NCBI RefSeq assembly: GCF_003018255.1
Contig: NZ_CP027440.1
Direction: 5' to 3' (one strand)
Length of the DNA: 64,000 nucleotides
Origin: Escherichia coli
GTDB taxonomy: Bacteria > Pseudomonadota > Gammaproteobacteria > Enterobacterales > Enterobacteriaceae
Part shown: positions 1 to 64,000 of the stretch, piece by piece
Layout: every line of letters begins with the position of its first letter
How positions within the stretch are numbered: the first letter of the stretch is position 1
Program-made: the position numbers and the translations under genes
Notes under the pieces: model-generated
What the model was told of the DNA's origin: nothing
Seen by the model: the letters and a program-made list of their open reading frames with translations, nothing else
Database searches by the model: none

Positions 1-225
1 ACTGTTGGTGACTATGTTGCCAGCCATCAGCGAGAAGTTTCGGGGCGGATTATCCATCTTCATGCCTGGCACGTACCCGACTTCCACGGGACGTTACAGG
101 CACATGAACATCAGGCGCTGGTCTGGTGCTCACCTGAAGAGGCGCTGCAATATCCGCTGGCCCCTGCTGACATTCCATTATTAGAGGCGTTTATGGCTTT
201 ACGCGCCGCCAGACCAGCGGATTAG
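1..225 (+). CDS. nudG: CTP pyrophosphohydrolase NudG (Nudix), C-terminal part; 5' end lies outside the window
   Basis: Frame 1 reads ...GDYVASHQREVSGRIIHLHAWHVPDFHGTLQAHEHQALVWCSPEEALQYPLAPADIPLLEAFMALRAARPAD then TAG at 223-225; matches recalled NudG C-terminus. Overlaps convergent ynjH by about 35 nt. Confidence 0.75.
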   Translation, partial: TVGDYVASHQREVSGRIIHLHAWHVPDFHGTLQAHEHQALVWCSPEEALQYPLAPADIPLLEAFMALRAARPAD

Positions 226-463
226 TGCTAAGGTTTTTGTCATCCTGTTGGCATTGCAGCAGTATTCCTTCGGCTTTAATTACCGCCCCTTCAGAATAAT
301 TTTGATCCTGATAAACGCAGCACTGAGTACAGGGCTGCGCTGACTGCCCGCCTGAACTGAACACTTCTGGCGGTACGTTTACCTCCACGTCCGGACGATA
401 ATGCGGGTTAGCCAGTGCAATTATTGGAAATGCTAATACTACGGCGAACAATGCTCGACTCAC
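191..463 (-). CDS. ynjH: DUF1496 secreted protein YnjH (90 aa, N-terminal signal peptide)
   Basis: Track ORF 191..463; hydrophobic N-terminus MSRALFAVVLAFPIIALA; position upstream of gdhA as in E. coli. Confidence 0.8.
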   Translation of the reverse strand: MSRALFAVVLAFPIIALANPHYRPDVEVNVPPEVFSSGGQSAQPCTQCCVYQDQNYSEGAVIKAEGILLQCQQDDKNLSTNPLVWRRVKP

Positions 464-596
464 AGGGAACTCCTTAACGTTATTGTCTCTTCTACAGATA
501 ACGGTAGCCGGGCGGCAAAACTTTAGCGTCTGAGTTATCGCATTTGGTTATGAGATTACTCTCGTTATTAATTTGCTTTCCTGGGTCATTTTTTTC

Positions 597-627
597 TTGC
601 TTACCGTCACATTCTTGATGGTATAGT
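597..627 (+). promoter_or_regulatory. Candidate sigma70 promoter for gdhA (-35 TTGCTT, -10 TATAGT, long spacer)
   Basis: Hexamers read directly about 70 nt upstream of the gdhA ATG; the 19-nt spacer is non-optimal, so placement is tentative. Confidence 0.3.
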
Positions 628-698
628 CGAAAACTGCAAAAGCACATGACATAAACAACATAAGCATAATCGTATTAATATATAAGGGTTTTATATCT

Positions 699-2042
699 AT
701 GGATCAGACATATTCTCTGGAGTCATTCCTCAACCATGTCCAAAAGCGCGACCCGAATCAAACCGAGTTCGCGCAAGCCGTTCGTGAAGTAATGACCACA
801 CTCTGGCCTTTTCTTGAACAAAATCCAAAATATCGTCAGATGTCATTACTGGAGCGTCTGGTTGAACCGGAGCGCGTGATCCAGTTTCGCGTGGTATGGG
901 TTGATGATCGCAACCAGGTGCAGGTCAACCGCGCATGGCGCGTGCAATTCAGCTCCGCTATCGGTCCGTACAAAGGCGGTATGCGCTTCCACCCTTCAGT
1001 AAACCTTTCCATTCTCAAATTCCTCGGCTTCGAGCAAACCTTTAAAAATGCCCTGACAACCCTGCCGATGGGCGGTGGTAAAGGCGGCAGCGATTTCGAC
1101 CCGAAAGGGAAAAGCGAAGGCGAAGTTATGCGTTTTTGCCAGGCGCTGATGACTGAACTGTATCGCCACCTGGGCGCGGATACTGACGTTCCGGCAGGTG
1201 ATATCGGCGTTGGTGGTCGTGAAGTCGGCTTTATGGCGGGGATGATGAAAAAGCTCTCCAACAATACCGCCTGCGTCTTCACCGGTAAGGGCCTTTCATT
1301 TGGCGGCAGTCTTATTCGCCCGGAAGCTACCGGCTACGGTCTGGTTTATTTCACCGAAGCAATGCTAAAACGCCACGGTATGGGTTTTGAAGGGATGCGA
1401 GTTTCCGTTTCTGGCTCCGGCAACGTCGCCCAGTACGCTATCGAAAAAGCGATGGAATTTGGTGCTCGTGTGATCACTGCGTCAGACTCCAGCGGCACTG
1501 TAGTTGATGAAAGCGGATTCACGAAAGAGAAACTGGCACGTCTTATCGAAATCAAAGCCAGCCGCGATGGTCGAGTGGCTGATTACGCCAAAGAATTTGG
1601 TCTGGTCTATCTCGAAGGCCAACAACCGTGGTCTGTACCGGTTGATATCGCCCTGCCTTGCGCCACCCAGAACGAACTGGATGTTGACGCCGCGCATCAG
1701 CTTATCGCCAATGGCGTTAAAGCCGTCGCCGAAGGGGCAAATATGCCGACCACCATCGAAGCGACTGAACTGTTCCAGCAGGCAGGCGTACTGTTTGCAC
1801 CGGGTAAAGCGGCTAATGCTGGCGGTGTAGCAACATCGGGCCTGGAAATGGCGCAAAACGCTGCGCGCCTGGGCTGGAAAGCCGAGAAAGTTGACGCACG
1901 TTTGCATCACATCATGCTGGATATCCACCATGCCTGTGTTGAGCATGGTGGTGAAGGTGAGCAAACCAACTACGTGCAGGGGGCGAACATTGCCGGTTTT
2001 GTGAAGGTTGCGGATGCGATGTTAAGCCAGGGCGTGATTTAA
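699..2042 (+). CDS. gdhA: NADP-specific glutamate dehydrogenase
   Basis: 447-aa ORF with GdhA hallmarks (GGGKGGSDFDPKGKS, catalytic Lys region); recognised as E. coli GdhA. Confidence 0.97.
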   Translation: MDQTYSLESFLNHVQKRDPNQTEFAQAVREVMTTLWPFLEQNPKYRQMSLLERLVEPERVIQFRVVWVDDRNQVQVNRAWRVQFSSAIGPYKGGMRFHPSVNLSILKFLGFEQTFKNALTTLPMGGGKGGSDFDPKGKSEGEVMRFCQALMTELYRHLGADTDVPAGDIGVGGREVGFMAGMMKKLSNNTACVFTGKGLSFGGSLIRPEATGYGLVYFTEAMLKRHGMGFEGMRVSVSGSGNVAQYAIEKAMEFGARVITASDSSGTVVDESGFTKEKLARLIEIKASRDGRVADYAKEFGLVYLEGQQPWSVPVDIALPCATQNELDVDAAHQLIANGVKAVAEGANMPTTIEATELFQQAGVLFAPGKAANAGGVATSGLEMAQNAARLGWKAEKVDARLHHIMLDIHHACVEHGGEGEQTNYVQGANIAGFVKVADAMLSQGVI

Positions 2043-2050
2043 GACAATTG

Positions 2051-2082
2051 TGCCGGATACAGCGCAAACGCCTTATCCGGCC
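2051..2082. repeat. REP (repetitive extragenic palindromic) element
   Basis: tgccggatacagcgcaaacgccttatccggcc: imperfect palindrome GCCGGATA...TATCCGGC typical of E. coli REP units, directly downstream of the gdhA stop. Confidence 0.65.
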
Positions 2083-2118
2083 ATAAAAATCTTCAGTATC
2101 AGATGGTTGAAAGAACCT

Positions 2119-4074
2119 TTATATTATCACTCCATTGCCCGCCTCTTCTGATGGCGGGCTTTTTTTCGGCGCTCTCTTGCGTGGCGAATCCTTTTTCTTC
2201 CCTTCTCCACCGCCGGGAGCCATTATTCCCCGAAACTGCCTTACCGACGTGCGCTTTGCCTGATCAATCAACTGGTACAATGTCCCCACCAGCGGCTGCA
2301 TAAAGTCCTGATAGCGACACTGCTTTTCGCTGATTTGCGTCAGCACCGATTCCCAGTGCGCGGTCATGTCCGGTCGCGTCGCCATTTCTGGCAGCGAATG
2401 GAATAGCGCTTTTCCGGCGTCGGTGGAGTGGATATAGCGCCCTTTTTTGGTCAGGAAGCCTCGCTTGAACAGCAGTTCAATAATCCCGGCGCGAGTCGCT
2501 TCTGTCCCCAGACCATCGGTCGCACGAAGGATCTTTTTCAGATCTTTGTCCTGCACAAAACGTGCTATCCCGGTCATCGCTGAAAGCAGTGTTGCATCGG
2601 TAAAATGGCGCGGCGGCTGGGTTTGCCGCTCTACCACTTCACCTTTTTCACACAGCAACTCATCGCCTTTCGCCACCACAGGCAGCGGCGTGCCGTCGTT
2701 TTCTTCATCGCGCTCTTTGCTGCCTAACAGTGTGCGCCAGCCTGCTTCAGCAAGAAAACGGGCTTTAGCGACAAATTTGCCTTTGGCAATGTCCAGTTCG
2801 ATAACACACTTGCGGAACACCGCATCCGGGCAGAACTGCATCAAATACTGACGGGCAATCAGGTTATAGACCTTCGCTTCGTTCTCCGTCAGGTTGATCG
2901 CAGAACTCCGTGCGGTCGGGATGATGGCGTGGTGCGCATCGACTTTTTTGTCATCCCAACAGCGGTTGCGTATATCTGGATCGACCACTGGCTGCGGCAA
3001 CAGATCTGGTGCATGAACGCTGATAGCATTCATCACCGCGTGGCGTCCGGCAAAATGTTCTTCTGGCAAATAGCGGCAATCGGAACGCGGATAAGTGATT
3101 AGCTTGTGCGTTTCGTACAGCTTCTGGCAGATATCAAGCACGTTCTGCGCGCTCAGACCAAAACGTTTAGCCGCTTCAATCTGCAACGCCGAAAGCGAAA
3201 AAGGCAGCGGCGCGGATTCTGATTCCCGTTTATCGTTATAGCTGGTGACAATAGCTGGTTGACCACTAATGCGGTTAACCACATGCTCCGCCAGTGGACG
3301 ATGTAATAAGCGCCCTTCTTCATCCTGGTACGGTTCACACGCTTCGCTCGGTTGCCAGATAGCGGTAAACCGCTCATCGGCAGGTGTCACGATATGTGCT
3401 TTGACTTCAAAGAAGTCTTTCGCCACGAAGTTTTCAATCTCTTCGTCGCGGCGCACCACCAGTCCGAGTACGGGCGTCTGCACGCGTCCCACGGAAAGCA
3501 CGCCCTGATAACCGGCATTGCGACCGAGAATGGTATACGCACGGGTCATATTAATGCCGTACAGCCAGTCAGCTCGCGCACGCGCCAGTGCAGAAACGCA
3601 CAGCGGTACAAACTCGCTATTGGAGCGAAGACGATCGATCGCCCGCTCAACCGCCTGCGGGTTCAGGTCGTTTATCAAACAACGCTGTACCTGCTGGCGC
3701 TTTTCCGGTGCCAGTTGCAGGTAGTCCAGCACTTCATCCACCAGCAGTTGCCCTTCGCGATCCGGGTCTCCGGCGTGAACGATTTCGCTGGCTTCATGCA
3801 GGAAGCGTTTGATGACATTAAGTTGTTTAGTCACGGAGGGTCGGGGCTGTAATTGCCACTTTTCCGGGACAATCGGCAAATCCGCAAGATTCCAGCGCGC
3901 ATAGCGGCTGTCGTAGGCGTCTGGCTGCGCCTGCTCAAGCAGGTGACCGATACACCAGGTCACCACCTGACCATTACCGCACTCGATAAAGCCATCGCCT
4001 TTCCGGTGCGGTTTAGGCAGGACATCAGCAATGGCGCGCGCCAGACTCGGTTTTTCGGCAATAAACAACCGCAT
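2119..4074 (-). CDS. topB: DNA topoisomerase III
   Basis: Track ORF 2119..4131; start placed at internal [10 protein letters not shown] (recalled TopB N-terminus), giving 651 aa; Toprim/topo IA motifs; lysine/arginine-rich C-terminal tail. Confidence 0.92.
2137..2166 (+). terminator. Rho-independent terminator downstream of gdhA (lies inside the 3' end of the topB ORF)
   Basis: gcccgcc-tcttctgat-ggcgggc followed by TTTTTTT. Confidence 0.65.
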
Positions 4075-4078
4075 TGAA

Positions 4079-5122
4079 TTAACGGATCTCAACCATGGCA
4101 CGACCGCCGCGCGCTGGCACCAGTTCGCCAATCGCCGTCAGTTCAATGCCAAACTCGGCGGCTGTAGCTTTGACCTCATTTTCTGCTTCCGGCATGACCG
4201 CCAGCAGCAAACCGCCAGAAGTTTGCGGATCGCACAGCAGTTCGCGCACTTCACGCGGCATTTCACCCATCAGATGACCGTAGCTGGCAAAGTTACGTTC
4301 GGTGCCGCCAGGCACTGCGCCCAACTTAATGTACTCTTCAACCCCCGGCAATTTCGGGATCGCGTCATAGTCGACGCGCGCCTGCACACCTGCGCCCTGA
4401 CACATTTCGCTTAAATGCCCCAGTAAACCAAAACCCGTAACGTCGGTCATCGCTTTTACGCCTTCGATGTTGGCAAAGGACGCGCCTGCGATGTTCATCC
4501 GGCACATCACTTCCGTCGCCAGTCCCTGATGTTCTGGTTTCAGCAGTGATTTTTTCTCAGCCGTGGTAAGAACGCCAATCCCCAGAGGTTTCGTCAGGAA
4601 CAGTTTGCATCCGGCTTGTGCGGTACTGTTTTTCTTCACCCGCTCGGTAGGTACGATCCCCGTTACCGCCAGACCAAAAATCGGCTCCGGCGCATCGATG
4701 GAGTGACCGCCAGCCAGCGCAATACCCGCCTGACGGCATGCATGGCGTCCACCTTCGGTCACTTCGCGGGCAATTTCCGGGGAAAGTTTGTTAATCGGCC
4801 AGCCGAGGATCGCAATCGCCATAATCGGTTTGCCGCCCATTGCGAAGATATCGCTGATGGCGTTAGTCGCCGCAATGCGGCCAAAATCGAAAGGATTATC
4901 AACGATCGGCATAAAGAAGTCGGTGGTGCTGATAACGCTGGTGCCATTGCCCAGATCGTACACCGCCGCATCGTCGCGGGTTTCATTACCCACAAGCAAA
5001 TTCGGATCAACAAACTTCGCCTGCTCACTGTGCAGGATGGTTTCCAACACTTTTGGGGAAATTTTACAGCCGCAACCAGCGCCGTGGCTGTATTGGGTCA
5101 AACGAATCGAGTTCTCGCTCAT
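4079..5122 (-). CDS. selD: Selenide, water dikinase (selenophosphate synthetase)
   Basis: Start at [20 protein letters not shown] (347 aa); stop 5 nt upstream of the topB start, consistent with a selD-topB operon. Confidence 0.95.
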
Positions 5123-5238
5123 GGACATCTCCTGTCAATGCAATCCGGGTATGGTAACCCTCATTCCGTGAAGTGATAAGTGAGAGTGTCTGAATTCCTG
5201 CGCCTTTGCTCACAATCCAGACAGTTTCGCGACAATTA

Positions 5239-5790
5239 TCAGAAATAAGTCACAAACGGCGTCGGGTCCGGGACGTTTATCGACGTAGATGCTTTCAACT
5301 GCGGCGTACCGAGGTAGAGAAAACCGACAATTTTATCCTGCTCACGGCAACCGAATGCTTCACGCACTACCGGACTTTCAGTTAATGCACCACTGCGCCA
5401 GATGCCGCCAAACCCCTGGGCAACTGCTGCCATTTGCATCGCCATGACCGCGCATCCCGCAGACATTTCCTGTTCCCAGCGCGGGACTTTATGATTTTCT
5501 TCGCATTTCGCCACCACCGTTATGATGAGCGGTGCGCGGAACGGCGCATTACGCGCTTTGTCGATGGCTTTGTTATCACTACCGGCAGCAATCGCCCCCT
5601 GCTCCAGTACGGCGCTGAAACGCTCGCGCCCTTCCCCTTCAATCACAAAGAAATGCCACGGTTGCATGGACTTATGGTCCGGCGCACGCATAGCCGCACG
5701 CAGGATGTTTTGCAGTTGTTCACCCGTTGGCGCAGGTTCAGCCAGGCGGGAGGCGCTACGGCGATTGATCAATAGTTCGAGTGCATCCAT
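5239..5790 (-). CDS. ydjA: NAD(P)H nitroreductase YdjA
   Basis: Start at [12 protein letters not shown] gives 183 aa; nitroreductase-family sequence. Confidence 0.88.
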
Positions 5791-5950
5791 TTGATTAACT
5801 CCTGTCATGATATTTATTCACAAAATTAACACGAGAGTGGATTTTGTTACAGCCCAGTCCGCAATTCCTGCTGACAAGTGCCGGTTGGGTCATTACGATA
5901 ACCACATCTATTGCGCCTGAAACAGGTGTGACCTTAAGTTGGGAGAATAC

Positions 5951-7807
5951 ATGCGAACCCTTTGGCGATTTATTGCCGGATTTTTTAAATGGACGTGGCG
6001 TCTGCTGAATTTCGTCCGTGAAATGGTACTTAACCTGTTCTTTATTTTTCTCGTGCTGGTTGGTGTGGGGATCTGGATGCAGGTCAGTGGTGGTGATTCG
6101 AAAGAAACGGCCAGTCGTGGCGCACTGCTGCTGGACATTTCTGGTGTGATCGTCGATAAACCCGACAGTTCTCAGCGGTTTAGTAAATTAAGCCGCCAGC
6201 TGCTTGGTGCCAGTTCCGATCGTCTGCAGGAAAACTCACTGTTTGATATCGTCAACACCATTCGCCAGGCGAAGGACGACCGCAATATCACCGGTATTGT
6301 GATGGATCTGAAAAACTTCGCAGGCGGCGACCAGCCGTCTATGCAGTACATCGGCAAAGCTCTGAAAGAGTTTCGTGATAGCGGGAAACCGGTTTATGCC
6401 GTTGGCGAGAACTACAGCCAGGGGCAATATTATCTCGCCAGTTTCGCCAATAAAATTTGGCTGTCTCCGCAAGGCGTGGTTGATCTGCACGGCTTTGCCA
6501 CCAACGGTCTGTACTACAAATCATTACTGGATAAGCTGAAAGTTTCCACCCATGTGTTCCGCGTGGGTACGTATAAATCTGCCGTTGAACCGTTTATTCG
6601 TGATGATATGTCGCCGGCAGCCCGCGAAGCTGACAGCCGCTGGATTGGTGAGCTGTGGCAAAACTATCTGAATACTGTTGCCGCTAACCGGCAGATCCCT
6701 GCTCAGCAGGTATTCCCTGGCGCGCAAGGGTTGCTTGAGGGTTTAACCAAAACCGGTGGCGATACCGCGAAATATGCGCTGGAAAACAAGCTGGTCGATG
6801 CACTGGCATCGAGTGCCGAAATCGAAAAAACTCTGACCAAAGAGTTCGGCTGGAGCAAGACTGATAAAAATTATCGCGCCATCAGTTATTACGATTACGC
6901 ATTGAAAACGCCGGCAGATACCGGTGACAGCATCGGAGTCGTCTTCGCTAATGGCGCAATTATGGATGGCGAGGAAACTCAGGGGAATGTTGGCGGTGAT
7001 ACCACTGCGGCACAAATCCGCGACGCTCGCCTTGACCCGAAAGTGAAAGCGATTGTCCTGCGTGTTAATAGCCCAGGCGGCAGCGTTACCGCGTCTGAAG
7101 TGATTCGCGCTGAACTGGCAGCAGCCCGGGCAGCGGGTAAGCCTGTGGTTGTATCGATGGGCGGCATGGCGGCATCTGGTGGTTACTGGATTTCCACACC
7201 AGCTAATTACATTGTGGCTAACCCCAGCACCCTGACCGGTTCTATCGGTATCTTCGGCGTGATCACCACCGTAGAAAATAGTCTGGATTCGATTGGTGTT
7301 CATACTGATGGTGTCTCAACTTCACCGCTGGCGGATGTTTCTATCACCAGAGCACTGCCGCCGGAAGCGCAGCAGATGATGCAGTTAAGCATTGAGAATG
7401 GCTATAAACGCTTTATCACGCTGGTTGCTGATGCGCGTCATTCAACGCCAGAGCAGATTGATAAAATCGCCCAGGGCCATGTCTGGACCGGTCAGGATGC
7501 AAAAGCTAACGGGCTGGTCGATAGTCTCGGGGATTTCGATGATGCGGTCGCCAAAGCAGCAGAGCTGGCAAAAGTGAAACAGTGGCATCTGGAATACTAC
7601 GTTGATGAACCGACCTTCTTCGACAAAGTGATGGACAACATGTCTGGTTCTGTCCGGGCAATGTTGCCAGATGCGTTCCAGGCCATGTTACCTGCACCGC
7701 TGGCCTCGGTAGCCTCTACCGTTAAAAGTGAAAGCGACAAGCTGGCAGCGTTTAACGACCCACAAAACCGTTATGCGTTTTGCCTGACCTGCGCCAACGT
7801 GCGTTAA
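5951..7807 (+). CDS. sppA: Signal peptide peptidase A (protease IV)
   Basis: Start at [12 protein letters not shown] gives 618 aa; tandem S49 peptidase domains. Confidence 0.95.
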
Positions 7808-7971
7808 GTCTTGTACTGAGTGGCCGACAGATCGTCGGCCACATTTTTTTACCTCGACGAATCCTCTTCCCGCTGTCTCGCCCCATATTTCCTTATCCGC
7901 ATAGTATCAGGTGCGCTCCCCCTTCCTCACGTATATACTTTTGCTCTTTCGATATCATTCATATCAATATC

Positions 7972-8988
7972 ATGCAAAAGAAATCAATTTACGTCGCCTA
8001 CACGGGCGGGACCATCGGGATGCAGCGTTCCGAGCAGGGTTATATTCCGGTGTCAGGTCATCTACAGCGCCAACTGGCGCTGATGCCGGAATTCCATCGC
8101 CCGGAGATGCCAGATTTCACTATTCATGAATATACGCCATTGATGGATTCTTCTGATATGACGCCAGAAGACTGGCAGCATATTGCTGAAGATATTAAAG
8201 CGCACTATGACGACTATGATGGTTTTGTCATTCTGCACGGCACAGACACGATGGCGTATACCGCCTCTGCACTGTCGTTCATGCTCGAGAATCTCGGTAA
8301 ACCGGTCATTGTGACAGGGTCACAAATCCCGCTGGCTGAGTTACGCTCTGACGGACAAATTAATCTGCTGAATGCGTTGTACGTTGCGGCGAATTATCCT
8401 ATCAACGAAGTAACTCTCTTTTTTAATAATCGACTGTATCGTGGCAACAGAACCACCAAAGCCCATGCCGATGGTTTTGATGCGTTTGCCTCTCCAAACC
8501 TTCCTCCGTTACTGGAAGCAGGTATCCATATTCGCCGTTTGAATACGCCACCCGCCCCGCACGGTGAAGGGGAATTGATCGTTCATCCAATCACGCCGCA
8601 ACCAATTGGCGTAGTGACGATTTATCCGGGGATTTCTGCTGACGTCGTGCGCAATTTTCTGCGCCAACCTGTGAAAGCATTGATTCTGCGCTCATATGGC
8701 GTGGGTAATGCGCCACAAAACAAAGCCTTCCTGCAGGAATTACAAGAAGCCAGCGATCGCGGTATTGTGGTGGTCAACCTGACACAATGTATGTCCGGTA
8801 AAGTGAACATGGGTGGTTATGCCACCGGTAACGCCCTCGCCCATGCCGGCGTTATTGGCGGTGCAGATATGACTGTAGAAGCCACGCTAACCAAACTGCA
8901 TTACCTGCTTAGCCAGGAACTTGATACTGAAACCATTCGCAAGGCCATGAGCCAAAACCTGCGTGGCGAACTGACGCCGGATGATTAA
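7972..8988 (+). CDS. ansA: Cytoplasmic L-asparaginase I
   Basis: Start at MQKKSIYVAYTGGTIGM gives 338 aa; asparaginase TGGTIG motif. Confidence 0.95.
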   Translation: MQKKSIYVAYTGGTIGMQRSEQGYIPVSGHLQRQLALMPEFHRPEMPDFTIHEYTPLMDSSDMTPEDWQHIAEDIKAHYDDYDGFVILHGTDTMAYTASALSFMLENLGKPVIVTGSQIPLAELRSDGQINLLNALYVAANYPINEVTLFFNNRLYRGNRTTKAHADGFDAFASPNLPPLLEAGIHIRRLNTPPAPHGEGELIVHPITPQPIGVVTIYPGISADVVRNFLRQPVKALILRSYGVGNAPQNKAFLQELQEASDRGIVVVNLTQCMSGKVNMGGYATGNALAHAGVIGGADMTVEATLTKLHYLLSQELDTETIRKAMSQNLRGELTPDD

Positions 8989-8998
8989 GGAGACTGCA

Positions 8999-9640
8999 AT
9001 GCACCCTCGCGCCCTGTTACTGGTCGATTTACAAAATGATTTCTGTGCTGGTGGCGCGCTCGCCGTGCCGGAAGGTGACAGTACGGTGGATGTCGCTAAC
9101 CGCCTGATTGACTGGTGCCAGTCGCGCGGTGAAGCGGTTATCGCCAGTCAGGACTGGCACCCGGCGAATCACGGCAGTTTTGCCAGTCAGCACGGTGTAG
9201 AGCCTTATACGCCAGGCCAACTCGACGGTTTGCCACAAACCTTCTGGCCAGATCACTGTGTGCAGAACAGTGAAGGCGCACAATTACATCCGTTACTGAA
9301 CCAAAAAGCGATCGCAGCGGTGTTCCATAAAGGCGAAAATCCTTTAGTTGACAGTTACAGTGCCTTTTTTGATAACGGCCGTCGGCAGAAAACCACGCTC
9401 GATGACTGGTTACGCGATCATGAAATCGATGAATTGATCATTATGGGTCTGGCTACTGACTATTGCGTGAAGTTTACCGTGCTGGACGCGTTACAGTTAG
9501 GTTATAAGGTTAATGTGATTACCGATGGTTGTCGTGGCGTGAATATCCAGCCACAGGACAGTGCGCACGCGTTTATGGAGATGTCAGCAGCTGGGGCAAC
9601 GCTATATACGCTGGCAGATTGGGAAGAGACGCAGGAGTAA
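8999..9640 (+). CDS. pncA: Nicotinamidase/pyrazinamidase
   Basis: Start at MHPRALLLVDLQNDFC gives 213 aa; isochorismatase-fold catalytic residues. Confidence 0.92.
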   Translation: MHPRALLLVDLQNDFCAGGALAVPEGDSTVDVANRLIDWCQSRGEAVIASQDWHPANHGSFASQHGVEPYTPGQLDGLPQTFWPDHCVQNSEGAQLHPLLNQKAIAAVFHKGENPLVDSYSAFFDNGRRQKTTLDDWLRDHEIDELIIMGLATDYCVKFTVLDALQLGYKVNVITDGCRGVNIQPQDSAHAFMEMSAAGATLYTLADWEETQE

Positions 9641-9660
9641 TATTAGTTGGATTCATCTCT

Positions 9661-9691
9661 GGCCTACATTTCCTCAATGACATTGTAGGCC
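9661..9691. other. Inverted repeat (8-bp stem GGCCTACA / TGTAGGCC, 15-nt loop) in the pncA-yeaC junction
   Basis: Read directly from ggcctacatttcctcaatgacattgtaggcc; no T-run follows, so not a canonical terminator. Confidence 0.3.
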
Positions 9692-9800
9692 AGGTAATAC
9701 TTGTTAGTGTTGCATTTAACCTACTCGCAGCTAAAACACGACATCCGAACAAGTCTATTTGCCCTCCCTTAATAACAGGCTTAAATACTAGACAACTCAT

Positions 9801-10073
9801 TCACTTAAACATGGCAATAGGCTTTGCTGAGATACCAAAATCTTCTTTTAACTGTTGTTTGCTCTTCATGACCATCTGACCATTTGTGTCAATTGTCATA
9901 TGCTGTGCTTCGGTATTATTACGGGCTTGCCACAGCATCACCAGTTGCAGGCAGTTCTCTTTTTGTTCCTCGGTCAACGCAACGCCATCAGGCCATTTCC
10001 CCAGTTCAACGGCGGTCGACAAACGCTGGTATACCTCAGGCGTCATGCTGTTGATAATGTCATCAAGATTCAT
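9801..10073 (-). CDS. yeaC: DUF1315 protein YeaC
   Basis: Start at MNLDDIINSMTPEVYQRL gives 90 aa; directly downstream of msrB. Confidence 0.85.
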   Translation of the reverse strand: MNLDDIINSMTPEVYQRLSTAVELGKWPDGVALTEEQKENCLQLVMLWQARNNTEAQHMTIDTNGQMVMKSKQQLKEDFGISAKPIAMFK

Positions 10074-10114
10074 AATTTTTCCGCTCCTGTGGAATAAGTT
10101 GCTGAATCGTTTTT

Positions 10115-10528
10115 TCAACCGTTGATTTCTTCGCCGTTTTCGCCATCGGTAAAGCGTAAAGAGGCAGAGTTAACACAATAACGTTCGCCCGTTGGCTGCG
10201 GCCCGTCGGGGAAGACATGCCCCAGATGGGCATCACAGTTACCGCAACGAATTTCTATGCGCTGCATTCCATGTGACAAGTCTTTGATATAACAAATAGA
10301 TTCTTCACTCACCGGTTCGTAGAAACTGGGCCAGCCACAGCCGGAATCATACTTGGTTTGGGAATGAAACAGCGGGGCATCGCAGATCAAACAGTGATAT
10401 ACGCCGTCACGCTTGTTATGCAGTAAACGACCCGTAAATGGCGGTTCTGTCCCATGATTCTGCGTCACGTAGAACTGCATCTCGGACAAATTTTTTTTCA
10501 GTTCTTCTGCCGAAGGTTTATTAGCCAT
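10115..10528 (-). CDS. msrB: Peptide methionine-(R)-S-oxide reductase MsrB
   Basis: Start at [12 protein letters not shown] gives 137 aa; two CxxC zinc pairs and catalytic C-terminal Cys region. Confidence 0.93.
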
Positions 10529-10798
10529 TTGCTCACATCTCACTTTAATCGTGCTCACATTACGTGACTGATTCTAACAAAACATTAACACCAACTGGCA
10601 AAATTTTGTCCTAAACTTGATCTCGACGAAATGGCTGCACCTAAATCGTGATGAAAATCACATTTTTATCGTAATTGCCCTTTAAAATTCGGGGCGCCGA
10701 CCCCATGTGGTCTCAAGCCCAAAGGAAGAGTGAGGCGAGTCAGTCGCGTAATGCTTAGGCACAGGATTGATTTGTCGCAATGATTGACACGATTCCGC

Positions 10799-10826
10799 TT
10801 GACGCTGCGTAAGGTTTTTGTAATTT
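10799..10826 (+). promoter_or_regulatory. Candidate gapA sigma70 promoter (-35 TTGACG, 16-nt spacer, -10 TAATTT)
   Basis: Hexamers read directly about 45 nt upstream of the gapA ATG; gapA is known to have multiple promoters, exact assignment not verified. Confidence 0.4.
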
Positions 10827-10857
10827 TACAGGCAACCTTTTATTCACTAACAAATAG

Positions 10858-11865
<1,008 letters not shown>

Positions 11866-11887
11866 GTTGAGATGACACTGTGATCTA

Positions 11888-11917
11888 AAAAGAGCGACTT
11901 CGGTCGCTCTTTTTTTT
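11888..11917 (+). terminator. Rho-independent terminator of gapA
   Basis: agagcgac-ttcg-gtcgctct followed by TTTTTTT. Confidence 0.8.
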
Positions 11918-11948
11918 ACCTGATAAAATGAAGTTAAAGGACTGCGTC

Positions 11949-12833
11949 ATGATTAAGAAAATTTTTGCCCTTCCGGTCATCGAACAAATCTCCCCTGTCC
12001 TCTCCCGTCGTAAACTGGATGAACTGGACCTCATTGTGGTCGATCATCCCCAGGTAAAAGCCTCTTTTGCATTACAGGGCGCACACCTTCTCTCATGGAA
12101 ACCTGCGGGTGAAGAAGAAGTTCTGTGGTTGAGCAATAACACACCGTTCAAAAATGGCGTCGCTATTCGCGGTGGCGTACCGGTTTGCTGGCCGTGGTTT
12201 GGTCCGGCTGCACAACAAGGTCTGCCTGCGCACGGTTTTGCCCGCAACCTGCCGTGGACGCTGAAATCACATCGTGAAGATGCTGATGGCGTAGCGCTGA
12301 CTTTTGAATTGACACAAAGCGAAGAGACGAAAAAATTCTGGCCACACGACTTTAAGCTATTAGCGCATTTCCGCGTGGGTAAAGCCTGTGAAATCGATCT
12401 TGAAGCACACGGCGAATTTGAAACCACCTCTGCCCTGCATACCTACTTTAACGTGGGTGATATCACTAAGGTAAGCGTCAGTGGACTGGGCGATCGCTTC
12501 ATTGATAAAGTGAATGACGCGAAAGAAGATGTACTGACCGACGGTATTCAGACCTTCCCTGACCGTACCGATCGCGTGTATCTGAATCCGCAAGATTGCA
12601 GCGTGATTAATGACGAAGCGCTGAATCGTATTATCGCCGTAGGCCACCAGCATCATCTGAACGTTGTAGGCTGGAACCCAGGACCGGCGCTTTCAGTTAG
12701 CATGGGCGATATGCCGGATGATGGCTACAAGACCTTTGTTTGTGTAGAAACAGCTTACGCCTCAGAAACGCAAAAAGTCACCAAAGAGAAACCTGCACAT
12801 CTGGCGCAATCCATTCGCGTTGCGAAACGTTAA
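11949..12833 (+). CDS. yeaD: Glucose-6-phosphate 1-epimerase (aldose 1-epimerase family) YeaD
   Basis: Start at MIKKIFALPVIEQ gives 294 aa. Confidence 0.88.
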   Translation: MIKKIFALPVIEQISPVLSRRKLDELDLIVVDHPQVKASFALQGAHLLSWKPAGEEEVLWLSNNTPFKNGVAIRGGVPVCWPWFGPAAQQGLPAHGFARNLPWTLKSHREDADGVALTFELTQSEETKKFWPHDFKLLAHFRVGKACEIDLEAHGEFETTSALHTYFNVGDITKVSVSGLGDRFIDKVNDAKEDVLTDGIQTFPDRTDRVYLNPQDCSVINDEALNRIIAVGHQHHLNVVGWNPGPALSVSMGDMPDDGYKTFVCVETAYASETQKVTKEKPAHLAQSIRVAKR

Positions 12834-12883
12834 TTTGCGTTAATGTTGTGTGCCGGGTGCGATGCATCCGGCACGTATCAACA

Positions 12884-13737
12884 TCACACCATATCCAGCG
12901 CAGTTTTTCCTTTTGGTGCCGGATATGCCTTATCCAGCATAGCTAATTCCGCTGATGAAAGTTCGACCTCAAGCACAGCCGCATTTTGTTGGACATGGGT
13001 AATCGTGGCCGCTTTTGGAATCGCCATCACACCCTGATGGCTGATTACCCACGCCAACAATACTTGTGCCGCGCTGATATTGTGAGCATGTGCAATTTCG
13101 TTGACTACCGCGTTTTTTAACAGCCCATTGCGCAACCGCCCGGCCTGGGCTAACGGACTGTAAGCCATCACCGGCATCTGCTGTTTCTGGCACCAGGGAA
13201 GTAGATCGTACTCAATCCCTCGTGAACCGAGATGGTAAAGCACCTGATTAGTGGCACACTGATTCCCCCCGGCAGCTGCCAGAGTTCCTGCATATCGGCA
13301 TAATCAAGGTTAGAAACGCCCCAGCGGCGGATTTTTCCCTGGGCGATCAATTTTTCCATCGCTGCGACAGTCTCTTCAAAAGCGAAACTGCCAGACCAGT
13401 GTAATAAGTAGAGATCGAGATAATCAGTATTGAGACGGCGTAAACTGGCTTCGCATGCATTTATCGCTTTTTGCCCGCCAGCATTCCACGGATAGACTTT
13501 AGAGACGAGAAAGACGTTCTCACGCAGGCCGGTTAATGCTTCCCCAACCACCATTTCGGCACCGCCATCGGCATACATTTCGGCGGTATCAATGAGGGTT
13601 AAACCGAGTTCAATGCCCGCGCGTAGTGCAGCAACTTCTGTTTTACGCTGACTGGCATCTTCGCCCATATACCATGTTCCCTGCCCTATGGCTGGCAGTG
13701 AGACATCGCCACTAAATTGAATCATTTTTTGTTGCAT
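12884..13737 (-). pseudogene. yeaE: Aldo-keto reductase YeaE, disrupted by a frameshift (or sequencing error) in a C6/G6 homopolymer
   Basis: Two adjacent minus-strand ORFs in different frames (13168..13782 and 12884..13243) together cover one roughly 284-aa AKR; frames switch at the homopolymer at 13265-13270. Confidence 0.7.
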
Positions 13738-13826
13738 TGCTTCCTCCCAGGTATTGCACCACCGTAATGCAAAACAGGGCATGACGCCCTGTTTTTATGC
13801 ACAAAATGCCCTGGAAAAATGCATTA

Positions 13827-14573
13827 TCAGAATTTGTAGGTGATCCCGGTAGAAATCAGGCCAGTCCAGGATTTATCCACCATTGGGCTGTCAGTAACTT
13901 CATCAGACAGACGGGTGTAGCGCGCGGTACCGTAAACACTCCAGTCACCGAGGAAGTTGTAGCTGGCGCTCAGCTCCAGGTAAGGGCTCCAGCTGTCGTT
14001 CGGGTTATAGCCACGCAGACCGCTGCGAGCGGACTCTTTGCGCGATACGCCATAATAGTATTCGTTCTGGTTTTCGCTGTTCCACTGCACACCAATACCC
14101 GGAGTCACGGTCAGGCCACCGTTGGTGTAACGATACAACCAGGCCATATCCCAGACGATGCCGTTGCTGTTATCCAGGGTATCGCCAGCCAGGGTGGTAC
14201 GCAGGTAACCGTACTGGGTAAAGTGAGCATAAGACAGACCAGCCATCATGGTGCTCTTACGGTCATCCAGGTGACGCATTTGGTGATCGCCACTGTCTTT
14301 AGCTTTGAAGTAAAGCGGCGACCAGTAAGCGGTAATTGAAAGTTTGTCCGTTGCGTCATTCCACAGGTAGTAACCACCACCTAAGCCACGGAACCAGAAG
14401 TTATCGCCGTCATAGTTGATTACCGGTACTGGGTAAACATCGGTATCGTAATCTTTATATGGGTGTTCAACGACACCTACGCCTGCGCCCAGGGAAAATT
14501 TACCTTCAGCGTGCGCTACGCCTGCAGACGTTGCGATAAGCACTCCAAGTGCCAGAAGTTTGAGTTTGGTCAC
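13827..14573 (-). CDS. mipA: MltA-interacting outer-membrane protein MipA
   Basis: 248-aa ORF with signal peptide and C-terminal aromatic residue (beta-barrel OMP style). Confidence 0.92.
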   Translation of the reverse strand: MTKLKLLALGVLIATSAGVAHAEGKFSLGAGVGVVEHPYKDYDTDVYPVPVINYDGDNFWFRGLGGGYYLWNDATDKLSITAYWSPLYFKAKDSGDHQMRHLDDRKSTMMAGLSYAHFTQYGYLRTTLAGDTLDNSNGIVWDMAWLYRYTNGGLTVTPGIGVQWNSENQNEYYYGVSRKESARSGLRGYNPNDSWSPYLELSASYNFLGDWSVYGTARYTRLSDEVTDSPMVDKSWTGLISTGITYKF

Positions 14574-15008
14574 AATTAATCATTCCTTAAACAAATGTTT
14601 AGCGGGCGACAAAGTTTACCCGTCAATACATCGAAACCCAACCTTTTTACGTTTTCATTTTTTATAGTAACTGTTTAATTTTCCTGACGCAGATGACACC
14701 ACTCTTACAGCCAAATGAATTTAGCGTTACTGGCGACCCTGGTCTTTACATTAATTATGCAAAATTTATGGATGAGTTGTTGATATGCCATTGAAATTAA
14801 GAAAGCCGTGCAGGCAAGTTTTCCATTTGCCATCTACGCTTAATTTTGAAGGTGTATCACCGGGCACGTTGTTCTCATCGTCGATAAAATGGCATGAGAG
14901 TTGCTGTGTTTTAGCAAGAGACGTCGTTCAGTTTACCTCTTCCGGGAGCCTCTACTATTCATATGAACGGCTCTTAACCTGTGCTAAAAAACGAAAGGAC
15001 GGCATACC

Positions 15009-16943
15009 ATGAATATATTCGATCACTATCGCCAGCGATATGAAGCTGCCAAGGACGAAGAGTTCACACTGCAGGAGTTTCTTACCACTTGTCGGCAAGA
15101 TCGCAGTGCTTATGCCAACGCGGCTGAGCGGCTATTGATGGCTATCGGTGAGCCTGTCATGGTCGATACAGCCCTGGAACCCAGACTTTCTCGACTCTTT
15201 TCTAACCGGGTCATTGCACGTTATCCGGCGTTTGAAGAGTTTTACGGCATGGAAGACGCGATTGAACAGATTGTCTCTTATCTGAAACACGCGGCTCAGG
15301 GGCTGGAAGAGAAGAAACAAATTCTGTATCTGCTGGGGCCTGTGGGTGGGGGTAAATCATCGCTTGCTGAGCGACTGAAATCATTAATGCAGCTCGTACC
15401 GATTTATGTATTGAGCGCCAACGGTGAGCGTAGCCCGGTCAACGATCATCCGTTCTGTCTTTTCAATCCGCAGGAAGATGCGCAGATTCTGGAAAAAGAG
15501 TATGGCATTCCTCGCCGTTATCTCGGCACCATCATGTCGCCGTGGGCGGCAAAACGCCTGCATGAATTTGGTGGCGATATCACTAAGTTCCGGGTAGTGA
15601 AGGTCTGGCCGTCAATTCTGCAACAAATTGCTATCGCCAAAACGGAACCCGGTGATGAGAACAACCAGGACATCTCCGCGCTGGTTGGGAAAGTCGATAT
15701 TCGTAAACTCGAACACTACGCGCAGAATGACCCGGACGCCTACGGCTATTCCGGTGCATTGTGCCGCGCCAACCAGGGGATCATGGAATTCGTTGAGATG
15801 TTTAAAGCACCGATTAAAGTGCTGCATCCCTTGCTAACCGCCACTCAGGAAGGTAACTACAACGGGACGGAAGGTATCTCCGCCCTGCCGTTCAACGGGA
15901 TTATTCTCGCCCACTCGAACGAATCCGAATGGGTCACTTTCCGTAATAACAAAAACAACGAAGCCTTCCTCGATCGTGTTTACATCGTGAAGGTGCCGTA
16001 TTGCTTGCGCATTTCCGAAGAGATCAAAATCTACGAGAAATTGCTTAATCACAGTGAATTGACTCACGCCCCCTGCGCCCCTGGCACGCTGGAAACGCTG
16101 TCACGTTTTTCCATTCTTTCGCGCCTTAAAGAGCCAGAAAACTCCAGCATTTATTCAAAGATGCGGGTTTATGATGGCGAAAGTCTGAAAGACACAGATC
16201 CCAAAGCCAAGTCGTATCAGGAATATCGTGACTACGCCGGTGTCGATGAAGGGATGAACGGTCTGTCGACGCGTTTTGCGTTTAAGATCCTCTCCCGCGT
16301 GTTCAACTTCGATCATGTAGAAGTGGCGGCAAACCCGGTTCATCTGTTCTACGTCCTGGAACAGCAGATCGAGCGCGAGCAGTTCCCGCAAGAACAGGCA
16401 GAACGCTATCTGGAGTTCCTGAAAGGTTATCTGATCCCGAAATATGCCGAGTTTATCGGCAAAGAGATCCAGACGGCCTACCTTGAATCCTATTCCGAAT
16501 ATGGGCAAAACATTTTCGACCGTTATGTTACCTACGCGGATTTCTGGATTCAGGATCAGGAGTATCGCGATCCTGATACCGGGCAGTTGTTTGACCGCGA
16601 GTCTCTTAACGCCGAGCTGGAGAAAATCGAGAAACCGGCGGGGATCAGTAATCCAAAAGATTTCCGCAACGAGATTGTTAACTTCGTACTGCGCGCCAGA
16701 GCGAATAACAGCGGACGCAATCCGAACTGGACCAGCTATGAAAAACTGCGCACGGTTATTGAGAAGAAAATGTTCTCCAATACCGAGGAGCTGTTGCCGG
16801 TTATTTCGTTTAACGCCAAAACGTCAACCGACGAGCAGAAGAAACATGACGACTTTGTCGACCGTATGATGGAAAAAGGCTACACCCGTAAACAGGTGCG
16901 TTTACTGTGCGAATGGTATTTGCGCGTACGTAAATCGTCTTAA
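15009..16943 (+). CDS. yeaG: PrkA-family serine protein kinase YeaG
   Basis: 644-aa ORF with Walker A GPVGGGKSS. Confidence 0.95.
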   Translation: MNIFDHYRQRYEAAKDEEFTLQEFLTTCRQDRSAYANAAERLLMAIGEPVMVDTALEPRLSRLFSNRVIARYPAFEEFYGMEDAIEQIVSYLKHAAQGLEEKKQILYLLGPVGGGKSSLAERLKSLMQLVPIYVLSANGERSPVNDHPFCLFNPQEDAQILEKEYGIPRRYLGTIMSPWAAKRLHEFGGDITKFRVVKVWPSILQQIAIAKTEPGDENNQDISALVGKVDIRKLEHYAQNDPDAYGYSGALCRANQGIMEFVEMFKAPIKVLHPLLTATQEGNYNGTEGISALPFNGIILAHSNESEWVTFRNNKNNEAFLDRVYIVKVPYCLRISEEIKIYEKLLNHSELTHAPCAPGTLETLSRFSILSRLKEPENSSIYSKMRVYDGESLKDTDPKAKSYQEYRDYAGVDEGMNGLSTRFAFKILSRVFNFDHVEVAANPVHLFYVLEQQIEREQFPQEQAERYLEFLKGYLIPKYAEFIGKEIQTAYLESYSEYGQNIFDRYVTYADFWIQDQEYRDPDTGQLFDRESLNAELEKIEKPAGISNPKDFRNEIVNFVLRARANNSGRNPNWTSYEKLRTVIEKKMFSNTEELLPVISFNAKTSTDEQKKHDDFVDRMMEKGYTRKQVRLLCEWYLRVRKSS

Positions 16944-17043
16944 CAACCCTGGCCCGGTACACATGCTACCGGGCCTACAACGACAGCGAACCGTGGGCCA
17001 GAGAAGCGGCAACACAGGCGTAGCATAAAGTTGGCAAATGTAG

Positions 17044-18339
<1,296 letters not shown>

Positions 18340-18344
18340 AACTG

Positions 18345-18376
18345 TCAGCCGGGTCATTATCGCCTGGCTGATTTTT
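18345..18376 (+). terminator. Possible terminator after yeaH
   Basis: tcagcc...ggctga stem followed by TTTTT; loop is long, so weak. Confidence 0.35.
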
Positions 18377-18485
18377 AGTTCACTGTAAATTATCTCATTT
18401 ATTACATACATTAGCTTACAATCGCTTTAAATATGACAGCATAACCTTTACACAATTTAGTTCCAGAAAACAATCATTCGGAAAA

Positions 18486-19961
18486 ATGATTCGGTCAACA
18501 CGTATTTCCCTGGGGTTATTCTTTAATTATTTTTTATCGTTAACGAAAATTGATCCTGGTCAAAACTATATATCTCTGCCATCAATAAAATCCAGCACTC
18601 ACATTGCTCTCCTTTTTATGGCTTCTATGGGTACACAAAAATTAAAAGCTCAAGGCTTTTTTATTTTCAGCTTATTGCTGACGTTAATTTTATTTTGCAT
18701 TACTACCTTATATAACGAAAACACGAATGTAAAACTCATCCCACAGATGAATTACCTGATGGTTGTTGTGGCTTTGTTTTTCCTTAACGCCGTCATTTTC
18801 CTTTTCATGTTAATGAAGTATTTCACTAACAAACAAATTTTACCAACACTCATTTTAAGCCTTGCATTTTTAAGTGGCCTTATCTATTTAGTTGAAACCA
18901 TTGTAATTATCCATAAACCAATCAACGGCAGTACACTGATCCAGACAAAGTCGAATGATGTTTCTATTTTCTATATTTTCCGCCAACTCAGTTTCATTTG
19001 TTTAACCTCGCTGGCGCTCTTTTGTTATGGGAAAGACAACATCCTTGACAACAATAAGAAGAAAACTGGCATTCTGTTGCTGGCGCTGATTCCTTTTTTA
19101 GTTTTTCCCCTTCTGGCACACAATCTGAGCAGTTATAACGCTGACTATTCTTTGTATGTCGTCGATTACTGTCCGGACAACCATACTGCGACCTGGGGAA
19201 TCAACTATACAAAAATATTGGTTTGTTTGTGGGCATTTTTACTGTTCTTTATTATCATGCGTACACGATTAGCCAGCGAACTATGGCCGTTAATAGCATT
19301 ATTATGTCTGGCATCGCTATGCTGCAACTTACTTCTACTGACTCTGGATGAGTATAATTACACCATCTGGTATATCAGTCGCGGGATTGAAGTTTCCAGT
19401 AAACTGTTTGTTGTGTCTTTTCTGATTTATAACATTTTTCAGGAACTGCAACTCTCCAGCAAACTGGCAGTTCATGATGTACTGACCAATATTTATAATC
19501 GGCGCTACTTTTTCAACAGCGTAGAGTCATTATTGTCGCGACCTGTTGTTAAGGACTTTTGTGTCATGCTGGTTGATATTAATCAGTTCAAACGCATCAA
19601 TGCCCAATGGGGACATCGTGTGGGTGATAAAGTGCTGGTATCAATTGTCGATATTATCCAGCAAAGCATCCGCCCCGATGATATTTTAGCGCGACTGGAG
19701 GGTGAGGTGTTTGGCTTGCTATTTACCGAACTCAATAGTGCCCAGGCAAAAATCATTGCGGAACGTATGCGTAAAAATGTCGAACTCCTGACCGGCTTTA
19801 GTAACAGATATGATGTTCCTGAGCAAATGACCATCAGTATTGGCACGGTTTTTTCAACGGGTGACACACGTAATATCTCGCTTGTCATGACGGAAGCAGA
19901 TCAAGCCTTACGCGAAGCGAAAAGCGAGGGGGGCAACAAAGTGATTATTCATCATATTTAA
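18486..19961 (+). CDS. yeaI: Membrane-anchored GGDEF-domain protein with degenerate active site (EGEVF)
   Basis: 491-aa ORF; AT-rich multi-TM N-terminal half; GGDEF fold with the signature replaced by EGEVF at 19698-19712. N-terminal start not independently verified. Confidence 0.85.
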   Translation: MIRSTRISLGLFFNYFLSLTKIDPGQNYISLPSIKSSTHIALLFMASMGTQKLKAQGFFIFSLLLTLILFCITTLYNENTNVKLIPQMNYLMVVVALFFLNAVIFLFMLMKYFTNKQILPTLILSLAFLSGLIYLVETIVIIHKPINGSTLIQTKSNDVSIFYIFRQLSFICLTSLALFCYGKDNILDNNKKKTGILLLALIPFLVFPLLAHNLSSYNADYSLYVVDYCPDNHTATWGINYTKILVCLWAFLLFFIIMRTRLASELWPLIALLCLASLCCNLLLLTLDEYNYTIWYISRGIEVSSKLFVVSFLIYNIFQELQLSSKLAVHDVLTNIYNRRYFFNSVESLLSRPVVKDFCVMLVDINQFKRINAQWGHRVGDKVLVSIVDIIQQSIRPDDILARLEGEVFGLLFTELNSAQAKIIAERMRKNVELLTGFSNRYDVPEQMTISIGTVFSTGDTRNISLVMTEADQALREAKSEGGNKVIIHHI

Positions 19962-20141
19962 GTGCAAAAATATTCAGAGCCATGCTTTTTGCGTGGCTTT
20001 TGCATACAATTTATTACTATTACCCCTAAATTTCCCCTCCCCAGCGGCGCAGAGATGAGTATAATTAGCGCCCCTGTGCCAGGCCGCAATCGAACTTTAT
20101 CTGGTTTTCTCGTTTCACTAACCGAAGGAGTGCCATTTATC

Positions 20142-21632
20142 ATGAAATTGCACCATAGAATGCTCCGGCATTTTATCGCCGCAAGTGTCATTGTGCTGAC
20201 ATCTTCCTTCCTTATTTTTGAACTTGTCGCCAGCGACAGAGCAATGAGTGCCTATCTGCGCTATATCGTGCAGAGAGCAGACTCCTCCTTTCTTTATGAT
20301 AAGTATCAGAATCAGAGTATTGCCGCGCATGTGATGCGCGCTCTCGCTGCTGAGCAGTCGGAAGTGTCGCCAGAACAGCGGCGCGCCATCTGCGAGGCTT
20401 TTGAGTCTGCCAATAATACCCATGGCTTAAACCTGACTGCCCATAAATACCCGGACTTACGCGGCACACTACAAACCGCATCCACTGACTGCGACACAAT
20501 TGTGGAAGCTGCAGCACTATTACCCGCTTTTGATCAGGCAGTGGAAAGCAACCGCCACCAGGATGATTACGGTTCAGGTCTTGGGATGGCCGAAGAGAAA
20601 TTTCACTATTATCTCGATCTCAATGACCGCTATGTCTATTTTTATGAGCCGGTTAATGTTGAGTACTTTGCGATGAATAACTGGTCTTTCCTGCAGTCAG
20701 GAAGTATTGGCATCGATCGCAAAGATATTGAAAAGGTATTTACCGGGCGTACCGTTTTATCGAGCATTTACCAGGATCAGCGTACTAAACAGAACGTGAT
20801 GAGTTTGCTGACGCCGGTATATGTCGCAGGGCAGCTAAAAGGGATTGTGCTGCTGGATATTAACAAAAACAATCTGCGGAATATCTTTTACACTCATGAC
20901 CGCCCTCTCCTCTGGCGTTTTCTCAATGTCACGCTAACCGATACCGATTCGGGGCGCGACATTATCATCAACCAGAGCGAAGATAATCTGTTCCAGTATG
21001 TCAGTTACGTCCATGACTTACCGGGCGGCATTCGTGTCTCGTTATCCATTGATATTCTTTACTTTATCACGTCTTCGTGGAAAAGCGTTCTGTTCTGGAT
21101 TTTGACGGCGTTAATTTTGCTGAATATGGTGCGGATGCACTTCCGTTTATACCAAAACGTGTCGCGAGAAAATATTAGTGATGCGATGACTGGACTGTAT
21201 AATCGCAAAATTTTAACCCCTGAACTGGAGCAGCGGTTGCAGAAGCTGGTGCAATCCGGTTCTTCGGTGATGTTTATTGCAATTGACATGGACAAGTTAA
21301 AGCAAATAAATGACACCCTCGGTCATCAGGAGGGGGATTTAGCGATTACGTTATTAGCTCAGGCGATTAAACAATCGATTCGTAAAAGTGATTATGCCAT
21401 CCGACTCGGTGGCGATGAATTCTGCATCATTCTTGTCGATTCGACGCCGCAAATTGCAGCACAACTGCCTGAACGTATCGAAAAACGTCTGCAACATATC
21501 GCGCCGCAGAAAGAGATCGGCTTCTCTTCCGGTATTTACGCGATGAAAGAAAACGATACGTTACATGATGCGTATAAAGCTTCCGATGAGCGTTTATATG
21601 TCAATAAGCAGAACAAAAACAGCCGTTCATGA
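20142..21632 (+). CDS. yeaJ: Diguanylate cyclase DgcJ (periplasmic sensor + GGDEF)
   Basis: Start at MKLHHRMLRHF gives 496 aa; intact RLGGDEF motif. Confidence 0.9.
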   Translation: MKLHHRMLRHFIAASVIVLTSSFLIFELVASDRAMSAYLRYIVQRADSSFLYDKYQNQSIAAHVMRALAAEQSEVSPEQRRAICEAFESANNTHGLNLTAHKYPDLRGTLQTASTDCDTIVEAAALLPAFDQAVESNRHQDDYGSGLGMAEEKFHYYLDLNDRYVYFYEPVNVEYFAMNNWSFLQSGSIGIDRKDIEKVFTGRTVLSSIYQDQRTKQNVMSLLTPVYVAGQLKGIVLLDINKNNLRNIFYTHDRPLLWRFLNVTLTDTDSGRDIIINQSEDNLFQYVSYVHDLPGGIRVSLSIDILYFITSSWKSVLFWILTALILLNMVRMHFRLYQNVSRENISDAMTGLYNRKILTPELEQRLQKLVQSGSSVMFIAIDMDKLKQINDTLGHQEGDLAITLLAQAIKQSIRKSDYAIRLGGDEFCIILVDSTPQIAAQLPERIEKRLQHIAPQKEIGFSSGIYAMKENDTLHDAYKASDERLYVNKQNKNSRS

Positions 21633-21674
21633 TAACCTTCTGTGGTTGTTTGCTTGTAATCTCAGGAGCATGAA

Positions 21675-22178
21675 ATGACTGAAATGGCTAAAGGAAGCGT
21701 GACGCATCAGCGGTTAATCGCTTTATTATCACAAGAAGGTGCTGACTTCCGCGTCGTTACCCATGAAGCGGTAGGTAAATGTGAAGCGGTGTCAGAAATT
21801 CGTGGCACCGCTTTAGGCCAGGGGGCTAAGGCACTGGTATGTAAAGTCAAAGGCAATGGTGTAAATCAACATGTTCTGGCGATCCTCGCGGCCGATCAAC
21901 AGGCCGATCTGAGCCAACTCGCCAGCCATATAGGCGGATTACGCGCTTCGTTGGCCAGCCCGGCGGAAGTCGATGAACTCACAGGCTGTGTCTTCGGCGC
22001 GATCCCCCCTTTCAGCTTCCATCCAAAACTCAAACTGGTTGCCGATCCCCTACTCTTCGAACGATTTGATGAAATCGCCTTCAATGCAGGCATGCTGGAT
22101 AAATCCGTTATTTTGAAAACCGCGGATTATTTGCGCATTGCGCAACCAGAACTGGTCAATTTCCGCCGCACTGCGTAA
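21675..22178 (+). CDS. yeaK: YbaK-like aminoacyl-tRNA deacylase YeaK
   Basis: 167-aa ORF of the YbaK/ProX deacylase family. Confidence 0.88.
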   Translation: MTEMAKGSVTHQRLIALLSQEGADFRVVTHEAVGKCEAVSEIRGTALGQGAKALVCKVKGNGVNQHVLAILAADQQADLSQLASHIGGLRASLASPAEVDELTGCVFGAIPPFSFHPKLKLVADPLLFERFDEIAFNAGMLDKSVILKTADYLRIAQPELVNFRRTA

Positions 22179-22283
22179 CTAGCCTGTCCGTTCGATAAGA
22201 AGAACGGACAAAACCAGCACAACAGCAATGGCAAAAAACGATGACGTGATAATCAGTGTCTCGACGAACATTTGATCGTTCAT
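22179..22283 (-). CDS. yoaI: Small membrane protein YoaI (34 aa)
   Basis: Minus-strand ATG..TAG encoding [34 protein letters not shown]; below the ORF-track size cutoff; stop abuts the yeaK stop. Confidence 0.55.
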
Positions 22284-22452
22284 AGTATGCCCCCGGGAGA
22301 TAGTTGTTTTCACGTTATTGTTAGCGTGCGCAAATGGCAGTTTGATGACAGTTCGCCTGATTTTTTATGCAAAAAACGTAAAGATTTTCTACTTCCTTCC
22401 TGCAGCAAGCGTAAAGTAAGCAGGCTTATTATTCTTTGGCAAGGAAACCACG

Positions 22453-22899
22453 ATGTTTGATGTCACTTTGCTGATCCTGCTCGGGTTAGCTGCGCTGGGC
22501 TTTATCAGTCATAACACCACTGTCGCCGTTTCAATTCTGGTGTTAATCATTGTCCGCGTCACACCGTTAAGCACCTTTTTCCCGTGGATTGAAAAACAGG
22601 GGCTAAGTATCGGGATAATCATTCTGACGATTGGCGTTATGGCTCCCATCGCCAGCGGGACGCTACCGCCCTCAACCCTGATTCACTCGTTTCTGAACTG
22701 GAAATCGCTGGTGGCAATTGCAGTCGGCGTTATTGTCTCCTGGCTGGGGGGGCGCGGCGTGACGTTAATGGGCAGCCAGCCGCAACTGGTCGCCGGGCTG
22801 CTGGTGGGCACTGTTTTGGGCGTGGCGCTGTTTCGCGGCGTACCGGTTGGCCCGCTTATTGCCGCGGGTCTGGTTTCGCTGATTGTGGGGAAACAGTAG
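22453..22899 (+). CDS. yeaL: UPF0756 inner-membrane protein YeaL
   Basis: 148-aa hydrophobic ORF. Confidence 0.88.
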
Positions 22900-23677
22900 T
22901 TAATCCCGCAATATATCGGCCTGGCGTTTGCCCCAGGCCTTTCTTAAACATAGTAATAAAGGCCGTTGTTGAATCATACCCCAGCGTATGAGCAACTTTC
23001 TGTACAGTATCGCCTTTCACTAATCCCTGAAGCGCCATAATCAGCTGTAACTGCTGACGCCACTGGCGAAAACTCACCCCCGTCTCTTTCACTATCAGTC
23101 GGGCAAGATTGCGTTCACTCATCGCAAAAAAGCGAGCCCATTGCCCCAATGACCCCCACTCGACGGGCTCTTTCGCCATCATCTCCACCATCGCGCGGAT
23201 TTTAGGATGAGAAGAAACGGGTAGGTGCAGCTGTTGTTGTGGCTGCTGAGGGAGTTCATCAAACAGGACCTGAATTAATCTGCGGGTCATCGGCTCAGCA
23301 CGCTGAGTCGTCGTCCTGTTTGCCAGGGTTAAAATTAATTCCCGGCATAAGGGCGATATTTTCAATGTGCAACAGGTTGTCGGCATTGTCACTGCGCTGG
23401 GTTCGATAAACAGAAAACAGAGTTCAGCGTTAGCTGTCACTTGATTGCTATGTTCCACCCCTCCCGGTATCCAAACCGCATATTGTGGCGGCACCATCCA
23501 CAAAGCATTTTCCACCGTACAGGTAATTGCACCATGTAGTGCCAGTATCAACTGTCCTTTGCGGTGCTGATGTACAGGACTGGTTAACTCATCCGTTCCG
23601 GCGTGAATACAAAATGCGACCGCGGCTTCATGGTGTCGGTCGGGTTCATAGCCATTGAGATTCAACCTGTGCATCAT
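22856..23677 (-). CDS. nimR: AraC-family regulator NimR (YeaM)
   Basis: 273-aa ORF with cupin-like N-terminus and C-terminal AraC HTH; 3' end overlaps yeaL by 44 nt. Confidence 0.88.
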
Positions 23678-23773
23678 TTTGTCCGAATTTAGCGATAATT
23701 TGTCATTTTAGCTTGATTCAACATAACAATAAAAACGGTAAGGTACAGCCTCGTTTGTAACAATGAGAAGCAT

Positions 23774-24955
23774 ATGACCTGTTCAACTTCATTAAGCGGC
23801 AAAAACAGGATTGTCCTTATCGCTGGCATTCTGATGATTGCCACAACATTACGCGTCACCTTTACCGGCGCAGCACCGTTACTGGATACGATTCGTTCCG
23901 CTTACTCGCTGACGACGGCGCAAACCGGCTTATTGACCACCCTGCCATTATTAGCCTTTGCGCTAATCTCACCTTTGGCTGCCCCGGTGGCGCGACGTTT
24001 TGGTATGGAACGTAGCCTGTTTGCCGCGTTACTTTTGATCTGTGCTGGTATCGCAATTCGCTCTCTCCCTTCGCCTTACTTATTATTTGGCGGTACAGCG
24101 GTCATTGGCGGTGGGATTGCATTAGGCAATGTCTTACTGCCAGGATTAATTAAACGCGATTTCCCTCATTCCGTCGCCAGACTTACCGGCGCATATTCCC
24201 TGACAATGGGAGCTGCAGCGGCACTGGGATCGACTATGGTCGTGCCGCTGGCTTTGAACGGTTTTGGCTGGCAAGGCGCGTTGCTCATGCTGATGTCTTT
24301 TCCTCTGCTGGCTCTTTTTTTATGGCTGCCACAGTGGCGAAGTCAACAACATGCAAATTTGAGTACCTCACGCGCCTTACATACTCGGGGTATCTGGCGT
24401 TCGCCGCTTGCCTGGCAGGTAACATTGTTTCTTGGGATCAACTCACTGGTCTATTACGTGATTATTGGCTGGCTTCCGGCGATTCTCATCAGTCACGGCT
24501 ATAGCGAAGCACAGGCGGGTTCACTGCATGGTTTGCTGCAACTAGCCACAGCAGCTCCCGGTTTGCTGATCCCACTTTTCTTACATCATGTGAAAGATCA
24601 GCGTGGTATTGCAGCGTTCGTTGCCTTGATGTGCGCAGTGGCCGCGGTTGGGCTCTGCTTTATGCCAGCACACGCGATCACCTGGACTCTGCTTTTCGGT
24701 TTTGGTTCCGGCGCAACAATGATACTGGGGTTGACGTTCATTGGTCTGCGGGCAAGTTCTGCGCATCAGGCGGCGGCACTCTCGGGGATGGCACAATCCG
24801 TCGGGTATTTGCTGGCAGCCTGTGGGCCGCCGCTGATGGGTAAAATACACGATGCTAACGGTGACTGGTCCGTACCACTGATGGGTGTTGCAATACTTTC
24901 ACTACTGATGGCGATTTTCGGACTTTGCGCCGGGAGAGACAAAGAAATTCGCTAA
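23774..24955 (+). CDS. nimT: MFS efflux transporter NimT (YeaN)
   Basis: 393-aa 12-TM MFS protein divergent from nimR. Confidence 0.9.
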   Translation: MTCSTSLSGKNRIVLIAGILMIATTLRVTFTGAAPLLDTIRSAYSLTTAQTGLLTTLPLLAFALISPLAAPVARRFGMERSLFAALLLICAGIAIRSLPSPYLLFGGTAVIGGGIALGNVLLPGLIKRDFPHSVARLTGAYSLTMGAAAALGSTMVVPLALNGFGWQGALLMLMSFPLLALFLWLPQWRSQQHANLSTSRALHTRGIWRSPLAWQVTLFLGINSLVYYVIIGWLPAILISHGYSEAQAGSLHGLLQLATAAPGLLIPLFLHHVKDQRGIAAFVALMCAVAAVGLCFMPAHAITWTLLFGFGSGATMILGLTFIGLRASSAHQAAALSGMAQSVGYLLAACGPPLMGKIHDANGDWSVPLMGVAILSLLMAIFGLCAGRDKEIR

Positions 24956-25009
24956 TATCCGGTGCTATAGTGACGTGGCAAATCATGCGTGAAAGGGAGA
25001 ACAAATACG

Positions 25010-25357
25010 ATGAATATTCAGTGCAAACGCGTTTATGATCCGGCTGAACAGAGCGATGGTTATCGCGTACTGGTCGACCGCCTCTGGCCACGCGGTATCA
25101 AAAAAACCGATTTAGCCCTTGATGAATGGGATAAAGAAATCACGCCGTCAACGGAACTGCGCAAAGCCTTTCACGGCGAAGTCGTCGATTTTGCAACCTT
25201 TCGCGAGCAATATCTTGCAGAACTGGCGCAACACGAGCAAGAAGGAAAGCGGCTGGCGAACATCGCCAAAAAACAGCCGCTGACCCTGCTCTACTCAGCA
25301 AAAAACACCACGCAGAACCATGCGCTGGTGCTGGCAGACTGGCTACGTAGCTTGTGA
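25010..25357 (+). CDS. yeaO: DUF488 protein YeaO
   Basis: Start at MNIQCKRVYDPAEQ gives 115 aa. Confidence 0.85.
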   Translation: MNIQCKRVYDPAEQSDGYRVLVDRLWPRGIKKTDLALDEWDKEITPSTELRKAFHGEVVDFATFREQYLAELAQHEQEGKRLANIAKKQPLTLLYSAKNTTQNHALVLADWLRSL

Positions 25358-25378
25358 TTTTAGTACGCCATCCGGCAG

Positions 25379-25633
25379 TTATTTTTCACCAGCCGGATGG
25401 TCCCGTCGCCACAATGCCCATTCATCAATCGTTTCACCGCCCGGTAATTTGCAATTGTTGCTGACCCCTTGCGCTGTCTGCACAGGAATGAGCGTCCCGC
25501 CCTTCTGCTGGCAATAGACCGACGCCGGATTTGCCATACCAATCTGCGGCGGTTTAGGTGCTTCTGGCTGAGAAGGGGTTGAACAACCAGCCAGGACCAG
25601 CAAGCAAGGCAGAACAAAACTGATAATTTTCAT
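25379..25633 (-). CDS. yoaF: DUF333 lipoprotein YoaF
   Basis: 84-aa ORF with lipobox LAGC. Confidence 0.85.
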   Translation of the reverse strand: MKIISFVLPCLLVLAGCSTPSQPEAPKPPQIGMANPASVYCQQKGGTLIPVQTAQGVSNNCKLPGGETIDEWALWRRDHPAGEK

Positions 25634-25815
25634 TTATTGATCTCACATATTTATCCAGACTTAGAGTATCGCGGTATCGTTTTGTTTTGCAGCACTATTT
25701 TTATTACATTCACTCAAATCATATTACGCCTTGTTTCATCTTTGTTGATGATGTTTTATCATGCCTGCAAAGATTAAATAATCAGCATTTACCCGCCGTA
25801 TCCTGGAGTTGTTTC

Positions 25816-26841
25816 GTGTCAGATCAGATTATCGCCCGCGTCTCGCAATCCCTTGCCAAAGAACAGTCACTGGAAAGCCTGGTCCGACAGCTTCTGGAGA
25901 TGCTGGAAATGGTCACTGATATGGAATCAACCTACCTGACCAAAGTGGATGTCGAAGCGCGCCTGCAGCATATAATGTTTGCCCGTAACAGCCAGAAAAT
26001 GCACATCCCGGAGAATTTTACCGTCTCGTGGGATTACTCGTTATGCAAACGCGCCATTGATGAAAACTGCTTTTTCAGCGATGAAGTCCCTGACCGTTGG
26101 GGCGACTGTATTGCGGCACGCAATCTTGGCATCACCACATTTCTGAGCACGCCAATTCACTTACCGGATGGATCATTCTATGGCACGCTTTGCGCCGCCA
26201 GCAGTGAGAAGCGCCAGTGGAGTGAACGCGCGGAACAGGTTTTACAGTTATTCGCCGGACTGATTGCACAATATATTCAAAAAGAGGCACTGGTTGAGCA
26301 GCTGCGCGAAGCCAATGCTGCGCTGATTGCGCAATCGTATACCGACTCGTTAACCGGGCTACCGAATCGGCGGGCGATTTTTGAAAATCTGACGACGCTG
26401 TTTTCTCTCGCCCGACATCTTAACCATAAGATAATGATCGCGTTTATCGATCTGGATAACTTCAAATTAATCAACGATCGTTTTGGTCATAATAGTGGTG
26501 ATTTGTTCCTCATTCAGGTTGGCGAGCGCCTTAATACGCTCCAGCAAAATGGCGAAGTTATTGGTCGTCTCGGCGGTGATGAGTTTTTGGTTGTTTCACT
26601 GAACAACGAGAATGCGGATATTTCGTCTCTGCGAGAACGTATTCAACAGCAAATACGTGGAGAATATCACTTAGGTGACGTTGATTTGTATTATCCCGGT
26701 GCCAGTCTTGGCATAGTAGAAGTCGATCCTGAAACGACCGATGCAGACAGTGCCCTGCATGCTGCCGATATCGCGATGTATCAGGAGAAAAAACACAAAC
26801 AGAAAACACCTTTTGTCGCGCATCCAGCGCTACATTCCTGA
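25816..26841 (+). CDS. yeaP: Diguanylate cyclase DgcP (GAF + GGDEF)
   Basis: GTG start at VSDQIIARVSQ gives 341 aa; intact RLGGDEF. Confidence 0.88.
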   Translation: MSDQIIARVSQSLAKEQSLESLVRQLLEMLEMVTDMESTYLTKVDVEARLQHIMFARNSQKMHIPENFTVSWDYSLCKRAIDENCFFSDEVPDRWGDCIAARNLGITTFLSTPIHLPDGSFYGTLCAASSEKRQWSERAEQVLQLFAGLIAQYIQKEALVEQLREANAALIAQSYTDSLTGLPNRRAIFENLTTLFSLARHLNHKIMIAFIDLDNFKLINDRFGHNSGDLFLIQVGERLNTLQQNGEVIGRLGGDEFLVVSLNNENADISSLRERIQQQIRGEYHLGDVDLYYPGASLGIVEVDPETTDADSALHAADIAMYQEKKHKQKTPFVAHPALHS

Positions 26842-26873
26842 GGCGTATTCACATCCTTTTGATTGGTGATAAC

Positions 26874-26972
26874 ATGCGAATCGGTATTATTTTTCCGGTT
26901 GTAATCTTTATTACAGCGGTCGTATTTTTAGCATGGTTTTTTATTGGCGGCTATGCTGCCCCGGGAGCATAA
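26874..26972 (+). CDS. yoaK: Small membrane protein YoaK (32 aa)
   Basis: ATG..TAA encoding MRIGIIFPVVIFITAVVFLAWFFIGGYAAPGA, 33 nt after the yeaP stop. Confidence 0.5.
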   Translation: MRIGIIFPVVIFITAVVFLAWFFIGGYAAPGA

Positions 26973-26974
26973 AG

Positions 26975-27049
26975 ATGAAAAAAACAACGATTATTATGAT
27001 GGGTGTGGCGATTATTGTCGTACTCGGCACTGAGCTGGGATGGTGGTAA
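26975..27049 (+). CDS. yoaJ: Small membrane protein YoaJ (24 aa)
   Basis: ATG..TAA encoding MKKTTIIMMGVAIIVVLGTELGWW, 2 nt after the yoaK stop. Confidence 0.5.
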   Translation: MKKTTIIMMGVAIIVVLGTELGWW

Positions 27050-27069
27050 CGTCACATCTAGAAAATAGC

Positions 27070-27094
27070 AAAGGCTGCCTGTGTGCAGCCTTTG
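27070..27094. terminator. Bidirectional hairpin terminator between yoaJ and yeaQ
   Basis: aaggctgc-ctgtgt-gcagcctt flanked by A-rich and T-rich sequence. Confidence 0.55.
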
Positions 27095-27107
27095 TGCAAT
27101 TTACGCG

Positions 27108-27356
27108 TTAACTTTTAATCTTTCTGTAGATAAACAGCACGACAATCGCGCCAATAACGGCAACCACGAAGCTGCCAAAATTGAAGCCATCGACTTTACC
27201 AAAGCCAAACAGCGTGCTGATCCATCCGCCGACTACGGCACCGACTATCCCCAGCAGGATAGTCATAAAGAATCCACCACCATCTTTACCTGGCATGATC
27301 CACTTCGCCAGAATACCGGCAATAAGCCCAAAAATAATCCATGACAGAATGCCCAT
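27108..27356 (-). CDS. yeaQ: GlsB/YeaQ/YmgE-family stress-associated membrane protein
   Basis: 82-aa Gly-rich hydrophobic ORF. Confidence 0.88.
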   Translation of the reverse strand: MGILSWIIFGLIAGILAKWIMPGKDGGGFFMTILLGIVGAVVGGWISTLFGFGKVDGFNFGSFVVAVIGAIVVLFIYRKIKS

Positions 27357-27503
27357 TGTTTCCTCACTTATCTGTTTTGCATTAGCGGGTTAGTCGCTGA
27401 TAAAAAGCATAGCACAACATCGTGAGGGCAAGATTTGTGACGAGCATCACGGAGGATTTTTTTGCGATGGCGCAGAAATTGCGCCATCAACGATCAGTGA
27501 TAA

Positions 27504-27686
27504 TTACCAACCACAAACATCATGTTCGTTTTCCGTGTCATAAGAACGCACGGTATTCACCAGATCTTTTATCACTTCAGCCGCCACTTCTGGCACCAGC
27601 AAAGTCATCGGCGTCTCTGTTTCATAATCGACAGAAACGCCATTGCTGTTATTGGTGACGGTCACGGTATACGTTGCTTTGCCCAT
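27504..27686 (-). CDS. yoaG: DUF1869 protein YoaG
   Basis: 60-aa ORF immediately downstream of yeaR on the same strand. Confidence 0.85.
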   Translation of the reverse strand: MGKATYTVTVTNNSNGVSVDYETETPMTLLVPEVAAEVIKDLVNTVRSYDTENEHDVCGW

Positions 27687-27689
27687 GAT

Positions 27690-28049
27690 TCATTTCCCGT
27701 TATGAATGACTTTCCGTTGTTGCGCACCTTCCATCAGGACTTCAGGAGCAACGAAGAAGTCAATGTTGAAATAAGTGTCGTCAGTCATGGCTTCAATGTT
27801 GTGCCACTTTTCTGGAGGGAACACAGCAAACTGCCCCGCTTCGATAAGGATCACTTGATCAGGCTCTGTACTGTGTTCATCAGCGTAGCCGAGATATTTG
27901 ACCGCCCCATGCATAACGGAAAGGCGTGGGTAAACCCCCGGGCGCGTTCCTTTATCAAGATGACGTTCGAATATTCCGGCAGGCGCAGTTTGTTTATTCC
28001 AGAAAGGCGTTGAGCGCGTATGAATATAATTCTGTGGGATTTGCAGCAT
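27690..28049 (-). CDS. yeaR: DUF1971 protein YeaR
   Basis: 119-aa ORF; the yeaR-yoaG pair is known to be nitrate/NO inducible. Confidence 0.88.
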   Translation of the reverse strand: MLQIPQNYIHTRSTPFWNKQTAPAGIFERHLDKGTRPGVYPRLSVMHGAVKYLGYADEHSTEPDQVILIEAGQFAVFPPEKWHNIEAMTDDTYFNIDFFVAPEVLMEGAQQRKVIHNGK

Positions 28050-28115
28050 CCTTTTCCCTCCTTCGGTGAATGCGCTGAAAACGGTTTATTTCAGCCGTTT
28101 CAGGGTACGCCTGAT

Positions 28116-28138
28116 AATTTGCATTTTAAATACCATTT
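28116..28138. promoter_or_regulatory. NsrR-like operator (11-1-11 inverted repeat) in the yeaR promoter
   Basis: AATTTGCATTT-T-AAATACCATTT resembles the NsrR consensus AANATGCATTT-N-AAATGCATNTT; located about 70 nt upstream of yeaR. Confidence 0.45.
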
Positions 28139-28221
28139 ATTGGTTACTATTTAGCACCGTATCAGAGAAGAATCAGGGAGGATTACAGGTGGGAAGCCCG
28201 CGACAACGCGGGCTGAATGCA

Positions 28222-28929
<708 letters not shown>

Positions 28930-28986
28930 TTAGAAAGGAGAAAATCAGGTTTTAACCTGATATCAACCCGATAATTGAATCATTAA

Positions 28987-29910
28987 TCAGGCATGCTCCA
29001 GTGAAAAATTCGGGTAGTGCTCGGCAAAATACTGGCGTAAAAATTCTACCGTTATCCGTACTTTCGCTGACGTCGCCAGCCTTGAAACATAAACGGCCCA
29101 GACATTCGCTGGCTGGTAATATTCCGGTAGCACTTGTACTAAATGACCACTGGCAATGTTTTCGCTAACATCCCACCAGGAGCGCAGAGCAATCCCCTGC
29201 CCATCGAGACACCACTGATGGACAATTTCTCCATGATTAGACGACAGTGGGCCGGTAACTTTAATCGCATGGTGGCCTTCTTTATTGCGTAATTGCCAGA
29301 CACCAAAAGGATGATCGCGCTCTTTAATGACCAGGCACGGCAATGCAGAAAGATCGGTTAAATGTTTCGGCGCGCCATGTTGCGCAATAAATTCCGGTGA
29401 CGCGCAGAGAATGCGATAATTGGTCGCCAGTTTGCGGGCGATTAAATTAGGGGCGATGTCATCGCCAATGCGAATATCGAGATCGACACCTTCATTGACC
29501 AAATCGACCAACCGGTCTTCCACATCAAAACGTAATTCCAGTTGCGGATACGCCTTCGCCAGCGCTGATAACGCCGGGGCCACCACCTGTCGTCCAAAAC
29601 CAAAGCTGCTGATAATACGCAGCATCCCCTGTGGCACCTGACGCACGTCAGAAAGTTCGTCCATCATCTGACCGACATCCTGCAAAATCCGCTGCGCCCA
29701 TTCATAAATCCGCTCTCCTTCTTCGGTAATGGTGACGCGGCGGGTGGTGCGGTGTAACAACACCACGTTTAGCGTTTGCTCCAGCAAGGCGATGCGCTTG
29801 CTGACGAACGCCGGAGAAACGCCCAGTTCTTCCGCCACGGCGGCAAAACCAGCCCGGCGAGCCACCAGCATAAAGACGCGCAAATCGTTCAGCAGCGGTA
29901 AATTATTCAT
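28987..29910 (-). CDS. dmlR: LysR-family regulator DmlR
   Basis: Start at MNNLPLLNDLRVF gives 307 aa; N-terminal HTH; divergent from dmlA. Confidence 0.88.
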   Translation of the reverse strand: MNNLPLLNDLRVFMLVARRAGFAAVAEELGVSPAFVSKRIALLEQTLNVVLLHRTTRRVTITEEGERIYEWAQRILQDVGQMMDELSDVRQVPQGMLRIISSFGFGRQVVAPALSALAKAYPQLELRFDVEDRLVDLVNEGVDLDIRIGDDIAPNLIARKLATNYRILCASPEFIAQHGAPKHLTDLSALPCLVIKERDHPFGVWQLRNKEGHHAIKVTGPLSSNHGEIVHQWCLDGQGIALRSWWDVSENIASGHLVQVLPEYYQPANVWAVYVSRLATSAKVRITVEFLRQYFAEHYPNFSLEHA

Positions 29911-30012
29911 GATTCGTGTTTTATGTTTCACCAGTTACAGGGATTAATTCCTTTTCAGTCAATTATAGGATGGTGATGTTGTCAATTTTGATGGTCAGGA
30001 AGTGAGAACCCA

Positions 30013-31098
30013 ATGATGAAAACGATGCGTATTGCTGCGATCCCGGGAGACGGGATTGGCAAAGAAGTCCTTCCTGAAGGGATTCGCGTGTTACAGGCTG
30101 CCGCTGAGCGCTGGGGCTTCGCCTTGAGTTTTGAGCAAATGGAGTGGGCGAGCTGCGAGTATTACAGCCATCACGGTAAAATGATGCCGGACGACTGGCA
30201 TGAGCAACTTAGCCGTTTCGACGCCATCTATTTTGGTGCCGTCGGCTGGCCGGACACCGTTCCGGACCATATTTCGTTGTGGGGTTCGCTGCTGAAATTT
30301 CGTCGTGAATTCGACCAGTACGTCAACCTGCGCCCGGTTCGTCTCTTTCCTGGCGTTCCCTGCCCGCTGGCGGGAAAACAGCCTGGCGACATCGATTTTT
30401 ACGTGGTCAGGGAAAACACCGAAGGCGAATATTCCTCGCTCGGCGGCAGAGTGAATGAAGGTACAGTGCATGAAGTCGTCATTCAGGAATCGGTATTTAC
30501 TCGTCGTGGTGTCGATCGTATTTTGCGCTATGCCTTTGAACTTGCGCAAAGCCGCCCACGTAAGACGCTAACTTCTGCCACTAAATCGAACGGTTTAGCC
30601 ATCAGCATGCCGTACTGGGATGAGCGAGTGGAAGCAATGGCTGAGAATTACCCGGAGATCCGCTGGGACAAGCAGCATATTGACATTCTCTGCGCACGTT
30701 TTGTGATGCAACCGGAACGCTTCGATGTGGTAGTGGCGTCCAATTTGTTTGGCGATATCCTTTCCGATCTTGGCCCGGCCTGCACCGGCACCATTGGCAT
30801 TGCCCCATCCGCCAACCTGAATCCGGAACGCACTTTCCCGTCGCTCTTCGAGCCTGTCCACGGTTCCGCGCCGGATATCTACGGGAAAAAAATTGCTAAC
30901 CCTATCGCCACAATTTGGGCCGGTGCAATGATGCTCGATTTTCTCGGCAATGGAGATGAGCGTTTCCAGCAAGCGCATAACGGTATTCTGGCCGCGATTG
31001 AAGAAGTGATTGATCACGGGCCGAAAACACCTGATATGAAAGGCAATGCCACCACGCCACAGGTTGCCGACGCGATTTGCAAAATTATTTTGCGTTAA
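30013..31098 (+). CDS. dmlA: D-malate dehydrogenase (decarboxylating), isocitrate/isopropylmalate dehydrogenase family
   Basis: 361-aa ORF with the IDH/IPMDH fold signature. Confidence 0.92.
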   Translation: MMKTMRIAAIPGDGIGKEVLPEGIRVLQAAAERWGFALSFEQMEWASCEYYSHHGKMMPDDWHEQLSRFDAIYFGAVGWPDTVPDHISLWGSLLKFRREFDQYVNLRPVRLFPGVPCPLAGKQPGDIDFYVVRENTEGEYSSLGGRVNEGTVHEVVIQESVFTRRGVDRILRYAFELAQSRPRKTLTSATKSNGLAISMPYWDERVEAMAENYPEIRWDKQHIDILCARFVMQPERFDVVVASNLFGDILSDLGPACTGTIGIAPSANLNPERTFPSLFEPVHGSAPDIYGKKIANPIATIWAGAMMLDFLGNGDERFQQAHNGILAAIEEVIDHGPKTPDMKGNATTPQVADAICKIILR

Positions 31099-31118
31099 GG
31101 TCAAACCAGTTTATTTGA

Positions 31119-31146
31119 ACCGCGTCACTGACGCGGTTTTTTTATT
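31119..31146 (+). terminator. Rho-independent terminator of dmlA
   Basis: accgcgt-cactga-acgcggt followed by TTTTTTT. Confidence 0.8.
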
Positions 31147-31348
31147 CGTTCTTTGCAGTAAATAACCTGCGTCATTTCACCTTTTATTGTTTCCGTTTCG
31201 TGTTTTATGGCTTTCCGTATTCTTAATTGTTTAATTTATGTAACATGCAAATAATCAATTTGTTAATCACGACATACAACTCATTACCCTGCAAATAATT
31301 ACAACTGGCAAAAGCCAGAGACGGGCTTTTATGCCCAGGAGATGACTC

Positions 31349-32959
31349 ATGATGAGCAATGTTAAGAAAAAAGATGTGCCGCTGATAAGCATCAGCCTGG
31401 TGGCCATTCTTTTCATCGCAGCTGCATTAAGCCTTTTCCCACAACAATCGGCCGACGCGGCCAACGCAATATACACTTTTGTTACGCGTACGTTAGGTTC
31501 CGCCGTACAGGTATTGGTTTTGCTGGCAATGGGACTGGTGATTTATTTAGCCACCAGTAAATACGGCAATATTCGTCTTGGCGAAGGAAAACCGGAATAC
31601 AGCACGCTCTCATGGCTGTTTATGTTTATTTGTGCCGGTTTAGGTTCTTCTACGCTTTATTGGGGGGTTGCTGAATGGGCCTATTATTATCAAACGCCTG
31701 GATTAAATATCGCACCGCGTTCACAACAGGCACTCGAATTTAGCGTTCCCTACTCCTTCTTCCACTGGGGCATCAGCGCCTGGGCAACTTATACGCTGGC
31801 CTCATTAATCATGGCTTATCACTTTCATGTGCGGAAAAATAAAGGGCTGAGCCTTTCCGGCATTATTGCTGCTATTACCGGCGTTCGCCCGCAAGGCCCG
31901 TGGGGAAAACTGGTCGATTTGATGTTCCTGATCGCCACTGTCGGCGCACTGACCATTTCCCTTGTTGTCACCGCAGCAACCTTTACCCGTGGGCTTTCCG
32001 CGCTGACCGGTTTACCCGATAACTTTACCGTACAGGCATTTGTGATCCTGCTTTCCGGCGGCATTTTTTGCCTAAGCTCGTGGATTGGTATCAACAACGG
32101 TTTGCAACGTCTAAGCAAAATGGTTGGCTGGGGCGCGTTCCTGCTGCCATTACTGGTGCTGATTGTCGGTCCAACCGAATTTATTACCAACAGCATCATC
32201 AATGCCATCGGCCTGACCACGCAAAACTTCCTGCAAATGAGCTTATTCACCGATCCGCTTGGCGATGGTTCATTTACCCGCAACTGGACCGTTTTCTACT
32301 GGCTGTGGTGGATCTCATACACGCCTGGCGTAGCAATGTTTGTCACCCGCGTTTCCCGCGGTCGTAAGATTAAAGAAGTTATCTGGGGACTGATCCTCGG
32401 CAGCACCGTCGGTTGCTGGTTCTTCTTCGGCGTAATGGAAAGCTATGCCATTCACCAGTTTATCAATGGCGTAATCAACGTCCCACAGGTGCTGGAAACA
32501 CTGGGCGGCGAGACAGCTGTGCAGCAAGTTCTGATGTCGTTGCCAGCCGGTAAATTGTTCCTCGCCGCATACCTGGGCGTGATGATTATTTTCCTTGCCT
32601 CGCATATGGATGCGGTGGCCTACACCATGGCGGCAACCAGTACGCGTAATCTCCAGGAAGGTGACGATCCTGACCGTGGGCTGCGTCTTTTCTGGTGCGT
32701 GGTAATTACCCTGATCCCGCTTTCAATTCTTTTCACTGGCGCGTCGCTGGAAACGATGAAAACCACCGTCGTACTCACAGCCCTTCCGTTCCTCGTCATT
32801 TTACTGGTGAAAGTCGGCGGATTTATTCGCTGGCTGAAACAGGATTACGCCGACATTCCGGCTCATCATGTTGAACATTATCTCCCGCAGACACCGGTTG
32901 AAGTCCTGGAAAAAACGCCAGTGCTCCCTGCGGGAACCGTATTCAAAGGCGACAACTGA
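31349..32959 (+). CDS. yeaV: BCCT-family transporter YeaV
   Basis: 536-aa ORF from first ATG; BCCT fold; true start may be downstream. Confidence 0.85.
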
Positions 32960-32990
32960 GCGCCATCATCCTAACGATAAAGGTATCCCT

Positions 32991-34115
32991 ATGAGCAATC
33001 TGAGCCCTGACTTTGTACTACCCGAAAATTTTTGCGCTAACCCGCAAGAGGCGTGGACCATTCCTGCCCGTTTTTATACCGATCAGAACGCCTTTGAACA
33101 CGAAAAAGAGAACGTCTTCGCCAAAAGCTGGATTTGCGTCGCTCACAGCAGCGAACTGGCGAATGCCAATGATTATGTGACGCGTGAGATCATTGGCGAA
33201 AGCATTGTGCTGGTACGCGGTCGTGATAAGGTTTTGCGCGCGTTCTATAACGTGTGTCCGCACCGTGGTCATCAGTTGTTGAGCGGCGAAGGGAAAGCGA
33301 AAAATGTGATTACCTGCCCGTATCACGCATGGGCATTCAAACTCGATGGCAACCTGGCCCATGCACGTAACTGCGAAAACGTCGCCAATTTCGATAGCGA
33401 CAAAGCGCAACTGGTTCCGGTGCGTCTGGAAGAATATGCCGGATTCGTCTTCATCAACATGGACCCTAACGCCACCAGCGTAGAAGATCAGTTACCCGGT
33501 CTGGGCGCGAAAGTGCTGGAAGCCTGCCCGGAAGTCCACGATCTGAAACTGGCGGCCCGCTTTACCACCCGCACGCCTGCCAACTGGAAGAACATTGTCG
33601 ATAACTATCTCGAGTGCTATCACTGTGGTCCGGCGCATCCAGGTTTCTCCGACTCCGTACAGGTTGATCGTTACTGGCACACCATGCACGGTAACTGGAC
33701 GCTGCAATACGGTTTCGCCAAACCGTCAGAACAGTCTTTCAAATTCGAAGAGGGCACGGATGCGGCATTCCACGGTTTCTGGCTGTGGCCGTGCACGATG
33801 CTTAACGTCACACCGATCAAAGGGATGATGACGGTCATTTATGAATTCCCGGTGGATTCTGAAACTACCCTGCAAAACTACGATATTTACTTCACCAATG
33901 AAGAGTTAACCGACGAGCAAAAATCGCTGATTGAGTGGTATCGCGATGTGTTCCGTCCGGAAGATTTACGTCTGGTTGAAAGCGTACAGAAAGGGCTGAA
34001 ATCGCGTGGCTATCGTGGTCAGGGGCGCATCATGGCCGACAGTAGCGGTAGCGGAATTTCCGAACATGGTATCGCCCATTTCCATAATCTGCTGGCGCAG
34101 GTGTTTAAGGACTAA
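32991..34115 (+). CDS. yeaW: Rieske-type oxygenase YeaW (carnitine monooxygenase CntA-like)
   Basis: Start at MSNLSPDFVLPENF gives 374 aa; Rieske CPHRGH...CPYHAW motif. Confidence 0.92.
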   Translation: MSNLSPDFVLPENFCANPQEAWTIPARFYTDQNAFEHEKENVFAKSWICVAHSSELANANDYVTREIIGESIVLVRGRDKVLRAFYNVCPHRGHQLLSGEGKAKNVITCPYHAWAFKLDGNLAHARNCENVANFDSDKAQLVPVRLEEYAGFVFINMDPNATSVEDQLPGLGAKVLEACPEVHDLKLAARFTTRTPANWKNIVDNYLECYHCGPAHPGFSDSVQVDRYWHTMHGNWTLQYGFAKPSEQSFKFEEGTDAAFHGFWLWPCTMLNVTPIKGMMTVIYEFPVDSETTLQNYDIYFTNEELTDEQKSLIEWYRDVFRPEDLRLVESVQKGLKSRGYRGQGRIMADSSGSGISEHGIAHFHNLLAQVFKD

Positions 34116-34170
34116 TGACATCGGCGGCGGTATTTTCCGCCGCTGGGCTGATTTTTGATGGAGTACAGCA

Positions 34171-35136
34171 ATGTCAGACTATCAAATGTTTGAAGTACAG
34201 GTGAGTCAGGTGGAACCGCTTACCGAACAGGTGAAACGCTTCACGCTGGTGGCAACCGATGGCAAACCGCTGCCTGCGTTCACCGGAGGAAGTCACATCA
34301 TAGTGCAGATGAGCGATGGTGATAACCAGTACAGCAATGCGTATTCACTACTGAGTTCACCGCATAACACCTCTAGTTATCAGATTGCCGTTCGACTGGA
34401 GGAAAACTCGCGCGGCGGTTCCCGCTTTTTGCATCAGCAGGTAAAAGTGGGCGATCGGTTAACGATTTCAACGCCTAATAACCTGTTTGCGCTAATTCCC
34501 TCGGCCAGAAAGCATCTGTTTATCGCGGGCGGTATTGGTATCACCCCTTTCCTGTCGCACCTGGCAGAGTTGCAATACAGCGACGTCGACTGGCAGCTAC
34601 ATTACTGCACGCGAAATCCAGAAAGTTGCGCATTTCGTGATGAGCTAGTCCAGCATCCACAGGCTGAGAAAGTTCACTTACATCACTCATCAACCGGAAC
34701 ACGACTGGAATTAGCGCGATTATTGGCGGATATCGAACCTGGCACACATGTTTATACCTGTGGCCCCGAGGCGCTAAATGAAGCGGTAAGAAGTGAAGCT
34801 GCGCGTCTGAACATCGCCGCCGATACGCTGCACTTTGAGCAATTTGCTATCGAAGACAAAACCGGCGATGCATTTACCCTGGTGCTTGCCCGTTCCGGAA
34901 AAGAGTTTGTGGTGCCGGAAGAGATGACTATTTTGCAGGTTATTGAAAATAATAAAGCAGCGAAAGTGGAATGTTTATGTCGTGAAGGGGTATGCGGAAC
35001 CTGCGAAACGGCAATACTGGAAGGTGAAGCTGACCATCGGGATCAGTATTTTAGCGATGAAGAGCGTGCCAGCCAGCAAAGTATGTTGATCTGTTGTTCG
35101 CGCGCGAAGGGTAAACGCCTGGTGTTGGATTTGTAG
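34171..35136 (+). CDS. yeaX: Oxidoreductase YeaX (flavin/NAD-binding reductase with plant-type 2Fe-2S ferredoxin domain)
   Basis: 321-aa ORF; C-terminal CREGVCGTCET 2Fe-2S motif. Confidence 0.92.
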   Translation: MSDYQMFEVQVSQVEPLTEQVKRFTLVATDGKPLPAFTGGSHIIVQMSDGDNQYSNAYSLLSSPHNTSSYQIAVRLEENSRGGSRFLHQQVKVGDRLTISTPNNLFALIPSARKHLFIAGGIGITPFLSHLAELQYSDVDWQLHYCTRNPESCAFRDELVQHPQAEKVHLHHSSTGTRLELARLLADIEPGTHVYTCGPEALNEAVRSEAARLNIAADTLHFEQFAIEDKTGDAFTLVLARSGKEFVVPEEMTILQVIENNKAAKVECLCREGVCGTCETAILEGEADHRDQYFSDEERASQQSMLICCSRAKGKRLVLDL

Positions 35137-35140
35137 TTTG

Positions 35141-35176
35141 CCGAAGCCGGACTGAGCGCGCCCAGTCCGGCTTCGG
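35141..35176. terminator. Bidirectional hairpin between convergent yeaX and rnd
   Basis: 13-bp perfect stem ccgaagccggact / agtccggcttcgg. Confidence 0.6.
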
Positions 35177-35182
35177 AAGATT

Positions 35183-36310
35183 TTACTGCGGATATTCCTG
35201 CAATAAATTGTGTAATGCTTCCGCCATCAGCTCACCACGCCAGCCGGAAATCAGCTCCGGCAAATTGTTCTGCGGTTTCAGTTTCCAGTGCCAGTTCAGC
35301 AGTTGGTTGATTTGCCGACGCGATGCCAGCAATTCGGCGCTGATCTTGTGCGTTTCGCTCACGTCAGTAATCAGCGACTTAATCGCTTTAAACGCTTTAC
35401 GATAACCCGGCATGTCCATCAGGTTAAGCATCGGCTGCGGTAAGGCCTCTTCCGGCAATGCCTGCGCTTTTTCCACCAGCGCCAGCAGCGTTTTACCGTG
35501 AAAGCGGATTTCGCTACCGGATAAGCCCAGGCTGTCCAGTTCGCCTAAACTTCCCGGCATATAACGCGCTACGGACCACAAATGCTCTTCACGCACGACA
35601 AAGTTCACTGCCAGATCGCGCTCCCGCGCCTTGCGCAGTCGCCAGTCGGCTAACAGTTGCAGACAGGCCAGTTGGCGTGTGCGTAACTGCCAGGCATTGG
35701 TGATATCACGCCAGGCATCTTCCGGAGCAACGACTTCCTGACGACGCATTTGCATCAGGCGGCATTCATCCAGCGCCGCAGGTAGCCAGCCGGAGGCCTC
35801 CGTTTCTACCATAAGCTTTGCGGTGATCGGTAACAGATACCAGACATCCGCCGCTGCGTATTCACACTGACGTTCGGTCAGCGGTCTGGCCAGCCAGTCG
35901 GTGCGCGATTCACTCTTGTCCAGCGTAACGCCGGAATACTCTTCCACCATGGAAGCGAAACCCCATGACATCGGGCGTCCGCAGAAGGCAGCAAGGATTT
36001 GCGTGTCAATCAAGGGTTGTGGTAATTCGCCAAAGACATTGAGGAACACTTCCAGATCTTCACTGCCCGCATGGAGAAATTTTGTGATGGACGGATCGCG
36101 CAGGATCGCTTTCAGCGGTGACCAGTCAGAGATCCCGAGGGGATCAATTAGCGCCAGATGCTCACCATCAAAAAGTTGAATTAGACCCAGTTGCGGGTAA
36201 TAGGTGCGCGTACGAACAAATTCAGTATCCAGGGCTATCGCCGGAAAGGCACGGACGGCTTCACACAAAGAAGCCAGCGCATCGTCCGTGGTAATCATTT
36301 GGTAATTCAA
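35183..36310 (-). CDS. rnd: Ribonuclease D
   Basis: 375-aa ORF with DEDDy exonuclease and HRDC regions. Confidence 0.93.
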   Translation of the reverse strand: MNYQMITTDDALASLCEAVRAFPAIALDTEFVRTRTYYPQLGLIQLFDGEHLALIDPLGISDWSPLKAILRDPSITKFLHAGSEDLEVFLNVFGELPQPLIDTQILAAFCGRPMSWGFASMVEEYSGVTLDKSESRTDWLARPLTERQCEYAAADVWYLLPITAKLMVETEASGWLPAALDECRLMQMRRQEVVAPEDAWRDITNAWQLRTRQLACLQLLADWRLRKARERDLAVNFVVREEHLWSVARYMPGSLGELDSLGLSGSEIRFHGKTLLALVEKAQALPEEALPQPMLNLMDMPGYRKAFKAIKSLITDVSETHKISAELLASRRQINQLLNWHWKLKPQNNLPELISGWRGELMAEALHNLLQEYPQ

Positions 36311-36334
36311 ATTGTATTCTCTTTAGTGGGCGTC

Positions 36335-36360
36335 AAAAAAAACGCCGGATTAACCGGCGT
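36335..36360 (-). terminator. Rho-independent terminator of fadD
   Basis: On the minus strand: gacgccgg-ttaat-ccggcg followed by TTTTTTTT. Confidence 0.75.
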
Positions 36361-36379
36361 CTGACGACTGACTTAACGC

Positions 36380-38065
36380 TCAGGCTTTATTGTCCACTTT
36401 GCCGCGCGCTTCGTCACGTAATTCTCGTCGCAAAATTTTTCCGACGTTAGATTTCGGTAACTCATCACGAAACTCCACCAGCTTCGGTACTTTGTAGCCC
36501 GTGAGCTGACGGCGGCAAAAAGTCACCAGTGACTCTTCGGTAAGTGATGGATCTTTTTTCACAACGAAGATTTTCACCGCTTCGCCACTGGAGCCAGAAG
36601 GTACGCCAACAGCCGCGACTTCCTGTACGCCAGGATGCTGCATGACGACATCTTCAATCTCGTTGGGATAGACGTTAAAACCGGAAACCAGAATCATGTC
36701 TTTTTTACGATCGACAATACGCAGGAATCCTTCTTCATCCATCACCGCGATGTCGCCAGTGTGTAACCAGCCATTTTTGATGATTTCATCGGTAGCATCC
36801 GGACGCTGCCAGTAACCCAGCATCACCTGCGGTCCTTTGACACAAAGCTCACCTGGTTGACCCGGTGGTACTTCGTTGTCGTCGTCATCCACCAGTTTGG
36901 CTTCCGTCGACGGCACCGGCAAACCGATGCTACCACTATGATAATCAATATCATACGGGTTAACGCTGACCAGCGGCGCACACTCGGTCAGGCCATAACC
37001 TTCCAGCAGATACTGCCCTGTCAGTTTCACCCAACGTTCTGCCACCACTTGCTGAACAGGCATCCCACCGCCTGCGGAAAGGTGCAGACTGGAGAAATCC
37101 AGCTGCTGGAACTCTTTATTGTTCAGCAACGCATTGAATAAGGTGTTAACGCCAGTGATAGCGGTAAACGGATATTTCGCTAACTCTTTTACCAACCCTG
37201 GAATATCGCGCGGGTTAGTGATAAGCAGGTTCTGCCCACCCAGTTCGATAAACAGCAGGCAGTTAATGGTCAGTGCAAAAATGTGATAAAGCGGCAGCGC
37301 CGTCACCACCAGCTCTTTGCCCGGATGCAACAGCGGACCATAGGTCGCGTTAACCTGTTCCAGGTTCGCCAGCATATTGCGGTGAGTCAGCATCGCGCCT
37401 TTCGCCACACCAGTGGTACCGCCGGTGTATTGCAGGAAAGCTAAATCTTCCGGCACCAGTTCGGGTTTGACGTACTGCATCCGGTAGCCGTTGTGCAGGG
37501 CGCTACGAAATGAAATGGCATCTGGCAGATGGTATTTCGGCACCAGACGCTTGATGTATTTAACAACAAAATTGACTACCGTGCCTTTTGCCGTAGATAG
37601 CTGATCGCCCATACGGGTCAGAATTACGTGCTGAACGGCGGTTTTATCAACCACTTTTTCCAGAGTGTGGGCAAAGTTAGACACGATAACAATCGCCGAT
37701 GCGCCGCTATCGTTAAGCTGATGCTCAAGTTCACGCGGGGTATACAACGGGTTAACGTTTACGACAATCATCCCGGCACGCAAAATGCCAAACAGCGCCA
37801 CCGGATATTGCAATAAATTAGGCATCATCAACGCAACGCGATCGCCTTTCTTCAGTCCCAACCCTTGTTGCAAATAAGCGGCAAACGCGCGACTGCGTTC
37901 TTCCAGTTTGCGGAAGGTCATCACCTCCCCCATATTCACAAACGCGGGTTGATCGGCGTAGCGCGCGACCGACTGCTCAAACATATCTACCAGAGATTGA
38001 TAACGGTCAGGGTTGATCTCCGTCGGAACGTCCGCGGGATAACGGTTAAGCCAAACCTTCTTCAA
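36380..38065 (-). CDS. fadD: Long-chain fatty acid-CoA ligase FadD
   Basis: TTG start at [14 protein letters not shown] gives 561 aa; AMP-binding motifs. Confidence 0.93.
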
Positions 38066-38138
38066 TTCTTCACCTCTAAAATGCGTGTTCGTCGTCATCG
38101 CAACCCCAAATGATATACATGCCGTTAACATAATATTA

Positions 38139-38155
38139 ACTCATCATACCAGCTT
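38139..38155 (-). promoter_or_regulatory. FadR operator in the fadD promoter
   Basis: Minus-strand AGCTGGTATGATGAGTT matches the FadR box pattern ANCTGGT...GTT, about 75 nt upstream of the fadD start. Confidence 0.5.
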
Positions 38156-38269
38156 GATAATTACCCAACGAAAAGGTTGCGAAGCGCGTCACTATTTATT
38201 TTTATCTTTACCGTAAGAATGCAGAAACAGCGGACCAGCCGCTGTTTCTTTTTCTTTAAAAACAAGCAA

Positions 38270-38851
38270 TTATTCAGTTACAACTGTTTGTACTCTCGCG
38301 GGACCGGGATTATACCAGCCCCATCCACCGTAGCCATAGGGCCAGCCACGACCGCCATAAAACCATGGATCAATCGGCTGAGGCGGCATAATCACCTGCT
38401 GGGTTAAATGCCAACGTTTGTAACCCGTTACTTGCATCACCATAAATTTATAGGGCGTGTTGCCGATTTTGCCGTCAACCGCACCGGTGATTGGCCCAAC
38501 TACCGTAACCAGTTGTCCACGGAAATCTACCGGGTCCAGAAAACCGTTCACATCGGCATAAATGCGCCCGCGTGAAGGTTCTCCCAAAGTTGGTCTGGCT
38601 CCGCTGTCCAGCGGTACGGTAGCAATTTCCAGGCGGGTTTTCCCTTGCTGGTTTTGTACCGCAACCACTTTGCCACCAAAGCGTGCCTCCTGACCAACGT
38701 ACAGCTGCGGCGCACTCATCACCCGAACTAAATCTTGTTGCGGCGTGGGACTGCTGCCTTTAATGGCGTCCGGCACAGTAACACAACCGCTCAGCATTAG
38801 CGCAAACGTACCTGCCAGTATGCCTTTGATAACATTCTTTTGAACCGCCAT
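38270..38851 (-). CDS. yeaY: Slp-family outer-membrane lipoprotein YeaY
   Basis: 193-aa ORF with lipobox LSGC. Confidence 0.88.
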
Positions 38852-38888
38852 GATGCGACTCCTTTTTCTCAGGGCATACTCTTAAGAT

Positions 38889-39584
38889 TCATTCTTTGCC
38901 CGGAAGTTTCTTCCATGCGACGTTGTTACGTAAATAAACCGGTTCGGCATGTTCCACCGCCACCGTTTTACTCTCGGCAAACATCTGACAAGCAATCGGC
39001 AGCATATCTTCTGCAGCGGGCAGTAACACTTCGCCATCGCACAGGGCCAAACCGCTCTCTTTACCGAGATCCGGCCAGGCTTGCCAGCCCGTCCCTACCG
39101 TCACCCATTCGCCGGAAAGCTGTTGCATCCGTTCATGAACGAGTTCAGGTTTCAGTACGGCTTCGGTTTCTTCACCGTGCCAGATACCGTTTTCATCACG
39201 CTGATATTCGGCCCAGTAAACTTCGCCCATTCGCGCGTCAATGGCTGCCAGCACGCGTGTTGCGCCGTTTTTGCGCCACGCCCCTTGCGCCATCGTCATT
39301 AGCGTGGAGACGCCAATCATCGGTAATTCCGCGCCAAGCGCCAGCCCTTGCGCGATGCCAATACCAATGCGCACGCCAGTAAAGCTACCGGGGCCGCGCC
39401 CGTAAGCCAGAGCGTTAATATCAGTCAGGGAAGTTCCGCTGGTGGTCAGGATATCCTGCACCATCGGTAAGATTCGTTGAGTATGTTCACGAGGGCAAAG
39501 CTCAAAATGAGCGTTGACAGTACCGTCGTTCCACAGGGCGACAGAGCAGGCCTCTGTCGCGGTATCGATAGCCAGAATTCGCAT
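38889..39584 (-). CDS. tsaB: tRNA t6A37 threonylcarbamoyladenosine biosynthesis protein TsaB
   Basis: 231-aa ORF, inactive Kae1/TsaD-like fold. Confidence 0.92.
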
Positions 39585-39641
39585 GGGTCTTCGTGCTTAG
39601 ATCAATAAAAAGGCGCGCATCATACCATACTCCGTAACAAA

Positions 39642-41552
39642 TTACCTGGAGGATGGTATCGCAAGGAAACGAACCGCACGGGCAATGTCACGGGTGCGCG
39701 GCGCTGGCGGCAGACTGGCGAGAAACGTCGCGCCGTAAGGGCGCATCACCAGCCGATTGTCGCAAATCACCAGCACGCCGCGATCGTCAGCGTCGCGAAT
39801 CAGTCGCCCTACCCCCTGTTTGAGAGTAATGACCGCATCCGGCAGCTGTACTTCATCGAACGGGTCGCCACCGCGCAAACGGCAATCTTCCATGCGCGCT
39901 TTTAACAGTGGATCATCCGGCGAGGTAAACGGCAATTTGTCGATAATCACCAATGACAGCGTATCGCCACGCACGTCCACCCCTTCCCAGAAGCTGCTGG
40001 TTGCCACAAGAAGCGCGTTACCGGCGCTGACAAATTGCTGCAACAGTTGCCCTTTGCTGGTTTCCCCCTGCAACAAAACGGGAAGCGTCATGGTAGCGCG
40101 GAACTGCTCGGCCAGATCGCGCATCATGGCGTGCGAGGTACAAAGCATAAAACAACGACCGTTGTTAGCTTCGATGATCGGTCGCAACATTGCCGCCAGT
40201 TGCCGTGCGGAGCCCGGTTGATTGGTTTGCGGCAGGTTGCGCGGCACACAGAGTAACGCCTGGCGGCTGTAATCAAACGGGCTGGGTAACAGCAACGACT
40301 CTGCCTGTTCAATGCCAAGCCGCGAGGTAAAATGATGCAGATCGTCATTCACCGACAGCGTTGCCGAGGTAAAAATCCAGCTACCTGGCTTTTGCGCCAT
40401 TAACTCTTTGAATTTATCCGCCACGCTAAGCGGCGTCAGCGCGAGAGTGAAATGGCGCGAGGTACATTCGTACCAGTAGCTGTAACCCGGCTGATTAATC
40501 TCTTTTAGCCGTTTGAGTCGCGTGCGATACAACGTGGCGCGTTCAAATGCCGCATCCAGCAAGGCGGAACGCCCCAGCGAAAGTTTCGCCACGTCATAAC
40601 AAAGTTCCAGGGTGTCATCGAGCAGTAAAAACGCCCGCTGAATTTGCGGATTAGCTAACAGTTCGCGCAGGTTGCCACGATAACCAGGCTCACCGAGTTG
40701 CAGACGAAAATCCTGCGCGCTCTGGGCAAGGCGGTCGGCGCACTTTTGTAACTGCTGGGTGTCTTTTAATTCGGTGCGGTAGGCGATGGTGATGTCTTTT
40801 GCCAGGTCGAGCAGTTGTCGACTGGAGAGTGACTGACCAAAATACTGGCTGGCAATGTCAGGCAGTTGGTGGGCTTCGTCGAAGATCATCACGTCAGCTT
40901 CCGGGATCAGTTCGCCAAATCCACTCTCTTTCACCACCATATCCGCCAGAAAGAGATGATGGTTTACCACCACCACATCGGCGTCCATCGCTTTTTTGCG
41001 TGCTTTGACCACAAAGCAATCTTTATACATCGGGCAGTCGCTGCCAAGACAGTTGTCGTTGGTGCTGGTGACCAGCGGCCACGCCTGTGAATCTTCCGCC
41101 ACGCTGACGCAGGTGCTGATATCACCATCGACTGTTTGATTAGACCAGGAGCGCAGCAGGATCACATCGCTTAAGATTTGTACCGGCAGATCGCCCCCCG
41201 CCAGCGCCTGCTGTTCGAGACGCTCGAGGCAGAGGTAGTTTGAGCGCCCTTTCAGCAACGCCACATTGCCCGTGTATTTCAATGCCTTTGAGACTGTTGG
41301 CAAATCGCGGCTGTAGAGCTGATCCTGCAACGCTTTTGAGCCGGTCGAGATAATGACTTTCTTTTTCGCCCGCAGCGCAGGAGCCAGGTAAGCGTAGGTT
41401 TTGCCCGTACCGGTTCCTGCTTCCACCACCAGCGGCTGGCCTTTTTCTATCGCCTGGGTGACGGCTACCGCCATCTGTCGCTGTGGTTCTCGCGGCTTAA
41501 AGCCTGGTATCGCTTTCGCCAGCTGACCGTCTGGTGCAAAATCGTCCGTCAC
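39642..41552 (-). CDS. yoaA: DinG-family ATP-dependent DNA helicase YoaA
   Basis: 636-aa ORF with Walker A GTGKT, DEAH box and Fe-S cysteines. Confidence 0.92.
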   Translation of the reverse strand: MTDDFAPDGQLAKAIPGFKPREPQRQMAVAVTQAIEKGQPLVVEAGTGTGKTYAYLAPALRAKKKVIISTGSKALQDQLYSRDLPTVSKALKYTGNVALLKGRSNYLCLERLEQQALAGGDLPVQILSDVILLRSWSNQTVDGDISTCVSVAEDSQAWPLVTSTNDNCLGSDCPMYKDCFVVKARKKAMDADVVVVNHHLFLADMVVKESGFGELIPEADVMIFDEAHQLPDIASQYFGQSLSSRQLLDLAKDITIAYRTELKDTQQLQKCADRLAQSAQDFRLQLGEPGYRGNLRELLANPQIQRAFLLLDDTLELCYDVAKLSLGRSALLDAAFERATLYRTRLKRLKEINQPGYSYWYECTSRHFTLALTPLSVADKFKELMAQKPGSWIFTSATLSVNDDLHHFTSRLGIEQAESLLLPSPFDYSRQALLCVPRNLPQTNQPGSARQLAAMLRPIIEANNGRCFMLCTSHAMMRDLAEQFRATMTLPVLLQGETSKGQLLQQFVSAGNALLVATSSFWEGVDVRGDTLSLVIIDKLPFTSPDDPLLKARMEDCRLRGGDPFDEVQLPDAVITLKQGVGRLIRDADDRGVLVICDNRLVMRPYGATFLASLPPAPRTRDIARAVRFLAIPSSR

Positions 41553-41683
41553 ACTACCCCCTGTTGATTTGAACAGGGATTATGTCAGGATGAGGGCGCT
41601 TTCGCCAGTTGAAGTGATGACGGCGACCTCACATTGTGGCAGTCTTTGCAGCACGAAAATGGAAGTATAATGAGGACAAAATG

Positions 41684-42028
41684 ATGACTATCGTTCGTAT
41701 CGATGCTGAAGCCCGCTGGTCTGATGTGGTGATCCACAACAACACGCTCTACTACACTGGTGTACCGGAAAACCTCGACGCCGATGCTTTCGAGCAAACT
41801 GCCAACACGCTGGCGCAGATTGACGCCGTGCTGGAAAAACAGGGCAGCAATAAATCGAGCATTCTGGATGCCACCATTTTCCTGGCTGATAAAAACGACT
41901 TCGCGGCGATGAATAAAGCGTGGGATGCCTGGGTTGTCGCGGGTCATGCGCCGGTGCGCTGCACGGTACAAGCGGGTTTGATGAACCCGAAGTATAAAGT
42001 TGAAATTAAGATTGTGGCTGCGGTGTAA
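41684..42028 (+). CDS. yoaB: RidA/YjgF-family protein YoaB
   Basis: Start at MTIVRIDAEARW gives 114 aa. Confidence 0.85.
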   Translation: MTIVRIDAEARWSDVVIHNNTLYYTGVPENLDADAFEQTANTLAQIDAVLEKQGSNKSSILDATIFLADKNDFAAMNKAWDAWVVAGHAPVRCTVQAGLMNPKYKVEIKIVAAV

Positions 42029-42449
42029 GCTTTATCGAAGCAAAATAAGTCAGACGATAATTTATCGATAATACTGGTCGGTTTTACATAAATCGACCAG
42101 AGATTAAGATATTACTGTTGATGCTCCTGCTAATTCATTATTTATTTTTATATTTTCAATTTTAGCTATAAAGCTAACTATATAAATAAACATAACCATG
42201 CCGTTGTGTTCGCCCTTCGATTAGCATCTCTGGTTTTCTTTCTTAGCTGAACAATTTGGTTATAGCGTGAGAACTGACCGTCAATTTTCTCTCTCTTACT
42301 GGATAACACACCATGAGCTGCTACCTTTAAAACACCTGAATGTCAACAGGTTAACTCGTGCCATATCGTTATAATCCCTTTGATATTAGATGCAAATTAA
42401 GGTCATATATAGCCTTATCGATAACATGGTTAATTTTAAGGATAAGAAT

Positions 42450-42749
42450 ATGCCTGCTGTAATAGATAAAGCCCTGGATTTCATTGGTGCCATGGATGTA
42501 TCAGCACCAACACCAAGTTCGATGAATGAAAGCACGGCGAAGGGAATCTTTAAATATTTAAAAGAACTGGGAGTACCCGCGAGCGCAGCCGATATTACGG
42601 CGCGAGCTGACCAGGAAGGCTGGAACCCGGGGTTCACGGAAAAAATGGTTGGATGGGCAAAAAAAATGGAGTCTGGTGAACGCATTGTGATTAAAAATCC
42701 TGAATACTTTTCAACATATATGCAGGAAGAACTAAAAGCACTGGTCTAA
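42450..42749 (+). CDS. yoaC: DUF1889 protein YoaC
   Basis: Start at MPAVIDKALDF gives 99 aa. Confidence 0.8.
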   Translation: MPAVIDKALDFIGAMDVSAPTPSSMNESTAKGIFKYLKELGVPASAADITARADQEGWNPGFTEKMVGWAKKMESGERIVIKNPEYFSTYMQEELKALV

Positions 42750-42775
42750 GTTAAATTTATATCAGCATAAATGGG

Positions 42776-42816
42776 TCAGGACGCTTTTAATCACATATGA
42801 AAAGCGTCCTTTTTCT
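42776..42816. terminator. Bidirectional terminator between convergent yoaC and yoaH
   Basis: aggacgctttt-aatcacatatg-aaaagcgtcct followed by TTTTT. Confidence 0.65.
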
Positions 42817-42868
42817 CACAATCAAATAACTATCGGCTTCTATAACGAAAGCGATACGGATAAGTGTG

Positions 42869-43048
42869 TTACTCGTCTTCATCCTCAAAACGCGCCACGA
42901 TTCGCTCGCCGGAATGGTTGGCACGCAGCTCTTCTGCCACCAATGCGATTGCCTGGCCGCTGCTCATCCCTTGTGCCATCAGTTCCTGGATCCGCTCGAC
43001 GGCTTTTTGCTGCTGTTCATGGGTGAGTGAAGGTAAACCTGCAAACAT
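42869..43048 (-). CDS. yoaH: UPF0181 protein YoaH (59 aa)
   Basis: Minus-strand ATG..TAA encoding [59 protein letters not shown]. Confidence 0.75.
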
Positions 43049-43121
43049 TGTTAACTCCTGCTAAATTGTTGGCGCTAATTATTTCATGCTACCCGGCACA
43101 TAGCCAGTAGAGTCAGGACTG

Positions 43122-44483
43122 ATGAAGACGTTATCTCCCGCTGTGATTACTTTACCCTGGCGTCAGGACGCCGCTGAATTTTATTTCTCACGCTTAAGCC
43201 ACCTGCCGTGGGCGATGCTTTTACACTCCGGCTATGCCGATCATCCATATAGCCGCTTTGATATTGTGGTCGCCGAGCCGATTTGCACTTTAACCACTTT
43301 CGGTAAAGAAACCGTTGTTAGTGAAAACGAAAAACGCACAACGACCACTGATGACCCGCTACAAGTGCTCCAGCAGGTGCTGGATCGCGCAGACATTCGC
43401 CCAGCGCATAACGAAGATTTGCCATTTCAGGGCGGCGCGCTGGGGTTGTTTGGCTACGATCTGGGCCGCCGTTTTGAGTCACTGCCAGAAATTGCGCAGC
43501 AAGATATCGTTCTGCCGGATATGGCAGTGGGTATCTACGACTGGGCGCTGGTTGTTGACCACCAGCGTCAAACAGTTTCTTTGCTGAGTCATAATGATGT
43601 CAATGCCCGTCGGGCCTGGCTGGAAAGCCAGCAATTCTCCCCGCAGGAAGATTTCGCGCTCACTTCCGACTGGCAATCCAATATAACCCGCGAGCAGTAC
43701 GGCGAAAAATTTCGCCAGGTACAGGAATATCTGCACAGTGGTGATTGCTATCAGGTGAATCTCGCCCAGCGTTTTCATGCGACCTATTCTGGCGATGAAT
43801 GGCAGGCATTCCTTCAGCTTAATCAGGCCAACCGCGCGCCATTTAGCGCTTTTTTACGTCTTGAACAGGGTGCAATTTTAAGCCTTTCGCCAGAGCGGTT
43901 TATTCTTTGTGATAATAGTGAAATCCAGACCCGCCCGATTAAAGGCACGCTACCACGCCTGCCCGATCCTCAGGAAGATAGCAAACAAGCAGAAAAACTG
44001 GCGAACTCAGCGAAAGATCGTGCCGAAAATCTGATGATTGTCGATTTAATGCGTAATGATATCGGTCGTGTTGCCGTAGCAGGTTCGGTAAAAGTACCAG
44101 AGCTGTTCGTGGTGGAACCCTTCCCTGCCGTGCATCATCTGGTCAGCACCATAACGGCGCAACTACCAGAACAGTTACACGCCAGCGATCTGCTGCGCGC
44201 AGCTTTTCCTGGTGGCTCAATAACCGGGGCTCCGAAAGTACGGGCTATGGAAATTATCGACGAACTGGAACCGCAGCGACGTAATGCCTGGTGCGGCAGC
44301 ATTGGCTATTTGAGCTTTTGCGGCAACATGGACACCAGCATTACTATCCGCACACTGACTGCCATTAACGGACAAATTTACTGCTCTGCGGGCGGTGGAA
44401 TTGTCGCCGATAGCCAGGAAGAAGCGGAATATCAGGAAACTTTTGATAAAGTTAATAAGATATTACGCCAACTGGAGAAGTAA
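43122..44483 (+). CDS. pabB: Aminodeoxychorismate synthase component I
   Basis: 453-aa chorismate-utilising enzyme. Confidence 0.95.
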   Translation: MKTLSPAVITLPWRQDAAEFYFSRLSHLPWAMLLHSGYADHPYSRFDIVVAEPICTLTTFGKETVVSENEKRTTTTDDPLQVLQQVLDRADIRPAHNEDLPFQGGALGLFGYDLGRRFESLPEIAQQDIVLPDMAVGIYDWALVVDHQRQTVSLLSHNDVNARRAWLESQQFSPQEDFALTSDWQSNITREQYGEKFRQVQEYLHSGDCYQVNLAQRFHATYSGDEWQAFLQLNQANRAPFSAFLRLEQGAILSLSPERFILCDNSEIQTRPIKGTLPRLPDPQEDSKQAEKLANSAKDRAENLMIVDLMRNDIGRVAVAGSVKVPELFVVEPFPAVHHLVSTITAQLPEQLHASDLLRAAFPGGSITGAPKVRAMEIIDELEPQRRNAWCGSIGYLSFCGNMDTSITIRTLTAINGQIYCSAGGGIVADSQEEAEYQETFDKVNKILRQLEK

Positions 44484-44486
44484 GAC

Positions 44487-45065
44487 GTGGAATACCGTAG
44501 CCTGACGCTTGATGATTTTTTATCGCGCTTTCAACTTTTGCGCCCGCAAATTAACCGGGAAACCCTAAATCATCGTCAGGCTGCCGTGTTAATCCCCATC
44601 GTCCGTCGACCGCAACCGGGGTTGTTGCTGACTCAGCGTTCGATTCATCTGCGTAAACACGCTGGACAAGTGGCATTCCCTGGAGGCGCAGTCGATGACA
44701 CGGACGCATCAGTTATCGCCGCTGCGCTGCGCGAAGCTGAAGAAGAGGTCGCTATACCGCCTTCCGCCGTTGAAGTTATCGGCGTGCTGCCGCCCGTCGA
44801 TAGCGTAACTGGCTATCAGGTAACCCCGGTGGTCGGCATTATCCCGCCCGATCTGCCGTATCGCGCCAGTGAAGATGAAGTCTCGGCGGTGTTTGAAATG
44901 CCGCTCGCCCAGGCATTACATCTGGGTCGTTATCACCCTTTAGATATCTACCGCCGTGGCGATTCACATCGGGTATGGCTGTCCTGGTACGAACAGTATT
45001 TTGTATGGGGAATGACCGCAGGCATTATTCGTGAACTGGCGCTGCAAATTGGTGTGAAACCCTGA
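44487..45065 (+). CDS. nudL: Nudix CoA pyrophosphatase NudL
   Basis: 192-aa ORF with Nudix box. Confidence 0.9.
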
Positions 45066-45248
45066 CTATACTTATCTTTACATCTACAAAACACTACTTG
45101 AGACAATCATCGCAATATTAGTTAAATCGCGGTTTTTGATTAGTTTAATTCATGTGAATAGTTAAGCCAGTCGCCGCGTTCCCTCTTACACTATGCGCTG
45201 TTATTAGTTCGTTACTGGAAGTCCAGTCACCTTGTCAGGAGTATTATC

Positions 45249-46613
45249 GTGATTAGTCTATTCGACATGTTTAAGGTGGGGATTGGTCCCTCATCTTCCC
45301 ATACCGTAGGGCCTATGAAGGCGGGTAAACAGTTCGTCGATGATCTGGTCGAAAAAGGCTTACTGGATAGCGTTACTCGCGTTGCCGTGGACGTTTATGG
45401 TTCACTGTCGCTGACGGGTAAAGGCCACCACACCGATATCGCCATTATTATGGGTCTTGCAGGTAACGAACCTGCCACCGTGGATATCGACAGTATTCCC
45501 GGTTTTATTCGCGACGTAGAAGAGCGCGAACGTCTGCTGCTGGCACAGGGACGGCATGAAGTGGATTTCCCGCGCGACAACGGGATGCGTTTTCATAACG
45601 GCAACCTGCCGCTGCATGAAAACGGTATGCAAATCCACGCCTATAATGGCGATGAAGTCGTCTACAGCAAAACTTATTATTCCATCGGCGGCGGTTTTAT
45701 CGTCGATGAAGAACACTTTGGTCAGGATGCCGCCAACGAAGTGAGCGTGCCGTATCCGTTCAAATCTGCCACCGAACTGCTCGCGTACTGTAATGAAACC
45801 GGCTATTCGCTGTCTGGTCTCGCCATGCAGAACGAACTGGCGCTGCACAGCAAGAAAGAGATCGACGAGTATTTCGCTCATGTCTGGCAAACCATGCAGG
45901 CATGTATCGATCGCGGGATGAATACCGAAGGCGTACTGCCAGGCCCGCTGCGCGTGCCGCGTCGTGCGTCGGCCCTGCGCCGGATGTTAGTTTCCAGCGA
46001 TAAACTGTCTAACGATCCGATGAATGTCATTGACTGGGTAAACATGTTTGCGCTGGCAGTTAACGAAGAAAACGCCGCCGGTGGTCGTGTGGTAACTGCG
46101 CCAACCAACGGTGCCTGCGGTATCGTTCCGGCAGTGCTGGCTTACTATGACCACTTTATTGAATCGGTCAGCCCGGACATCTATACCCGTTACTTTATGG
46201 CAGCGGGCGCGATTGGTGCATTGTATAAAATGAACGCCTCTATTTCCGGTGCGGAAGTTGGTTGCCAGGGCGAAGTGGGTGTTGCCTGTTCAATGGCTGC
46301 TGCGGGTCTTGCAGAACTGCTGGGCGGTAGCCCGGAACAGGTTTGCGTGGCGGCGGAAATTGGCATGGAACACAACCTTGGTTTAACCTGCGACCCGGTT
46401 GCAGGGCAGGTTCAGGTGCCGTGCATTGAGCGTAATGCCATTGCCTCTGTGAAGGCGATTAACGCCGCACGGATGGCTCTGCGCCGCACCAGTGCACCGC
46501 GCGTCTCGCTGGATAAGGTCATCGAAACGATGTACGAAACCGGTAAGGACATGAACGCCAAATACCGCGAAACCTCACGCGGTGGTCTGGCAATCAAAGT
46601 CCAGTGTGACTAA
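45249..46613 (+). CDS. sdaA: L-serine dehydratase 1 (Fe-S)
   Basis: 454-aa ORF, GTG start. Confidence 0.95.
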
Positions 46614-46623
46614 TACTTCCTAC

Positions 46624-46655
46624 TCGCCCATCTGCAACGGATGGGCGAATTTATC
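46624..46655 (+). terminator. Probable terminator of sdaA
   Basis: tcgcccatc-tgcaacg-gatgggcga followed by a weak T-tract. Confidence 0.45.
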
Positions 46656-46743
46656 CCCGCTTTCTCGTCTGCTGTAATATTCCCCACTACACTTCCACTG
46701 TTGCGTCAGGCGTTTGTCGCCATACGCTTACAGGGTGGCCCGC

Positions 46744-48342
46744 ATGCAAAAAGCACAACGGATCATTAAAACCTATCGCCGTAATCGAATGATTGTTTGT
46801 ACGATTTGCGCACTCGTTACGCTCGCTTCGACCCTGAGCGTGCGATTTATTTCACAGCGTAACTTAAATCAACAACGGGTAGTACAATTCGCCAATCACG
46901 CTGTAGAGGAATTAGATAAAGTACTGCTTCCCCTACAGGCAGGTAGCGAAGTCTTGCTTCCGCTGATTGGTCTGCCCTGCTCTGTCGCCCATTTGCCATT
47001 ACGTAAACAGGCGGCAAAACTCCAAACTGTGCGATCCATTGGCCTGGTGCAAGACGGCACACTTTATTGCTCCAGCATTTTTGGTTATCGCAATGTGCCC
47101 GTCGTGGACATTCTGGCTGAACTTCCTGCACCGCAACCACTTTTACGCCTGACGATCGACCGTGCCCTGATTAAAGGCAGTCCGGTTTTGATTCAATGGA
47201 CACCTTCAGCGGGCAGTAGCAATGCTGGGGTCATGGAGATGATTAACATCGACTTACTGACGGCAATGCTCCTTGAGCCACAACTGCCGCAAATCAGTAG
47301 CGCCAGCCTGACGGTGGGCAAACGGCATTTGCTCTATGGTAATGGGCTGGTAGATTCCCTTCCGCAACCTGAAGACAATGAAAACTATCAGGTTTCTTCG
47401 CAACGCTTTCCTTTTACCATTAACGTTAATGGTCCGGGGGCTACGGCGCTGGCATGGCACTATCTTCCAACACAATTACCGCTGGCGGTGCTGCTAAGTT
47501 TACTGGTGGGCTATATCGCCTGGCTGGCGACCGCTTACCGAATGAGCTTTTCCCGCGAAATCAATCTGGGCCTGGCGCAACATGAGTTCGAATTGTTCTG
47601 TCAGCCTTTGCTTAATGCGCACAGCCAGCAATGTATTGGTGTAGAGATTTTGCTGCGCTGGAACAATCCGCGTCAGGGCTGGATTTCACCGGATGTGTTT
47701 ATTCCTATCGCGGAAGAACATCATTTAATTGTGCCACTGACCCGCTATGTGATGGCAGAAACCATTCGTCAGCGCCATGTTTTCCCAATGAGTAGTCAGT
47801 TTCATGTTGGCATTAACGTCGCACCCAGTCATTTTCGCCGTGGTGTGCTGATAAAAGATCTCAATCAGTACTGGTTTAGCGCTCACCCGATTCAGCAACT
47901 GATCCTCGAAATCACCGAACGCGATGCCTTACTGGATGTTGATTATCGGATTGCCCGCGAGCTGCATCGTAAAAACGTCAAACTGGCGATTGATGACTTC
48001 GGCACCGGCAACAGTTCGTTTTCCTGGCTTGAAACATTACGTCCTGACGTGCTGAAAATTGATAAGTCATTTACCGCAGCTATAGGTTCTGACGCGGTTA
48101 ACTCGACGGTGACCGATATCATCATCGCGCTGGGGCAAAGACTGAATATTGAACTGGTGGCGGAGGGCGTGGAAACGCAAGAACAGGCGAAGTATTTGCG
48201 CCGTCATGGCGTGCATATTTTGCAAGGGTATTTGTACGCACAGCCGATGCCGCTACGTGATTTTCCCAAATGGCTGGCGGGCAGCCAACCGCCGCCCGCC
48301 CGGCATAATGGACATATCACACCCATTATGCCGTTACGTTAA
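46744..48342 (+). CDS. pdeD: c-di-GMP phosphodiesterase PdeD (CSS + EAL domains)
   Basis: Start at MQKAQRIIKTYRRN gives 532 aa; EAL-domain motifs. Confidence 0.9.
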   Translation: MQKAQRIIKTYRRNRMIVCTICALVTLASTLSVRFISQRNLNQQRVVQFANHAVEELDKVLLPLQAGSEVLLPLIGLPCSVAHLPLRKQAAKLQTVRSIGLVQDGTLYCSSIFGYRNVPVVDILAELPAPQPLLRLTIDRALIKGSPVLIQWTPSAGSSNAGVMEMINIDLLTAMLLEPQLPQISSASLTVGKRHLLYGNGLVDSLPQPEDNENYQVSSQRFPFTINVNGPGATALAWHYLPTQLPLAVLLSLLVGYIAWLATAYRMSFSREINLGLAQHEFELFCQPLLNAHSQQCIGVEILLRWNNPRQGWISPDVFIPIAEEHHLIVPLTRYVMAETIRQRHVFPMSSQFHVGINVAPSHFRRGVLIKDLNQYWFSAHPIQQLILEITERDALLDVDYRIARELHRKNVKLAIDDFGTGNSSFSWLETLRPDVLKIDKSFTAAIGSDAVNSTVTDIIIALGQRLNIELVAEGVETQEQAKYLRRHGVHILQGYLYAQPMPLRDFPKWLAGSQPPPARHNGHITPIMPLR

Positions 48343-48345
48343 CGC

Positions 48346-49902
48346 TTACTCATCTTCATCGTGCACCGGTTGCTCTTTAACAATGCGAACCAGATCAACA
48401 CGATAATCATTGGCTTCAATGATGGTGATATGCAGTGGCCCTACATCAATCACATCGCCCACACGGGGAATGTGACCATTTGCCGAGATCACGAGGCCCG
48501 CGACCGTCGCGATATCATCGTCATCGGCAAGGTGCTCAACATCAAGCGCCTGCTGCAAGGCATGCAAATCTGTACCGCCTTTTACCAGCCAGCCGTCACC
48601 ATCGGTAATGATTTCCGGCGTTTCGTCTGCGTCCGGGAATTCACCCGCAATGGCTTCCAGCACATCCAGCGGCGTGACCAGACCTTGTACCACACCAAAC
48701 TCGTTGGTCACGATAACAAAGCTCCCGCGAGCACGACGCAGCACGCCCAGCAGGTTGATCGGGTCAAGGGTTTCCGGAACGATAATTGCCGGAGACGCCG
48801 AAGCTATCGCCGCCACATCAACGCCCTCTTCCAGCGCCACCAGCAGTTCTTTAGCACGTACGATACCGATGATTTCATCCAGTTCACCGCGACATACCGG
48901 GAACAGACTGTGCGGTGAGGAGAGCAGCTGCTCGCGGATTTCATCGACCCCGAGATTAGCGTCAACCCAGCTTATTTCACCGCGCGGCGTCATGATCCCG
49001 CGCAGAGAACGCGACGCCAGCGTCAATACGCCGTTAATCATGTAACGTTCTTCTTCGGCAAACGCACCTTCCGGGATCGGCATCGGCATCGGGTTATCGG
49101 CATCGTGCTGAACATTGGCCTGACGTTTCCCGCCCATCAAACGCAGGATGGCATCGGCAGTACGCGCACGCAGCGGCAAAGTCGACTGGTGACGAATAAA
49201 GTTGCGACGCGCAATCTGGTTAAACACTTCGATGATGATCGAGAAGCCAATCGCGGCATACAGGTAACCTTTCGGAATGTGGAAACCGAAACCTTCTGCC
49301 ACCAGACTCAGACCTATCATTAACAGGAAGCTCAGACAGAGCACCACCACCGTTGGATGCTGGTTAACAAATCGCGTCAGCGGTTTCGATGCCAGCAGCA
49401 TAACCGCCATCGCAATCACTACCGCCGCCATCATCACCGGCAGATGGTTAACCATCCCTACTGCCGTAATTACCGCATCCAATGAGAAGACGGCGTCAAG
49501 GATGACAATCTGTGTGACGACCACCCAGAAACTGGCGTAGCCTTTACCGTGGCCGGAATCATGATCGCGGTTTTCCAGCCGTTCATGCAGTTCGGTTGTT
49601 GCTTTGAACAGCAAGAATATCCCCCCGAACAACATAATCAGGTCGCGTCCGGAGAAGGAGAAATCCATGACGGTAAATAGCGGTTTGGTCAGCGTGACCA
49701 TCCATGAAATCAGCGACAGCAGCCCCAGACGCATAATCAGCGCCAGTGATAATCCCAGCAAACGCGCTTTATCGCGTTGTTTTGGCGGCAGTTTGTCAGC
49801 AAGAATGGCGATGAAGACCAGGTTATCGATACCCAGCACAATTTCGAGAACAACAAGCGTGAGTAGCCCCGCCCAAATTGAGGGGTCCATTAAGAATTCC
49901 AT
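48346..49902 (-). CDS. yoaE: TerC + CBS/CorC-domain membrane protein YoaE
   Basis: 518-aa ORF. Confidence 0.9.
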
Positions 49903-50194
49903 GACAAGCTCCTGCTTAAGGAATAGCTATTCGACGCCAGAAATAATGCAGGCGTAACGACAAAATGCAAACGAAAGGTGCGGCATAGAGTGCCAGAAAG
50001 ACAGGCGTTAAAAGGCCTGATGCTGAAATGACGTCGGTGACGATCCATACTGCGGGCTACTGCCCTATACTCCATGGTTGTTAAACGGGAGTTAAACATA
50101 TCAGAGACGCCTCTGATTTGGCAAAGATTTACCTTCCTTTGCAAACGAATGTGACAAGGATATTTTACCTTTCGAAATTTCTGCTAATCGAAAG

Positions 50195-50265
50195 TTAAAT
50201 TACGGATCTTCATCACATAAAATAATTTTTTCGATATCTAAAATAAATCGCGAAACGCAGGGGTT
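50195..50265 (+). promoter_or_regulatory. manX promoter region with candidate CRP half-site (TCACA) and Mlc-like AT-rich TCGCGA box
   Basis: ttacggatcttcatcacataa and aaataaatcgcgaaacgc about 100-170 nt upstream of the manX GTG; assignment from known man regulation, not verified. Confidence 0.35.
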
Positions 50266-50364
50266 TTTGGTTGTAGCCCTTATCTGAATCGATTCGATTG
50301 TGGACGACGATTCAAAAATACATCTGGCACGTTGAGGTGTTAACGATAATAAAGGAGGTAGCAA

Positions 50365-51336
50365 GTGACCATTGCTATTGTTATAGGCACACATGGTTGG
50401 GCTGCAGAGCAGTTGCTTAAAACCGCAGAAATGCTGTTAGGCGAGCAGGAAAACGTCGGCTGGATCGATTTCGTTCCAGGTGAAAATGCCGAAACGCTGA
50501 TTGAAAAGTACAACGCTCAGTTGGCAAAACTCGACACCACTAAAGGCGTGCTGTTTCTCGTTGATACATGGGGAGGCAGCCCGTTCAATGCTGCCAGCCG
50601 CATTGTCGTCGACAAAGAGCATTATGAAGTCATTGCAGGCGTTAACATTCCAATGCTCGTGGAAACGTTAATGGCCCGTGATGATGACCCAAGCTTTGAT
50701 GAACTGGTGGCGCTGGCAGTAGAAACAGGCCGTGAAGGCGTGAAAGCACTGAAAGCCAAACCGGTTGAAAAAGCCGCGCCAGCACCCGCTGCCGCAGCAC
50801 CAAAAGCGACTCCAACTCCGGCAAAACCAATGGGACCAAACGACTACATGGTTATTGGCCTTGCGCGTATCGACGACCGTCTGATTCACGGTCAGGTCGC
50901 CACCCGCTGGACCAAAGAAACCAATGTCTCCCGTATTATTGTTGTTAGTGATGAAGTGGCTGCGGATACCGTTCGTAAGACACTGCTCACCCAGGTTGCA
51001 CCTCCGGGCGTAACAGCACACGTAGTTGATGTTGCCAAAATGATTCGCGTCTACAACAACCCGAAATATGCTGGCGAACGCGTAATGCTGTTATTTACCA
51101 ACCCAACAGATGTAGAGCGTCTCGTTGAAGGCGGCGTGAAAATCACCTCTGTTAACGTCGGTGGTATGGCATTCCGTCAGGGTAAAACCCAGGTGAATAA
51201 CGCGGTTTCGGTTGATGAAAAAGATATCGAGGCGTTCAAGAAACTGAATGCGCGCGGTATTGAGCTGGAAGTCCGTAAGGTTTCCACCGATCCGAAACTG
51301 AAAATGATGGATCTGATCAGCAAAATCGATAAGTAA
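50365..51336 (+). CDS. manX: PTS mannose transporter EIIAB
   Basis: 323-aa ORF, GTG start, Ala/Pro-rich linker. Confidence 0.95.
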   Translation: MTIAIVIGTHGWAAEQLLKTAEMLLGEQENVGWIDFVPGENAETLIEKYNAQLAKLDTTKGVLFLVDTWGGSPFNAASRIVVDKEHYEVIAGVNIPMLVETLMARDDDPSFDELVALAVETGREGVKALKAKPVEKAAPAPAAAAPKATPTPAKPMGPNDYMVIGLARIDDRLIHGQVATRWTKETNVSRIIVVSDEVAADTVRKTLLTQVAPPGVTAHVVDVAKMIRVYNNPKYAGERVMLLFTNPTDVERLVEGGVKITSVNVGGMAFRQGKTQVNNAVSVDEKDIEAFKKLNARGIELEVRKVSTDPKLKMMDLISKIDK

Positions 51337-51398
51337 CGTATTGTGTTGATTATCACTCAGTTTTCACACTTAAGTCTTACGTAAACAGGAGAAGTACA

Positions 51399-52199
51399 AT
51401 GGAGATTACCACTCTTCAAATTGTGCTGGTATTTATCGTAGCCTGTATCGCAGGTATGGGATCAATCCTCGATGAATTTCAGTTTCACCGTCCGCTAATC
51501 GCGTGTACCCTGGTGGGTATCGTTCTTGGCGATATGAAAACCGGTATTATTATCGGTGGTACGCTGGAAATGATCGCGCTGGGCTGGATGAACATCGGTG
51601 CTGCAGTTGCGCCTGACGCCGCTCTGGCTTCCATCATTTCTACTATTCTGGTTATCGCAGGTCATCAGAGCATTGGTGCAGGTATCGCACTGGCAATCCC
51701 TCTGGCCGCTGCGGGCCAGGTACTGACCATCATCGTTCGTACTATTACCGTTGCTTTCCAGCACGCTGCGGATAAGGCTGCTGATAACGGCAACCTGACA
51801 GCGATTTCCTGGATCCACGTTTCTTCTCTGTTCCTGCAAGCAATGCGTGTGGCTATTCCGGCCGTCATCGTTGCGCTGTCTGTTGGTACCAGCGAAGTAC
51901 AGAACATGCTGAACGCGATTCCGGAAGTGGTGACCAATGGTCTGAATATCGCCGGTGGCATGATCGTGGTGGTTGGTTATGCGATGGTTATCAACATGAT
52001 GCGTGCTGGCTACCTGATGCCGTTCTTCTACCTCGGCTTCGTAACCGCAGCATTCACCAACTTTAACCTGGTTGCTCTGGGTGTGATTGGTACTGTTATG
52101 GCAGTGCTCTACATCCAACTTAGCCCGAAATACAACCGCGTGGCCGGTGCGCCTGCTCAGGCAGCTGGTAACAACGATCTCGATAACGAACTGGACTAA
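51399..52199 (+). CDS. manY: PTS mannose transporter EIIC
   Basis: 266-aa membrane ORF. Confidence 0.95.
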   Translation: MEITTLQIVLVFIVACIAGMGSILDEFQFHRPLIACTLVGIVLGDMKTGIIIGGTLEMIALGWMNIGAAVAPDAALASIISTILVIAGHQSIGAGIALAIPLAAAGQVLTIIVRTITVAFQHAADKAADNGNLTAISWIHVSSLFLQAMRVAIPAVIVALSVGTSEVQNMLNAIPEVVTNGLNIAGGMIVVVGYAMVINMMRAGYLMPFFYLGFVTAAFTNFNLVALGVIGTVMAVLYIQLSPKYNRVAGAPAQAAGNNDLDNELD

Positions 52200-52202
52200 C
52201 AG

Positions 52203-53063
52203 GTGAGCGAAATGGTTGATACAACTCAAACTACCACCGAGAAAAAACTCACTCAAAGTGATATTCGTGGCGTCTTCCTGCGTTCTAACCTCTTCCAGGG
52301 TTCATGGAACTTCGAACGTATGCAGGCACTGGGTTTCTGCTTCTCTATGGTACCGGCAATTCGTCGACTCTACCCTGAGAACAACGAAGCTCGTAAACAA
52401 GCTATTCGCCGTCACCTGGAGTTCTTTAACACCCAGCCGTTCGTGGCTGCGCCGATTCTCGGCGTAACCCTGGCGCTGGAAGAACAGCGTGCTAATGGCG
52501 CAGAGATCGATGACGGTGCTATCAACGGTATCAAAGTCGGTTTGATGGGGCCGCTGGCTGGTGTAGGCGACCCGATCTTCTGGGGAACCGTACGTCCGGT
52601 ATTTGCAGCACTGGGGGCCGGTATCGCAATGAGCGGCAGCCTGTTAGGTCCGCTGCTGTTCTTCATCTTGTTTAACCTGGTGCGTCTGGCAACCCGTTAC
52701 TACGGCGTAGCGTATGGTTACTCCAAAGGTATCGATATCGTTAAAGATATGGGTGGTGGCTTCCTGCAAAAACTGACGGAAGGGGCGTCTATCCTCGGCC
52801 TGTTTGTCATGGGGGCATTGGTTAACAAGTGGACACATGTCAACATCCCGCTGGTGGTCTCTCGCATTACTGACCAGACGGGCAAAGAACACGTTACCAC
52901 TGTCCAGACTATTCTGGACCAGTTAATGCCAGGCCTGGTACCACTGCTGCTGACCTTTGCTTGTATGTGGCTACTGCGCAAAAAAGTTAACCCGCTGTGG
53001 ATCATCGTTGGCTTCTTCGTCATCGGTATCGCTGGTTACGCTTGCGGCCTGCTGGGACTGTAA
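52203..53063 (+). CDS. manZ: PTS mannose transporter EIID
   Basis: 286-aa membrane ORF (start may be 3 codons downstream at MVDTTQ). Confidence 0.93.
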   Translation: MSEMVDTTQTTTEKKLTQSDIRGVFLRSNLFQGSWNFERMQALGFCFSMVPAIRRLYPENNEARKQAIRRHLEFFNTQPFVAAPILGVTLALEEQRANGAEIDDGAINGIKVGLMGPLAGVGDPIFWGTVRPVFAALGAGIAMSGSLLGPLLFFILFNLVRLATRYYGVAYGYSKGIDIVKDMGGGFLQKLTEGASILGLFVMGALVNKWTHVNIPLVVSRITDQTGKEHVTTVQTILDQLMPGLVPLLLTFACMWLLRKKVNPLWIIVGFFVIGIAGYACGLLGL

Positions 53064-53078
53064 GACTGTTGTACACTA

Positions 53079-53105
53079 CCGGGGCCTTTTGGCCCCGTTT
53101 TTTTA
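53079..53105 (+). terminator. Rho-independent terminator of the manXYZ operon
   Basis: ccggggcc-tttt-ggccccg followed by TTTTTTT. Confidence 0.85.
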
Positions 53106-53117
53106 TCTGGAGGATTA

Positions 53118-53576
53118 ATGACAATCACGGACCTGGTACTGATTCTTTTCATCGCCGCACTCCTGGCCTTCGCGATCTACGATCAGTTCATCATGCCCCG
53201 CCGTAACGGCCCCACTCTGCTGGCAATTCCTTTGCTCCGGCGTGGTCGCATCGATAGCGTTATCTTCGTCGGATTGATTGTCATTCTTATCTATAACAAC
53301 GTCACGAATCATGGCGCGCTAATAACAACATGGTTATTAAGTGCACTGGCTCTGATGGGTTTTTATATATTCTGGATCCGCGTTCCGAAGATCATCTTTA
53401 AACAAAAAGGTTTTTTCTTCGCCAATGTCTGGATTGAATATAGCCGAATCAAAGCGATGAACTTGTCGGAAGATGGCGTGTTGGTGATGCAATTAGAACA
53501 GCGTCGGCTGTTAATCCGCGTTCGAAATATCGACGATCTGGAAAAAATTTATAAGCTTCTCGTTTCAACTCAATAA
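53118..53576 (+). CDS. yobD: UPF0266 membrane protein YobD
   Basis: 152-aa ORF. Confidence 0.88.
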
Positions 53577-53764
53577 GTTATCAATTTAGCCAAAGCTATG
53601 TTTAGTGTATTTTTAATAATCAGACATAGCTTAGGCTATATTACCCCTTCCCTTATTTGTTATTTATTTTAACGTTTCATTGATATATAAATCTAAATGA
53701 AAATCGTTATCAATAAAGCAATGAAATAATATATTCCAACAGTTGTTTTATATTCTCAAAATAT

Positions 53765-53900
53765 GTTAAGGTTGCGCCCTCATTTGGGGAGTAGCCGATT
53801 TCCAGATTCCGGAAATGTACGTGTCAACATACTCGTTGCAAAACGTGGCACGTACGGACTGAACACTTTCAGTCAGGCGAGACCATATGCACATCAATCG
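53765..53900 (+). ncRNA. yybP-ykoY-type manganese riboswitch in the mntP leader
   Basis: Contains UUUGGGGAGUAG and GGCGAGACCA-like segments typical of the yybP-ykoY motif within the 5' leader of mntP. Confidence 0.55.
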
Positions 53901-54004
53901 CTATGCCTGCATGAACGCGAAAACCATCGCGGTTTGTCGTTCATGTATGCATGTTTGCTGGGGGCGATGATGTGTTTTATGGATACCCCGGTCAGGACGT
54001 TGTC

Positions 54005-54571
54005 ATGAATATCACTGCTACTATTCTTCTTGCGTTTGGTATGTCGATGGATGCATTTGCTGCATCAATCGGTAAAGGTGCCACCCTCCATAAACCGAAA
54101 TTTTCTGAAGCGTTGCGAACCGGCCTTATTTTTGGTGCTGTCGAAACCCTGACGCCGCTGATCGGCTGGGGAATGGGCATGTTAGCCAGCCGGTTTGTCC
54201 TTGAATGGAACCACTGGATTGCGTTTGTGCTGCTGATATTCCTCGGCGGGCGAATGATTATTGAGGGTTTTCGTGGCGCAGATGATGAAGATGAAGAGCC
54301 GCGCCGTCGACACGGTTTCTGGCTACTGGTAACCACCGCGATTGCCACCAGCCTGGATGCCATGGCTGTGGGTGTTGGTCTTGCTTTCCTTCAGGTCAAC
54401 ATTATCGCGACCGCATTGGCCATTGGTTGTGCAACCTTGATTATGTCGACATTAGGGATGATGGTTGGTCGCTTTATCGGCTCAATTATTGGGAAAAAAG
54501 CGGAAATTCTCGGCGGGCTGGTGCTGATCGGCATCGGCGTCCAGATCCTCTGGACGCACTTCCACGGTTAA
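54005..54571 (+). CDS. mntP: Manganese efflux pump MntP
   Basis: Start at [19 protein letters not shown] gives 188 aa. Confidence 0.9.
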
Positions 54572-55377
54572 TAAGAACGCTGCCAGAGGTGAATATTAAA
54601 GTCCGTCTGGCAGTCGAACACTTCTTTTGCTGCCAGTGTTTGCCAGACTTCTGGCTTCGCACGCCAGGCAAACGGCGTCATCTGCAATAATGCGACGGCT
54701 TCATCACCGCGAAGACGCATCGGATAACACAACTCATCACTCTGCTGTAATGTAAAACCTTCGAGTTGTTCTGCATGTGGTGCATGAAGATGTACTTCAT
54801 TGTAAATCAGCCCCTTCAGCTCCATCAAATGTCGCGGTCCCGGCGTGGCAGTAATGACCCAACCGCCAGGCTTCACTACTCGCGCTAATTCTTCTGCTTT
54901 ACACGGCGCGTAAATACGTATTATGGCGTCCATACTGGTATCGGAAAACGGCAAACGGTGGCTGGAAGCAACACAAAAAGTGACCTGCGGATAGCGTTTC
55001 GCCGCCGCTTTTATCGCAACCTTCGAAACATCCAGACCAAACGTGGTGATTTCGGGCAACGCATCGGCAAATGCGTGTGTGTAATACCCTTCACCACAGC
55101 CAATATCCAGCACCGCCGTGGCCTTTTCATCAAGCCGTTCCCGCAGTTGGGCGACAATTGCATCACGCAGCGGCTGATAATGTCCGGCATCTAAGAATGC
55201 GCGGCGTGCTTGCATCATTTCCGCGCTGTCGCCCGGATCACGAGACCGTTTATGCTGAACGGGCAGCAGATTGACATACCCTTCTTTCGCCATATCAAAC
55301 TGATGTCGCTGGGGACAGATATAGCTGTTTTTTTCACGCGAAAGAGGCTGATGGCAAAGTGGACAGGAAAACGACAT
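54568..55377 (-). CDS. rlmA: 23S rRNA m1G745 methyltransferase RlmA
   Basis: 269-aa ORF with N-terminal Cys4 zinc motif and SAM-binding GCGEGYY. Confidence 0.92.
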
Positions 55378-55470
55378 GACAACTCCGGCAGGATACTAAA
55401 GGCCGCAAGTGTAACGCGAATCACGCGGCGGGCAAATATCCGAACGACTGGAGCGAAGATAAAGCAAAGT

Positions 55471-55497
55471 AAAAAGCCTCGCATTCGACGAGGCTTT
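55471..55497 (-). terminator. Rho-independent terminator of cspC
   Basis: On the minus strand: agcctcg-tcgaatg-cgaggct followed by TTTTT. Confidence 0.75.
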
Positions 55498-55542
55498 ATA
55501 GCGAGATTGAAGCGTATTCACACTTCAGATCAGTGGATTCGA

Positions 55543-55752
55543 TCAGATAGCTGTTACGTTAACAGCTGCCGGACCTTTCTGACCGTCCTGAATTTCGAAC
55601 TCAACGTTCTGACCTTCAGCCAGAGTTTTGAAACCATTACCCTGGATAGCAGAGAAGTGTACGAACACGTCTTTGCTGCCATCAGCCGGAGTAATGAAGC
55701 CAAAACCTTTAGACTCGTTGAACCACTTAACCTGACCTTTAATCTTTGCCAT
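55543..55752 (-). CDS. cspC: Cold-shock-domain protein CspC
   Basis: 69-aa ORF with RNP motifs KGFGFI and VFVHF. Confidence 0.95.
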
Positions 55753-55764
55753 TTGAAAAATTCC

Positions 55765-55908
55765 TTAGATTGTTTTCTTCGCCCGCAGGCATAACATAGA
55801 TAAAACTGACACATTACTGCATGAGGCACCAATATAAGGCTCGGCAGAGAAGCGGTATTCAACGTCAACGTGTTTACTCAGGACTTCTTTACTGAAAATG
55901 CCACACAT
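55765..55908 (-). CDS. yobF: Small protein YobF (47 aa)
   Basis: Minus-strand ATG..TAA encoding [47 protein letters not shown], 12 nt upstream of cspC. Confidence 0.7.
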
Positions 55909-56534
55909 AAACAGAACTGTACCTCGTTTAACCCGAAATCTGTTATCACATACAACGTTAATTATGGCAAGCCATTTTTAAACATGTCTCGATCAGACGC
56001 ACAAATCTCGATACGTCTTCCACTTTTTTTGCACACTTATGCAACGGAATACGCGCCGATATATCATTGTGCTTAACCTTGCCAGTTCAGGCAGATACTT
56101 AAACTGACGTATTTTCTAACATAGTTCAATAAGTTCAGTTGTTCCAGGCCAGTGGGAGAAGTTATTACATAGTGCGTGCAATATCACATTTTCTGCTATG
56201 CAATGAATAAAAAGTTATATCACTTTTTCTCATAAAACAGTCAGTTAACGGCTATCGATCACCCCAAAGAGAAGTCAATCGCCAAAGGTATTGTAAATTT
56301 AAAATAAGAAAAATTGATGAATGCGCAAAAAAATCAAGAGAGAAACGTTTCGCTAATAAATAATACCACGCTTAATCACAAATCCGATGTAAACATCCTA
56401 ATAAATTAATGGGCTAAATATCTTTTTCTGATATCCCGTTACGCAAATAAATAATATGATAATTATTTGAAGTCAGACCAGAGTTTTAATTTGAAGCAGT
56501 TGCACCATGACAGTGCGTATAATCAGGATGAATT

Positions 56535-56562
56535 GAGTAACCCTTCAACGACGGGGTTACTC
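56535..56562 (-). terminator. Hairpin downstream of yebO
   Basis: gagtaaccc-ttcaacgac-ggggttactc, 16 nt past the yebO stop; no clear T-tract. Confidence 0.4.
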
Positions 56563-56577
56563 AAGATTGAGGAAGGA

Positions 56578-56865
56578 TTATCGTTCGGCGACCAGACGAA
56601 TAATATCTTCGTCTTCAACCGATTTTTGACTCTCAACGGTCTTTTTATCTGCTTTCTCAGGTTCGTTTGCTTCGCACAAACGACGTAACAGAGCATTTTG
56701 ACGTTTTTGCTGATCCAGCAACGCCTCAAGCAGTTCAATCTGTTCGTTAGTCCGTGAACTGGCACGATTGATAAAAAACCACAAGATAAGCCCGATAAAA
56801 AGAACCACCACCGATACAACCAAAGACGCAATGTTCATCACGCCTGAATTTACAACTTCGTTCAT
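56578..56865 (-). CDS. yebO: Membrane protein YebO
   Basis: 95-aa ORF with N-terminal TM helix and charged coiled C-terminus. Confidence 0.85.
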   Translation of the reverse strand: MNEVVNSGVMNIASLVVSVVVLFIGLILWFFINRASSRTNEQIELLEALLDQQKRQNALLRRLCEANEPEKADKKTVESQKSVEDEDIIRLVAER

Positions 56866-56939
56866 TTCACCACCTCTGAGTAGAGGCGCTATTCTACCAC
56901 TGCTGGAGAGGAAGAAAATCTAGTGCTGAAAAAATGATA

Positions 56940-57083
56940 TCACCACGGGATAAACTGGTTAATGGCACAAATTCCGCTGAAAAATTGTACATCCTGATCG
57001 CACATCATGTTGAATACCTGCGCCCAAAGCAGCAAGCAAGCCAACACCACGACAACCAGAACGACCCATCGAAACTTTTTCAC
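56940..57083 (-). CDS. mgrB: PhoQ-inhibitory small membrane protein MgrB (47 aa)
   Basis: Minus-strand GTG..TGA encoding [47 protein letters not shown]. Confidence 0.8.
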
Positions 57084-57241
57084 TCCAATCTCCGTTTCAC
57101 CTACCTTATGTCATTAAACTAGCATGCGTTAGTTAAACAGCGCCTAACTATGTCGATATTCGTGCTTTTTCAGAATGAGTCGCTTGCTTCAGCGCATATT
57201 GCCGCTACGATTAAGCGAACATAAAAAGAGAAGAGGTTGTA

Positions 57242-57481
57242 ATGCGATTCATCATTCGCACAGTTATGCTGATAGCACTGGTATGGATAGGATTATTACT
57301 CAGCGGATATGGCGTTTTGATTGGAAGCAAAGGGAATGCCGCGGGATTAGGTTTGCAATGTACCTATCTGACCGCCAGAGGCACCAGCACGGTACAATAC
57401 CTGCACACTAAAAGTGGTTTTCTGGGGATAACAGATTGCCCGTTGTTACGTAAAAGCAATATTGTGGTCGATAATGGTTAA
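57242..57481 (+). CDS. yobH: Small secreted/membrane protein YobH
   Basis: 79-aa ORF with signal-like N-terminus. Confidence 0.8.
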   Translation: MRFIIRTVMLIALVWIGLLLSGYGVLIGSKGNAAGLGLQCTYLTARGTSTVQYLHTKSGFLGITDCPLLRKSNIVVDNG

Positions 57482-57582
57482 GGGTAATAAATAACCAGAT
57501 TCTCACTCATGAGTAAAATATTCTTATCGCAAGTACGTTTAATATAACGCCACCTTCAACTTTATTTTTCTCATGCTCAATA

Positions 57583-57616
57583 AAGAACCTGTCTGTTTGA
57601 TATTCAGACAGGTTCT
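57583..57616. terminator. Strong hairpin between convergent yobH and kdgR
   Basis: aagaacctgtctg-tttgatattc-agacaggttctt (12-13 bp stem). Confidence 0.5.
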
Positions 57617-57624
57617 TACTCTCA

Positions 57625-58416
57625 TCAGAACGGATAGTCGTGATAACCCATTTGGGCAGAAATTTTGCGCGCCGCGGTATGCAACATTGCGACATATTCC
57701 TGTAAACGCTCTTCAGAGAAACGCAACGTCGGGAAGGAGATGCTAAGACCGGCAATGACCACGCCAAAGCGATCAAATACCGGAACCGCAATGCATCGCA
57801 GCCCTTCTTCCTGCTCTTCGTTATCTTCGCCATACCCCTGCTCACGCACCTGGTCCAGAACGGGTAATAACGCTTCTGTACTGGTGATGGTCCGCTCGGT
57901 ACTGCGTTTATACTCCACGCCCTCAAGAATTTGCTTCACTTCATCGCGATCGCGCCATGCCAGCAGTACCTTACCAATCGCGGTGCTGTACAGCGGATTA
58001 CGACGCCCAATCCGTGAATACATGCGCAAATTGTACATAGAGTCAATTTTGTGAATGTAAACAATACTGTCTTCGTCCAGTGCGCCGAGGTGGATAGTTT
58101 CTTTGGTCAGGCGGGAGATCTCACGCATCTGGATATCTGCGCTACGAATTAAATCGACGTTTTGTAACGCGCGAGCGCCCAGTTCAAACAATTTCAGGGT
58201 CAGGGAATATTTCTCCGACTCCCCTTCCTGCGCCACATAACCTAAGGTTTTCATGGTCTGTAAAAAGCGATAAACGGTGCTTTTTGACATCATGACGCGC
58301 TGCGACAGCTCGGTTATCCCTATTTCGCGCTCTTCACCCAGCGCCTGCAAAATGCCAAAAACTTTTAGCACGGAAGATACAGAATCAGGCTGTTTATCCA
58401 GATCTGCGTTAGCCAT
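57625..58416 (-). CDS. kdgR: IclR-family transcriptional regulator KdgR
   Basis: 263-aa ORF with N-terminal HTH. Confidence 0.93.
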   Translation of the reverse strand: MANADLDKQPDSVSSVLKVFGILQALGEEREIGITELSQRVMMSKSTVYRFLQTMKTLGYVAQEGESEKYSLTLKLFELGARALQNVDLIRSADIQMREISRLTKETIHLGALDEDSIVYIHKIDSMYNLRMYSRIGRRNPLYSTAIGKVLLAWRDRDEVKQILEGVEYKRSTERTITSTEALLPVLDQVREQGYGEDNEEQEEGLRCIAVPVFDRFGVVIAGLSISFPTLRFSEERLQEYVAMLHTAARKISAQMGYHDYPF

Positions 58417-58592
58417 TTATCACCTCATTGCGAGTGTTTTATAAAAATCAGAACTGTTTTTTATTATAATTTCGCACCTGGGTGGTCGCAATCCATCTTT
58501 TGCCGGTTAGTTACAATTCTGCGACATCCACCGTGAATATCAGTGCTAGAATCATACCCCTGTTGATTATTCACCAAAGATATAAAATTCCT

Positions 58593-59966
58593 ATGCCAAA
58601 AGTTCAGGCCGACGGCCTGCCATTGCCCCAGCGATACGGTGCGATATTAACCATTGTGATTGGTATTTCGATGGCTGTCCTTGACGGCGCAATCGCCAAC
58701 GTCGCCCTGCCAACAATCGCCACGGACCTTCATGCCACGCCAGCCAGTTCCATCTGGGTAGTGAACGCCTATCAAATCGCCATTGTCATCTCCCTGCTCT
58801 CGTTTTCGTTTCTGGGCGATATGTTTGGCTATCGACGTATTTATAAATGCGGTCTGGTCGTTTTTCTGTTGTCTTCACTGTTCTGCGCCCTTTCTGATTC
58901 GCTGCAAATGCTCACCCTTGCGCGTGTCATACAAGGTTTCGGCGGTGCAGCGTTGATGAGCGTTAATACCGCACTTATCCGCCTGATCTATCCACAACGT
59001 TTTCTGGGTAGAGGGATGGGCATAAACTCGTTTATTGTTGCCGTCTCTTCTGCTGCCGGGCCGACAATTGCTGCAGCAATCCTCTCCATCGCATCCTGGA
59101 AATGGTTATTTTTAATCAACGTACCGTTAGGTATTATCGCCCTGCTTCTGGCGATGCGTTTTCTGCCACCCAATGGTTCTCGCGCCAGTAAACCCCGTTT
59201 CGACCTGCCCAGCGCCGTGATGAACGCGTTAACCTTCGGCCTGCTTATCACTGCGTTGAGTGGTTTCGCTCAGGGGCAATCGCTGACGTTAATTGCTGCG
59301 GAACTGGTGGTAATGGTTGTTGTTGGTATTTTCTTTATTCGCCGCCAGCTTTCTCTTCCCGTACCGCTGCTACCGGTGGATTTACTGCGTATCCCGCTGT
59401 TTTCACTTTCTATTTGCACATCTGTTTGCTCTTTCTGCGCACAAATGCTGGCAATGGTTTCCCTGCCCTTTTACCTGCAAACCGTGCTCGGGCGTAGTGA
59501 AGTCGAAACAGGCTTACTTCTGACACCGTGGCCGTTAGCAACGATGGTGATGGCTCCGCTGGCAGGCTATTTGATTGAACGCGTACATGCAGGACTGCTG
59601 GGTGCTTTAGGGTTGTTCATCATGGCTGCGGGGCTTTTTTCCCTGGTTCTGCTGCCCGCGTCACCTGCGGATATCAATATTATCTGGCCGATGATCTTAT
59701 GTGGCGCTGGATTTGGCTTATTCCAGTCACCCAATAACCACACCATTATAACCTCCGCTCCGCGCGAACGTAGCGGTGGGGCCAGTGGCATGTTAGGGAC
59801 GGCTCGTCTACTGGGTCAGAGTAGTGGCGCGGCGCTGGTGGCGCTGATGCTAAATCAGTTTGGTGATAATGGTACGCACGTCTCGCTGATGGCTGCGGCT
59901 ATTCTGGCAGTAATTGCTGCCTGTGTCAGTGGTTTACGTATCACTCAGCCACGAGCCTGGGCATAA
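58593..59966 (+). CDS. yebQ: MFS (DHA2-like) transporter YebQ
   Basis: Start at MPKVQADGLPLPQRYG gives 457 aa. Confidence 0.88.
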   Translation: MPKVQADGLPLPQRYGAILTIVIGISMAVLDGAIANVALPTIATDLHATPASSIWVVNAYQIAIVISLLSFSFLGDMFGYRRIYKCGLVVFLLSSLFCALSDSLQMLTLARVIQGFGGAALMSVNTALIRLIYPQRFLGRGMGINSFIVAVSSAAGPTIAAAILSIASWKWLFLINVPLGIIALLLAMRFLPPNGSRASKPRFDLPSAVMNALTFGLLITALSGFAQGQSLTLIAAELVVMVVVGIFFIRRQLSLPVPLLPVDLLRIPLFSLSICTSVCSFCAQMLAMVSLPFYLQTVLGRSEVETGLLLTPWPLATMVMAPLAGYLIERVHAGLLGALGLFIMAAGLFSLVLLPASPADINIIWPMILCGAGFGLFQSPNNHTIITSAPRERSGGASGMLGTARLLGQSSGAALVALMLNQFGDNGTHVSLMAAAILAVIAACVSGLRITQPRAWA

Positions 59967-59997
59967 AAAAAGCGCGTCGATCAGGACGCGCTTTTTA
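59965..59997. terminator. Bidirectional rho-independent terminator between yebQ and htpX
   Basis: AAAAAA-agcgcgtc-gatcag-gacgcgct-TTTTT. Confidence 0.85.
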
Positions 59998-60011
59998 GTA
60001 TTTACTTCATA

Positions 60012-60893
60012 TTACTTCAGGTATTCACCCGTACGCAGAGCTTCAATACGTTTATCCAGCGGCGGGTGAGTCATGAACAACTCACTGAGCGATTTCGACT
60101 TACCGTTAATGCAGAAAGCCATCATGCTGGTTGCTTCTTGCGGTTCATAGCTGGTTTTCAGGCGCTGCAATGCAGCAATCATTTTCTCGCGACCAACCAG
60201 TTTTGCCGAACCGGCATCAGCGTGGAATTCACGATGACGCGAGAACCACATGGTGATAATGCTCGCCAGAATACCAAACACCAGTTCCAGAACCGTTGCA
60301 ACCGCAAAGTAGATCAGCGGGTTGCCGTTGCTCTCTTCACCTTCATCACGATTTCCGCCCATAAAACCCGCGGCAAGCTGCGCCAGAATTCGGGAAATAA
60401 AGATAACGAAGGTGTTCACCACGCCCTGAATCAGCGTCATGGTGACCATATCACCATTGGCGATGTGGCTGATTTCGTGAGCAATTACCGCCTCGGCTTC
60501 ATCCGGGCTCATGTTCTGCAGCAAACCGGTGCTGACAGCAACCAGAGAGGCATCACGGCGCGCACCGGTTGCAAAAGCGTTGATGTCCGGCGCATGGTAG
60601 ATAGCCACTTGCGGCATAGCGATCCCCGCCTGACGAGCCTGGGTTGCTACAGTATTGACCAGCCAACGTTCCCTTTCGTTACGCGGTTGCTCGATCACTT
60701 CCCCGCCAACAGATCGTAATGCCATCCATTTGGACATCAGAAGCGAAACGAAGGAACCACCAAAACCGAACAGCAAGGCCATGATCATCAGCCCCTGAAC
60801 GCTGCTCGACTGTATCCCTGTCAGGCTCAGTACCAGCCCGAAAACGACCATTACGGCCAGGTTCGTTAGCAGGAAGAGCGCGATTCGCATCAT
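60012..60893 (-). CDS. htpX: Membrane zinc metalloprotease HtpX
   Basis: 293-aa ORF with HEISH motif. Confidence 0.95.
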
Positions 60894-61047
60894 AATTTTC
60901 TTTTTACCTCAGTTTAACAAAACGCAATATGCGATACCCACATCGTATGGGTTACGCGACTATTTTCAAGTCTGGATAGTGCGTAAGTCACCAGAAAGAC
61001 ACAACTTTACATTTTGTAGCATCTGATTTACGGCATCTTGCCGCTGT

Positions 61048-61080
61048 TAAAAAATCAGGCACAATTTCTTGTGCCTGATT
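61048..61080 (-). terminator. Rho-independent terminator of prc
   Basis: On the minus strand: aatcaggcac-aagaaatt-gtgcctgatt followed by TTTTT. Confidence 0.7.
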
Positions 61081-61084
61081 GATA

Positions 61085-63133
61085 TTACTTGACGGGAGCG
61101 GGTTGTTCCGCGGGTCTGGCTTTTTCAAGCTTCGCCAGATCGAGTGCGATATTCACCGTCTCATCCAGATAAGGATCCGGCTCCTGGTAATCTTTCGGTA
61201 GATCATCCAGTTTCTTCAACTCCGGTTTACCTTCGCGCTTAAAGCGTTCGTTCAAACGCGCCAGACGCGTCGCATCATCTTCATTATTCTCTTTCTCACG
61301 CACAGCGTAATTCAGAGAAACGATATTGCGCTTGTCCTTCATAGCGTTGAAGCGCGCGATATCCTTCATGATGTTCTGGAACTCTGGATCTTTCGCGATA
61401 CGCGCATTATGTTCCTTCAGCAGCTCCGGTCCAAAGGCCGTCAAATCTCCCGATTTCACATAGGTCGCGGCATCGATGCTATCCCACGGCAGCGCGTTAT
61501 CTTCGAATTTCTCACCGGTTTCCGTTTCTTCATTACCCGTCGGCATGATGATGTCTGGCGTTACGCCTTTACGTTGCGTACTGCCGCCGTTAACGCGATA
61601 GAATTTCTGGATCGTGTACTGCACAGAACCCAGCGCTGGCCATTCAGGACGTAACATCTGATCGTAGATACGGTTCAATGAACGGTATTGCTGAACGGTG
61701 CCTTTACCAAACGTCGGTTCACCCACAACCAGCGCACGACCGTAATCCTGCATTGCCGCGGCAAAGATTTCTGAAGCCGAAGCACTGAAGCGGTCAACCA
61801 GCACCACCAGCGGGCCTTTATAGAAAACCTGCCCATCGGTATCGCTGTCTTCACGAACTTTACCGTTGTTATCACGGACCTGAACAATCGGACCGGATGG
61901 AATGAACAGACCGGAGAGCGATACCGCTTCGGTCAACGCCCCACCGCCATTGCTACGCAGGTCGATGATGACACTGCTGACATTCTGTTTTTCCAGTTTC
62001 TGCAACTGCACTTTGACATCGTCTGTCAAACCCACATAGAAACCTGGAATATCCAGAACGCCGACTTTCTCTTTACCGACGGTCTTCACCGACATTTTAA
62101 CCGCACGGTCTTCGAGGCGAATACGTTCACGGGTCAACGTTACAGTACGGGTCTTGGTCCCTTTACCAGCAGGTAAAATTTCCAGACGAACTTTACTGCC
62201 CTTCGGCCCTTTAATTAAGGCAACCACATCATCAAGACGCCAGCCAATCACGTCAACCATCGGCTTGCCTGTTTGACCAACACCGACAATTTTGTCACCA
62301 ACGCTGATAGCTTTACTCTTCGCTGCCGGACCACCTGCCACCATCGAATTGATAACGGTGTAGTCATCATCCATTTGCAGAACTGCGCCAATACCTTCCA
62401 GCGACAAACTCATTTCAGTGTTGAACTGTTCGGTATTACGCGGGGAAAGATAGTTGGTATGCGGGTCGATTTCACGCGCAAACGCCGTCATTGCCAGCGA
62501 GAAAACATCTTCGCTGTTGGTTTGCGCCAGACGACGAATGGCAAATTTGTAGCGGCGAGTCAGGGTTTCACGAATTTCTTTATCCGTTTTTCCTGCCAGC
62601 TTCAGGCTTAACTCGTCGAATTTGACTTTACTGTCCCACAGCGCGTTCAACTCAGCCTCGTTTTTCGGCCAGGGCGCTTTGCTGCGGTCAAGGTTATAAG
62701 TGTCGTTGCCGGTGAAATCCATCGGCTTTTCCAGTACCGACAAAGCGTACTGGTAACGTTCAAAACGACGCTTTTGCGCCAGATTGTAGAGATCGTAGAA
62801 AACGTCGAGTTTGCCTGAACGCAGTTCATCGCCTAACTCGGTTTTCTTTTTCGCGAACTGTTCAACATCGCTTGCCAGCAGCACGTTGTGGCTGTAATCG
62901 AGCAGATTCAGATAGCGGTCAAAGATTTTGGCCGAAAATGCCTGATCGAGGTCGAACTGGCGATAATGAGAACGGGTGAAGCGCGACGTTACGCGCTCAC
63001 TCACCGTCGCATGCTGCGTCTCTTCCTTTAATACCGGAATTTGATCAGCACGCGTGATATCTTCTACAGCGAAGGTCTGGCCTGCTATTGCAAGCAGGCC
63101 AGCTAACGCGGTAAGCCTAAAAAACATGTTCAT
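61085..63133 (-). CDS. prc: Tail-specific periplasmic protease Prc
   Basis: Start at MNMFFRLTALAGLLAIAGQTFA gives 682 aa. Confidence 0.95.
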   Translation of the reverse strand: MNMFFRLTALAGLLAIAGQTFAVEDITRADQIPVLKEETQHATVSERVTSRFTRSHYRQFDLDQAFSAKIFDRYLNLLDYSHNVLLASDVEQFAKKKTELGDELRSGKLDVFYDLYNLAQKRRFERYQYALSVLEKPMDFTGNDTYNLDRSKAPWPKNEAELNALWDSKVKFDELSLKLAGKTDKEIRETLTRRYKFAIRRLAQTNSEDVFSLAMTAFAREIDPHTNYLSPRNTEQFNTEMSLSLEGIGAVLQMDDDYTVINSMVAGGPAAKSKAISVGDKIVGVGQTGKPMVDVIGWRLDDVVALIKGPKGSKVRLEILPAGKGTKTRTVTLTRERIRLEDRAVKMSVKTVGKEKVGVLDIPGFYVGLTDDVKVQLQKLEKQNVSSVIIDLRSNGGGALTEAVSLSGLFIPSGPIVQVRDNNGKVREDSDTDGQVFYKGPLVVLVDRFSASASEIFAAAMQDYGRALVVGEPTFGKGTVQQYRSLNRIYDQMLRPEWPALGSVQYTIQKFYRVNGGSTQRKGVTPDIIMPTGNEETETGEKFEDNALPWDSIDAATYVKSGDLTAFGPELLKEHNARIAKDPEFQNIMKDIARFNAMKDKRNIVSLNYAVREKENNEDDATRLARLNERFKREGKPELKKLDDLPKDYQEPDPYLDETVNIALDLAKLEKARPAEQPAPVK

Positions 63134-63152
63134 GCCTGGCCCGGCCTCCGTT

Positions 63153-63851
63153 TCAGAACACCAGGTGTTCTGCGCGCACAATCAAAGACATACCCGAATT
63201 CAGCTGGACGCGGACGCCGTCTTTGGTGATTTCTAATACGGTGGCATCCATCGCGTTTTGACCCGCTTTCACCTTCAGGGCTTGTCCGACAGTCAGAGCT
63301 GAAATGTCAGAAACCGGGGTGTGCTGTTCTTCGCGAGGTGCTTTTACTGTTTTTGGCGCTTTCTCTACCGGCTTTTGCGCACGAGGTTTACGTTCAGCGC
63401 CTTCTTTGCGGCGTGGCGTGGTCGGACGTGGCTTGCGTTCACGGCGCGGTGCGTCTTCTTTCTCACCAGCAGCTGCGGCAGCTTCGCGTTTTTTCGCTTG
63501 CTGCTCAGCACGCTGTGCCTGAACACGCGCTTTCGCTTCTTCAAGCTGCTTGCGAGCATGCTCTACATGTTGCTCGTCCAGCTCACCGCATGGGTTGCCG
63601 TCAAGATCGACACGCGTTGCGCCGGGTTTAACACCGTAAAGGTAACGCCAGCTCGAAGTGTAGAGACGTAAAGCGGATCGCAATTGCGTTTTGCTCAGGT
63701 TCATTTCCCCGGCAACACGATCGACCAAATCCTGAAAAATACCGATTTTCAGCGGACGCGCTTCACCTTCCGCACTGAAACAGTGGGGAAAACGTTCGGC
63801 CAGAAACGCGATTACTTCTTTACTGCTATTCAACTTAGGTTGATTTTCCAT
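63153..63851 (-). CDS. proQ: RNA chaperone ProQ
   Basis: 232-aa ORF with FinO-like N-domain, basic linker and C-terminal Tudor-like domain. Confidence 0.95.
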
Positions 63852-63947
63852 GAAATTTCCTGATTACAACGGACGTAGCCAACAAGCGCAGGCATGAACA
63901 GGCGTCATTATAATGACGCTATCAGTAAATGCTACGTTATCCGTTGA

Positions 63948-64000
63948 TTATCCTGCGACGCTCGCAAAGAATTTTTTGTAATCCGTCGTTGCAAGCACCT
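63948..64000 (-). CDS. msrC: Possible 3' end of msrC/yebR (free methionine-R-sulfoxide reductase); start outside the window
   Basis: Minus-strand frame ...VLATTDYKKFFASVAG then TAA; call based on expected gene order, frame not verified. Confidence 0.3.
   Translation of the reverse strand, partial: VLATTDYKKFFASVAG

Follow-up and report, generated by a model that had tools for sequence, protein, structure and literature searches.

The 64-kb window, by which we mean the whole stretch of DNA analysed here, is in our estimate with about 94% probability plain Escherichia coli core chromosome, equivalent to the nudG…proQ segment of K-12 MG1655 and without a mobile or defence system. The genomic segment nudG–proQ is already known; its K-12 MG1655 counterpart lies at about 1,841,674–1,915,682 of NC_000913.3 (1.8417–1.9155 Mb), with gene order and orientation as in the window. 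The outcome is a clean negative only, and the window may be dismissed as ordinary core chromosome, which is how the preliminary description, made from the sequence alone, had classed it.

Correspondence to K-12 and conservation across E. coli

We found that the window aligned to K-12 in four collinear blocks with nucleotide identities of 97.0–98.4%. The first block (1–2043; 97.4%) holds the 3′ part of nudG, ynjH and gdhA, whose proteins are 96.7–99.3% identical to those of K-12; the second (2144–9645; 97.0%) holds topB, selD, ydjA, sppA, ansA and pncA; the third (9803–31252; 98.4%) runs from yeaC to dmlA, and the fourth (31477–63998; 98.3%) from yeaV to proQ. By tblastn, 68 K-12 proteins were placed in the window in order, 67 of them intact at 96.7–100% amino acid identity and one, YeaE, frameshifted. 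The segments present in the window relative to K-12 measured 100, 157 and 224 bp, with none larger, and therefore leave no room for an IS element or a gene. Gene functions were inferred from the K-12 annotation, given that all genes have named K-12 orthologues at 97–100% identity; judged in this way, the window would carry genes of central metabolism, the envelope, c-di-GMP, transport and RNA processing, in their standard order. Several genes lack a known function (ynjH, yeaC, yeaH, yeaL, yeaO, yoaC, yoaF, yoaH, yobD, yebO and yobH).

Together, the genes and RNA features placed in the window accounted for 87.6% of its length and left no gap longer than 669 bp. The claim that all ORFs of at least 100 aa are accounted for agrees with the ordered set of 68 K-12 proteins. 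ORFs of up to 292 aa that lie antisense to genes or overlap them were considered as hidden genes and rejected; no Pfam family matched the ten longest of the unannotated or antisense ORFs.

Whole-window alignment to reference E. coli genomes was likewise collinear and showed core behaviour. A match to the window was present in 5425 of 5426 complete genomes, and at least 80% of each of three consecutive chunks was covered in 5391, 4371 and 5411 of these genomes, respectively. The lower figure for the middle chunk (25–50 kb, contiguous cover) could be taken to mean that the window had gained an insertion, a reading that was rejected: the remaining genomes carry a dmlR′–yeaX deletion or IS insertions of their own, both of which belong to other strains. 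Positions 1–50 kb are single-copy, with a median of one place per E. coli genome. Low-GC stretches at 18–20 kb (cdgI), 41–43 kb and 55–58 kb were rejected as foreign islands, as they consist of collinear core genes present in K-12 and in essentially all genomes.

Over the first 25 kb, the complete genome nearest to the window was that of E. coli strain JNE23-011 (NZ_AP045067.1; 99.6%), which is collinear with the window and 99.2% identical over positions 1–61055. JNE23-011 shares with the window a full-length yeaV and the absence of ynjI and ydjE–ydjL; unlike the window, it has an intact yeaE and about 18 extra bp at the 3′ end of yeaD. A copy of IS200C also separates its htpX and prc genes and is missing from the window. 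The PGAP annotation of the collinear region in JNE23-011 lists named chromosomal genes only, with the exception of this IS200C.

Gene-content differences from K-12

The preliminary description had reported two gene-content differences and a yeaE frameshift. Both differences, the absence of ynjI and of the ydjE–ydjL sugar-acid cluster, were borne out, and a third structural difference from K-12, but no fourth, was found in addition. In place of ynjI (1308 bp in K-12), the window has a 100-bp gdhA–topB spacer (2044–2143), which contains one REP-type hairpin; in place of ydjE–ydjL (9170 bp in K-12), it has a 157-bp pncA–yeaC spacer (9646–9802), which contains a hairpin at 9659–9695. The third difference is an extra segment of 224 bp (31253–31476, plus strand) that covers the 5′ end of yeaV and the sequence upstream of it; because this segment is absent from K-12, yeaV is full-length in the window, at 536 aa versus 481 aa in K-12. 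The sequence bears out the yeaE frameshift: a TTT run lacks one T at 13262/13263 and reads TT, so that the ORF (12884–13737, minus strand) is split into pieces of 119 and 204 aa. The absence of ynjI and ydjE–ydjL, the full-length yeaV and the single-base frameshift in yeaE are read here as common presence/absence polymorphisms of the species.

A different origin of the two short junctions can be imagined, namely that ynjI and ydjE–ydjL were excised and that mobile-element remnants persist as scars at 2044–2143 and 9646–9802. Both sites are indeed polymorphic in the species, with the gdhA–topB junction lacking ynjI in 1514 and the pncA–yeaC junction lacking ydjE–ydjL in 1089 of 5425 complete genomes, and REP-type sequences occur at the gdhA-side junction in the window and in K-12 alike. 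However, neither a direct-repeat duplication nor IS ends were seen in the two window spacers, and in K-12 the annotation places no integrase, transposase or tRNA within or beside the ynjI and ydj segments, just as the window holds no tRNA gene. The K-12 annotation describes the ydj genes as metabolic (transporters, a kinase, an aldolase and dehydrogenases) and ynjI as encoding a DUF1266 protein. The hairpin at 9659–9695 (CTGGCCTACA…TGTAGGCCA) was considered as a deletion scar or MITE and rejected, since this hairpin also follows pncA in K-12. We therefore regard excision scars as highly improbable and favour ordinary presence/absence polymorphism at both junctions.

A REP-type hairpin downstream of gdhA

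A REP-type hairpin (GCCGGATACAGCGCAAACGCCTTATCCGGCC) was observed at about 2050–2083, directly after the gdhA stop codon in the gdhA–topB spacer. It resembles REP/BIME sequences in its palindrome (GCCGGAT…CTTATCCGGCC) immediately 3′ of gdhA, and K-12 REP copies occupy the same position. It differs from a BIME cluster in that the hairpin is single, deviates at two positions per half-site from the consensus pattern and scores below the Rfam threshold. Its half-sites at 2052–2081 each showed two mismatches to the consensus GCCGGATG…CTTATCCGGCCTAC, a pattern for which 11 sites were observed against 7.1 expected by chance, and the match of Rfam naRNA4 (a REP-derived RNA) at this hairpin was weak (E=0.051; 32.8 bits against a gathering score of 59.5). 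The hairpin is plausibly a REP in a single degenerate copy. REPs are non-autonomous repeats found throughout the intergenic regions of E. coli, and RAYT transposases are believed to mobilise the class in trans. Strictly read, the statement that the window holds no mobile element thus has one 34-nt exception, this REP hairpin, which is the sole repeat of a mobile-element-related class in the window. No IS element, prophage, CRISPR array or defence system was found.

Search for mobile elements and prophages

No tRNA genes were detected in the window by ARAGORN. TRF returned two trivial rows of 2–3.4 copies, both within genes, and a spaced-repeat scan of the window gave only short, imperfect and widely spaced matches of the chance type, indicating no direct-repeat or CRISPR array. 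Convincing terminal inverted repeats were also absent; the best pair measured 35 nt at 71% complementarity, with its arms 16.7 kb apart. Collinearity with K-12 and the annotation of JNE23-011 revealed no insertion sequence, transposon or transposase ORF, and no integrase was found. The window therefore shows no sign of an integrative element or prophage, and the unaided reading in the preliminary description, which had listed tRNA genes, repeat arrays, inverted terminal repeats and integrase- or transposase-like ORFs as absent, proved reliable for this window. Two spacers that are occupied by mobile elements elsewhere are empty here: the htpX–prc spacer (60894–61084), the site of IS200C in JNE23-011, has a length of 191 bp as in K-12, and the yeaQ–yoaG spacer (27357–27503), where other strains carry IS200/IS605 tnpA and tnpB, has a length of 147 bp, equal to that in K-12.

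The defence-system and prophage searches that the preliminary description had proposed as a check gave nothing to contradict it in PADLOC, PHROGs or the phage and plasmid collections. The PHROGs scan matched 49 families, of which 4 among the 25 listed had a description: head maturation protease (SppA), helicase (YoaA), ferredoxin (YeaX) and a fourth named membrane protein. The head maturation protease, the sole structural-category match listed, was rejected as a prophage remnant because it corresponds to the S49 peptidase domain of SppA. The phage collection returned 9 records, comprising 8 short unannotated contigs with host genes and the edge of 1 prophage record that includes yeaG/yeaH. The plasmid search covered 50–64 kb and returned 26 records, and those listed were chromosome-sized or mega-replicon entries; at 1–50 kb, it is collinearity and the single-copy state of the DNA that speak against IS fragments. 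The phage matches and the plasmid matches listed are host-DNA contaminants or mislabelled chromosomal records.

Positions 50–64 kb gave a median of three places per genome and 14408 places in total. This multi-copy signal was rejected as an IS or repeat, since a 551-bp cspC/yobF segment alone gives all 14408 places; the extra copies are csp paralogues.

Defence-gene matches

We scanned all 113 ORFs of at least 90 aa with PADLOC, using the PADLOC-DB of 2023 and thus the systems described by then, and no recognisable anti-phage defence system was found among them. The matches were YoaA to DinG, TopB to DpdF, Rnd to BrxHI, KdgR to a CARF HTH, YoaB to PD-T4-2_B and RlmA to mad2. All except that of YoaA were partial-profile matches, and no system partner genes were located nearby. 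TopB, the topoisomerase III encoded by topB (2119–4074, minus strand), matched positions 20–448 of the 1499-position DpdF profile, which is the topoisomerase domain only, and no other Dpd model was matched; Rnd matched only positions 761–917 of the 925-position BrxHI profile (3.2e-12), with no other Brx match. Matches of the cas type in the window were limited to YoaA and the HTH region of KdgR. We rejected these candidates as real defence genes, given that they are 97–100% identical K-12 housekeeping orthologues without partner genes and that all but YoaA matched partially. The matches come from housekeeping enzymes whose catalytic or DNA-binding domains also occur in defence proteins. They provide a worked example of false positives of defence HMMs; without partner genes, such matches should not count as systems.

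The match of YoaA requires separate consideration. yoaA (39642–41552, minus strand) encodes a housekeeping helicase of the DinG/XPD family and was the source of the typeIV_DinG matches, which extended over nearly the full length of the protein (3.1e-178 and 9.9e-57). Such values could suggest that YoaA is the DinG (Csf4) helicase of a type IV-A CRISPR system, and that the window holds part of a defence system. The likeness to Csf4 lies in the DinG/XPD helicase fold, as reflected in the value of 3.1e-178 against one PADLOC DinG model. However, over its full 636 aa YoaA shares 99.8% identity with the K-12 protein, and its context, tsaB–yoaA–yoaB, is standard. No cas or csf genes are found among the annotated neighbours of yoaA, no repeat array was detected anywhere in the window by TRF or the repeat scan, and the yoaA-bearing segment occurs in 5425 of 5426 genomes, a core behaviour. 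Type IV systems are mostly plasmid-borne. YoaA thus differs from type IV-A as a core housekeeping protein that stands without cas/csf genes and without a CRISPR array; the type IV-A reading has next to no probability and is, for practical purposes, refuted.

Long spacers and genes of unknown function

The longest intergenic gap is the yobF–yebO spacer (55909–56577; 669 bp, 36% GC), and the yoaB–yoaC spacer (42029–42449) measures 421 bp. These spacers, together with yeaO (DUF488), yoaC (DUF1889), yoaG–yeaR and yebO/yobH, are the places that might encode something not yet described and beyond the reach of current databases, be it a defence function, a toxin–antitoxin function or a regulatory RNA. 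In line with this idea, the candidate genes carry DUF-type names only in the PGAP and K-12 annotations, the candidate regions are AT-rich (33–36% GC), and the length of the yobF–yebO spacer is kept in Salmonella (about 650 bp) and is similar in Klebsiella. On the other hand, yeaO and yoaC gave no PADLOC match when scanned individually, and none of the matches to ORFs of at least 90 aa traces to another gene of unknown function. The candidate genes are also core and syntenic, whereas typical defence genes are accessory. As for the yobF–yebO spacer, only about 130 nt adjoining yobF are conserved in Salmonella and Klebsiella and most of the sequence diverges; it contains no convincing small ORF, the intrinsic terminators predicted in 55300–57700 all fall outside it, and its promoter-like sites are no commoner than in shuffled sequence. 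Rfam gave nothing in either spacer, even at E <= 0.1. An undescribed function of this kind is accordingly very unlikely, and ordinary core chromosome remains our reading of these regions.

Both spacers were also rejected as hidden elements, as they hold only short unsupported ORFs and no Rfam match; for yobF–yebO, the poor cross-genus conservation beyond the yobF promoter and 5′ UTR further opposes such an element. It is decidedly unlikely that either spacer goes beyond a promoter and silenced spacer DNA and encodes a small protein or regulatory RNA that has escaped annotation.

Known RNA features

Two cis-regulatory RNAs and one known sRNA, sroD, were placed in the window. The sroD gene (36336–36421, minus strand) lies between rnd and fadD and overlaps the 3′ end of fadD, with a score of 115.2 bits against Rfam RF00370 (gathering score 50). 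A probable Mn2+ (yybP-ykoY) riboswitch upstream of mntP (53778–53874, plus strand) scored 41.9 bits against RF00080 (E=6.4e-08), just below the gathering score of 45. Both of these, as well as the REP hairpin at 2050–2083 and the yeaV difference, were minor items that the preliminary description had missed. The yobF–cspC transcript region (55468–55928, minus strand) matches the cspA thermoregulator model; no other segment of the window is multi-copy (paralogous).

The window is ordinary E. coli core chromosome

When the window was searched by megablast in three chunks (1–25, 25–50 and 50–64 kb), 5,425 of the 5,426 complete E. coli genomes were matched, with nucleotide identities of 95–99% for most genomes and at most 99.6% for the best, and named chromosomal genes lay along the whole window. 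Among the complete genomes, the nearest to the first 25 kb was strain JNE23-011 (NZ_AP045067.1), which in local blastn was collinear with window 1–61055 at 99.2% identity, while the reference K-12 MG1655 aligned in four collinear blocks at 97.0–98.4%. The alignment to reference genomes proposed in the preliminary description, a model's reading of the sequence alone, thus gives collinearity throughout. The window is ordinary, already known E. coli core chromosome, which confirms the observation and supports its interpretation.

Genes are annotated in the order nudG', ynjH, gdhA, topB, selD, ydjA, sppA, ansA, pncA, yeaC, msrB, gapA, yeaD, yeaE, mipA, yeaG, yeaH, cdgI, dgcJ, yeaK, yoaI, yeaL, nimR, nimT, yeaO, yoaF, dgcP, yoaK, yoaJ, yeaQ, yoaG, yeaR, leuE, dmlR, dmlA, yeaV, yeaW, yeaX, rnd, fadD, yeaY, tsaB, yoaA, yoaB, yoaC, yoaH, pabB, nudL, sdaA, pdeD, yoaE, yoaL, manXYZ, yobD, mntP, rlmA, cspC, yobF, yebO, mgrB, yobH, kdgR, yebQ, htpX, prc and proQ. 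All 68 K-12 proteins (68/68) were placed in order by tblastn against the window at 96.7–100% amino acid identity, and yeaE was the only one of these orthologues that was not intact. Placed genes and RNA features account for 87.6% of the window's length, and the gaps between them reach 669 bp at most. Across all ORFs the most frequent Pfam families were ordinary metabolic, transport and signalling domains. Among the ORFs that are unannotated or antisense, the ten longest (163–292 aa) carried no Pfam family.

The identity is mosaic: in window 1–25000 no more than 3 genomes reach 99% and all others stay at 98.9% or below, while over the last 14 kb (50001–64000) 579 genomes reach 99% or more, a pattern suggestive of recombination among lineages.

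Differences from K-12 are few and common within the species

The two gene-content differences noticed beforehand are evidently ynjI and ydjE–ydjL. By blastn, 100 bp (2044–2143) stand in place of K-12 ynjI (DUF1266, 1,308 bp), and 157 bp (9646–9802) in place of K-12 ydjE–ydjL (9,170 bp, ~9.2 kb). Both empty junctions are common within the species: gdhA is joined to topB without ynjI in 1,514 of 5,425 complete E. coli genomes, and pncA to yeaC without the ydj cluster in 1,089 of 5,425. A third difference had gone unmentioned: 224 bp (31253–31476) are present in JNE23-011 and missing from K-12. Because this segment is present, yeaV is full-length at 536 aa in the window, as in JNE23-011, compared with 481 aa in K-12, whose yeaV looks like a 5′-truncated form. 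The reported frameshift in yeaE (− strand) was also recovered, with one T lost at 13262/13263 (TTT to TT) relative to both K-12 and JNE23-011; judged from the sequence, either a true pseudogene or an error of assembly would account for it.

Contiguous coverage of window 25–50 kb was found in only 4,371 of 5,426 genomes. The cause is loss elsewhere, since roughly 1,050 of the complete genomes lack most of dmlR, dmlA, yeaV, yeaW and yeaX and keep pseudogene stubs (comparison locus L008:3987–4310); an insertion in the window was therefore rejected as the explanation. Here dmlR–yeaX (D-malate and carnitine monooxygenase genes) is intact at ~29000–35150.

No mobile element or defence system is found in the window

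We estimate a probability of about 0.94 that the window holds no mobile or defence system. The largest window-specific segment relative to K-12 is 224 bp (blastn), too short for an inserted IS or anything the size of a gene. In the DNA that the window shares with K-12 or JNE23-011 no transposase or integrase is annotated, except IS200C of JNE23-011, whose transposase lies between htpX and prc (L002:27025–27483); the window lacks it, and its htpX–prc spacer (60894–61084, 191 bp) is empty and the same in K-12. Similarly, strain S56 carries IS200/IS605-family tnpA and tnpB (InsQ/TnpB) between yeaQ and yoaG (L005:2584–4231), and several further strains have a similar ~1.75 kb of extra length, while the window spacer (27357–27503, 147 bp) is empty, as in K-12.

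Among complete E. coli genomes, window 1–50 kb is single-copy (median 1 place per genome), whereas 50–64 kb has a median of 3 places. A mobile repeat was considered for this multi-copy signal and rejected in favour of csp paralogues, given that a 551-bp cspC/yobF segment alone accounts for 14,408 places, equal to the whole 50–64 kb search.

Nine records of the phage collection were matched in total; eight were short unannotated contigs with host genes, and the ninth was the edge of Enterobacter phage LAU1 (MN688132.1), yeaG/yeaH included. The LAU1 record starts with yeaG–yeaH, matching window 15009–18308 at 83.8% identity, which suggests that it contains host flank or that a prophage adjoins yeaH in Enterobacter hormaechei. 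In the plasmid collection, searched with window 50–64 kb, 26 records were matched, and the matches listed were chromosome-sized or mega-replicon.

As had been claimed, the window contains no tRNA genes (ARAGORN, by which tmRNA genes were absent too) and no repeat arrays or convincing inverted terminal repeats (TRF, repeat search). The one feature related to mobile elements is a lone palindrome of the repetitive extragenic palindrome (REP) type at ~2050–2083, immediately 3′ of gdhA, with a weak match to the REP-derived naRNA4 model in Rfam; K-12 also has REP copies at this site. Downstream of pncA, K-12 has the very hairpin seen here at 9659–9695.

For defence genes, 113 ORFs of at least 90 aa in all six frames were compared with PADLOC-DB (2023), and the matches listed trace to six genes. 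YoaA matched typeIV_DinG over nearly its full length (E-value 3.1e-178), with weak Cas3d and DruE helicase-motif matches; TopB matched DpdF through the topoisomerase domain (3.8e-86; profile positions 20–448 of 1499); Rnd matched BrxHI (3.2e-12; 761–917 of 925); KdgR matched CARF/Csa3/CasR/WYL regulators (at least 4.7e-06) in the N-terminal HTH region only; YoaB matched the C-terminal 80 residues of PD-T4-2_B (3.9e-10); and RlmA matched mad2 (1.6e-11) through its methyltransferase domain. All six are 97–100% orthologues of K-12 housekeeping proteins in normal context, and no partner genes of any matched system occur in the window. The matches are therefore domain-level false positives, and were rejected as defence genes. 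Likewise, three of the PHROGs families with a description trace to host proteins: 'head maturation protease' to the SppA S49 domain, 'DNA helicase' to YoaA and 'ferredoxin' to YeaX.

Long spacers and RNA elements

Two spacers exceed all others in length, yobF–yebO (55909–56577; 669 bp, 36% GC) and yoaB–yoaC (421 bp, 33% GC), and the only ORFs in either are short and without support. Within yobF–yebO no terminator was found, and promoter-like sites were not commoner than in shuffled sequence. This spacer is ~650 bp in Salmonella and of comparable length in Klebsiella, conserved only in the ~130 nt adjoining yobF, which comprise promoter and 5′ UTR, and in a short block upstream, CCTGGAA…GAAGTTATTGAGCTATGGTAGAAAA. 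We take it as regulatory or AT-rich spacer DNA, with a slim chance that a small RNA or small protein lies hidden in it.

An additional ftsI paralogue, lacking in E. coli, lies between rlmA and cspC in Salmonella and Klebsiella (L006:5393–7138, L007:5391–7139); the corresponding window site is 55378–55542.

Two Rfam models passed the gathering threshold, sroD (36336–36421, − strand) and a cspA-type model over yobF–cspC (55468–55928, − strand). A Mn2+ (yybP-ykoY) riboswitch upstream of mntP (53778–53874, + strand) appeared at E <= 0.1; it scored 41.9 bits against a gathering score of 45, a slight shortfall that made the default scan miss it. The riboswitch and sroD, like the REP hairpin and the yeaV difference, are minor items that the preliminary description had passed over.

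Follow-up and report, generated by a model that had tools for sequence, protein, structure and literature searches.

Introduction

In Escherichia coli K-12 MG1655 (b1761-b1763), the genes that flank the gdhA-topB interval and their orientation are the same as in the locus described here, and a REP-type element follows directly after the gdhA stop codon. The stop codons of the two genes are separated by 1284 bp in MG1655, compared to 76 bp in the locus described here, and this segment contains a BIME, ynjI (1041 bp; DUF1266, 346 aa, minus strand), and a promoter controlled by BglJ-RcsB and H-NS; the gene order gdhA-ynjI-topB that the original prediction gave for K-12 is therefore correct. The K-12 allele retains a T7 run and the right arm of a hairpin inside the 3' end of topB, although this hairpin is weak (-7.2 kcal/mol), and the encoded TopB comprises 653 aa with a different tail. 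Expression of ynjI is repressed by H-NS/StpA and activated by BglJ-RcsB (PMC3950696). The GC content of the ynjI segment is 35-45% versus 52-58% in its flanks. AT-richness and H-NS repression are hallmarks of horizontally acquired DNA, which suggests that ynjI was acquired in this manner. No integrase, IS element, or target-site duplication was visible at the boundaries of the K-12 insert.

Two other arrangements of the locus are represented by strains UTI89 and UPEC 536. In UTI89 (NC_007946.1; gdhA at 1875832-1877175, topB at 1877252-1879207), the two genes are separated by the same 76-bp gap as in the locus described here, with the same REP, hairpin with T7, and 651-aa TopB. This tight junction, which is also present in the RefSeq annotation of strain JNE23-011, has already been annotated and is a common natural accessory-gene polymorphism. 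UPEC 536 has an island at this position, the left edge of which coincides exactly with the gdhA stop. This allele (locus L004 of our collection, 13943-21929; NZ_CP066743.1, 2303942-2311928) contains 6040 bp of inserted DNA coding for an Hsp70-family protein (566 aa) and two proteins of ~648 aa, each having 5-6 Sel1 repeats and, at the N-terminus, a weak J-domain. Unrelated DNA takes the place of the final ~33 topB codons in this strain, resulting in a 648-aa TopB with a new, still lysine-rich tail ending in KKAPNKRVKKAAKPKTDNTDSAN at the stop.

A basic C-terminal region of ~33 aa has been described in E. coli Topo III (PMC9369019, citing Zhang et al., 1996) and matches the stretch of TopB that varies among these alleles. 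According to Zhang et al. (1996), as cited there, the basic tail is important for catalysis. Here, we analyzed the junction in a stretch of 64,000 nucleotides of E. coli DNA from contig NZ_CP027440.1 (hereafter, the window), for which the original prediction had proposed a strain lacking ynjI or a clean deletion of that gene.

Organization of the gdhA-topB Junction

In the window, gdhA (NADP-specific glutamate dehydrogenase; 699..2042, plus strand) codes for 447 aa that match the NCBIfam equivalog NF006929 (777 bits), ends with a TAA stop codon at 2040-2042 in the list of open reading frames, and is annotated identically in strain JNE23-011. The convergent topB (DNA topoisomerase III; 2119..4074, minus strand) is intact and codes for 651 aa (TIGR01056, 1023 bits), with its stop codon at 2119-2121. 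A protein comparison showed that the encoded TopB is 100% identical to RefSeq WP_001235804.1 of strain JNE23-011. The genes selD, ydjA, and sppA follow past topB. The intergenic gap (2043..2118) is exactly 76 bp, which agrees to the base with the original prediction, and comprises the unoccupied state of an insertion hotspot that is described below.

A single REP element (2048..2085, plus strand) is located 6-43 nt past the gdhA stop and ahead of the topB stop, with a core palindrome GCCGGATACAGCGCAAACGCCTTATCCGGCC at 2052-2082. A terminator-like hairpin in the sense of gdhA (GCCCGCC-N9-GGCGGGC followed by T7; 2137..2166, plus strand) lies inside topB codons and is the proposed gdhA terminator. 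Both the REP after the gdhA stop and the placement of the hairpin and T-run within the last 15 codons of topB were found as had been predicted. The 3' end of topB (2119..2229, minus strand) is hypervariable, encodes the ~36-residue basic C-terminal tail of TopB, and contains the right boundary of the polymorphic segment.

The predicted lack of ynjI was likewise confirmed. No coding sequence for YnjI (PF06889) was identified between gdhA and topB, and a tblastn search of the 64-kb window with K-12 YnjI was empty. In addition, no leftover ynjI sequence and no ynjI-side BIME or promoter DNA was seen in the 76-bp gap. The absence of ynjI together with clean-looking boundaries could be taken to indicate a laboratory-engineered knockout of the Keio/FLP or Cre-lox type, and these are the only features that favor such an origin. 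However, the 34-bp FRT and loxP sites had no match in the whole window at ≤3 mismatches, nor at ≤5 mismatches, consistent with the earlier statement that no FRT/lox-type scar is present. Moreover, the flanks are 2.6-4.3% diverged from K-12, indicating that the source is not a K-12 derivative, and the window has a UTI89-type TopB tail and the same junction as 1514 natural isolates. An engineered knockout is therefore so improbable as to be practically negligible.

An artefact of assembly, in which a collapse at REP repeats dropped ~1.3 kb of sequence, would be compatible with the presence of REP elements flanking the site in both allele types. However, the REPs in K-12 and in the window are of different types, such that there is no shared repeat to mediate a collapse. 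Furthermore, an identical structure was observed in many independent complete genomes, including UTI89, and the TopB tail allele differs coherently from that of K-12. We consider an assembly artefact to be exceedingly unlikely.

Distribution among E. coli Genomes

The population sample comprised 5426 complete E. coli genomes, in which the junction was scored as contiguous when one place covered at least 80% of window positions 1700-2500. A contiguous gdhA-topB junction was detected in 1514 of these genomes (~28%). DNA of ynjI was present in 3506 genomes (~65%), 3458 of which contained it at near full length. The 536-type island was covered to at least 80% in 61 of the 5426 genomes, and ~350 had a best match to it that was at least 95% identical. 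Together, the contiguous, ynjI, and 536-island states sum to nearly all 5426 genomes.

The distribution of the contiguous state, along with the identical gap in UTI89, argues against the proposal of a clean deletion of ynjI. Alignment of the junction to MG1655 and other genomes, comparison of TopB tails, and mapping of breakpoints, all of which had been suggested as checks, were carried out and show that wild-type strains share the arrangement in the window. The original prediction had itself allowed that many wild-type E. coli might have gdhA-REP-topB because ynjI is specific to the K-12 lineage; the first part of this statement holds, but the second does not, since 3506 of the 5426 genomes have ynjI.

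The junction in UTI89 is identical to window positions 2013-2260 at 246 of 248 nt, and two residues in the tail of TopB differ as a result of the substitutions at 2123 and 2208 (…GVII-stop against …GVIT-stop and GGGEG against GGREG). Strain O55:H7 USDA5905 has ynjI, as in K-12. For these four strains only, we take K-12 to belong to phylogroup A and O55:H7 to phylogroup E (both with ynjI), and UTI89 (empty) and 536 (island) to belong to phylogroup B2. Identity in the flanks of the window was ~98.5% with 536 and UTI89, 98.8% with ST117-like APEC, and 95.7-97.4% with K-12.

The lineage of the source strain has been sampled only sparsely. Across the initial 20 kb of the window, only three of the 5426 complete genomes were at least 99% identical, with the best matches being JNE23-011 and JNE112863 (99.5%). 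At the next level of identity (98.8%), most genomes were from avian/APEC isolates, O78:H4 among them. Another common polymorphism of the presence/absence type was observed 7.6 kb from the gdhA-topB junction. There, yeaC (9801..10073) comes immediately after pncA (8999..9640), and the eight-gene ydjE-ydjL cluster (~9.5 kb) that is present between pncA and yeaC in K-12, 536, and UTI89 is absent at window positions 9640-9801. Adjacency of pncA and yeaC was identified in 1089 of the 5426 complete genomes.

Outgroup Comparisons and Polarity

A scan of species-representative genomes that was anchored on TopB yielded 80 loci. Among these, gdhA was convergent with and adjacent to topB in 53 loci, and the gap was less than 200 bp in 44 of the 53 (-4 to 188 bp). 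Between stops, the gap was 179 bp in E. albertii, 95 bp in Escherichia sp. E1V33, 81 bp in E. coli SCPM-O-B-8794, 29 bp in Salmonella enterica subsp. diarizonae, and 15-99 bp in Citrobacter species, and it was less than 200 bp in most loci from Enterobacter, Kosakonia, Kluyvera, and others. Outside of E. coli, and among the loci scanned, ynjI was identified only in Escherichia sp. MOD1-EC7003 (L008), where the encoded protein has 91% aa identity and the gap is 1284 bp. This occurrence indicates that the insertion is either old or mobile.

Column-by-column alignment of the window with E. albertii, Escherichia sp. E1V33, and E. coli SCPM-O-B-8794 extends through the REP, the spacer, the stop codon of topB, and the tail of TopB. 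Since these elements have orthologs in outgroups, a simple deletion of ynjI would not regenerate the sequence of the window. The orthologous outgroup junctions thus also argue against the proposed clean deletion, as does the abutment of gdhA and topB in most other Enterobacteriaceae that were sampled. The two features expected of an ancestral, unoccupied junction, namely orthology with outgroups and a tight arrangement in the majority of taxa outside of E. coli, were both observed. Based on these comparisons and on the composition and regulation of ynjI, we conclude that the tight gdhA-topB junction is the probable ancestral state and that ynjI represents a derived insertion, the opposite direction to that implied by the proposed deletion, with polarity within E. 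coli being assigned by outgroup majority.

Secondary loss of ynjI must be weighed against this reading. Here, the lineage would once have had ynjI and would have lost it through a precise deletion or, more plausibly, through homologous replacement of the entire gdhA-topB interval by an empty allele of another E. coli. The observation that ynjI is the majority state in E. coli (3506 of 5426), along with its presence in the non-coli Escherichia L008, which suggests that its acquisition may be earlier than part of the E. coli radiation, is in keeping with such a loss. Divergence also peaks within gdhA, at window positions 901-1200, and at the 3' end of topB, which is compatible with recombination tracts. 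However, the REP, spacer, topB stop, and tail are of the outgroup type, which a simple deletion would not restore. Furthermore, the near identity of the junction to that of UTI89 and the lack of any trace of ynjI-side sequence argue against loss, and a loss by allelic replacement would still produce an allele of the ancestral type, not the scar of a deletion. Secondary loss is therefore improbable.

Collectively, these observations indicate that the window very probably comprises the natural, ancestral, unoccupied junction of a wild-type E. coli with B2/ST117-like flanks, in which nothing has been deleted, and that horizontally acquired cargo has come to occupy the gap in other lineages. Homologous recombination within the core genes on either side probably carried the alleles from one lineage to another. 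The right-hand junction probably lies in or beside the basic tail of TopB, a segment under little constraint, and this position would account for the distinct tail of each allele.

Other Insertions at the Same Site

The topB-gdhA gap was occupied by different cargo in several genera. Besides the Hsp70 and J-domain/Sel1 genes of UPEC 536, a related Hsp70/Sel1 set was identified in K. spallanzanii beside an MFS transporter, dehydratase, and LysR module, and an MFS/dehydratase/LysR module was also identified in Superficieibacter. The gap contained a TRAP transporter in Entomohabitans, a PTS, porin, and beta-lactamase-family set in Pluralibacter, and an AT-rich cluster of small ORFs in strain RIT691. 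The presence of different cargo in 536 and in other genera at the same gap indicates that the gdhA-topB gap is an insertion hotspot. Unrelated cargos of 3.5-10 kb were located at L047 11929-15971, L051 5762-11428, L059 11866-15536, L069 11938-15770, and L030 11935-21935, and their types include AT-rich (38% GC) small paralogous ORFs, a PTS/porin/beta-lactamase-family set, a TRAP transporter, and an MFS/enolase-superfamily/LysR set.

Three readings of the cargos were considered and rejected. First, genes for DUF1266, Sel1, J-domain, and Hsp70 proteins co-occur near hscC in K-12. Nevertheless, ynjI is not supported as a remnant or relative of the Hsp70/J-Sel1 island of 536, with which it shares neither DNA homology nor protein similarity (E = 4). 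Second, a role of the cargos as defence systems was not supported, as PADLOC returned nothing significant for YnjI, weak repeat-driven matches for the Sel1 proteins, and a marginal match for Hsp70. Third, the 536 island does not appear to have arrived with a Klebsiella-type topB tail, because the tail of K. spallanzanii differs and only the Hsp70 gene matches (71% nt).

An element of ~128 bp is located just downstream of topB in 536 (L004 15950-16077). Nearly all E. coli genomes had between one and six matches to this element (~91-92% identity), and it also matched intergenic sites in loci from Kluyvera, Raoultella, Atlantibacter, and Yersinia. It is probably an intergenic repeat of the ERIC/IRU type.

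Breakpoints and the TopB Tail

Comparison of the window with K-12 using blastn revealed homology up to position 2043, one base beyond the gdhA stop, that picks up again at 2144. In the corresponding comparison with UPEC 536, homology ends at 2042 and picks up again at 2219. The left boundary of all alternative alleles is thus 2042/2043, directly after the gdhA stop. To the right, the segment from the topB stop to ~2230 can be aligned with K-12, yet it is extremely diverged: mismatches in 2119-2268 numbered 44 of 150 with K-12 and 74 of 150 with 536, compared to 0-12 per 150 nt elsewhere.

In the encoded protein, this divergence is concentrated in the tail. At least 612 of TopB residues 1-615 are identical among the window, UTI89, K-12, and 536, and TopB outside of the ~36-residue tail is >99% identical between junction alleles. 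In contrast, the tail of the window is identical to that of K-12 at 22 of 38 positions and to that of 536 at 14 of 39 positions, and the length of TopB differs among the window (651 aa), K-12 (653 aa), and 536 (648 aa). At least three types of TopB tail are present within E. coli alone.

The last 48 nt of topB in K-12 (L001 5000-5047; ending in KKSPPADEVGSGAIA at the stop) are identical at 45 of 48 positions to the allele of a Pseudocitrobacter MAG (L021), compared to only ~33 of 48 positions with the allele of the window and UTI89. The similarity between K-12 and Pseudocitrobacter points to either an old trans-genus class of tail alleles or an exchange between genera at the 3' end of topB. 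Since the Pseudocitrobacter MAG does not have ynjI but has a K-12-like tail end and weak stem, the K-12 tail would represent a separate and old allele class. In the E. albertii type strain NBRC 107761 (L007), an in-frame stop was observed within the TopB tail (…APSSGE-stop-KKKASPRKR…), ~80 nt before locus position 6231, and TopB would consequently lose its last ~27 residues, including the lysine-rich segment.

A more far-reaching proposal is that the gdhA/topB gap is a multi-allelic integration hotspot with a right exchange point inside topB, such that each gain or swap of cargo rewrites the ~33-36-residue basic DNA-binding tail, with the gdhA terminator encoded in the same tail. We regard this proposal as unlikely overall and offer it tentatively. 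If true, turnover of cargo could alter the activity of Topo III and transcriptional interference between gdhA and topB.

REP Element and Terminator-Like Hairpin

REPs are imperfect palindromes of ~35 nt with a GCCGGATG...CGCCTTATCCGGCCTAC-type consensus that form a stable stem-loop; they make up a dispersed multi-copy family and typically lie outside genes, close behind a stop codon. The element in the window agrees with REPs both in its palindrome and consensus and in its extragenic position, with a folding energy of -18.7 kcal/mol (z = -4.3) for the palindrome at 2052-2082. Orthologous REPs were identified after gdhA in L005, L006, and L007 (GCCGGATGCGGCGT(A/G)AACGCCTTATCCGGCCTAC). A regex scan detected one copy in the 64-kb window and, across the 1.7 Mb of enterobacterial loci collected for comparison, 41 palindromes resembling it, versus none in shuffled window sequence. 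The REP-derived Rfam family naRNA4 matched the window REP at 32.8 bits (E = 5.5e-4), which is below the gathering score of 59.5. A known RNA family at the junction was accordingly rejected, as Rfam returned only this sub-threshold match and one match at chance level.

The arms of the hairpin (GCCCGCC at 2137-2143 and GGCGGGC at 2153-2159) are followed by T7 at 2160-2166, and the end of the T-run lies 15 codons ahead of the topB stop. With a 7-bp GC stem that the fold extends to 9 pairs, the hairpin has a folding energy of -17.5 kcal/mol (z = -3.8), which no shuffled sequence out of 200 reached. A pattern-based terminator scanner passed over this hairpin, which has a 9-nt loop versus the scanner's limit of 3-8. 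The segment at 2137-2166 nonetheless has the GC-rich stem-loop and U-run that characterize intrinsic terminators. On these grounds, the hairpin and T7 are probably the intrinsic terminator of gdhA. On the topB strand, no U-run follows the stem, which makes a role in ending topB transcripts unlikely.

The hairpin and T7 are kept at -13 to -16 kcal/mol in tight-junction E. coli, Escherichia sp. E1V33, and five Citrobacter species, although the portion of TopB that the hairpin overlaps is the least conserved of the protein. A weaker stem was observed in the tight-type junction of E. albertii (-9.0 kcal/mol) and in the three ynjI alleles (-7.2 in K-12, -10.4, and -7.9 kcal/mol). Decay of the hairpin as a consequence of ynjI insertion was considered but is not supported, since the ynjI-free Pseudocitrobacter MAG (L021) has a K-12-type tail and the same weak stem.

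A report by Merino et al. in Gene in 1987 is said to have described REP as an mRNA 3' stabilizer for K-12 gdhA. In the window, gdhA transcripts would pass the REP hairpin, which may act as a stabilizer of the 3' end, and would then end at the GC hairpin and U7 that overlap the last 15 codons of the opposing topB. Termination at the embedded hairpin might limit antisense read-through into topB.

Discussion

These results correct an expectation that is centered on K-12. Rather than being a fixed component of the interval, ynjI is an accessory, horizontally acquired gene, and approximately one third of sequenced E. coli are naturally without it. The absence of ynjI should therefore not be flagged as a deletion. 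For specialists, the points of interest are that the gap is a recurrent insertion hotspot across Enterobacteriaceae and that the basic tail of Topo III varies with the junction allele and overlaps a terminator-like hairpin.

The junction in the window is only mildly unusual, in that the cargo state is coupled to the TopB tail allele and a probable gdhA terminator lies within topB codons. With enterobacterial REP/BIME elements and intrinsic terminators in convergent regions, it shares a ~35-nt palindrome just past a stop codon and a GC hairpin followed by a U-run. Unlike the usual enterobacterial terminators, however, the candidate hairpin in the window is located inside the coding sequence of the opposing gene, where RNA structure and TopB codons impose constraints on the same bases.

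Follow-up and report, generated by a model that had tools for sequence, protein, structure and literature searches.

The stretch of Escherichia coli DNA analysed here (64,000 nucleotides, hereafter the window) has pncA adjoining yeaC at a site where K-12 MG1655 carries the genes ydjE to ydjL, and we regard it as very probable (roughly 0.85) that this arrangement is a natural empty-site haplotype of the pncA–yeaC locus which is old, is exchanged by homologous recombination in the flanks and did not arise by a recent deletion in the lineage. Both its gene order and the identity of its junction place the window in the natural ydj-negative (empty-site) allele class. Absence of ydjE–ydjL from a fifth of E. 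coli is already documented and is ordinary accessory-genome variation (PMC9602453); what is mildly new is that the haplotype without ydj is old, distinct in sequence and common to E. coli and a cryptic Escherichia species.

Absence of the ydj cluster between pncA and yeaC

The features of the locus, with their positions in the window, are:
7972–8988, plus strand: ansA (L-asparaginase 1), left flank, colinear with K-12 ansA and identical to ansA of strain 104
8999–9640, plus strand: pncA (nicotinamidase/pyrazinamidase), final gene ahead of the junction (Pfam Isochorismatase, E = 5e-34; RefSeq annotation)
9641–9800, no strand: pncA–yeaC intergenic junction, the empty-site allele, a spacer of 160 bp
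9659–9693, no strand: hairpin CTGGCCTACA-N15-TGTAGGCCAG with a 10-bp stem in the predicted fold, a conserved element of the pncA 3' flank
9720–9755, no strand: empty-site-specific core, with its left breakpoint at about 9719/9720 from the multiple alignment and its right end at about 9755 from a reading of the alignment
9756–9800, no strand: yeaC-proximal stretch, resembling a diverged counterpart of the hairpin that follows yeaC (ATCCCCTT...AAGGGGAT) in ydj-positive alleles
9801–10073, minus strand: yeaC (DUF1315 protein), first gene past the junction (Pfam DUF1315, E = 3e-27; translation; RefSeq annotation)
10115–10528, minus strand: msrB (methionine-R-sulfoxide reductase B; Pfam SelR, E = 5e-52; annotation)
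10870–11865, plus strand: gapA, colinear with K-12 gapA, the right-flank landmark of an earlier note on this DNA

pncA, with its TAA stop codon at 9638–9640, and yeaC, with its stop codon at 9801–9803 on the minus strand, are convergent, and the distance of 160 bp that the earlier note had given between them is confirmed. The K-12 order on which it had relied (pncA, ydjE, F, G, H, I, J, K, L, yeaC, msrB, gapA) is also correct: in MG1655 the interval between the two stop codons measures 9,173 bp and holds ydjE–ydjL, annotated as two MFS transporters, a DeoR regulator, a kinase, an aldolase and three dehydrogenases/reductases. The pncA stop and the gapA start lie about 1.23 kb apart in the window and 10.24 kb apart in K-12.

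Comparison of the window with K-12 positions 1,842,001–1,922,000 by blastn showed the two to be colinear except for two unrelated indels elsewhere in the window. At the pncA–yeaC locus the alignment jumps from K-12 position 1,852,586 (window 9709) to 1,861,704 (window 9803), skipping K-12 1852587–1861703, and no part of this skipped ydj sequence was detected by blastn anywhere in the 64-kb window, in support of the earlier proposal that the whole cluster is missing relative to K-12. Weak tblastn matches to YdjG (27–30% identity), which were obtained at all loci, fall on the yeaE aldo-keto reductase gene and were taken as a paralogue rather than as ydj. The K-12 locus resembles the window in its flanking genes, their orientation and the hairpin after pncA; homology on the left reaches 58–79 bp beyond the pncA stop and on the right restarts at the yeaC stop, about 45 bp ahead of which there is a faint trace of it. 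The K-12 locus differs in carrying 9.06 kb with eight genes, whose products together break down a sugar acid in the pathway of the kinase YdjH and the aldolase YdjI; ydj-positive genomes have about 9.06 kb at the position taken up in the window by about 40 bp of non-coding DNA unrelated to it.

Frequency and distribution of the empty site in E. coli

The reference set comprised 5,426 complete RefSeq E. coli genomes, searched by megablast with pncA-yeaC-msrB as the query. The contiguous pncA–yeaC arrangement was present in 1,090 of them (20.1%), the remainder matching in two separate places, and a junction-specific segment of 121 bp (9690–9810, overlapping the first 10 bp of yeaC) was found in exactly 1,090. 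The K-12 ydj segment was present in 4,336 (79.9%). Since 1,090 and 4,336 add up to 5,426, the site is a clean two-state polymorphism, and the same sum argues against relocation of ydj elsewhere in junction carriers; ydj DNA was found at no position in the genome of any of the 1,090 junction-carrying strains. Enzymological work on YdjH and YdjI reportedly places the cluster in about 80% of E. coli genomes, the same figure as that given by our counts. By phylogroup, ydjI prevalence is 96.6% in A, 29.9% in B1, 100% in B2, 50% in C, 100% in D and 100% in E, so that ydj absence falls mainly in phylogroups B1 and C (PMC9602453).

The earlier note had proposed that the junction be compared with natural isolates, and this comparison identifies it as a natural ydj-negative allele: over its 160 bp it has no differences (0/160) from that of chicken strain 104 (NZ_CP029164) and eight differences (5%) from the commoner, B1-type allele of O111:H8 strain 8234. 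Natural isolates of chicken, pig and human origin carry junctions of the window type. Strain 104, APEC O78 strains (C-type junction) and strain 8234 (B1-type) share with the window the order ansA-pncA-yeaC-msrB-gapA and contain no ydj DNA. In its wider flanks, strain 104 is just 99.2% identical to the window over 9.6 kb, and the closest complete genome among the 5,426 over window positions 20000–44000 (24 kb) has 99.3% identity. By these identities, the source strain is none of the compared ydj-negative isolates and belongs to a lineage or a mosaic that has no representative among finished genomes.

Anatomy of the empty junction

The earlier note had described an inverted repeat at 9661–9691 in the junction. 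The repeat is real (GGCCTACA-N15-TGTAGGCC, the sole match in the window versus 0 expected by chance), but it is not a property of the junction, as the same hairpin lies at the same position after pncA in ydj-positive K-12, E. whittamii (L005) and Escherichia sp. E1V33 (L007), as well as in a ydj-negative genome of a separate species (L006, described below). Its occurrence in the three ydj-positive genomes rules it out as a deletion scar or recombination site. There is no T-run after the stem of the hairpin at 9659–9693, which is therefore not called as an intrinsic terminator, and no sigma-70-like promoter or intrinsic terminator was predicted in the 160-bp spacer. The spacer folds somewhat better than shuffled sequences on the plus strand (z = -2.9) because of this hairpin. 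The sole Rfam match of the spacer, to an animal microRNA precursor model with 23.7 bits against a gathering score of 72, was discarded as a spurious hairpin match.

The 3' flank of pncA, including the hairpin, is common to Escherichia alleles, whether occupied or empty, up to about window position 9719; Escherichia sp. MOD1-EC7003 (L004) differs in lacking the GGCCTACA hairpin. Past this point ydj-positive alleles run into the 3' end of ydjE, and the window, the B1-type allele and L006 run instead into CTACTCGCAGCTAAAACACGACATCC... The 93 bp from 9710 to 9802 remain unaligned to K-12 by blastn, and they were compared by local alignment, with shuffling controls, to other sequences of the locus. 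Against the whole K-12 cluster the score was 15 (shuffle mean 14.9), and the junction has no detectable relic of the ydj cluster by this comparison with K-12. Scores were likewise near those of shuffles against the spacers of the ydj-positive E. whittamii and E1V33 (8–12; shuffle means 9.0–11.3) and against the Salmonella arizonae junction (9; shuffle mean 10.2). Against the ydj-negative junction of L006 the score was 32, with shuffles at 9.8 +/- 1.5 and a maximum of 16.

L006 is 'Escherichia coli' SCPM-O-B-8794, a separate GTDB species which in its flanks is about 10% diverged from E. coli and in its flanking genes about 5% from the cryptic-clade genomes of E. whittamii and E1V33. Like the window it is ydj-negative, and its junction is homologous over the full length, including the empty-site core and the hairpin; in a global alignment 125 of 156 ungapped columns are identical (about 80%). 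It differs from the window in this 80% identity, in several small indels, in a spacer of 173 bp and in a hairpin after yeaC that looks better preserved. On a by-eye reading of the alignment, 9756–9800 looks like a diverged counterpart of the K-12 hairpin after yeaC in which pairing has degraded, and the L006 version of this stretch looks intermediate between K-12 and the window.

MOD1-EC7003, which is about 95% identical to E. coli, is also ydj-negative with pncA adjoining yeaC across a 108-bp spacer. Unlike the window, it retains 55 bp of K-12-type sequence beside yeaC and has a 50-bp hairpin of its own beside pncA; its junction, the third kind seen among genomes that lack ydj, is a distinct haplotype or the product of a distinct event. 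E. coli BS-04 (L085, 5965–6036) is ydj-negative with an additional deletion of 88 bp in the empty junction, which takes out the empty-site core along with one half of the hairpin and leaves a 72-bp spacer. A reading frame of 75 amino acids on the minus strand (9573–9800), which begins directly after the yeaC stop (TGAATG), was rejected as coding: it has no Pfam match, the B1 allele shows five non-synonymous and two synonymous changes in it (read from the alignment), and its frame is shifted by indels in L006 and broken by the 88-bp deletion in BS-04.

Proposed exchange of the two states between lineages

The pncA and yeaC alleles in the flanks are not grouped according to ydj state. The window pncA differs by 0.3% from that of strain 104 and by 1.9% from that of K-12; it is 0.6% from that of the ydj-positive strain MFDS1022581 versus 2.0% from that of the ydj-negative B1 type, and the B1-type pncA is in turn 0.8% from that of ydj-positive K-12. 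Identical PncA and YeaC protein accessions are present on both ydj backgrounds. As the flanking alleles do not follow the presence of the cluster, we infer that ydj states have been swapped between lineages by homologous recombination in the flanks, with crossovers that would lie very near the indel.

The earlier note had seen no mobile-element or recombinase-site signature at the junction, and this holds: the site is marked by no transposase, integrase or tRNA, nor by any significant direct or inverted repeat. At the borders of the K-12 cluster the longest shared repeats are 7-mers, the modal value in shuffles, and the genes annotated within the cluster in K-12 all have metabolic, transport or regulatory roles, with no integrase, transposase or tRNA. 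An excised mobile genomic island of the integrase/att type was ruled out on these grounds, the border repeats of 7 nt being at chance level. No IS element was found in the 64-kb window.

The two states are alternative alleles of one chromosomal site. With no mobile-element machinery, they are predicted to be exchanged only by homologous recombination in the conserved flanks (ansA-pncA on one side and yeaC-msrB-gapA on the other), and the empty allele would have been inherited or imported as such by the lineage of the window.

Age of the empty allele

The two E. coli subtypes of the empty site are 5% apart over 160 bp, and the ydjL–yeaC spacer diverges by 3.8–5.7% across ydj-positive phylogroups. 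Because the empty subtypes are as far apart as this spacer is, the empty allele appears from its divergence to be about as old within the species as the ydj-positive allele.

The polymorphism may be older still. It is possible, with the odds somewhat against it, that presence and absence of ydj form a long-lived polymorphism which predates the E. coli radiation, crosses Escherichia species boundaries (as a trans-species polymorphism or by inter-species allele exchange) and is kept by niche-dependent selection on catabolism of the YdjH/YdjI substrate, the window carrying the old "empty" allele. This is hinted at by the 80% conservation of the junction in SCPM-O-B-8794, by the 5% between the empty subtypes and by the distances of the SCPM-O-B-8794 pncA, which is 6.2% from E. 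coli pncA and 12–13% from the pncA of its ydj-positive relatives E. whittamii and E1V33; in yeaC-msrB it differs from these two by just about 5%. These pncA distances could possibly be the footprint of inter-species recombination linked to ydj state.

The locus in other Enterobacteriaceae

The outgroup sample consisted of 80 loci, among which E. fergusonii, E. marmotae, E. ruysiae and S. enterica subsp. enterica do not appear by name. E. albertii was discarded as an outgroup, its contig ending 449 bp past yeaC in DNA that matches nothing informative. The interval between yeaC and pncA is a recurrent variable spot across the Enterobacteriaceae, with the following occupants:
ydj cluster: E. whittamii, Escherichia sp. 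E1V33, several Citrobacter, the Klebsiella oxytoca group, Yokenella and an uncultured Enterobacteriaceae genome (UBA3516)
gene of about 2 kb for a 417-aa protein: many Citrobacter, Enterobacter and Klebsiella
7.7–8.6 kb of other cargo: two Kluyvera (L022, L055)

The gene for the 417-aa protein, which has a signal-peptide-like N-terminus (MKRLPLLAALPLLCAS...), lies between yeaC and pncA or ydjL (loci L010, L021 and L051, at about 10271–12300).

This distribution bears on the explanation that the empty site is ancestral in Escherichia and that flank recombination brought the ydj cluster from another genus into E. coli and some of the cryptic clades, the lineage of the window never having had it. 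We consider this unlikely. It would fit with the direct adjacency of yeaC and pncA in Salmonella arizonae and diarizonae, Kosakonia, Phytobacter and many Enterobacter, with the empty junction common to Escherichia species and with the modestly lower GC content of the K-12 cluster (46.4%, below the 48–51% of its flanks). However, the Salmonella junction has no homology to that of the window; ydj adjoins pncA in Citrobacter amalonaticus and UBA3516, and other Citrobacter, the Klebsiella oxytoca group and Yokenella (in which the examined DNA ends before pncA) carry it at the corresponding site on the yeaC side. Moreover, divergence between genera is of the same extent in the ydj genes as in the core genes next to them, and the ydj genes bear no sign of recent transfer, their nucleotide divergence from K-12 being 9–14% in cryptic Escherichia and 17–26% in Citrobacter, Klebsiella and Yokenella, the same range as in adjacent core genes.

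These divergences suggest that ydj has been resident at the locus for a very long time and was not recently imported, in which case the empty allele must ultimately descend from an ancient deletion or replacement. If that event happened within Escherichia, the unmatched core of the junction is unexplained. Both haplotypes are old in Escherichia, and either state may have come first.

Improbable alternatives: recent deletion and engineered origin

Recent deletion in the lineage, by which a K-12-like ydj-positive ancestor would have lost about 9 kb through illegitimate or short-homology recombination, is in our view quite improbable. Phylogroups B1 and C are nested within ydj-positive phylogroups. 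In its favour, ydj absence is concentrated in these two (PMC9602453), the pattern of ydj divergence suggests that the cluster is old at the locus, and the secondary 88-bp deletion in BS-04 shows that small deletions do occur at the site. Against this, about 40–90 bp of the junction are missing from the ydj-positive alleles examined, and the junction is not made up solely of sequence that flanks the deleted segment in the ydj-positive genomes compared (K-12, E. whittamii and E1V33), as a simple deletion would have left it. The junction sequence is about 80% identical in a ydj-negative Escherichia that is about 10% diverged, the empty subtypes of E. coli are already 5% apart, and there is no microhomology or repeat at the borders of the K-12 cluster. 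A recent deletion in a K-12-like allele could not yield a junction whose sequence is missing from the parent and present in a distantly related ydj-negative species. The earlier note had spoken of loss or absence of the cluster; absence is supported, and loss, taken to mean that an ancestor resembling K-12 underwent a deletion specific to this lineage, is not, given that the junction sequence is present in that diverged Escherichia and was seen in none of the ydj-positive alleles examined.

An engineered reduced-genome K-12 derivative, a possibility that the earlier note had raised, or an assembly artefact can be dismissed as having next to no chance: reduced-genome strains do delete ydj, and DGF-298, a design in the K-12 background with which we compared the window, lacks ydjE–ydjL as the window does, but its deletion of 10,563 bp has different endpoints and also removes pncA, yeaC and msrB (pncA through msrB; PMC10652928), whereas the window keeps pncA, yeaC, msrB and yeaK–yeaX, its flanks are 96.7% (left) and 98.3–98.4% (right) rather than about 100% identical to K-12, and its junction is base for base that of many independent finished natural genomes.

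Other differences in the region

Identity of the window to K-12 averages about 98.3% to the right of the junction and 96.7% to the left, with dips to 93–94% at 2001–3000 and 40001–41000. Between gdhA and topB, where K-12 has ynjI (about 1.3 kb, K-12 1843716–1845023), the window has 100 bp with a REP-like palindromic element (gccggatacagcgcaaacgccttatccggcc) at 2044–2143; ynjI is missing here from the window, a second presence/absence difference. At 31253–31476 the window has 224 bp that are missing from K-12 at position 1883151, in the dmlA–yeaV spacer. These 224 bp include the yeaV start codon and 5' coding region (yeaV reading frame 31349–32959), and YeaV has 536 amino acids in the window versus 481 in K-12; the K-12 yeaV transporter gene therefore appears to carry a 5' deletion.

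Two further loci were noted in passing. An extra gene for a SIMPL-domain protein lies between sppA and ansA in O157:H7 FRIK2069 and MFDS1022581 (L088 and L089, 490–1200), and is missing from this spacer in the window (7808–7971), K-12 and Nissle 1917. A contig of 1.3 kb (L008, CALMKU010000237.1) from a metagenome-assembled genome labelled 'uncultured Tolumonas sp.' encodes MsrB and YeaC that are 100% and 98% identical, respectively, to the K-12 proteins, and is probably E. coli contamination of that bin.

Implications

Judging from the absence of the cluster across the 64 kb of its genome covered here, the source strain would be expected to lack a YdjH/YdjI-type pathway with pncA, yeaC and msrB intact. 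It would belong to the approximately 20% of E. coli without the ydj pathway, which matters little beyond annotation. The empty-site core at 9720–9755 could serve as a diagnostic marker of the empty site. K-12 should not be taken as the template for all strains in this region, and neither a mobile element nor engineering is needed to account for the difference; the locus offers a clean test case of how metabolic islands that lack mobility genes may be gained and lost by homologous recombination in their flanks.

Follow-up and report, generated by a model that had tools for sequence, protein, structure and literature searches.

In the E. coli DNA that we analysed (a stretch of 64,000 nucleotides, hereafter the window), the aldo-keto reductase gene yeaE lacks one G in a poly-G tract, which leaves the gene a single nucleotide short and places its two parts in different reading frames. 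We regard this loss as probably a real loss-of-function mutation produced by replication slippage, recent and private to the strain.

A single-base deletion splits yeaE

The gene occupies positions 12884..13737 of the minus strand, where it measures 854 nt, as opposed to 855 nt in intact orthologues. Alignment to yeaE of IAI39 and SMS-3-5 contained one gap, of one nucleotide, in line with the first-pass annotation, which had described the gene as split by a frameshift in a poly-G/C tract. The coding strand at the lesion reads ...CTG GCA GCT GCC GGGGGG AATCAG..., corresponding to a run of six Cs on the plus strand at 13265-13270, exactly where that annotation had placed it (tract form G6A2). 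The 6-nt homopolymer described at the time is thus present, but it represents the mutated state of the tract, the ancestral state in this allele being G7; the alignment to reference yeaE and the tract count that had been proposed as a check gave G7 in IAI39 and SMS-3-5 versus G6 here.

Translated from the ATG at 13737, the 5' reading frame (13168..13737, minus strand) encodes 189 residues: 158 that are wild type, running through ...ELWQLPGG up to Gly158, and 31 that are out of frame (ISVPLIRCFTISVHEGLSTIYFPGARNSRCR), followed by a premature stop in the shifted frame at 13168..13170 (minus strand), which appears both in the translation and in the ORF list. The rest of the gene, codons 159-284 (12884..13264, minus strand), is open in the original frame, which passes uninterrupted across the tract (...AAAGGNQCATNQVLYHLG... 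in translation) as far as the normal stop; this part includes the AIPKA motif and the last part of the barrel. The short out-of-frame tail and the continuation of the second frame through the junction had both been recognised earlier, and the translations agree. Likewise, the two minus-strand ORFs from which the split had been deduced, 13168..13782 and 12884..13243, are both in the ORF list, the start at 13782 being a mechanical upstream extension of the true yeaE start, the ATG at 13737. The division into 156 and 127 codons, on the other hand, has to be amended to 158 and 126 residues, since GGA still codes for Gly158 and the wild-type stretch accordingly extends to residue 158 rather than 156.

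When one G was inserted into the tract, the result was a continuous protein of 284 aa, as had been anticipated, and it matched the database entry 'methylglyoxal reductase YeaE' letter for letter. With a length difference that is not a multiple of three and a stop 31 shifted codons on, the locus has the makeup of a frameshift pseudogene. The exact 189-aa product was found on at least 23 public contigs, and exact look-ups of the fragment proteins returned matches in other lineages only.

The designation of the gene draws on alignment, protein match, Pfam and gene order. The Pfam family PF00248 (Aldo_ket_red) covers residues 17-272 of the repaired protein (E=6.7e-56); among solved structures, 6cia and 4wgh come closest to that protein (E about 1e-125). 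Nucleotide identity to yeaE of IAI39 is 99.5%. The gene order mipA (13827..14573), yeaE, yeaD (11949..12833, plus strand, convergent with yeaE) agrees with annotated genomes, placing the gene at the orthologous position. Because the Pfam match, the exact protein match and this gene order concur, we identify the gene as yeaE. Intact YeaE of E. coli K-12 (b1781), an NADPH-dependent methylglyoxal/glyoxal reductase, is encoded at the same locus and in the same gene order; compared with it, the reading frame in the window is broken after residue 158. We take D50, Y55, K80 and H113, read off the translation from family motifs, to be the catalytic tetrad of the aldo-keto reductases (AKRs); all four lie in the 5' fragment. 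AIPKA presumably represents the cofactor-binding IPK[S/A] motif and is encoded in the 3' frame only, so that, with residues assigned by family knowledge, the tetrad and the C-terminal cofactor motif do not occur in one polypeptide.

Upstream of yeaE, a terminator-like hairpin follows mipA (13771..13791, minus strand; CAGGGC-GTCAT-GCCCTG, then TTTT). It was read directly off the sequence and is absent from the consensus scan list; its position suggests that yeaE has its own transcription start or depends on read-through.

The deletion lies in a G7-type allele

Intact E. coli yeaE exists in two synonymous forms at the tract, GGG GGG AAT (G7A2, as in IAI39 and SMS-3-5) and GGG GGA AAT (G6A3, as in JNE23-011). 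The window's gene differs from the IAI39 allele at 4 positions, namely the gap and three 3' SNPs, and from the JNE23-011 allele at 20. Looking up the repaired protein by exact match led to L025 (GCA_029307295.1), plus 22 similar places, and yeaE was intact in all 24 contigs read that carry this exact protein. L025 is 99.966% identical to window positions 2885..23737 over 20,855 nt; its tract is G7 and its 284-aa gene is intact. Apart from the yeaE tract, it differs from the window by two SNPs and by a small compound change in the spacer between msrB and gapA. Among complete RefSeq E. coli genomes, none was more than 99.7% identical to the window over the flanks.

These comparisons assign the window's allele to the G7A2 (IAI39-like) type, with a private G7-to-G6 deletion; we consider the loss of one G private to the window sequence because a relative as close as L025 retains G7 and an intact gene. 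We also considered the loss of an A from the G6A3 form, as found in JNE23-011, the nearest complete genome over the flanks, and rejected it, given the 20 differences from that allele versus 4 from IAI39 and the G7 of L025. A reading of the three downstream SNPs as decay following inactivation was likewise rejected, as these SNPs also occur in intact genes, including that of L025. As a separate observation, the yeaE allele looks mosaic, with a 5' part of the IAI39 type and 3' SNPs common to another allele type.

Tract length changes recur across E. coli assemblies

The yeaE region was present in all 5425 of the 5425 complete RefSeq E. coli genomes matched. We counted tract lengths in those complete RefSeq genomes that carry the window's exact 37-nt and 35-nt flanks: the gene was intact in the 349 genomes with G7A2 and the 1084 with G6A3, and frameshifted in the five with G6A2, the six with G5A3 and the single genome with G8A2. 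Altered tract lengths were therefore seen in 12 of about 1445 identical-flank complete genomes, or about 0.8%.

The same lesion already carries a pseudogene annotation in other genomes of E. coli: NCBI PGAP labels yeaE 'frameshifted' in all five G6A2 complete genomes, i.e., E686 (NZ_CP049198.1), CLSC36 (NZ_CP041300.1), 98210 (NZ_CP173528.1), UID2309220007 (NZ_CM142668.1) and GMF054 (NZ_CM183924.1). These pseudogenes resemble that of the window in the 80 nt around the lesion, which are identical, in their 854-nt gene and in their 189-aa and 94-aa fragments. They differ from it in belonging to other alleles with other flanks, counting 9-13 differences within the gene and 19-40 over 2 kb; on this evidence, the five RefSeq frameshifts are events independent of the window's. 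When read-archive assemblies were considered together with RefSeq, the G6A2 lesion was found on at least 6 distinct 2-kb sequence backgrounds, and the same background with the frameshift was seen in runs with SRR and with ERR accession prefixes. Two prefixes probably mean different projects, which fits real, inherited mutations. Moreover, G6 is found again in assemblies in which the neighbouring genes are intact.

Public assemblies carrying an E686-like allele (L042-L051) presented tracts of G5, G6, G7, G8 and G9, with G8 in several separate runs. Error-rich assemblies, in which mipA, yeaD and gapA are fragmented too, had the tract collapsed to G4 or G5. The 94-aa C-terminal fragment was found on more than 1000 contigs, and we considered whether these represent one yeaE-null lineage; this was rejected, as the fragment stems from many different lesions, partly in error-rich assemblies.

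In E. coli mutation accumulation experiments, the indel rate rises with homopolymer length, and G:C runs of 7-8 nt are hot spots (PMC8510543). The yeaE change, an indel of one base within a G:C run of 7 nt, is of the type seen at the slippage hot spots of the Foster laboratory (PMC8510543), whose data were obtained with laboratory lines, most of them deficient in mismatch repair; the window is from a natural isolate. The pattern of tract lengths thus marks the yeaE tract as a recurrent hotspot, for biological slippage and base-calling error alike. A literature search on yeaE pseudogenes or frameshifts returned nothing specific.

Real mutation or sequencing error

Homopolymer runs are typically called too short by long-read, 454 and Ion Torrent platforms. 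The main rival explanation is an artefact of sequencing or assembly, by which one G went missing from the consensus of a strain whose yeaE is really intact, with a G7 tract. We consider this possible, if on balance unlikely. The lesion is private, with L025 and the 24 contigs bearing the exact repaired protein all intact, and base-calling or assembly errors classically take just this form, a 1-nt change in a 7-nt G/C run that is private to one sequence. The tract is also mis-sized, to G4 or G5, in assemblies whose neighbouring genes are shattered. More generally, assembly errors inflate bacterial pseudogene counts, and many purported bacterial pseudogenes are assembly artefacts (PMC11017572).

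Against this, the window bears no general error signature despite its 77 homopolymers of at least 6 nt, 21 of them of at least 7 nt. Lengths agree with those of relatives at the one other G7 run (22746-22752) and at the 20 A/T runs of at least 7 nt. Of the other full-length named genes in the annotation of the nearest complete genome, all 65 are intact here, which upholds the earlier remark that every other gene was of the expected length. Relative to that genome, five further indels were found, comprising an 18-nt repeat in yeaD, three single-base indels and one IS200. None of the three single-base indels falls within a named gene, and one alters only a 40-aa hypothetical ORF; two were checked and are polymorphisms that also occur in 326 and 8 RefSeq genomes, respectively. 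Across the 64 kb we found no other frameshift and, where a close relative was available, no other private indel. In addition, the recurrence of G6 beside intact neighbours and in runs with different accession prefixes means that the mutation does arise naturally. We favour a real mutation because the 65 other genes are intact and because no second private indel accompanies the lesion where a close relative allows the comparison.

Phase variation and recoding

Of the three readings offered in the first-pass annotation, the pseudogene and the sequencing error are retained here, while the phase-variable slip fares poorly, the tract being interrupted (G6A3) in 1084 identical-flank genomes versus 349 with G7A2. 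A broad version of this idea holds that the G7-type tract is a hypermutable, incipient contingency locus, through which the reductase might be lost and regained depending on the niche, with the window as an 'off' variant; we regard this as highly doubtful. In a stricter version, which we consider very improbable, the poly-G tract would be a contingency switch that turns yeaE on and off reversibly within populations. The spread from G5 to G9 within one allele type in public assemblies speaks for such a switch, as does the presence of both gains and losses among the RefSeq complete genomes. The simple-sequence contingency loci known from Neisseria, Haemophilus and Campylobacter likewise have genes set on or off by poly-G tract length, which differs among isolates.

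Unlike those loci, however, yeaE has a short tract that is not conserved, its off-length alleles are rare, its product is a cytoplasmic, housekeeping-type reductase without a known surface or host-interaction role, and its variation is known between assemblies. Known contingency loci usually have 8 or more repeats, and a long repeat tract conserved species-wide is not what we found at yeaE. The excess of the interrupted form over G7A2 argues against selection for slipperiness, and the absence of the change from the nearest relative suggests a recent event. Since the tract is short, is interrupted in most same-flank genomes and is rarely of an off length, evolved phase variation is poorly supported.

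Recoding, by which full-length YeaE would be made from the mutant mRNA through a -1 ribosomal slip on G_GGG_GGA or through transcriptional slippage, is extremely improbable. The heptamer G_GGG_GGA does fit the pattern X_XXZ_ZZN in the 0 frame, and a -1 slip on it would restore ...LPGGNQ.... Nevertheless, folding of the 83 nt downstream was no stronger than that of shuffled sequence (z = -0.72), and the two-frame arrangement is not conserved, close relatives having one continuous ORF; neither a stimulatory structure downstream nor a conserved split was thus found. Transcriptional slippage in E. coli, for its part, generally needs longer A/T runs. Motif efficiencies published for E. coli point the same way: G_GG.G_GG.N is absent from the 18 motifs that exceed 0.10% frameshifting without a stimulator, and G_GG.G_GG.U, at 0.018%, has the lowest value reported (PMC4066793). 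On these efficiencies and the unremarkable downstream fold, ribosomal rescue was rejected.

We likewise rejected a structured RNA or a regulatory element overlapping the lesion, since the Rfam gathering-threshold scan of the whole window gave no family there and the promoter and terminator scan gave no signal above chance nearby.

Predicted consequences of the lesion

Returning to the favoured reading of a real mutation, replication slippage would have taken one G out of the G7 that spans codons Gly157-Gly158 of an IAI39-type yeaE allele. A ribosome translating the mutant mRNA would add 158 correct residues and then 31 wrong ones before it reached the stop. About 44% of the (alpha/beta)8 barrel would be missing from the truncated product, the presumed C-terminal cofactor-binding region with it. 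Should the mutation be real, the allele would almost certainly be null and the truncated protein presumably inactive. Because the next gene past yeaE is the convergent yeaD, effects on downstream genes are not expected.

E. coli has five aldo-keto reductases that act on glyoxal or methylglyoxal, YeaE among them, and YqhD and glyoxalase I contribute too (PMC5297802). With four other such aldo-keto reductases, YqhD and glyoxalase I in place, loss of yeaE should be tolerated at a small fitness cost, which fits both the scattered off-length alleles in E. coli and the lesion's absence from the nearest relative. Given the redundancy with other reductases and glyoxalase I, a strong phenotype of the yeaE-null genotype is not expected. 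The lesion is an ordinary single-base homopolymer frameshift in a dispensable, redundant gene, or else a sequencing error, and constitutes no new biological feature.

In practical terms, the appropriate annotation is yeaE pseudogene (frameshifted), with correction of the sequence should the true run be G7; two small reductase genes should not be annotated here. Being a recurrent trouble spot, changed in about 0.8% of same-flank complete genomes, the tract could also serve as a quick check of homopolymer accuracy.

Mosaic relatedness and other differences in the window

Identity between the window and JNE23-011 (NZ_AP045067.1) is mosaic. Genes at ~17056-36298 are essentially 100% identical, identity falls to 96.8-97.8% in yeaD-yeaE (11949-13737), and it is mostly 96-99% for genes beyond ~36380, a distribution that looks like recombination patches. 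Within yeaD, at window position 12201, JNE23-011 has an extra 18-nt tandem copy (GGTCCGGCTGCACAACAA) and encodes 300 aa, compared with the usual 294 aa in the window; the difference is an in-frame repeat-number polymorphism that adjoins the yeaE lesion. In the htpX-prc spacer (window ~61049-61055), JNE23-011 carries IS200C (~700 nt, with tnpA), which the window lacks.

Three single-base differences from JNE23-011 lie elsewhere. At 38863, in the yeaY-tsaB spacer, the window has T5 versus T6, and the T5 form occurs in 8 RefSeq genomes. At 44484 it has one additional G, located after the stop codon of pabB and before the GTG at which nudL starts. At 53924, in the mntP leader (53887..54008), it has CC versus CCC, which breaks the 40-aa hypothetical ORF that overlaps the mntP start; this ORF is probably not a real gene, since the CC form occurs in 326 complete genomes and the ORF is unannotated in the four listed. 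We would expect a yybP-ykoY (manganese) riboswitch upstream of mntP, and the Rfam scan gave no match to that family there. The msrB-gapA spacer (window 10696-10698) has a 4-nt compound difference from L025, one of four points of difference in 20.8 kb; here the change is probably on the L025 side, because the window agrees with JNE23-011.

Over the whole window, only two Rfam matches scored above the gathering score, both on the minus strand: a cspA-type thermoregulator at 55468-55928, which covers a csp gene and the yobF region, and the sRNA sroD at 36336-36421, at the rnd/fadD junction.

Follow-up and report, generated by a model that had tools for sequence, protein, structure and literature searches.

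E. coli has 29 GGDEF/EAL genes, and degenerate GGDEF domains that act as receptors by binding c-di-GMP via an RxxD I-site are represented by PopA in Caulobacter, PelD in Pseudomonas, and SgmT in Myxococcus. The closest paralogs of the E. coli CdgI (YeaI) protein are described, in PMC5635695 among other papers, as DgcT (YcdT) and DgcX, two active MASE4-GGDEF cyclases. In the family alignment they have the same length and N-terminus as CdgI. However, DgcT and DgcX keep the GGEEF motif and make c-di-GMP, whereas in CdgI the motif is EGEVF, DID has changed to DIN, and IND to INA. In the c-di-GMP network of E. coli, CdgI also belongs to the few proteins for which both the function and the conditions of expression are explicitly described as unknown. 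The comparative analysis reported here makes it fairly probable that CdgI is a non-enzymatic c-di-GMP-responsive regulator of the MASE4-GGDEF type, which is maintained by purifying selection, starts at position 18627, and has a class II FNR promoter inside its annotated N-terminus.

The plus-strand open reading frame at positions 18486-19961 of the window (the whole 64-kb stretch of E. coli DNA that was analyzed) encodes 491 amino acids and is the cdgI gene; at the DNA level, it shows 100% identity to the cdgI sequence from E. coli JNE23-011. CdgI of E. coli K-12 (b1785) is the product of the same gene, as follows from 98% protein identity, the common yeaH-dgcJ locus, the shared EGEVF and RPDD motifs, and the MASE4 + GGDEF architecture. 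The allele considered here is of the B2 type and differs by eye in nine residues from the K-12-like cluster representative P0001 (R3Q, L9M, N14K, A46V, G57S, V103I, I141V, N146S, and Q474K), none of them in the A- or I-site. Of 5426 complete E. coli genomes, 5424 contain a match to cdgI, which covers at least 80% of the query in 5408 of them; in S. flexneri the gene is deleted.

The Pfam search assigned residues 88-319 to MASE4 (PF17158, E 1.6e-48, profile positions 5-237 of 239) and residues 328-485 to GGDEF (PF00990, E 4.8e-45, profile positions 1-161 of 161), and 45 GGDEF chains from PDB match the latter domain with E <= 1e-8. NCBIfam holds no CdgI-specific model, and the generic GGDEF domain model TIGR00254 alone passes its cutoff (123 bits against 37.4). 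MASE4 is rare, being found in 55 cluster representatives among 1.84 billion. Hydropathy and AlphaFold models yield eight transmembrane helices, which the latter place at residues 51-79, 87-114, 119-148, 152-180, 190-214, 239-260, 267-286, and 293-329. Both the initial annotation of the gene as yeaI, coding for a GGDEF-domain protein, and the proposed membrane character of its N-terminal half are borne out by these data. As a whole, the original observation on the degenerate motif, the AT-richness, and the neighboring genes is correct but already published; what is added here is the evolutionary series of A-sites, the low GC content of all orthologs, and the corrected start with its conserved FNR promoter, the remainder being known. 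The features of the locus are collected in Table 1.

Table 1. Coordinates of features at and around cdgI, given in positions of the window
Feature	Coordinates	Strand	Evidence
Terminator-like yeaH hairpin with a T run after it; ends the upstream unit	18344..18372	+	11-pair stem with 6 G-C pairs; stem kept in 11/11 sequences
Published SrsR box (aaAGgTTaTGC), minus-strand reading GCATAACCTTT	18440..18450	-	PMC9181523, listed between yeaH and cdgI; placed by eye
Sigma-70-like match TTTACA-16-AACAAT (possible P1), weak	18447..18474	+	9/12 matches, not above shuffled sequences
First 47 annotated codons of cdgI, probable promoter and 5' UTR	18486..18626	+	Polymorphism, closed frames, GC3, pLDDT
FNR box TTGATCCTGGTCAA	18550..18563	+	Consensus TTGAT-N4-ATCAA, 9/10 half-site bases
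Conserved -10 hexamer TAAAAT (TAGAAT in some relatives)	18586..18591	+	5/6 bases invariant in 11 sequences
Conserved coding sequence of cdgI, starting at M48 (444 aa) or alternatively at M45 (18618)	18627..19961	+	ATG invariance, homolog alignment
MASE4 integral-membrane sensor domain; 8 TM helices, short periplasmic beta-hairpin, last helix running into the GGDEF domain	18636..19472	+	Pfam, hydropathy, AlphaFold
GGDEF domain (aa 328-485), cytoplasmic	19467..19940	+	Pfam PF00990
I-site RPDD of the RxxD type (aa 396-399), preceding the A-site by five residues	19671..19682	+	Motif search
Degenerate A-site EGEVF (aa 405-409) replacing GG(D/E)EF	19698..19712	+	Codons GAG GGT GAG GTG TTT; regular expression
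dgcJ (yeaJ): GAPES1 + GGDEF, intact RLGGDEF; adjoins cdgI in all relatives	20142..21632	+	Pfam, motif, synteny
dgcP (yeaP): GAF + GGDEF, intact GGDEF motif	25816..26841	+	Domains, motif
pdeD (yoaD): CSS-motif + EAL phosphodiesterase	46744..48342	+	Domains

The EGEVF motif lies exactly at the position initially reported for it, and a regular-expression search over the CdgI protein revealed no other GGDEF-type motif and no intact GG(D/E)EF. Compared to GGEEF, the first position has changed from Gly to Glu and the fourth from Glu to Val. For the substrate- and metal-binding positions, CdgI was compared with the corresponding residues of PleD (D327, K332, N335, D336, H340, D344, and R366). D364, K369, N372, H377, D381, and R403 are present in CdgI, whereas Ala stands at the position of PleD D336 (IND to INA) and Asn at that of the second Asp in DxD; Table 1 of PMC3484386 was also used in this comparison. 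In the sequence, RPDD is followed by ILARL and then by EGEVF, and RxxD is present in all ten orthologs and in 29 of the 34 family members.

The claim that YeaI is a cyclase reportedly originates from Sanchez-Torres 2011. Published statements on synthesis disagree: CdgI is inactive according to PMC5635695, whereas the activity is called 'verified' in citing papers. One alternative to the loss of catalysis is that CdgI has kept (weak) diguanylate cyclase activity, the mutant phenotypes being caused by the c-di-GMP it makes. Such activity would fit the remarks, again in citing papers, that YeaI raises c-di-GMP in BW25113 and that c-di-GMP is lower in a yeaI mutant, as well as the rescue by WspR of the biofilm defect of CFT073 yeaI in no-salt LB (PMC3484386) and the retention of most GTP-contacting residues outside the motif (K369, N372, H377, D381, and R403). 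However, the same cyclase WspR fails to rescue the biofilm defect that CFT073 yeaI shows in glycerol medium (PMC3484386), motif positions 1 and 4 and the IND triplet are altered as described above, and across Escherichia the motif drifts freely (E/D, G, E/D/N/K, V/E/R, F) in an otherwise conserved domain, as expected for a site that is no longer used. In agreement with the initial annotation, which considered cyclase activity unlikely, later work including PMC5635695 classes CdgI as catalytically inactive, and residual synthesis seems improbable to us. The further suggestion of a receptor/effector role holds in its first part, since the purified His6-GGDEF(CdgI), with its I-site intact, binds c-di-GMP (PMC5635695, Fig. 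S4B), whereas an effector output is putative.

Comparison of orthologs makes it possible to follow the degeneration of the A-site. The syntenic orthologs in Citrobacter have intact GGEEF, and in the Escherichia lineages we observed six degenerate variants, EGEVF, EGEEF, DGEVF, EGDVF, EGNVF, and EGKRF, among which RxxD, the Arg preceding the motif, the Gly in position 2, and the Phe in position 5 are unchanged. The dN/dS ratio versus E. albertii, E. marmotae, E. ruysiae, and a divergent lineage labeled E. coli is 0.07-0.12 in both halves of the gene; by this measure of sequence change, CdgI is under purifying selection. The degenerate variants, the preserved RxxD, and the low dN/dS, together with GGEEF in Citrobacter, point to a loss of catalysis in a protein that was itself retained. 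The series from GGEEF (Citrobacter) via EGEEF to EGEVF, EGNVF, or EGKRF (Escherichia), with RxxD constant throughout, would thus represent a clean natural example of the transition from an enzyme to a ligand sensor.

The same low dN/dS over both domains is difficult to reconcile with cdgI being a functionless, decaying remnant, a reading suggested by the loss of the catalytic motif, by the failure to detect the protein in K-12 (PMC5635695), by IS insertions and deletions in some strains, and by the deletion in S. flexneri. The coding sequence is intact in six of six E. coli alleles and is covered to at least 80% in almost all complete genomes (see above), and mutant phenotypes were reported in K-12, in CFT073 (PMC3484386), and in ST131, so that we regard decay as highly improbable. 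Clusters of 281-345 amino acids with hundreds of members at first sight suggest frequent pseudogenization, but the named ones are mostly labeled 'partial' and come from draft assemblies, and the counts in complete genomes do not bear this out.

Three further genes of c-di-GMP metabolism, dgcJ, dgcP, and pdeD, are indeed located nearby, all within 27 kb. From this the initial annotation argued for a c-di-GMP receptor/effector, such proteins being typically encoded, in its view, by a degenerate GGDEF gene beside active enzymes. The gene order yeaG-yeaH-X-dgcJ-yeaK also occurs in Citrobacter, where X has intact GGEEF. The adjacency to dgcJ therefore predates the degeneration, and the argument from layout fails for this locus.

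With a GC content of 0.390, cdgI is the lowest of the 64 scored genes in the window (mean 0.501, sd 0.039), and among all 600-bp windows in the 64 kb, the six with the lowest GC begin at 18251-18501. The part of the gene encoding residues 1-319 has GC 0.363, and that encoding residues 320-491 has 0.444. About 60% of the GC deficit is explained by amino-acid composition, rich in Leu, Ile, Phe, Asn, and Tyr, and about 40% by codon choice, the GC3 being 0.115 below the value expected from the amino acids (-2.5 sd). The compositional anomaly of the N-terminal half pointed out initially is thus real, although its segment 18486-18626 is probably promoter and 5' UTR and not coding sequence.

Low GC could result from recent horizontal acquisition of a foreign gene that is now silenced by H-NS. 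Apart from the GC and GC3 values, this is suggested by the listing of yeaI as an H-NS-bound promoter island (PMC3661553), the rarity of MASE4, and the absence of the gene from S. flexneri. However, the slot between yeaH and dgcJ is occupied in six named Escherichia species or lineages, in one further relative, and in two Citrobacter species. The GC content of the orthologs is 0.356-0.395 in all relatives compared, versus 0.47-0.51 for yeaH, and the larger part of the deficit comes from the amino-acid composition. Since both the slot and the AT-richness are common to all orthologs, the composition is old and maintained; synteny and the AT-rich orthologs speak against recent transfer as its cause, and we give this scenario little credence.

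The annotated start of cdgI looks to be about 47 codons too far upstream, and several lines of sequence comparison point to ATG 18627 as the conserved one. Among six E. coli alleles, the polymorphic codons in the segment 1-44 are five non-synonymous and no synonymous, with no third-position bias, versus 4 and 37, respectively, in codons 45-491 (Fisher p = 9e-5). In one O157:H7 allele, the annotated ATG 18486 is replaced by ATT. The equivalent upstream frame is closed by stops in six of eight relatives, among them E. albertii, E. marmotae, E. fergusonii, and Citrobacter, and all eight have no ATG and/or contain stops in this frame. GC3 of codons 1-87 is 0.345 against the expected 0.567, and residues 1-50 are modeled with pLDDT below 50. 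ATG 18627, by contrast, is invariant in 11 of 11 aligned sequences, 29 of the 32 homologs in the family alignment first align at query residue 45-48, and the annotated lengths of orthologs are 444-448 amino acids. Those pieces of codons 1-44 that look conserved as 'peptide' correspond precisely to the FNR box and the -10 hexamer described below.

Alternatively, translation in E. coli may indeed begin at ATG 18486, which would make the first 44-47 residues a translated extension specific to this lineage and place the FNR site truly within the gene. In this strain, 82 codons upstream of M45 are free of stops (P ~0.02 by simulation; P ~0.13 for 44 codons), GGA precedes ATG 18486 by 3 nt, whereas no Shine-Dalgarno sequence was found before ATG 18627 or 18618, and a sigma70 peak and promoter-like sites occur upstream of 18486. 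PGAP also annotates 491 amino acids in most E. coli and in E. whittamii. These arguments have to be set against the polymorphism pattern, the missing ATG or closed frame in the O157 allele and the relatives, the low pLDDT, and the alignment limits of the family, and a translated extension is, in our opinion, rather unlikely. If 18627 is the real start, the corrected start and the FNR promoter may explain the poor behavior of constructs and tags designed on the basis of 491 residues. PMC5635695 cites earlier work for repression by CsrA. A CsrA-type hairpin over the annotated start, AATCATT-cGGAaa-AATGATT at 18470-18489, was considered but is not supported as a structure, as the fold of 18455-18505 has -3.9 kcal/mol and is no better than shuffled sequences (z = 0.47).

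Within the first 47 annotated codons, the site TTGATCCTGGTCAA is the sole strong match to the FNR consensus in the 64-kb window; FNR-like sites with up to two mismatches number 54 versus 37 expected and are uninformative besides it. No other 14-nt stretch upstream of the start is as conserved as this box, in which 10 of 14 columns are invariant in 11 sequences and the four spacer positions vary; it has the perfect consensus in three relatives, including Citrobacter. The second most conserved upstream block is TAAAAT, at a fixed spacing from the FNR box. Used as a -10 element, TAAAAT predicts by its coordinates a transcription start near 18598 (~1870497 in MG1655, NC_000913.3), which would center the FNR box at -41.5.

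This site corresponds to a published FNR ChIP-seq peak and motif annotated as 'Within yeaI' (PMC3688515, Tables S5, S6, and S9), the ChIP-seq/ChIP-chip peak being at 1868475-1868480 of U00096.2. The peak is stronger in an hns/stpA mutant, and no FNR-dependent change of cdgI expression was seen in anaerobic glucose minimal medium (PMC3688515, Table S9). Of the anaerobic sigma70 ChIP peaks from the same work (Table S2), the one closest to the promoter maps to ~18408, about 190 bp upstream of the predicted transcription start. An H-NS-bound 'promoter island' was described in yeaI (PMC3661553), and overproduction of AppY raises cdgI expression by log2 5.1 (PMC10057817). Under the internal sigma70 (anaerobic) and AppY ChIP peaks at ~19330-19376, a search for a conserved element gave ordinary promoter-like matches only, and no dip in synonymous variation was observed there among six Escherichia sequences (0.79-0.88 versus 0.77 overall).

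We tentatively propose that the first 47 codons constitute a class II FNR promoter and 5' UTR, that the published peak marks a real activator site, and that the 444-residue CdgI is a low-oxygen-specific, c-di-GMP-gated regulator of other GGDEF proteins, induced by anaerobiosis or microaerobiosis combined with relief from H-NS or with a co-activator such as AppY; we hold this more specific scheme to be possible, somewhat short of probable. In the mechanism that we regard as fairly probable, CdgI is almost silent in the laboratory and its gene sits in AT-rich, H-NS-bound DNA; the real promoter would be the class II FNR promoter within the annotated N-terminal 47 codons, giving a product translated from ATG 18627. 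Expression is predicted to require low oxygen and at least one further factor. The protein would reside in the inner membrane, its eight-helix MASE4 sensor joined by a continuous helix to the cytoplasmic GGDEF domain, which, owing to its EGEVF A-site, has probably lost the ability to make c-di-GMP. Instead, the domain may engage the GGDEF domains of other cyclases and phosphodiesterases, as suggested by published two-hybrid data on heteromeric GGDEF contacts; CdgI was also toxic when overexpressed (PMC5635695).

The predicted cdgI promoter resembles the class II FNR promoters centered at -41.5, such as that of pdeF (yfgF), in having a box of the TTGAT-N4-ATCAA type, at cdgI located 22 bp upstream of a TAnAAT -10 element. 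The tables of PMC3688515 also list an FNR peak for pdeF, likewise a c-di-GMP gene, and PdeF is induced anaerobically (PMC5635695). Unlike such promoters, that of cdgI has a predicted transcription start and is without FNR-dependent expression in glucose minimal medium. At the protein level, CdgI differs from PopA, PelD, and SgmT in its MASE4 sensor domain, and the outputs of these three are localization and targeting for proteolysis, Pel synthesis, and kinase localization, respectively. Nevertheless, by analogy with them, the combination of an inactive A-site and RxxD in CdgI is consistent with a GGDEF domain that works as a sensor and not as an enzyme.

The ORF at 18486-19961 (+), which the initial annotation had described as a membrane-bound GGDEF protein with a degenerate active site, is present and encodes a 491-aa product, CdgI (YeaI). 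The window is chromosomal DNA of E. coli: a 1.6-kb query is 100% identical to E. coli JNE23-011, where the locus is annotated as cdgI, and is matched in 5424 of 5426 complete E. coli genomes; the gene is deleted in S. flexneri 2457T. The proposed membrane and GGDEF domains are confirmed by Pfam, and AlphaFold predicts eight TM helices (see the table). Reading of the DNA placed codons GAG GGT GAG GTG TTT at 19698-19712, so the coordinates proposed for the EGEVF motif at the catalytic position (A-site) are exact, and a regular-expression search over the whole protein found no intact GG(D/E)EF elsewhere. The MASE4 domain is rare: a set of 1.84 billion cluster representatives contains only 55 matches at E <= 1e-3, the full-length ones being 413-500 aa long. 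In the AlphaFold model (input, a 34-member MASE4-GGDEF alignment; mean pLDDT 79.5), the final TM helix is continuous with the GGDEF domain, and an N-in, C-in topology fits the positive-inside Lys/Arg pattern. A rare E. coli allele, P0002 (468 aa, 95% identity to CdgI of the window), has an in-frame loss of 23 residues (FCYGKDNILDNNKKKTGILLLAL) flanked by two 'LAL' repeats, which takes out a cytoplasmic loop and part of TM5.

Features of cdgI and its neighbourhood (nt, window positions; aa, annotated CdgI)
Feature	Position	Details
dgcJ (yeaJ)	20142-21632	GAPES1 + GGDEF, RLGGDEF
dgcP (yeaP)	25816-26841	GAF + GGDEF
pdeD (yoaD)	46744-48342	CSS + EAL
Densest conserved 14-nt block	18550-18563	TTGATCCTGGTCAA; half-sites invariant, four spacer positions variable
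Second densest block	18582-18591	ends TAAAAT or TAGAAT
MASE4 integral-membrane sensor domain	aa 88-319	Pfam, E 1.6e-48
GGDEF domain, full-length	aa 328-485	Pfam, E 4.8e-45
Predicted TM helices	aa 51-79, 87-114, 119-148, 152-180, 190-214, 239-260, 267-286, 293-329	AlphaFold
Short periplasmic beta-hairpin	aa 226-237	AlphaFold

All collected cdgI relatives are located between yeaH and dgcJ. The Citrobacter orthologues (57-61% identity) retain an intact cyclase signature, RSxD-LLARL-GGEEF. The first Gly of the A-site is gone in every Escherichia lineage compared, followed by divergence of the motif: EGEEF in E. marmotae, EGEVF in E. coli and E. fergusonii, DGEVF in E. ruysiae, EGDVF in a divergent E. 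coli-labelled lineage, EGNVF in E. albertii, and EGKRF in a further relative with 64% identity. Unchanged over these lineages are the RxxD motif of the c-di-GMP-binding I-site, the Arg preceding the A-site motif, and the second and fifth residues of that motif, Gly and Phe. The degenerate lineages also show changes of DID to DIN and of IND to INA or INN, in agreement with the yeaI entry 'KNAHDREGEVF' in Table 1 of PMC3484386. Nei-Gojobori dN/dS values for the window allele against E. albertii, E. marmotae, E. ruysiae, and the divergent lineage lie at 0.07-0.12 for the MASE4 half and at 0.08-0.09 for the GGDEF half; CdgI is thus kept by selection while its A-site drifts. Such a pattern marks an enzyme that has been converted to another role, for which the fold and the I-site are still required. 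Across the 34-member alignment, GG(D/E)EF is kept in 23 proteins and RxxD in 29.

The proposal of an inactive cyclase, likely a c-di-GMP sensor, holds for the protein, whereas its reasoning from gene neighbourhood is weak. The three further c-di-GMP genes, dgcJ, dgcP, and pdeD, are indeed nearby with the expected domains, and four such genes in 30 kb are more than expected if the 29 K-12 genes were scattered uniformly (~0.03 in a rough Poisson estimate after anchoring on each gene, by arithmetic only). The suggested 'typical layout' of a receptor beside active enzymes fails, however, since the cdgI-dgcJ adjacency is shared by Citrobacter, where the orthologue has an intact GGEEF; the layout is therefore neither a consequence nor a hallmark of receptor function. 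Elsewhere in the window, yeaE (methylglyoxal reductase; 12884-13737, minus strand) has lost 1 nt compared with the closest reference (854 vs 855 nt); its reading frame switches near 13260, after '...ELWQLPGG', and the gene is thus frameshifted here, which reflects either a pseudogene or a sequencing error. At 61049-61055 (htpX-prc) an IS200C copy of that reference (~700 bp, tnpA) is absent, and beyond ~39.3 kb identity to it falls from 99.6% to 98.5%, which suggests a recombination mosaic.

The reported AT-richness was also borne out. Among the 64 annotated genes that mapped in full onto the window, cdgI has the lowest GC (0.390; mean 0.501, sd 0.039), and the six lowest-GC 600-bp windows in the 64 kb start at 18251-18501; the second lowest stretch is the yobF-yebO intergenic region at 55900-56700 (0.347-0.357). 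When the deficit was partitioned with the remaining genes as the codon-usage reference, the amino-acid sequence of CdgI alone, with a membrane composition rich in Leu, Ile, Phe, Asn, and Tyr, predicted a GC of 0.438 (genes >= 600 nt average 0.514, sd 0.025), and codon choice lowered it by a further 0.047 (GC3 0.438 vs 0.553 expected, -2.5 sd). Hence ~60% of the anomaly is attributable to amino-acid composition and ~40% is synonymous. Same-locus orthologues in E. albertii, E. marmotae, E. ruysiae, E. fergusonii, the further relative, and two Citrobacter species have GC of 0.356-0.392 (adjoining yeaH, 0.47-0.51); judged by this comparison, the low GC is not recent.

The N-terminal stretch of the annotated ORF is probably non-coding, the start being placed ~47 codons too far upstream. 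Orthologues are 444-448 aa long, and their alignment to the E. coli protein as annotated begins at residue 45-48. Of the eight relatives, only E. ruysiae and the divergent lineage have an open upstream frame, and it lacks an ATG; in the other six (E. albertii, E. fergusonii, E. marmotae, the two Citrobacter species, and the further relative) a stop closes the frame 10-23 codons 5' of the conserved start. Among six E. coli alleles, all five polymorphic codons within codons 1-44 are non-synonymous, without third-position bias, vs 37 synonymous and 4 non-synonymous in codons 45-491 (Fisher p = 9e-5), and one O157:H7 allele has ATT in place of the annotated ATG. GC3 of codons 1-87 is 0.345 vs 0.567 expected, and residues 1-50 have pLDDT below 50. 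ATG 18627 (Met48) is invariant in 11/11 aligned sequences, with no Shine-Dalgarno sequence before it; ATG 18618 (Met45) is an alternative within Escherichia. The frame is open for 82 codons 5' of Met45 in this strain (P ~0.02).

Only 38 columns are invariant among 11 sequences in the 287 nt 5' of ATG 18627. The FNR consensus is TTGAT-N4-ATCAA, and the densest conserved block is its only match in the 64-kb window (chance expectation 0.33); both Citrobacter species and the further relative have the perfect consensus there. With TAAAAT (18586-18591) as the -10 element, the predicted TSS would lie near 18598, which would put the centre of the box (18556.5) at -41.5, the standard class II FNR geometry. 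A third block, ATCATTCGGAAAAA at 18471-18484, ~115-127 bp 5' of the predicted TSS, is common to E. coli, Citrobacter, and E. fergusonii; a possible hairpin at this block is not stable. Myers et al. 2013 (PMC3688515) reported an FNR ChIP peak at 1868475-1868480 (U00096.2) and a motif TTGATCCTGGTCAA at 1868473 (score 15.15), labelled 'Within yeaI'. Given the MG1655 coordinates of cdgI (1870385-1871860) and a genome-version offset of ~1978 bp, derived from the SrsR box position, this motif corresponds to the conserved box. In the same study the ChIP signal was higher in an hns/stpA mutant, expression change dependent on FNR was absent in anaerobic glucose minimal medium, and the nearest anaerobically enhanced sigma70 peak converts to ~18408. 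We read the site as promoter-proximal rather than intragenic, and FNR as bound yet insufficient under the conditions tested. Inside cdgI, a sigma70 peak 'within yeaI' (1869297, U00096.2; 26-fold anaerobic rise; PMC3688515) and an AppY summit (1871229, NC_000913.3; PMC10057817) convert to ~19330-19376, near the MASE4/GGDEF junction, where neither a conserved element nor a dip in synonymous variation was found.

The locus carries a promoter island bound by H-NS (PMC3661553), and reported regulators include SrsR (PMC9181523), AppY (PMC10057817), and, in EHEC, RstA (PMC6824119); repression by CsrA is cited from earlier work in PMC5635695. Mutant phenotypes are inconsistent from strain to strain: early biofilm and motility are increased in K-12, as cited for instance in PMC3484386; biofilm is reduced in CFT073, where the cyclase WspR rescues in one medium but not another (PMC3484386); and cdgI is a motility hit in ST131. 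The observation on cdgI itself is already known, and what may be new is limited to the A-site decay series, the probably misplaced start, and the reinterpretation of the FNR site as part of a putative class II promoter, all of them modest points, with TSS and N-terminus predicted for the latter two. Sarenko et al. (PMC5635695) found that the purified GGDEF domain of CdgI binds c-di-GMP, that CdgI makes strong heteromeric two-hybrid contacts with several other GGDEF domains, that its overexpression is toxic, and that the protein is undetectable throughout the growth curve. Cimdins-Ahne et al. 2023 (PMC10459773) classified CdgI as catalytically non-functional, in one group with DgcT and DgcX.

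Follow-up and report, generated by a model that had tools for sequence, protein, structure and literature searches.

Are the six short open reading frames (ORFs) yoaI, yoaK, yoaJ, yoaH, yobF and mgrB, each below a 60-aa ORF cut-off, genuine genes or chance frames in intergenic DNA? The window, which is the whole stretch of 64,000 nucleotides analysed here, spans the Escherichia coli chromosome from gdhA to proQ. All six frames were located in it as a sequence-only reading of this DNA had described them, with lengths of 24-59 aa, and their coordinates, strands and lengths were confirmed:

22179-22283, minus strand: yoaI coding sequence, 34 aa, ATG to TAG, one transmembrane helix, conserved Glu31
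26874-26972, plus strand: yoaK coding sequence, 32 aa, one transmembrane helix, MRIGIIFPVVIFITAVVFLAWFFIGGYAAPGA
26975-27049, plus strand: yoaJ coding sequence, 24 aa, one transmembrane helix, MKKTTIIMMGVAIIVVLGTELGWW
42869-43048, minus strand: yoaH coding sequence, hydrophilic member of the UPF0181 family, 59 aa
55765-55908, minus strand: yobF coding sequence, 47 aa, preceding cspC by 12 nt and oriented like it
56940-57083, minus strand: mgrB coding sequence, 47 aa, initiated at GTG, single transmembrane helix and a periplasmic tail with Cys28 and Cys39

The two tight arrangements described in the same reading also hold. The yoaI stop codon (22179-22181) adjoins the yeaK stop codon (22176-22178) with a tail-to-tail gap of 0 nt, while yoaK begins 32 nt past the dgcP (yeaP) stop at 26841 and is followed by yoaJ in tandem after a 2-nt spacer ("ag").

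As bare ORFs, the six frames are no more than chance would supply. ORFs of 24-59 aa number 610 in the window (756 at 20-59 aa), so an ORF by itself is no proof of a gene. The decisive signal above chance comes instead from ribosome-binding sites, family-model matches and conservation across genera. Shine-Dalgarno (SD) strength, calculated as the duplex energy with the 16S 3′ end, ranged from -6.6 to -8.6 kcal/mol for the six genes, placing them in the top 2-8% of a background of 609 short ORFs of the window. All six peptides passed the cut-offs of their own curated NCBIfam or Pfam models, and both PGAP and the K-12 MG1655 annotation place genes at exactly these frames, supporting the gene names given from the letters alone. 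Among the intergenic hydrophobic short ORFs of the window, a ribosome-binding site and conservation were found together in known genes only. We conclude that the six frames are genuine small-protein genes, already catalogued in E. coli and each translated from its own SD site; taken jointly with the full account of the loci given below, this reading has a probability of about 0.95.

Conservation was assessed in 80 species-level Enterobacteriaceae loci reached via the neighbouring gene yeaL. Orthologues of yoaI, yoaK and yoaJ were present in 43, 45 and 52 of the 80 loci, respectively, with ORF length and start kept across at least 10 genera. In-frame pN/pS was 0.42 for yoaI, 0.16 for yoaK and 0.34 for yoaJ, compared with 0.97-3.0 in shifted frames; these values are biased downward in pN because the orthologues were gathered by peptide similarity (tblastn), a bias that synteny and the shifted-frame controls lessen without removing. 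Third-position differences prevail in all three alignments. Judged by this substitution pattern, yoaI, yoaK and yoaJ are under in-frame purifying selection. The search near yeaL recovered no yoaI in Citrobacter freundii-group loci and no copy of any of the three genes in several Klebsiella and Raoultella loci, indicating that they are dispensable or relocated in some lineages. Ribosome-binding-site scoring, conservation across enterobacteria and evidence of translation had been proposed as checks on the frames, and each returned a positive answer, the last from the literature (Ribo-RET and SPA tagging; 10.1101/2024.09.13.612970, 10.1101/511675).

The yoaI gene corresponds to K-12 b1788 and is annotated by PGAP. 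Its product matches the equivalog model NCBIfam NF041475 over residues 1-34 of 34 (79.8 bits, cut-off 45), and its best 19-residue hydropathy is 2.72. Glu31 is present, and this position is occupied by E (D in two loci) in all orthologues listed. Upstream of the start codon lie the following elements:

22290-22294, minus strand: yoaI Shine-Dalgarno GGGGG, 6 nt before the ATG
22317-22323, minus strand: putative -10 element TAACAAT, 10 nt past the Pho box
22334-22351, minus strand: Pho box (PhoB-binding site) CTGTCATCAAACTGCCAT, 68 nt ahead of the yoaI start codon, matching 13 of 14 consensus positions

The SD duplex (-8.6 kcal/mol) ranks in the top 2% of the 609 short ORFs, and 87% of orthologues lie beyond the 10th percentile of the background. 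An equivalent Pho box occurs 51-87 nt upstream of the assigned start in all 44 yoaI loci, 41 of which place it at 61-76 nt; 43 of the 44 boxes scored at least 10/14, and 0 of 2200 shuffles reached 12. The window Pho box has the very sequence given for the PhoB ChIP-seq site of yoaI, and PhoB raises yoaI RNA approximately 440-fold (12,266 vs. 28) (PMC10294691). The motif TA[AT]CAAT is kept in the Escherichia and Citrobacter yoaI loci. A sigma-70 consensus scan upstream of yoaI found no -35/-10 pair and no -35 match, as would be expected of an activator-dependent promoter. On this evidence yoaI is a PhoB-activated gene, in which the Pho box would stand in place of the promoter -35 element.

Translation and membrane localization of YoaI are known from published work, which reports a Ribo-RET peak and detection of the SPA-tagged form in membranes (10.1101/2024.09.13.612970). 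For the K-12 protein, the same study describes a two-hybrid interaction with EnvZ, effects on an omrB reporter and a dependence on E31. By extension, the 34-aa single-pass inner-membrane protein encoded here would bind and stimulate the sensor kinase EnvZ, and YoaI may thereby link phosphate and Mg2+ limitation to OmpR output. There is no substantive difference between the window gene and K-12 YoaI (b1788, NF041475): the length, full-length HMM match, single transmembrane helix and Glu31 are shared, the Pho box has the sequence of the K-12 ChIP site, and the gene occupies the same tail-to-tail position after yeaK.

The yoaK-yoaJ tandem comprises K-12 b4676 and b4675. YoaK scored 69.1 bits against NCBIfam NF033821 (cut-off 32) with a best hydropathy of 2.79, and YoaJ scored 60.4 bits against NF011343 (cut-off 54) with a hydropathy of 1.95; YoaJ is 24 aa long in 53 of 53 copies. 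The associated elements are as follows:

26865-26870, plus strand: yoaK Shine-Dalgarno GGTGAT
26963-26967, plus strand: yoaJ Shine-Dalgarno GGGAG, inside the last yoaK codons (Pro-Gly-Ala)
27069-27094, strandless: GC-rich hairpin in the gap where yoaJ and yeaQ converge, 10-bp stem with 6 GC pairs

The duplex energy of the yoaK SD is -8.1 kcal/mol (top 3.3% of short ORFs), and AGGTGA or GGTGG variants are kept upstream of its orthologues. That of the yoaJ SD is -6.6 kcal/mol (top 7.6%), and the pattern CC(N)GG(R)G is kept in the tandem loci listed. The two genes occur together in 45 loci, compared with 8 for yoaJ alone and 1 for yoaK alone, and 44 of the 45 loci that contain both have a spacing of -4 to +3 nt from the yoaK stop to the yoaJ start. 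The location of the yoaJ ribosome-binding site within the last yoaK codons makes it probable that the two hydrophobic single-helix peptides are produced by translational coupling. A more demanding proposal is that YoaK and YoaJ form an obligate coupled two-peptide membrane module, in which yoaJ would be translated mainly by ribosomes terminating on yoaK, the helices would be hetero-oligomeric, and the invariant C-terminal Pro-Gly of YoaK would be doubly constrained, by the peptide and by the yoaJ SD. This proposal rests on conserved geometry and co-occurrence, and we offer it tentatively, as possible and somewhat doubtful.

The mgtS-mgtT pair, which has an overlapping stop/start and is translationally coupled (10.1101/2024.09.13.612970, 10.1101/511675), provides an analogy. 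Like mgtS-mgtT, the putatively coupled yoaK-yoaJ pair consists of two small ORFs side by side, with stop and start a few nucleotides apart or overlapping; in yoaK-yoaJ the downstream ribosome-binding site is also contained in the upstream ORF. The two pairs are unrelated in sequence. Compared with K-12 yoaK and yoaJ, the window genes show no difference in gene order, 2-nt spacer, SD elements or annotation.

RNA-seq supports a yeaP-yoaK-yoaJ transcription unit (PMC4620388), and a search for a promoter serving yoaK-yoaJ alone found no convincing candidate. For the hairpin beyond yoaJ, a terminator call was obtained on the minus strand (yeaQ side); the T run on the plus strand is weaker. It is probably a shared terminator, and yoaK and yoaJ are the last two cistrons of a dgcP(yeaP)-yoaK-yoaJ transcript that would end at this hairpin common with yeaQ. 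Co-transcription with dgcP cannot be the sole mode of expression, since the pair is retained without dgcP in Salmonella, some C. amalonaticus, some Trabulsiella (including Trabulsiella guamensis) and Raoultella loci. On the protein side, chromosomally tagged YoaK has been detected (10.1101/511675), YoaJ integrates into the membrane with an N-in/C-out topology (PMC4597795), and both peptides are reported in the literature to be cleaved by RseP in vitro. The two were found by comparative genomics and ribosome-binding-site models, according to later papers citing Hemm et al. 2008.

The remaining three genes differ in how well they fit the label of small membrane proteins that the sequence-only reading had given to all six. 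The label suits YoaI, YoaK, YoaJ and MgrB, whose best 19-aa hydropathies are 1.95-2.79, is weak for YobF, and does not hold for all six, as YoaH has no TM-like segment by hydropathy (best 19-aa value 0.81, GRAVY -0.47). YoaH (K-12 b1811), which scored 100.9 bits against Pfam PF03701 (cut-off 23.5) and 114.2 bits against NCBIfam NF003476 (cut-off 72), is predicted from its composition to be a soluble UPF0181 protein and no membrane protein. YobF (K-12 b1824) scored 105 bits against Pfam PF10736 (DUF2627; gathering score 25) and is weakly hydrophobic by sequence, with a best 19-aa hydropathy of 1.15. Its gene is the upstream cistron of the yobF-cspC transcript. The His-tagged protein fractionates with membranes, and both translation and a deletion phenotype are reported (10.1101/2024.09.13.612970).

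MgrB (K-12 b1826, annotated "PhoQ kinase inhibitor") scored above the cut-offs of Pfam PF13998 (66.3 bits) and NCBIfam NF007635 (89.9 bits). The window protein shows no difference from the PF13998 family, with the same 47 aa, a transmembrane helix followed by a Cys-bearing periplasmic tail, and a full model match; Cys28 and Cys39 are presumably the functional cysteine residues. The mgrB product is the PhoP-induced feedback inhibitor of PhoQ known from the literature. A PhoP-box-like sequence, TAGTTAGGCGCTGTTTA, lies upstream at positions 57150-57134 on the minus strand with 2 mismatches, and is alone not above chance, given 31 such matches in the window vs. 16 expected.

Three other explanations deserve consideration. 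All six frames could be chance ORFs in intergenic DNA, annotated by tradition and encoding no functional peptides. Short hydrophobic ORFs do arise by chance, a TM-like stretch being present in 26 of the 610 window ORFs of 24-59 aa, and YoaI escaped detection for years in standard media (10.1101/2024.09.13.612970). Chance frames would nevertheless not account for in-frame purifying selection alongside shifted-frame controls at or above neutrality, for lengths, starts and strong SD elements conserved between genera, for the restriction of combined ribosome-binding site and conservation to known genes, or for the family-model matches and the published translation, tagging and phenotype data. The selection, SD, family-model and translation evidence effectively refutes this reading, to which we assign a negligible probability. 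Alternatively, yoaK and yoaJ could be regulatory ORFs in which the act of translation matters, for example for 3′-end stability or termination of the dgcP mRNA, and the peptides do not. Their position just behind dgcP in the same transcription unit, the constraint of the yoaJ SD on the last YoaK codons, and the lack of a known phenotype or partner for either protein are compatible with this idea. Amino-acid conservation extends along the entire peptides, however, as the pN/pS values of 0.16 and 0.34 indicate, the pair persists in genomes that have no dgcP, and published data show both accumulation and membrane insertion of the proteins, making a purely regulatory role highly improbable.

The third alternative concerns yoaI, whose PhoB-driven transcription might serve mainly for antisense or convergent interference on yeaK, with the peptide secondary. 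In every one of the 40 yoaI loci (of 44) in which yeaK was detected, the two genes are tail-to-tail, with a gap of 0-37 nt in 38 of them. No terminator-like structure was found between yoaI and yeaK, and the very strong PhoB induction makes read-through into antisense yeaK plausible. Against this, the YoaI peptide is under selection with Glu31 conserved, plasmid-expressed YoaI activates EnvZ-dependent reporters, and the E31A and E31Q substitutions abolish the interaction with EnvZ (10.1101/2024.09.13.612970). An antisense effect on yeaK could coexist with a functional YoaI, yet it cannot chiefly account for the yoaI ORF, and in that role is very unlikely. The reading of all six frames as genuine small-protein genes is the one we retain.

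The suggestion that automated annotation would miss these genes applies to a six-frame ORF track with a 60-aa floor but not to real pipelines. In a sample of 25 RefSeq genomes per region, spaced evenly down the hit ranking, yoaI was annotated in 25 of 25 and yoaK/yoaJ in 24 of 25. All six genes are already known and none is unannotated; the observation is correct but ordinary, and its significance beyond quality control is small. A 60-aa floor hides real genes, among them two signalling regulators (the PhoQ inhibitor MgrB and the EnvZ activator YoaI), and later annotation steps should therefore add small-protein HMMs, as in PGAP. At least 5403 of the 5426 complete E. coli genomes carry the sequences. 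Of 5416 genomes, 5200 match the 201-nt yoaK-yoaJ segment at 99% identity or more, and the 182-nt yoaI region of the window is a minority allele, with at least 99% identity in only 148 of 5411.

The six short ORFs of the window that encode yoaI, yoaK, yoaJ, yoaH, yobF and mgrB are real genes, as four independent computed lines of evidence (family models, ribosome-binding sites, conservation and synteny) show. The coordinates assigned to them by the sequence-only reading were all correct, and each product is shorter than 60 aa.

Small genes and two neighbors, window coordinates
21675-22178 (+): yeaK, convergent with yoaI
22179-22283 (-): yoaI, 34 aa
25816-26841: dgcP (yeaP), upstream of yoaK
26874-26972 (+): yoaK, 32 aa, starting 32 nt past dgcP
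26975-27049 (+): yoaJ, 24 aa, separated from yoaK by the dinucleotide 'ag'
42869-43048 (-): yoaH, 59 aa
55765-55908 (-): yobF, 47 aa
56940-57083 (-): mgrB, 47 aa, GTG start

The presence of an ORF is not significant by itself: 610 ORFs of 24-59 aa occur in the window, and 26 of these contain a transmembrane-like hydrophobic stretch. The six genes are thus unremarkable as ORFs, and their status must rest on other evidence. Five of the products match NCBIfam equivalog models end-to-end and above the cut-off: YoaI (79.8 bits, cut-off 45), YoaK (69.1, cut-off 32), YoaJ (60.4, cut-off 54), YoaH (114.2, cut-off 72) and MgrB (89.9, cut-off 40), the last two matching Pfam models as well. YobF matches Pfam DUF2627 with 105 bits. 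For the six genes, scoring of the ribosome-binding sites, proposed as a check by the sequence-only reading, predicts that positions -18 to -3 pair with the 16S 3′ end at -6.6 to -8.6 kcal/mol, placing all of them in the top 2-8% of 609 short window ORFs; 63-87% of orthologues lie past the background 10th percentile.

Conservation, another of the proposed checks, was likewise borne out. Eighty species-level Enterobacteriaceae loci were gathered via the neighboring gene yeaL, making the collection independent of the small ORFs, and tblastn detected yoaI in 43, yoaK in 45 and yoaJ in 52 of them. The loci with orthologues come from Escherichia, Citrobacter, Salmonella, Enterobacter, Lelliottia, Leclercia, Kluyvera, Raoultella, Trabulsiella, Kosakonia, Phytobacter, Cedecea, Buttiauxella and other genera. 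Mean pairwise differences at codon positions 1/2/3 are 0.35/0.19/0.57 for yoaI, 0.21/0.05/0.51 for yoaK and 0.27/0.16/0.54 for yoaJ, and yoaJ is 24 aa long in 53 of 53 copies. Pooled pN/pS in the annotated frame is 0.42, 0.16 and 0.34 for yoaI, yoaK and yoaJ, respectively, vs. 0.97-3.0 for shifted-frame readings of the same DNA; a caveat is that collecting the copies through similarity of the peptides pulls pN down. Both the conserved location of the genes and the shifted-frame controls argue for a genuine signal.

There is nothing new in these six genes, which are already known. All have K-12 locus tags (yoaI b1788, yoaK b4676, yoaJ b4675, yoaH b1811, yobF b1824, mgrB b1826), and among 25 RefSeq genomes sampled evenly along the hit ranking, PGAP annotates yoaI in 25 and yoaK and yoaJ in 24, the lone exception being a truncated match. 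The claim that they would be missed holds only where the ORF track drops everything shorter than 60 aa, and not for PGAP or K-12. The label "small membrane protein" does not fit YoaH, a hydrophilic UPF0181 protein, and is weak for YobF judged by its sequence alone. Given these two caveats, the observation is confirmed and its interpretation supported. A screen of all mostly intergenic short window ORFs with a transmembrane-like segment yielded further candidates, such as 25637-25777 (+) and 14715-14783 (+), that were rejected for having no ribosome-binding site; its exceptions were yoaI, yoaK, yoaJ and mgrB.

The stop codon of yoaI adjoins that of yeaK, leaving a gap of 0 nt between the convergent genes, and a search for a terminator between them found none. 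Where yeaK was detected (40 of 44 yoaI loci), yoaI follows it tail-to-tail, with a gap of 0-37 nt in 38. A Pho box, CTGTCATCAAACTGCCAT at 22351-22334 (-), matches 13 of 14 consensus positions and lies 68 nt ahead of the yoaI ATG; TAACAAT follows 10 nt past the box, and no -35 element is present in the promoter. In 44/44 loci a comparable Pho box is the top match upstream of yoaI. Its distance to the assigned start is 51-87 nt (61-76 nt for 41 loci), and it scores 10-14 of 14 in 43 loci; none of 2200 shuffled controls reached 12. The site reported for yoaI by PhoB ChIP-seq is the same 18-mer, and the yoaI RNA level was 12,266 in wild type vs. 28 in a phoB deletion (PMC10294691). At the protein level, yoaI gives a Ribo-RET initiation peak, and chromosomally SPA-tagged YoaI is found in the membrane fraction and increases at low Mg2+; YoaI interacts with EnvZ by two-hybrid, E31A/Q mutants lose this interaction, and omrB reporter activity depends on yoaI (10.1101/2024.09.13.612970). 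Glu31 is present in the window YoaI, and orthologues have E, rarely D, at that position.

The Shine-Dalgarno element of yoaK is GGTGAT (26865-26870), and that of yoaJ, GGGAG (26963-26967), lies within the final YoaK codons (Pro-Gly-Ala); the corresponding CC(N)GG(R)G motif is kept in the tandem loci listed. In 44 of 45 pairs, the yoaJ start lies -4, -1, 0, +2 or +3 nt from the yoaK stop, a geometry typical of translational coupling, by which the two genes are probably linked. In K-12, operon calling from RNA-seq gives a single yeaP-yoaK-yoaJ unit (PMC4620388). A promoter dedicated to the pair was considered and rejected: the sole sigma-70-like match (26848-26875) has its end on the start codon of yoaK, and such matches are no more frequent than chance (2 found vs. 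1.5 expected). A GC-rich hairpin at 27069-27094, between yoaJ and the convergent yeaQ, probably terminates both genes. Across loci the usual setting is dgcP before and yeaQ after, and the pair is also kept with no detected dgcP homologue in Salmonella, some C. amalonaticus, Trabulsiella guamensis and one Raoultella species. YoaK is detectable when tagged (10.1101/511675), YoaJ is an integral membrane protein with confirmed topology (PMC4597795), and the intramembrane protease RseP can cleave both in vitro (PMC10470546). At one locus, from Citrobacter amalonaticus AUH_CA_2023_1 (L027, 11726-11914), yoaK extends to 62 codons and overlaps yoaJ, its stop lost or its frame shifted; either genuine variation or faulty assembly could account for this.

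K-12 annotation describes the mgrB product as a PhoQ inhibitor, and mgrB served as positive control in the study of YoaI and EnvZ (10.1101/2024.09.13.612970). The same work reports that cells deleted for yobF grow poorly at low Mg2+ specifically, a defect complemented by the protein and not by a start-codon mutant (10.1101/2024.09.13.612970). yobF lies 12 nt upstream of cspC. The Rfam cspA thermoregulator (RF01766) matches 55468-55928 (-) with 139.7 bits, spanning cspC and all of yobF, so that the yobF ORF falls within the region aligning to a long csp-type 5′ leader; this may bear on the reported post-transcriptional heat induction of YobF.

The window is the counterpart of the K-12 gdhA to proQ region, and its 22000-27200 segment is matched in 5420 of 5426 complete E. 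coli genomes, with 100% identity in strain JNE23-011. Beyond this 5.2-kb segment the two differ by 1-nt offsets, and JNE23-011 carries an IS200C copy between htpX and prc, whereas the window (60894-61085) does not, so the window does not derive from JNE23-011. The yoaK-yoaJ pair is almost invariant within E. coli, since 5200 of 5416 genomes share 99% identity or more with the window over the segment 26860-27060. For yoaI with its promoter (22179-22360), only 148 of 5411 genomes reach at least 99% identity, and the window thus has a minority yoaI allele. E. coli and Citrobacter carry nimR-nimT, which encode a 2-nitroimidazole regulator and exporter, in the yeaL to yeaO interval; the pair is missing from five loci (L005, L007-L010) that belong to E. 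albertii, E. whittamii and cryptic Escherichia clades.

Other small elements were also observed in the window. yoaL (49890-50048, -; K-12 b4751), absent from the sequence-only reading, is a 52-aa upstream ORF with a 13-nt overlap with the yoaE start and a 138-bit match to Pfam PF22867; a stop codon in yoaL strongly reduces yoaE-lacZ expression (10.1101/511675). Starting from yoaL/yoaE, a PhoP-box-like direct repeat with 1 mismatch, TGTTTAACTCCCGTTTA at 50082-50098 (-), is located 34-50 nt upstream of the start; the window has just three matches of this quality. The repeat could reflect chance or a PhoP input to yoaE, a CNNM/TerC-family gene. Upstream of mntP, the Mn2+ (yybP-ykoY) riboswitch aptamer (53778-53874, +) scores 41.9 bits, slightly below the Rfam gathering score of 45, and was therefore missed in the whole-window gathering scan. 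Between riboswitch and mntP (53887-54009, +), PGAP calls a 40-aa 'hypothetical protein' in JNE23-011 that has no K-12 counterpart and whose frame is broken in the window, where it matches in two pieces in different frames; the call is probably spurious. The sRNA sroD (RF00370, 115 bits) is found at 36336-36421 (-), between rnd and fadD.
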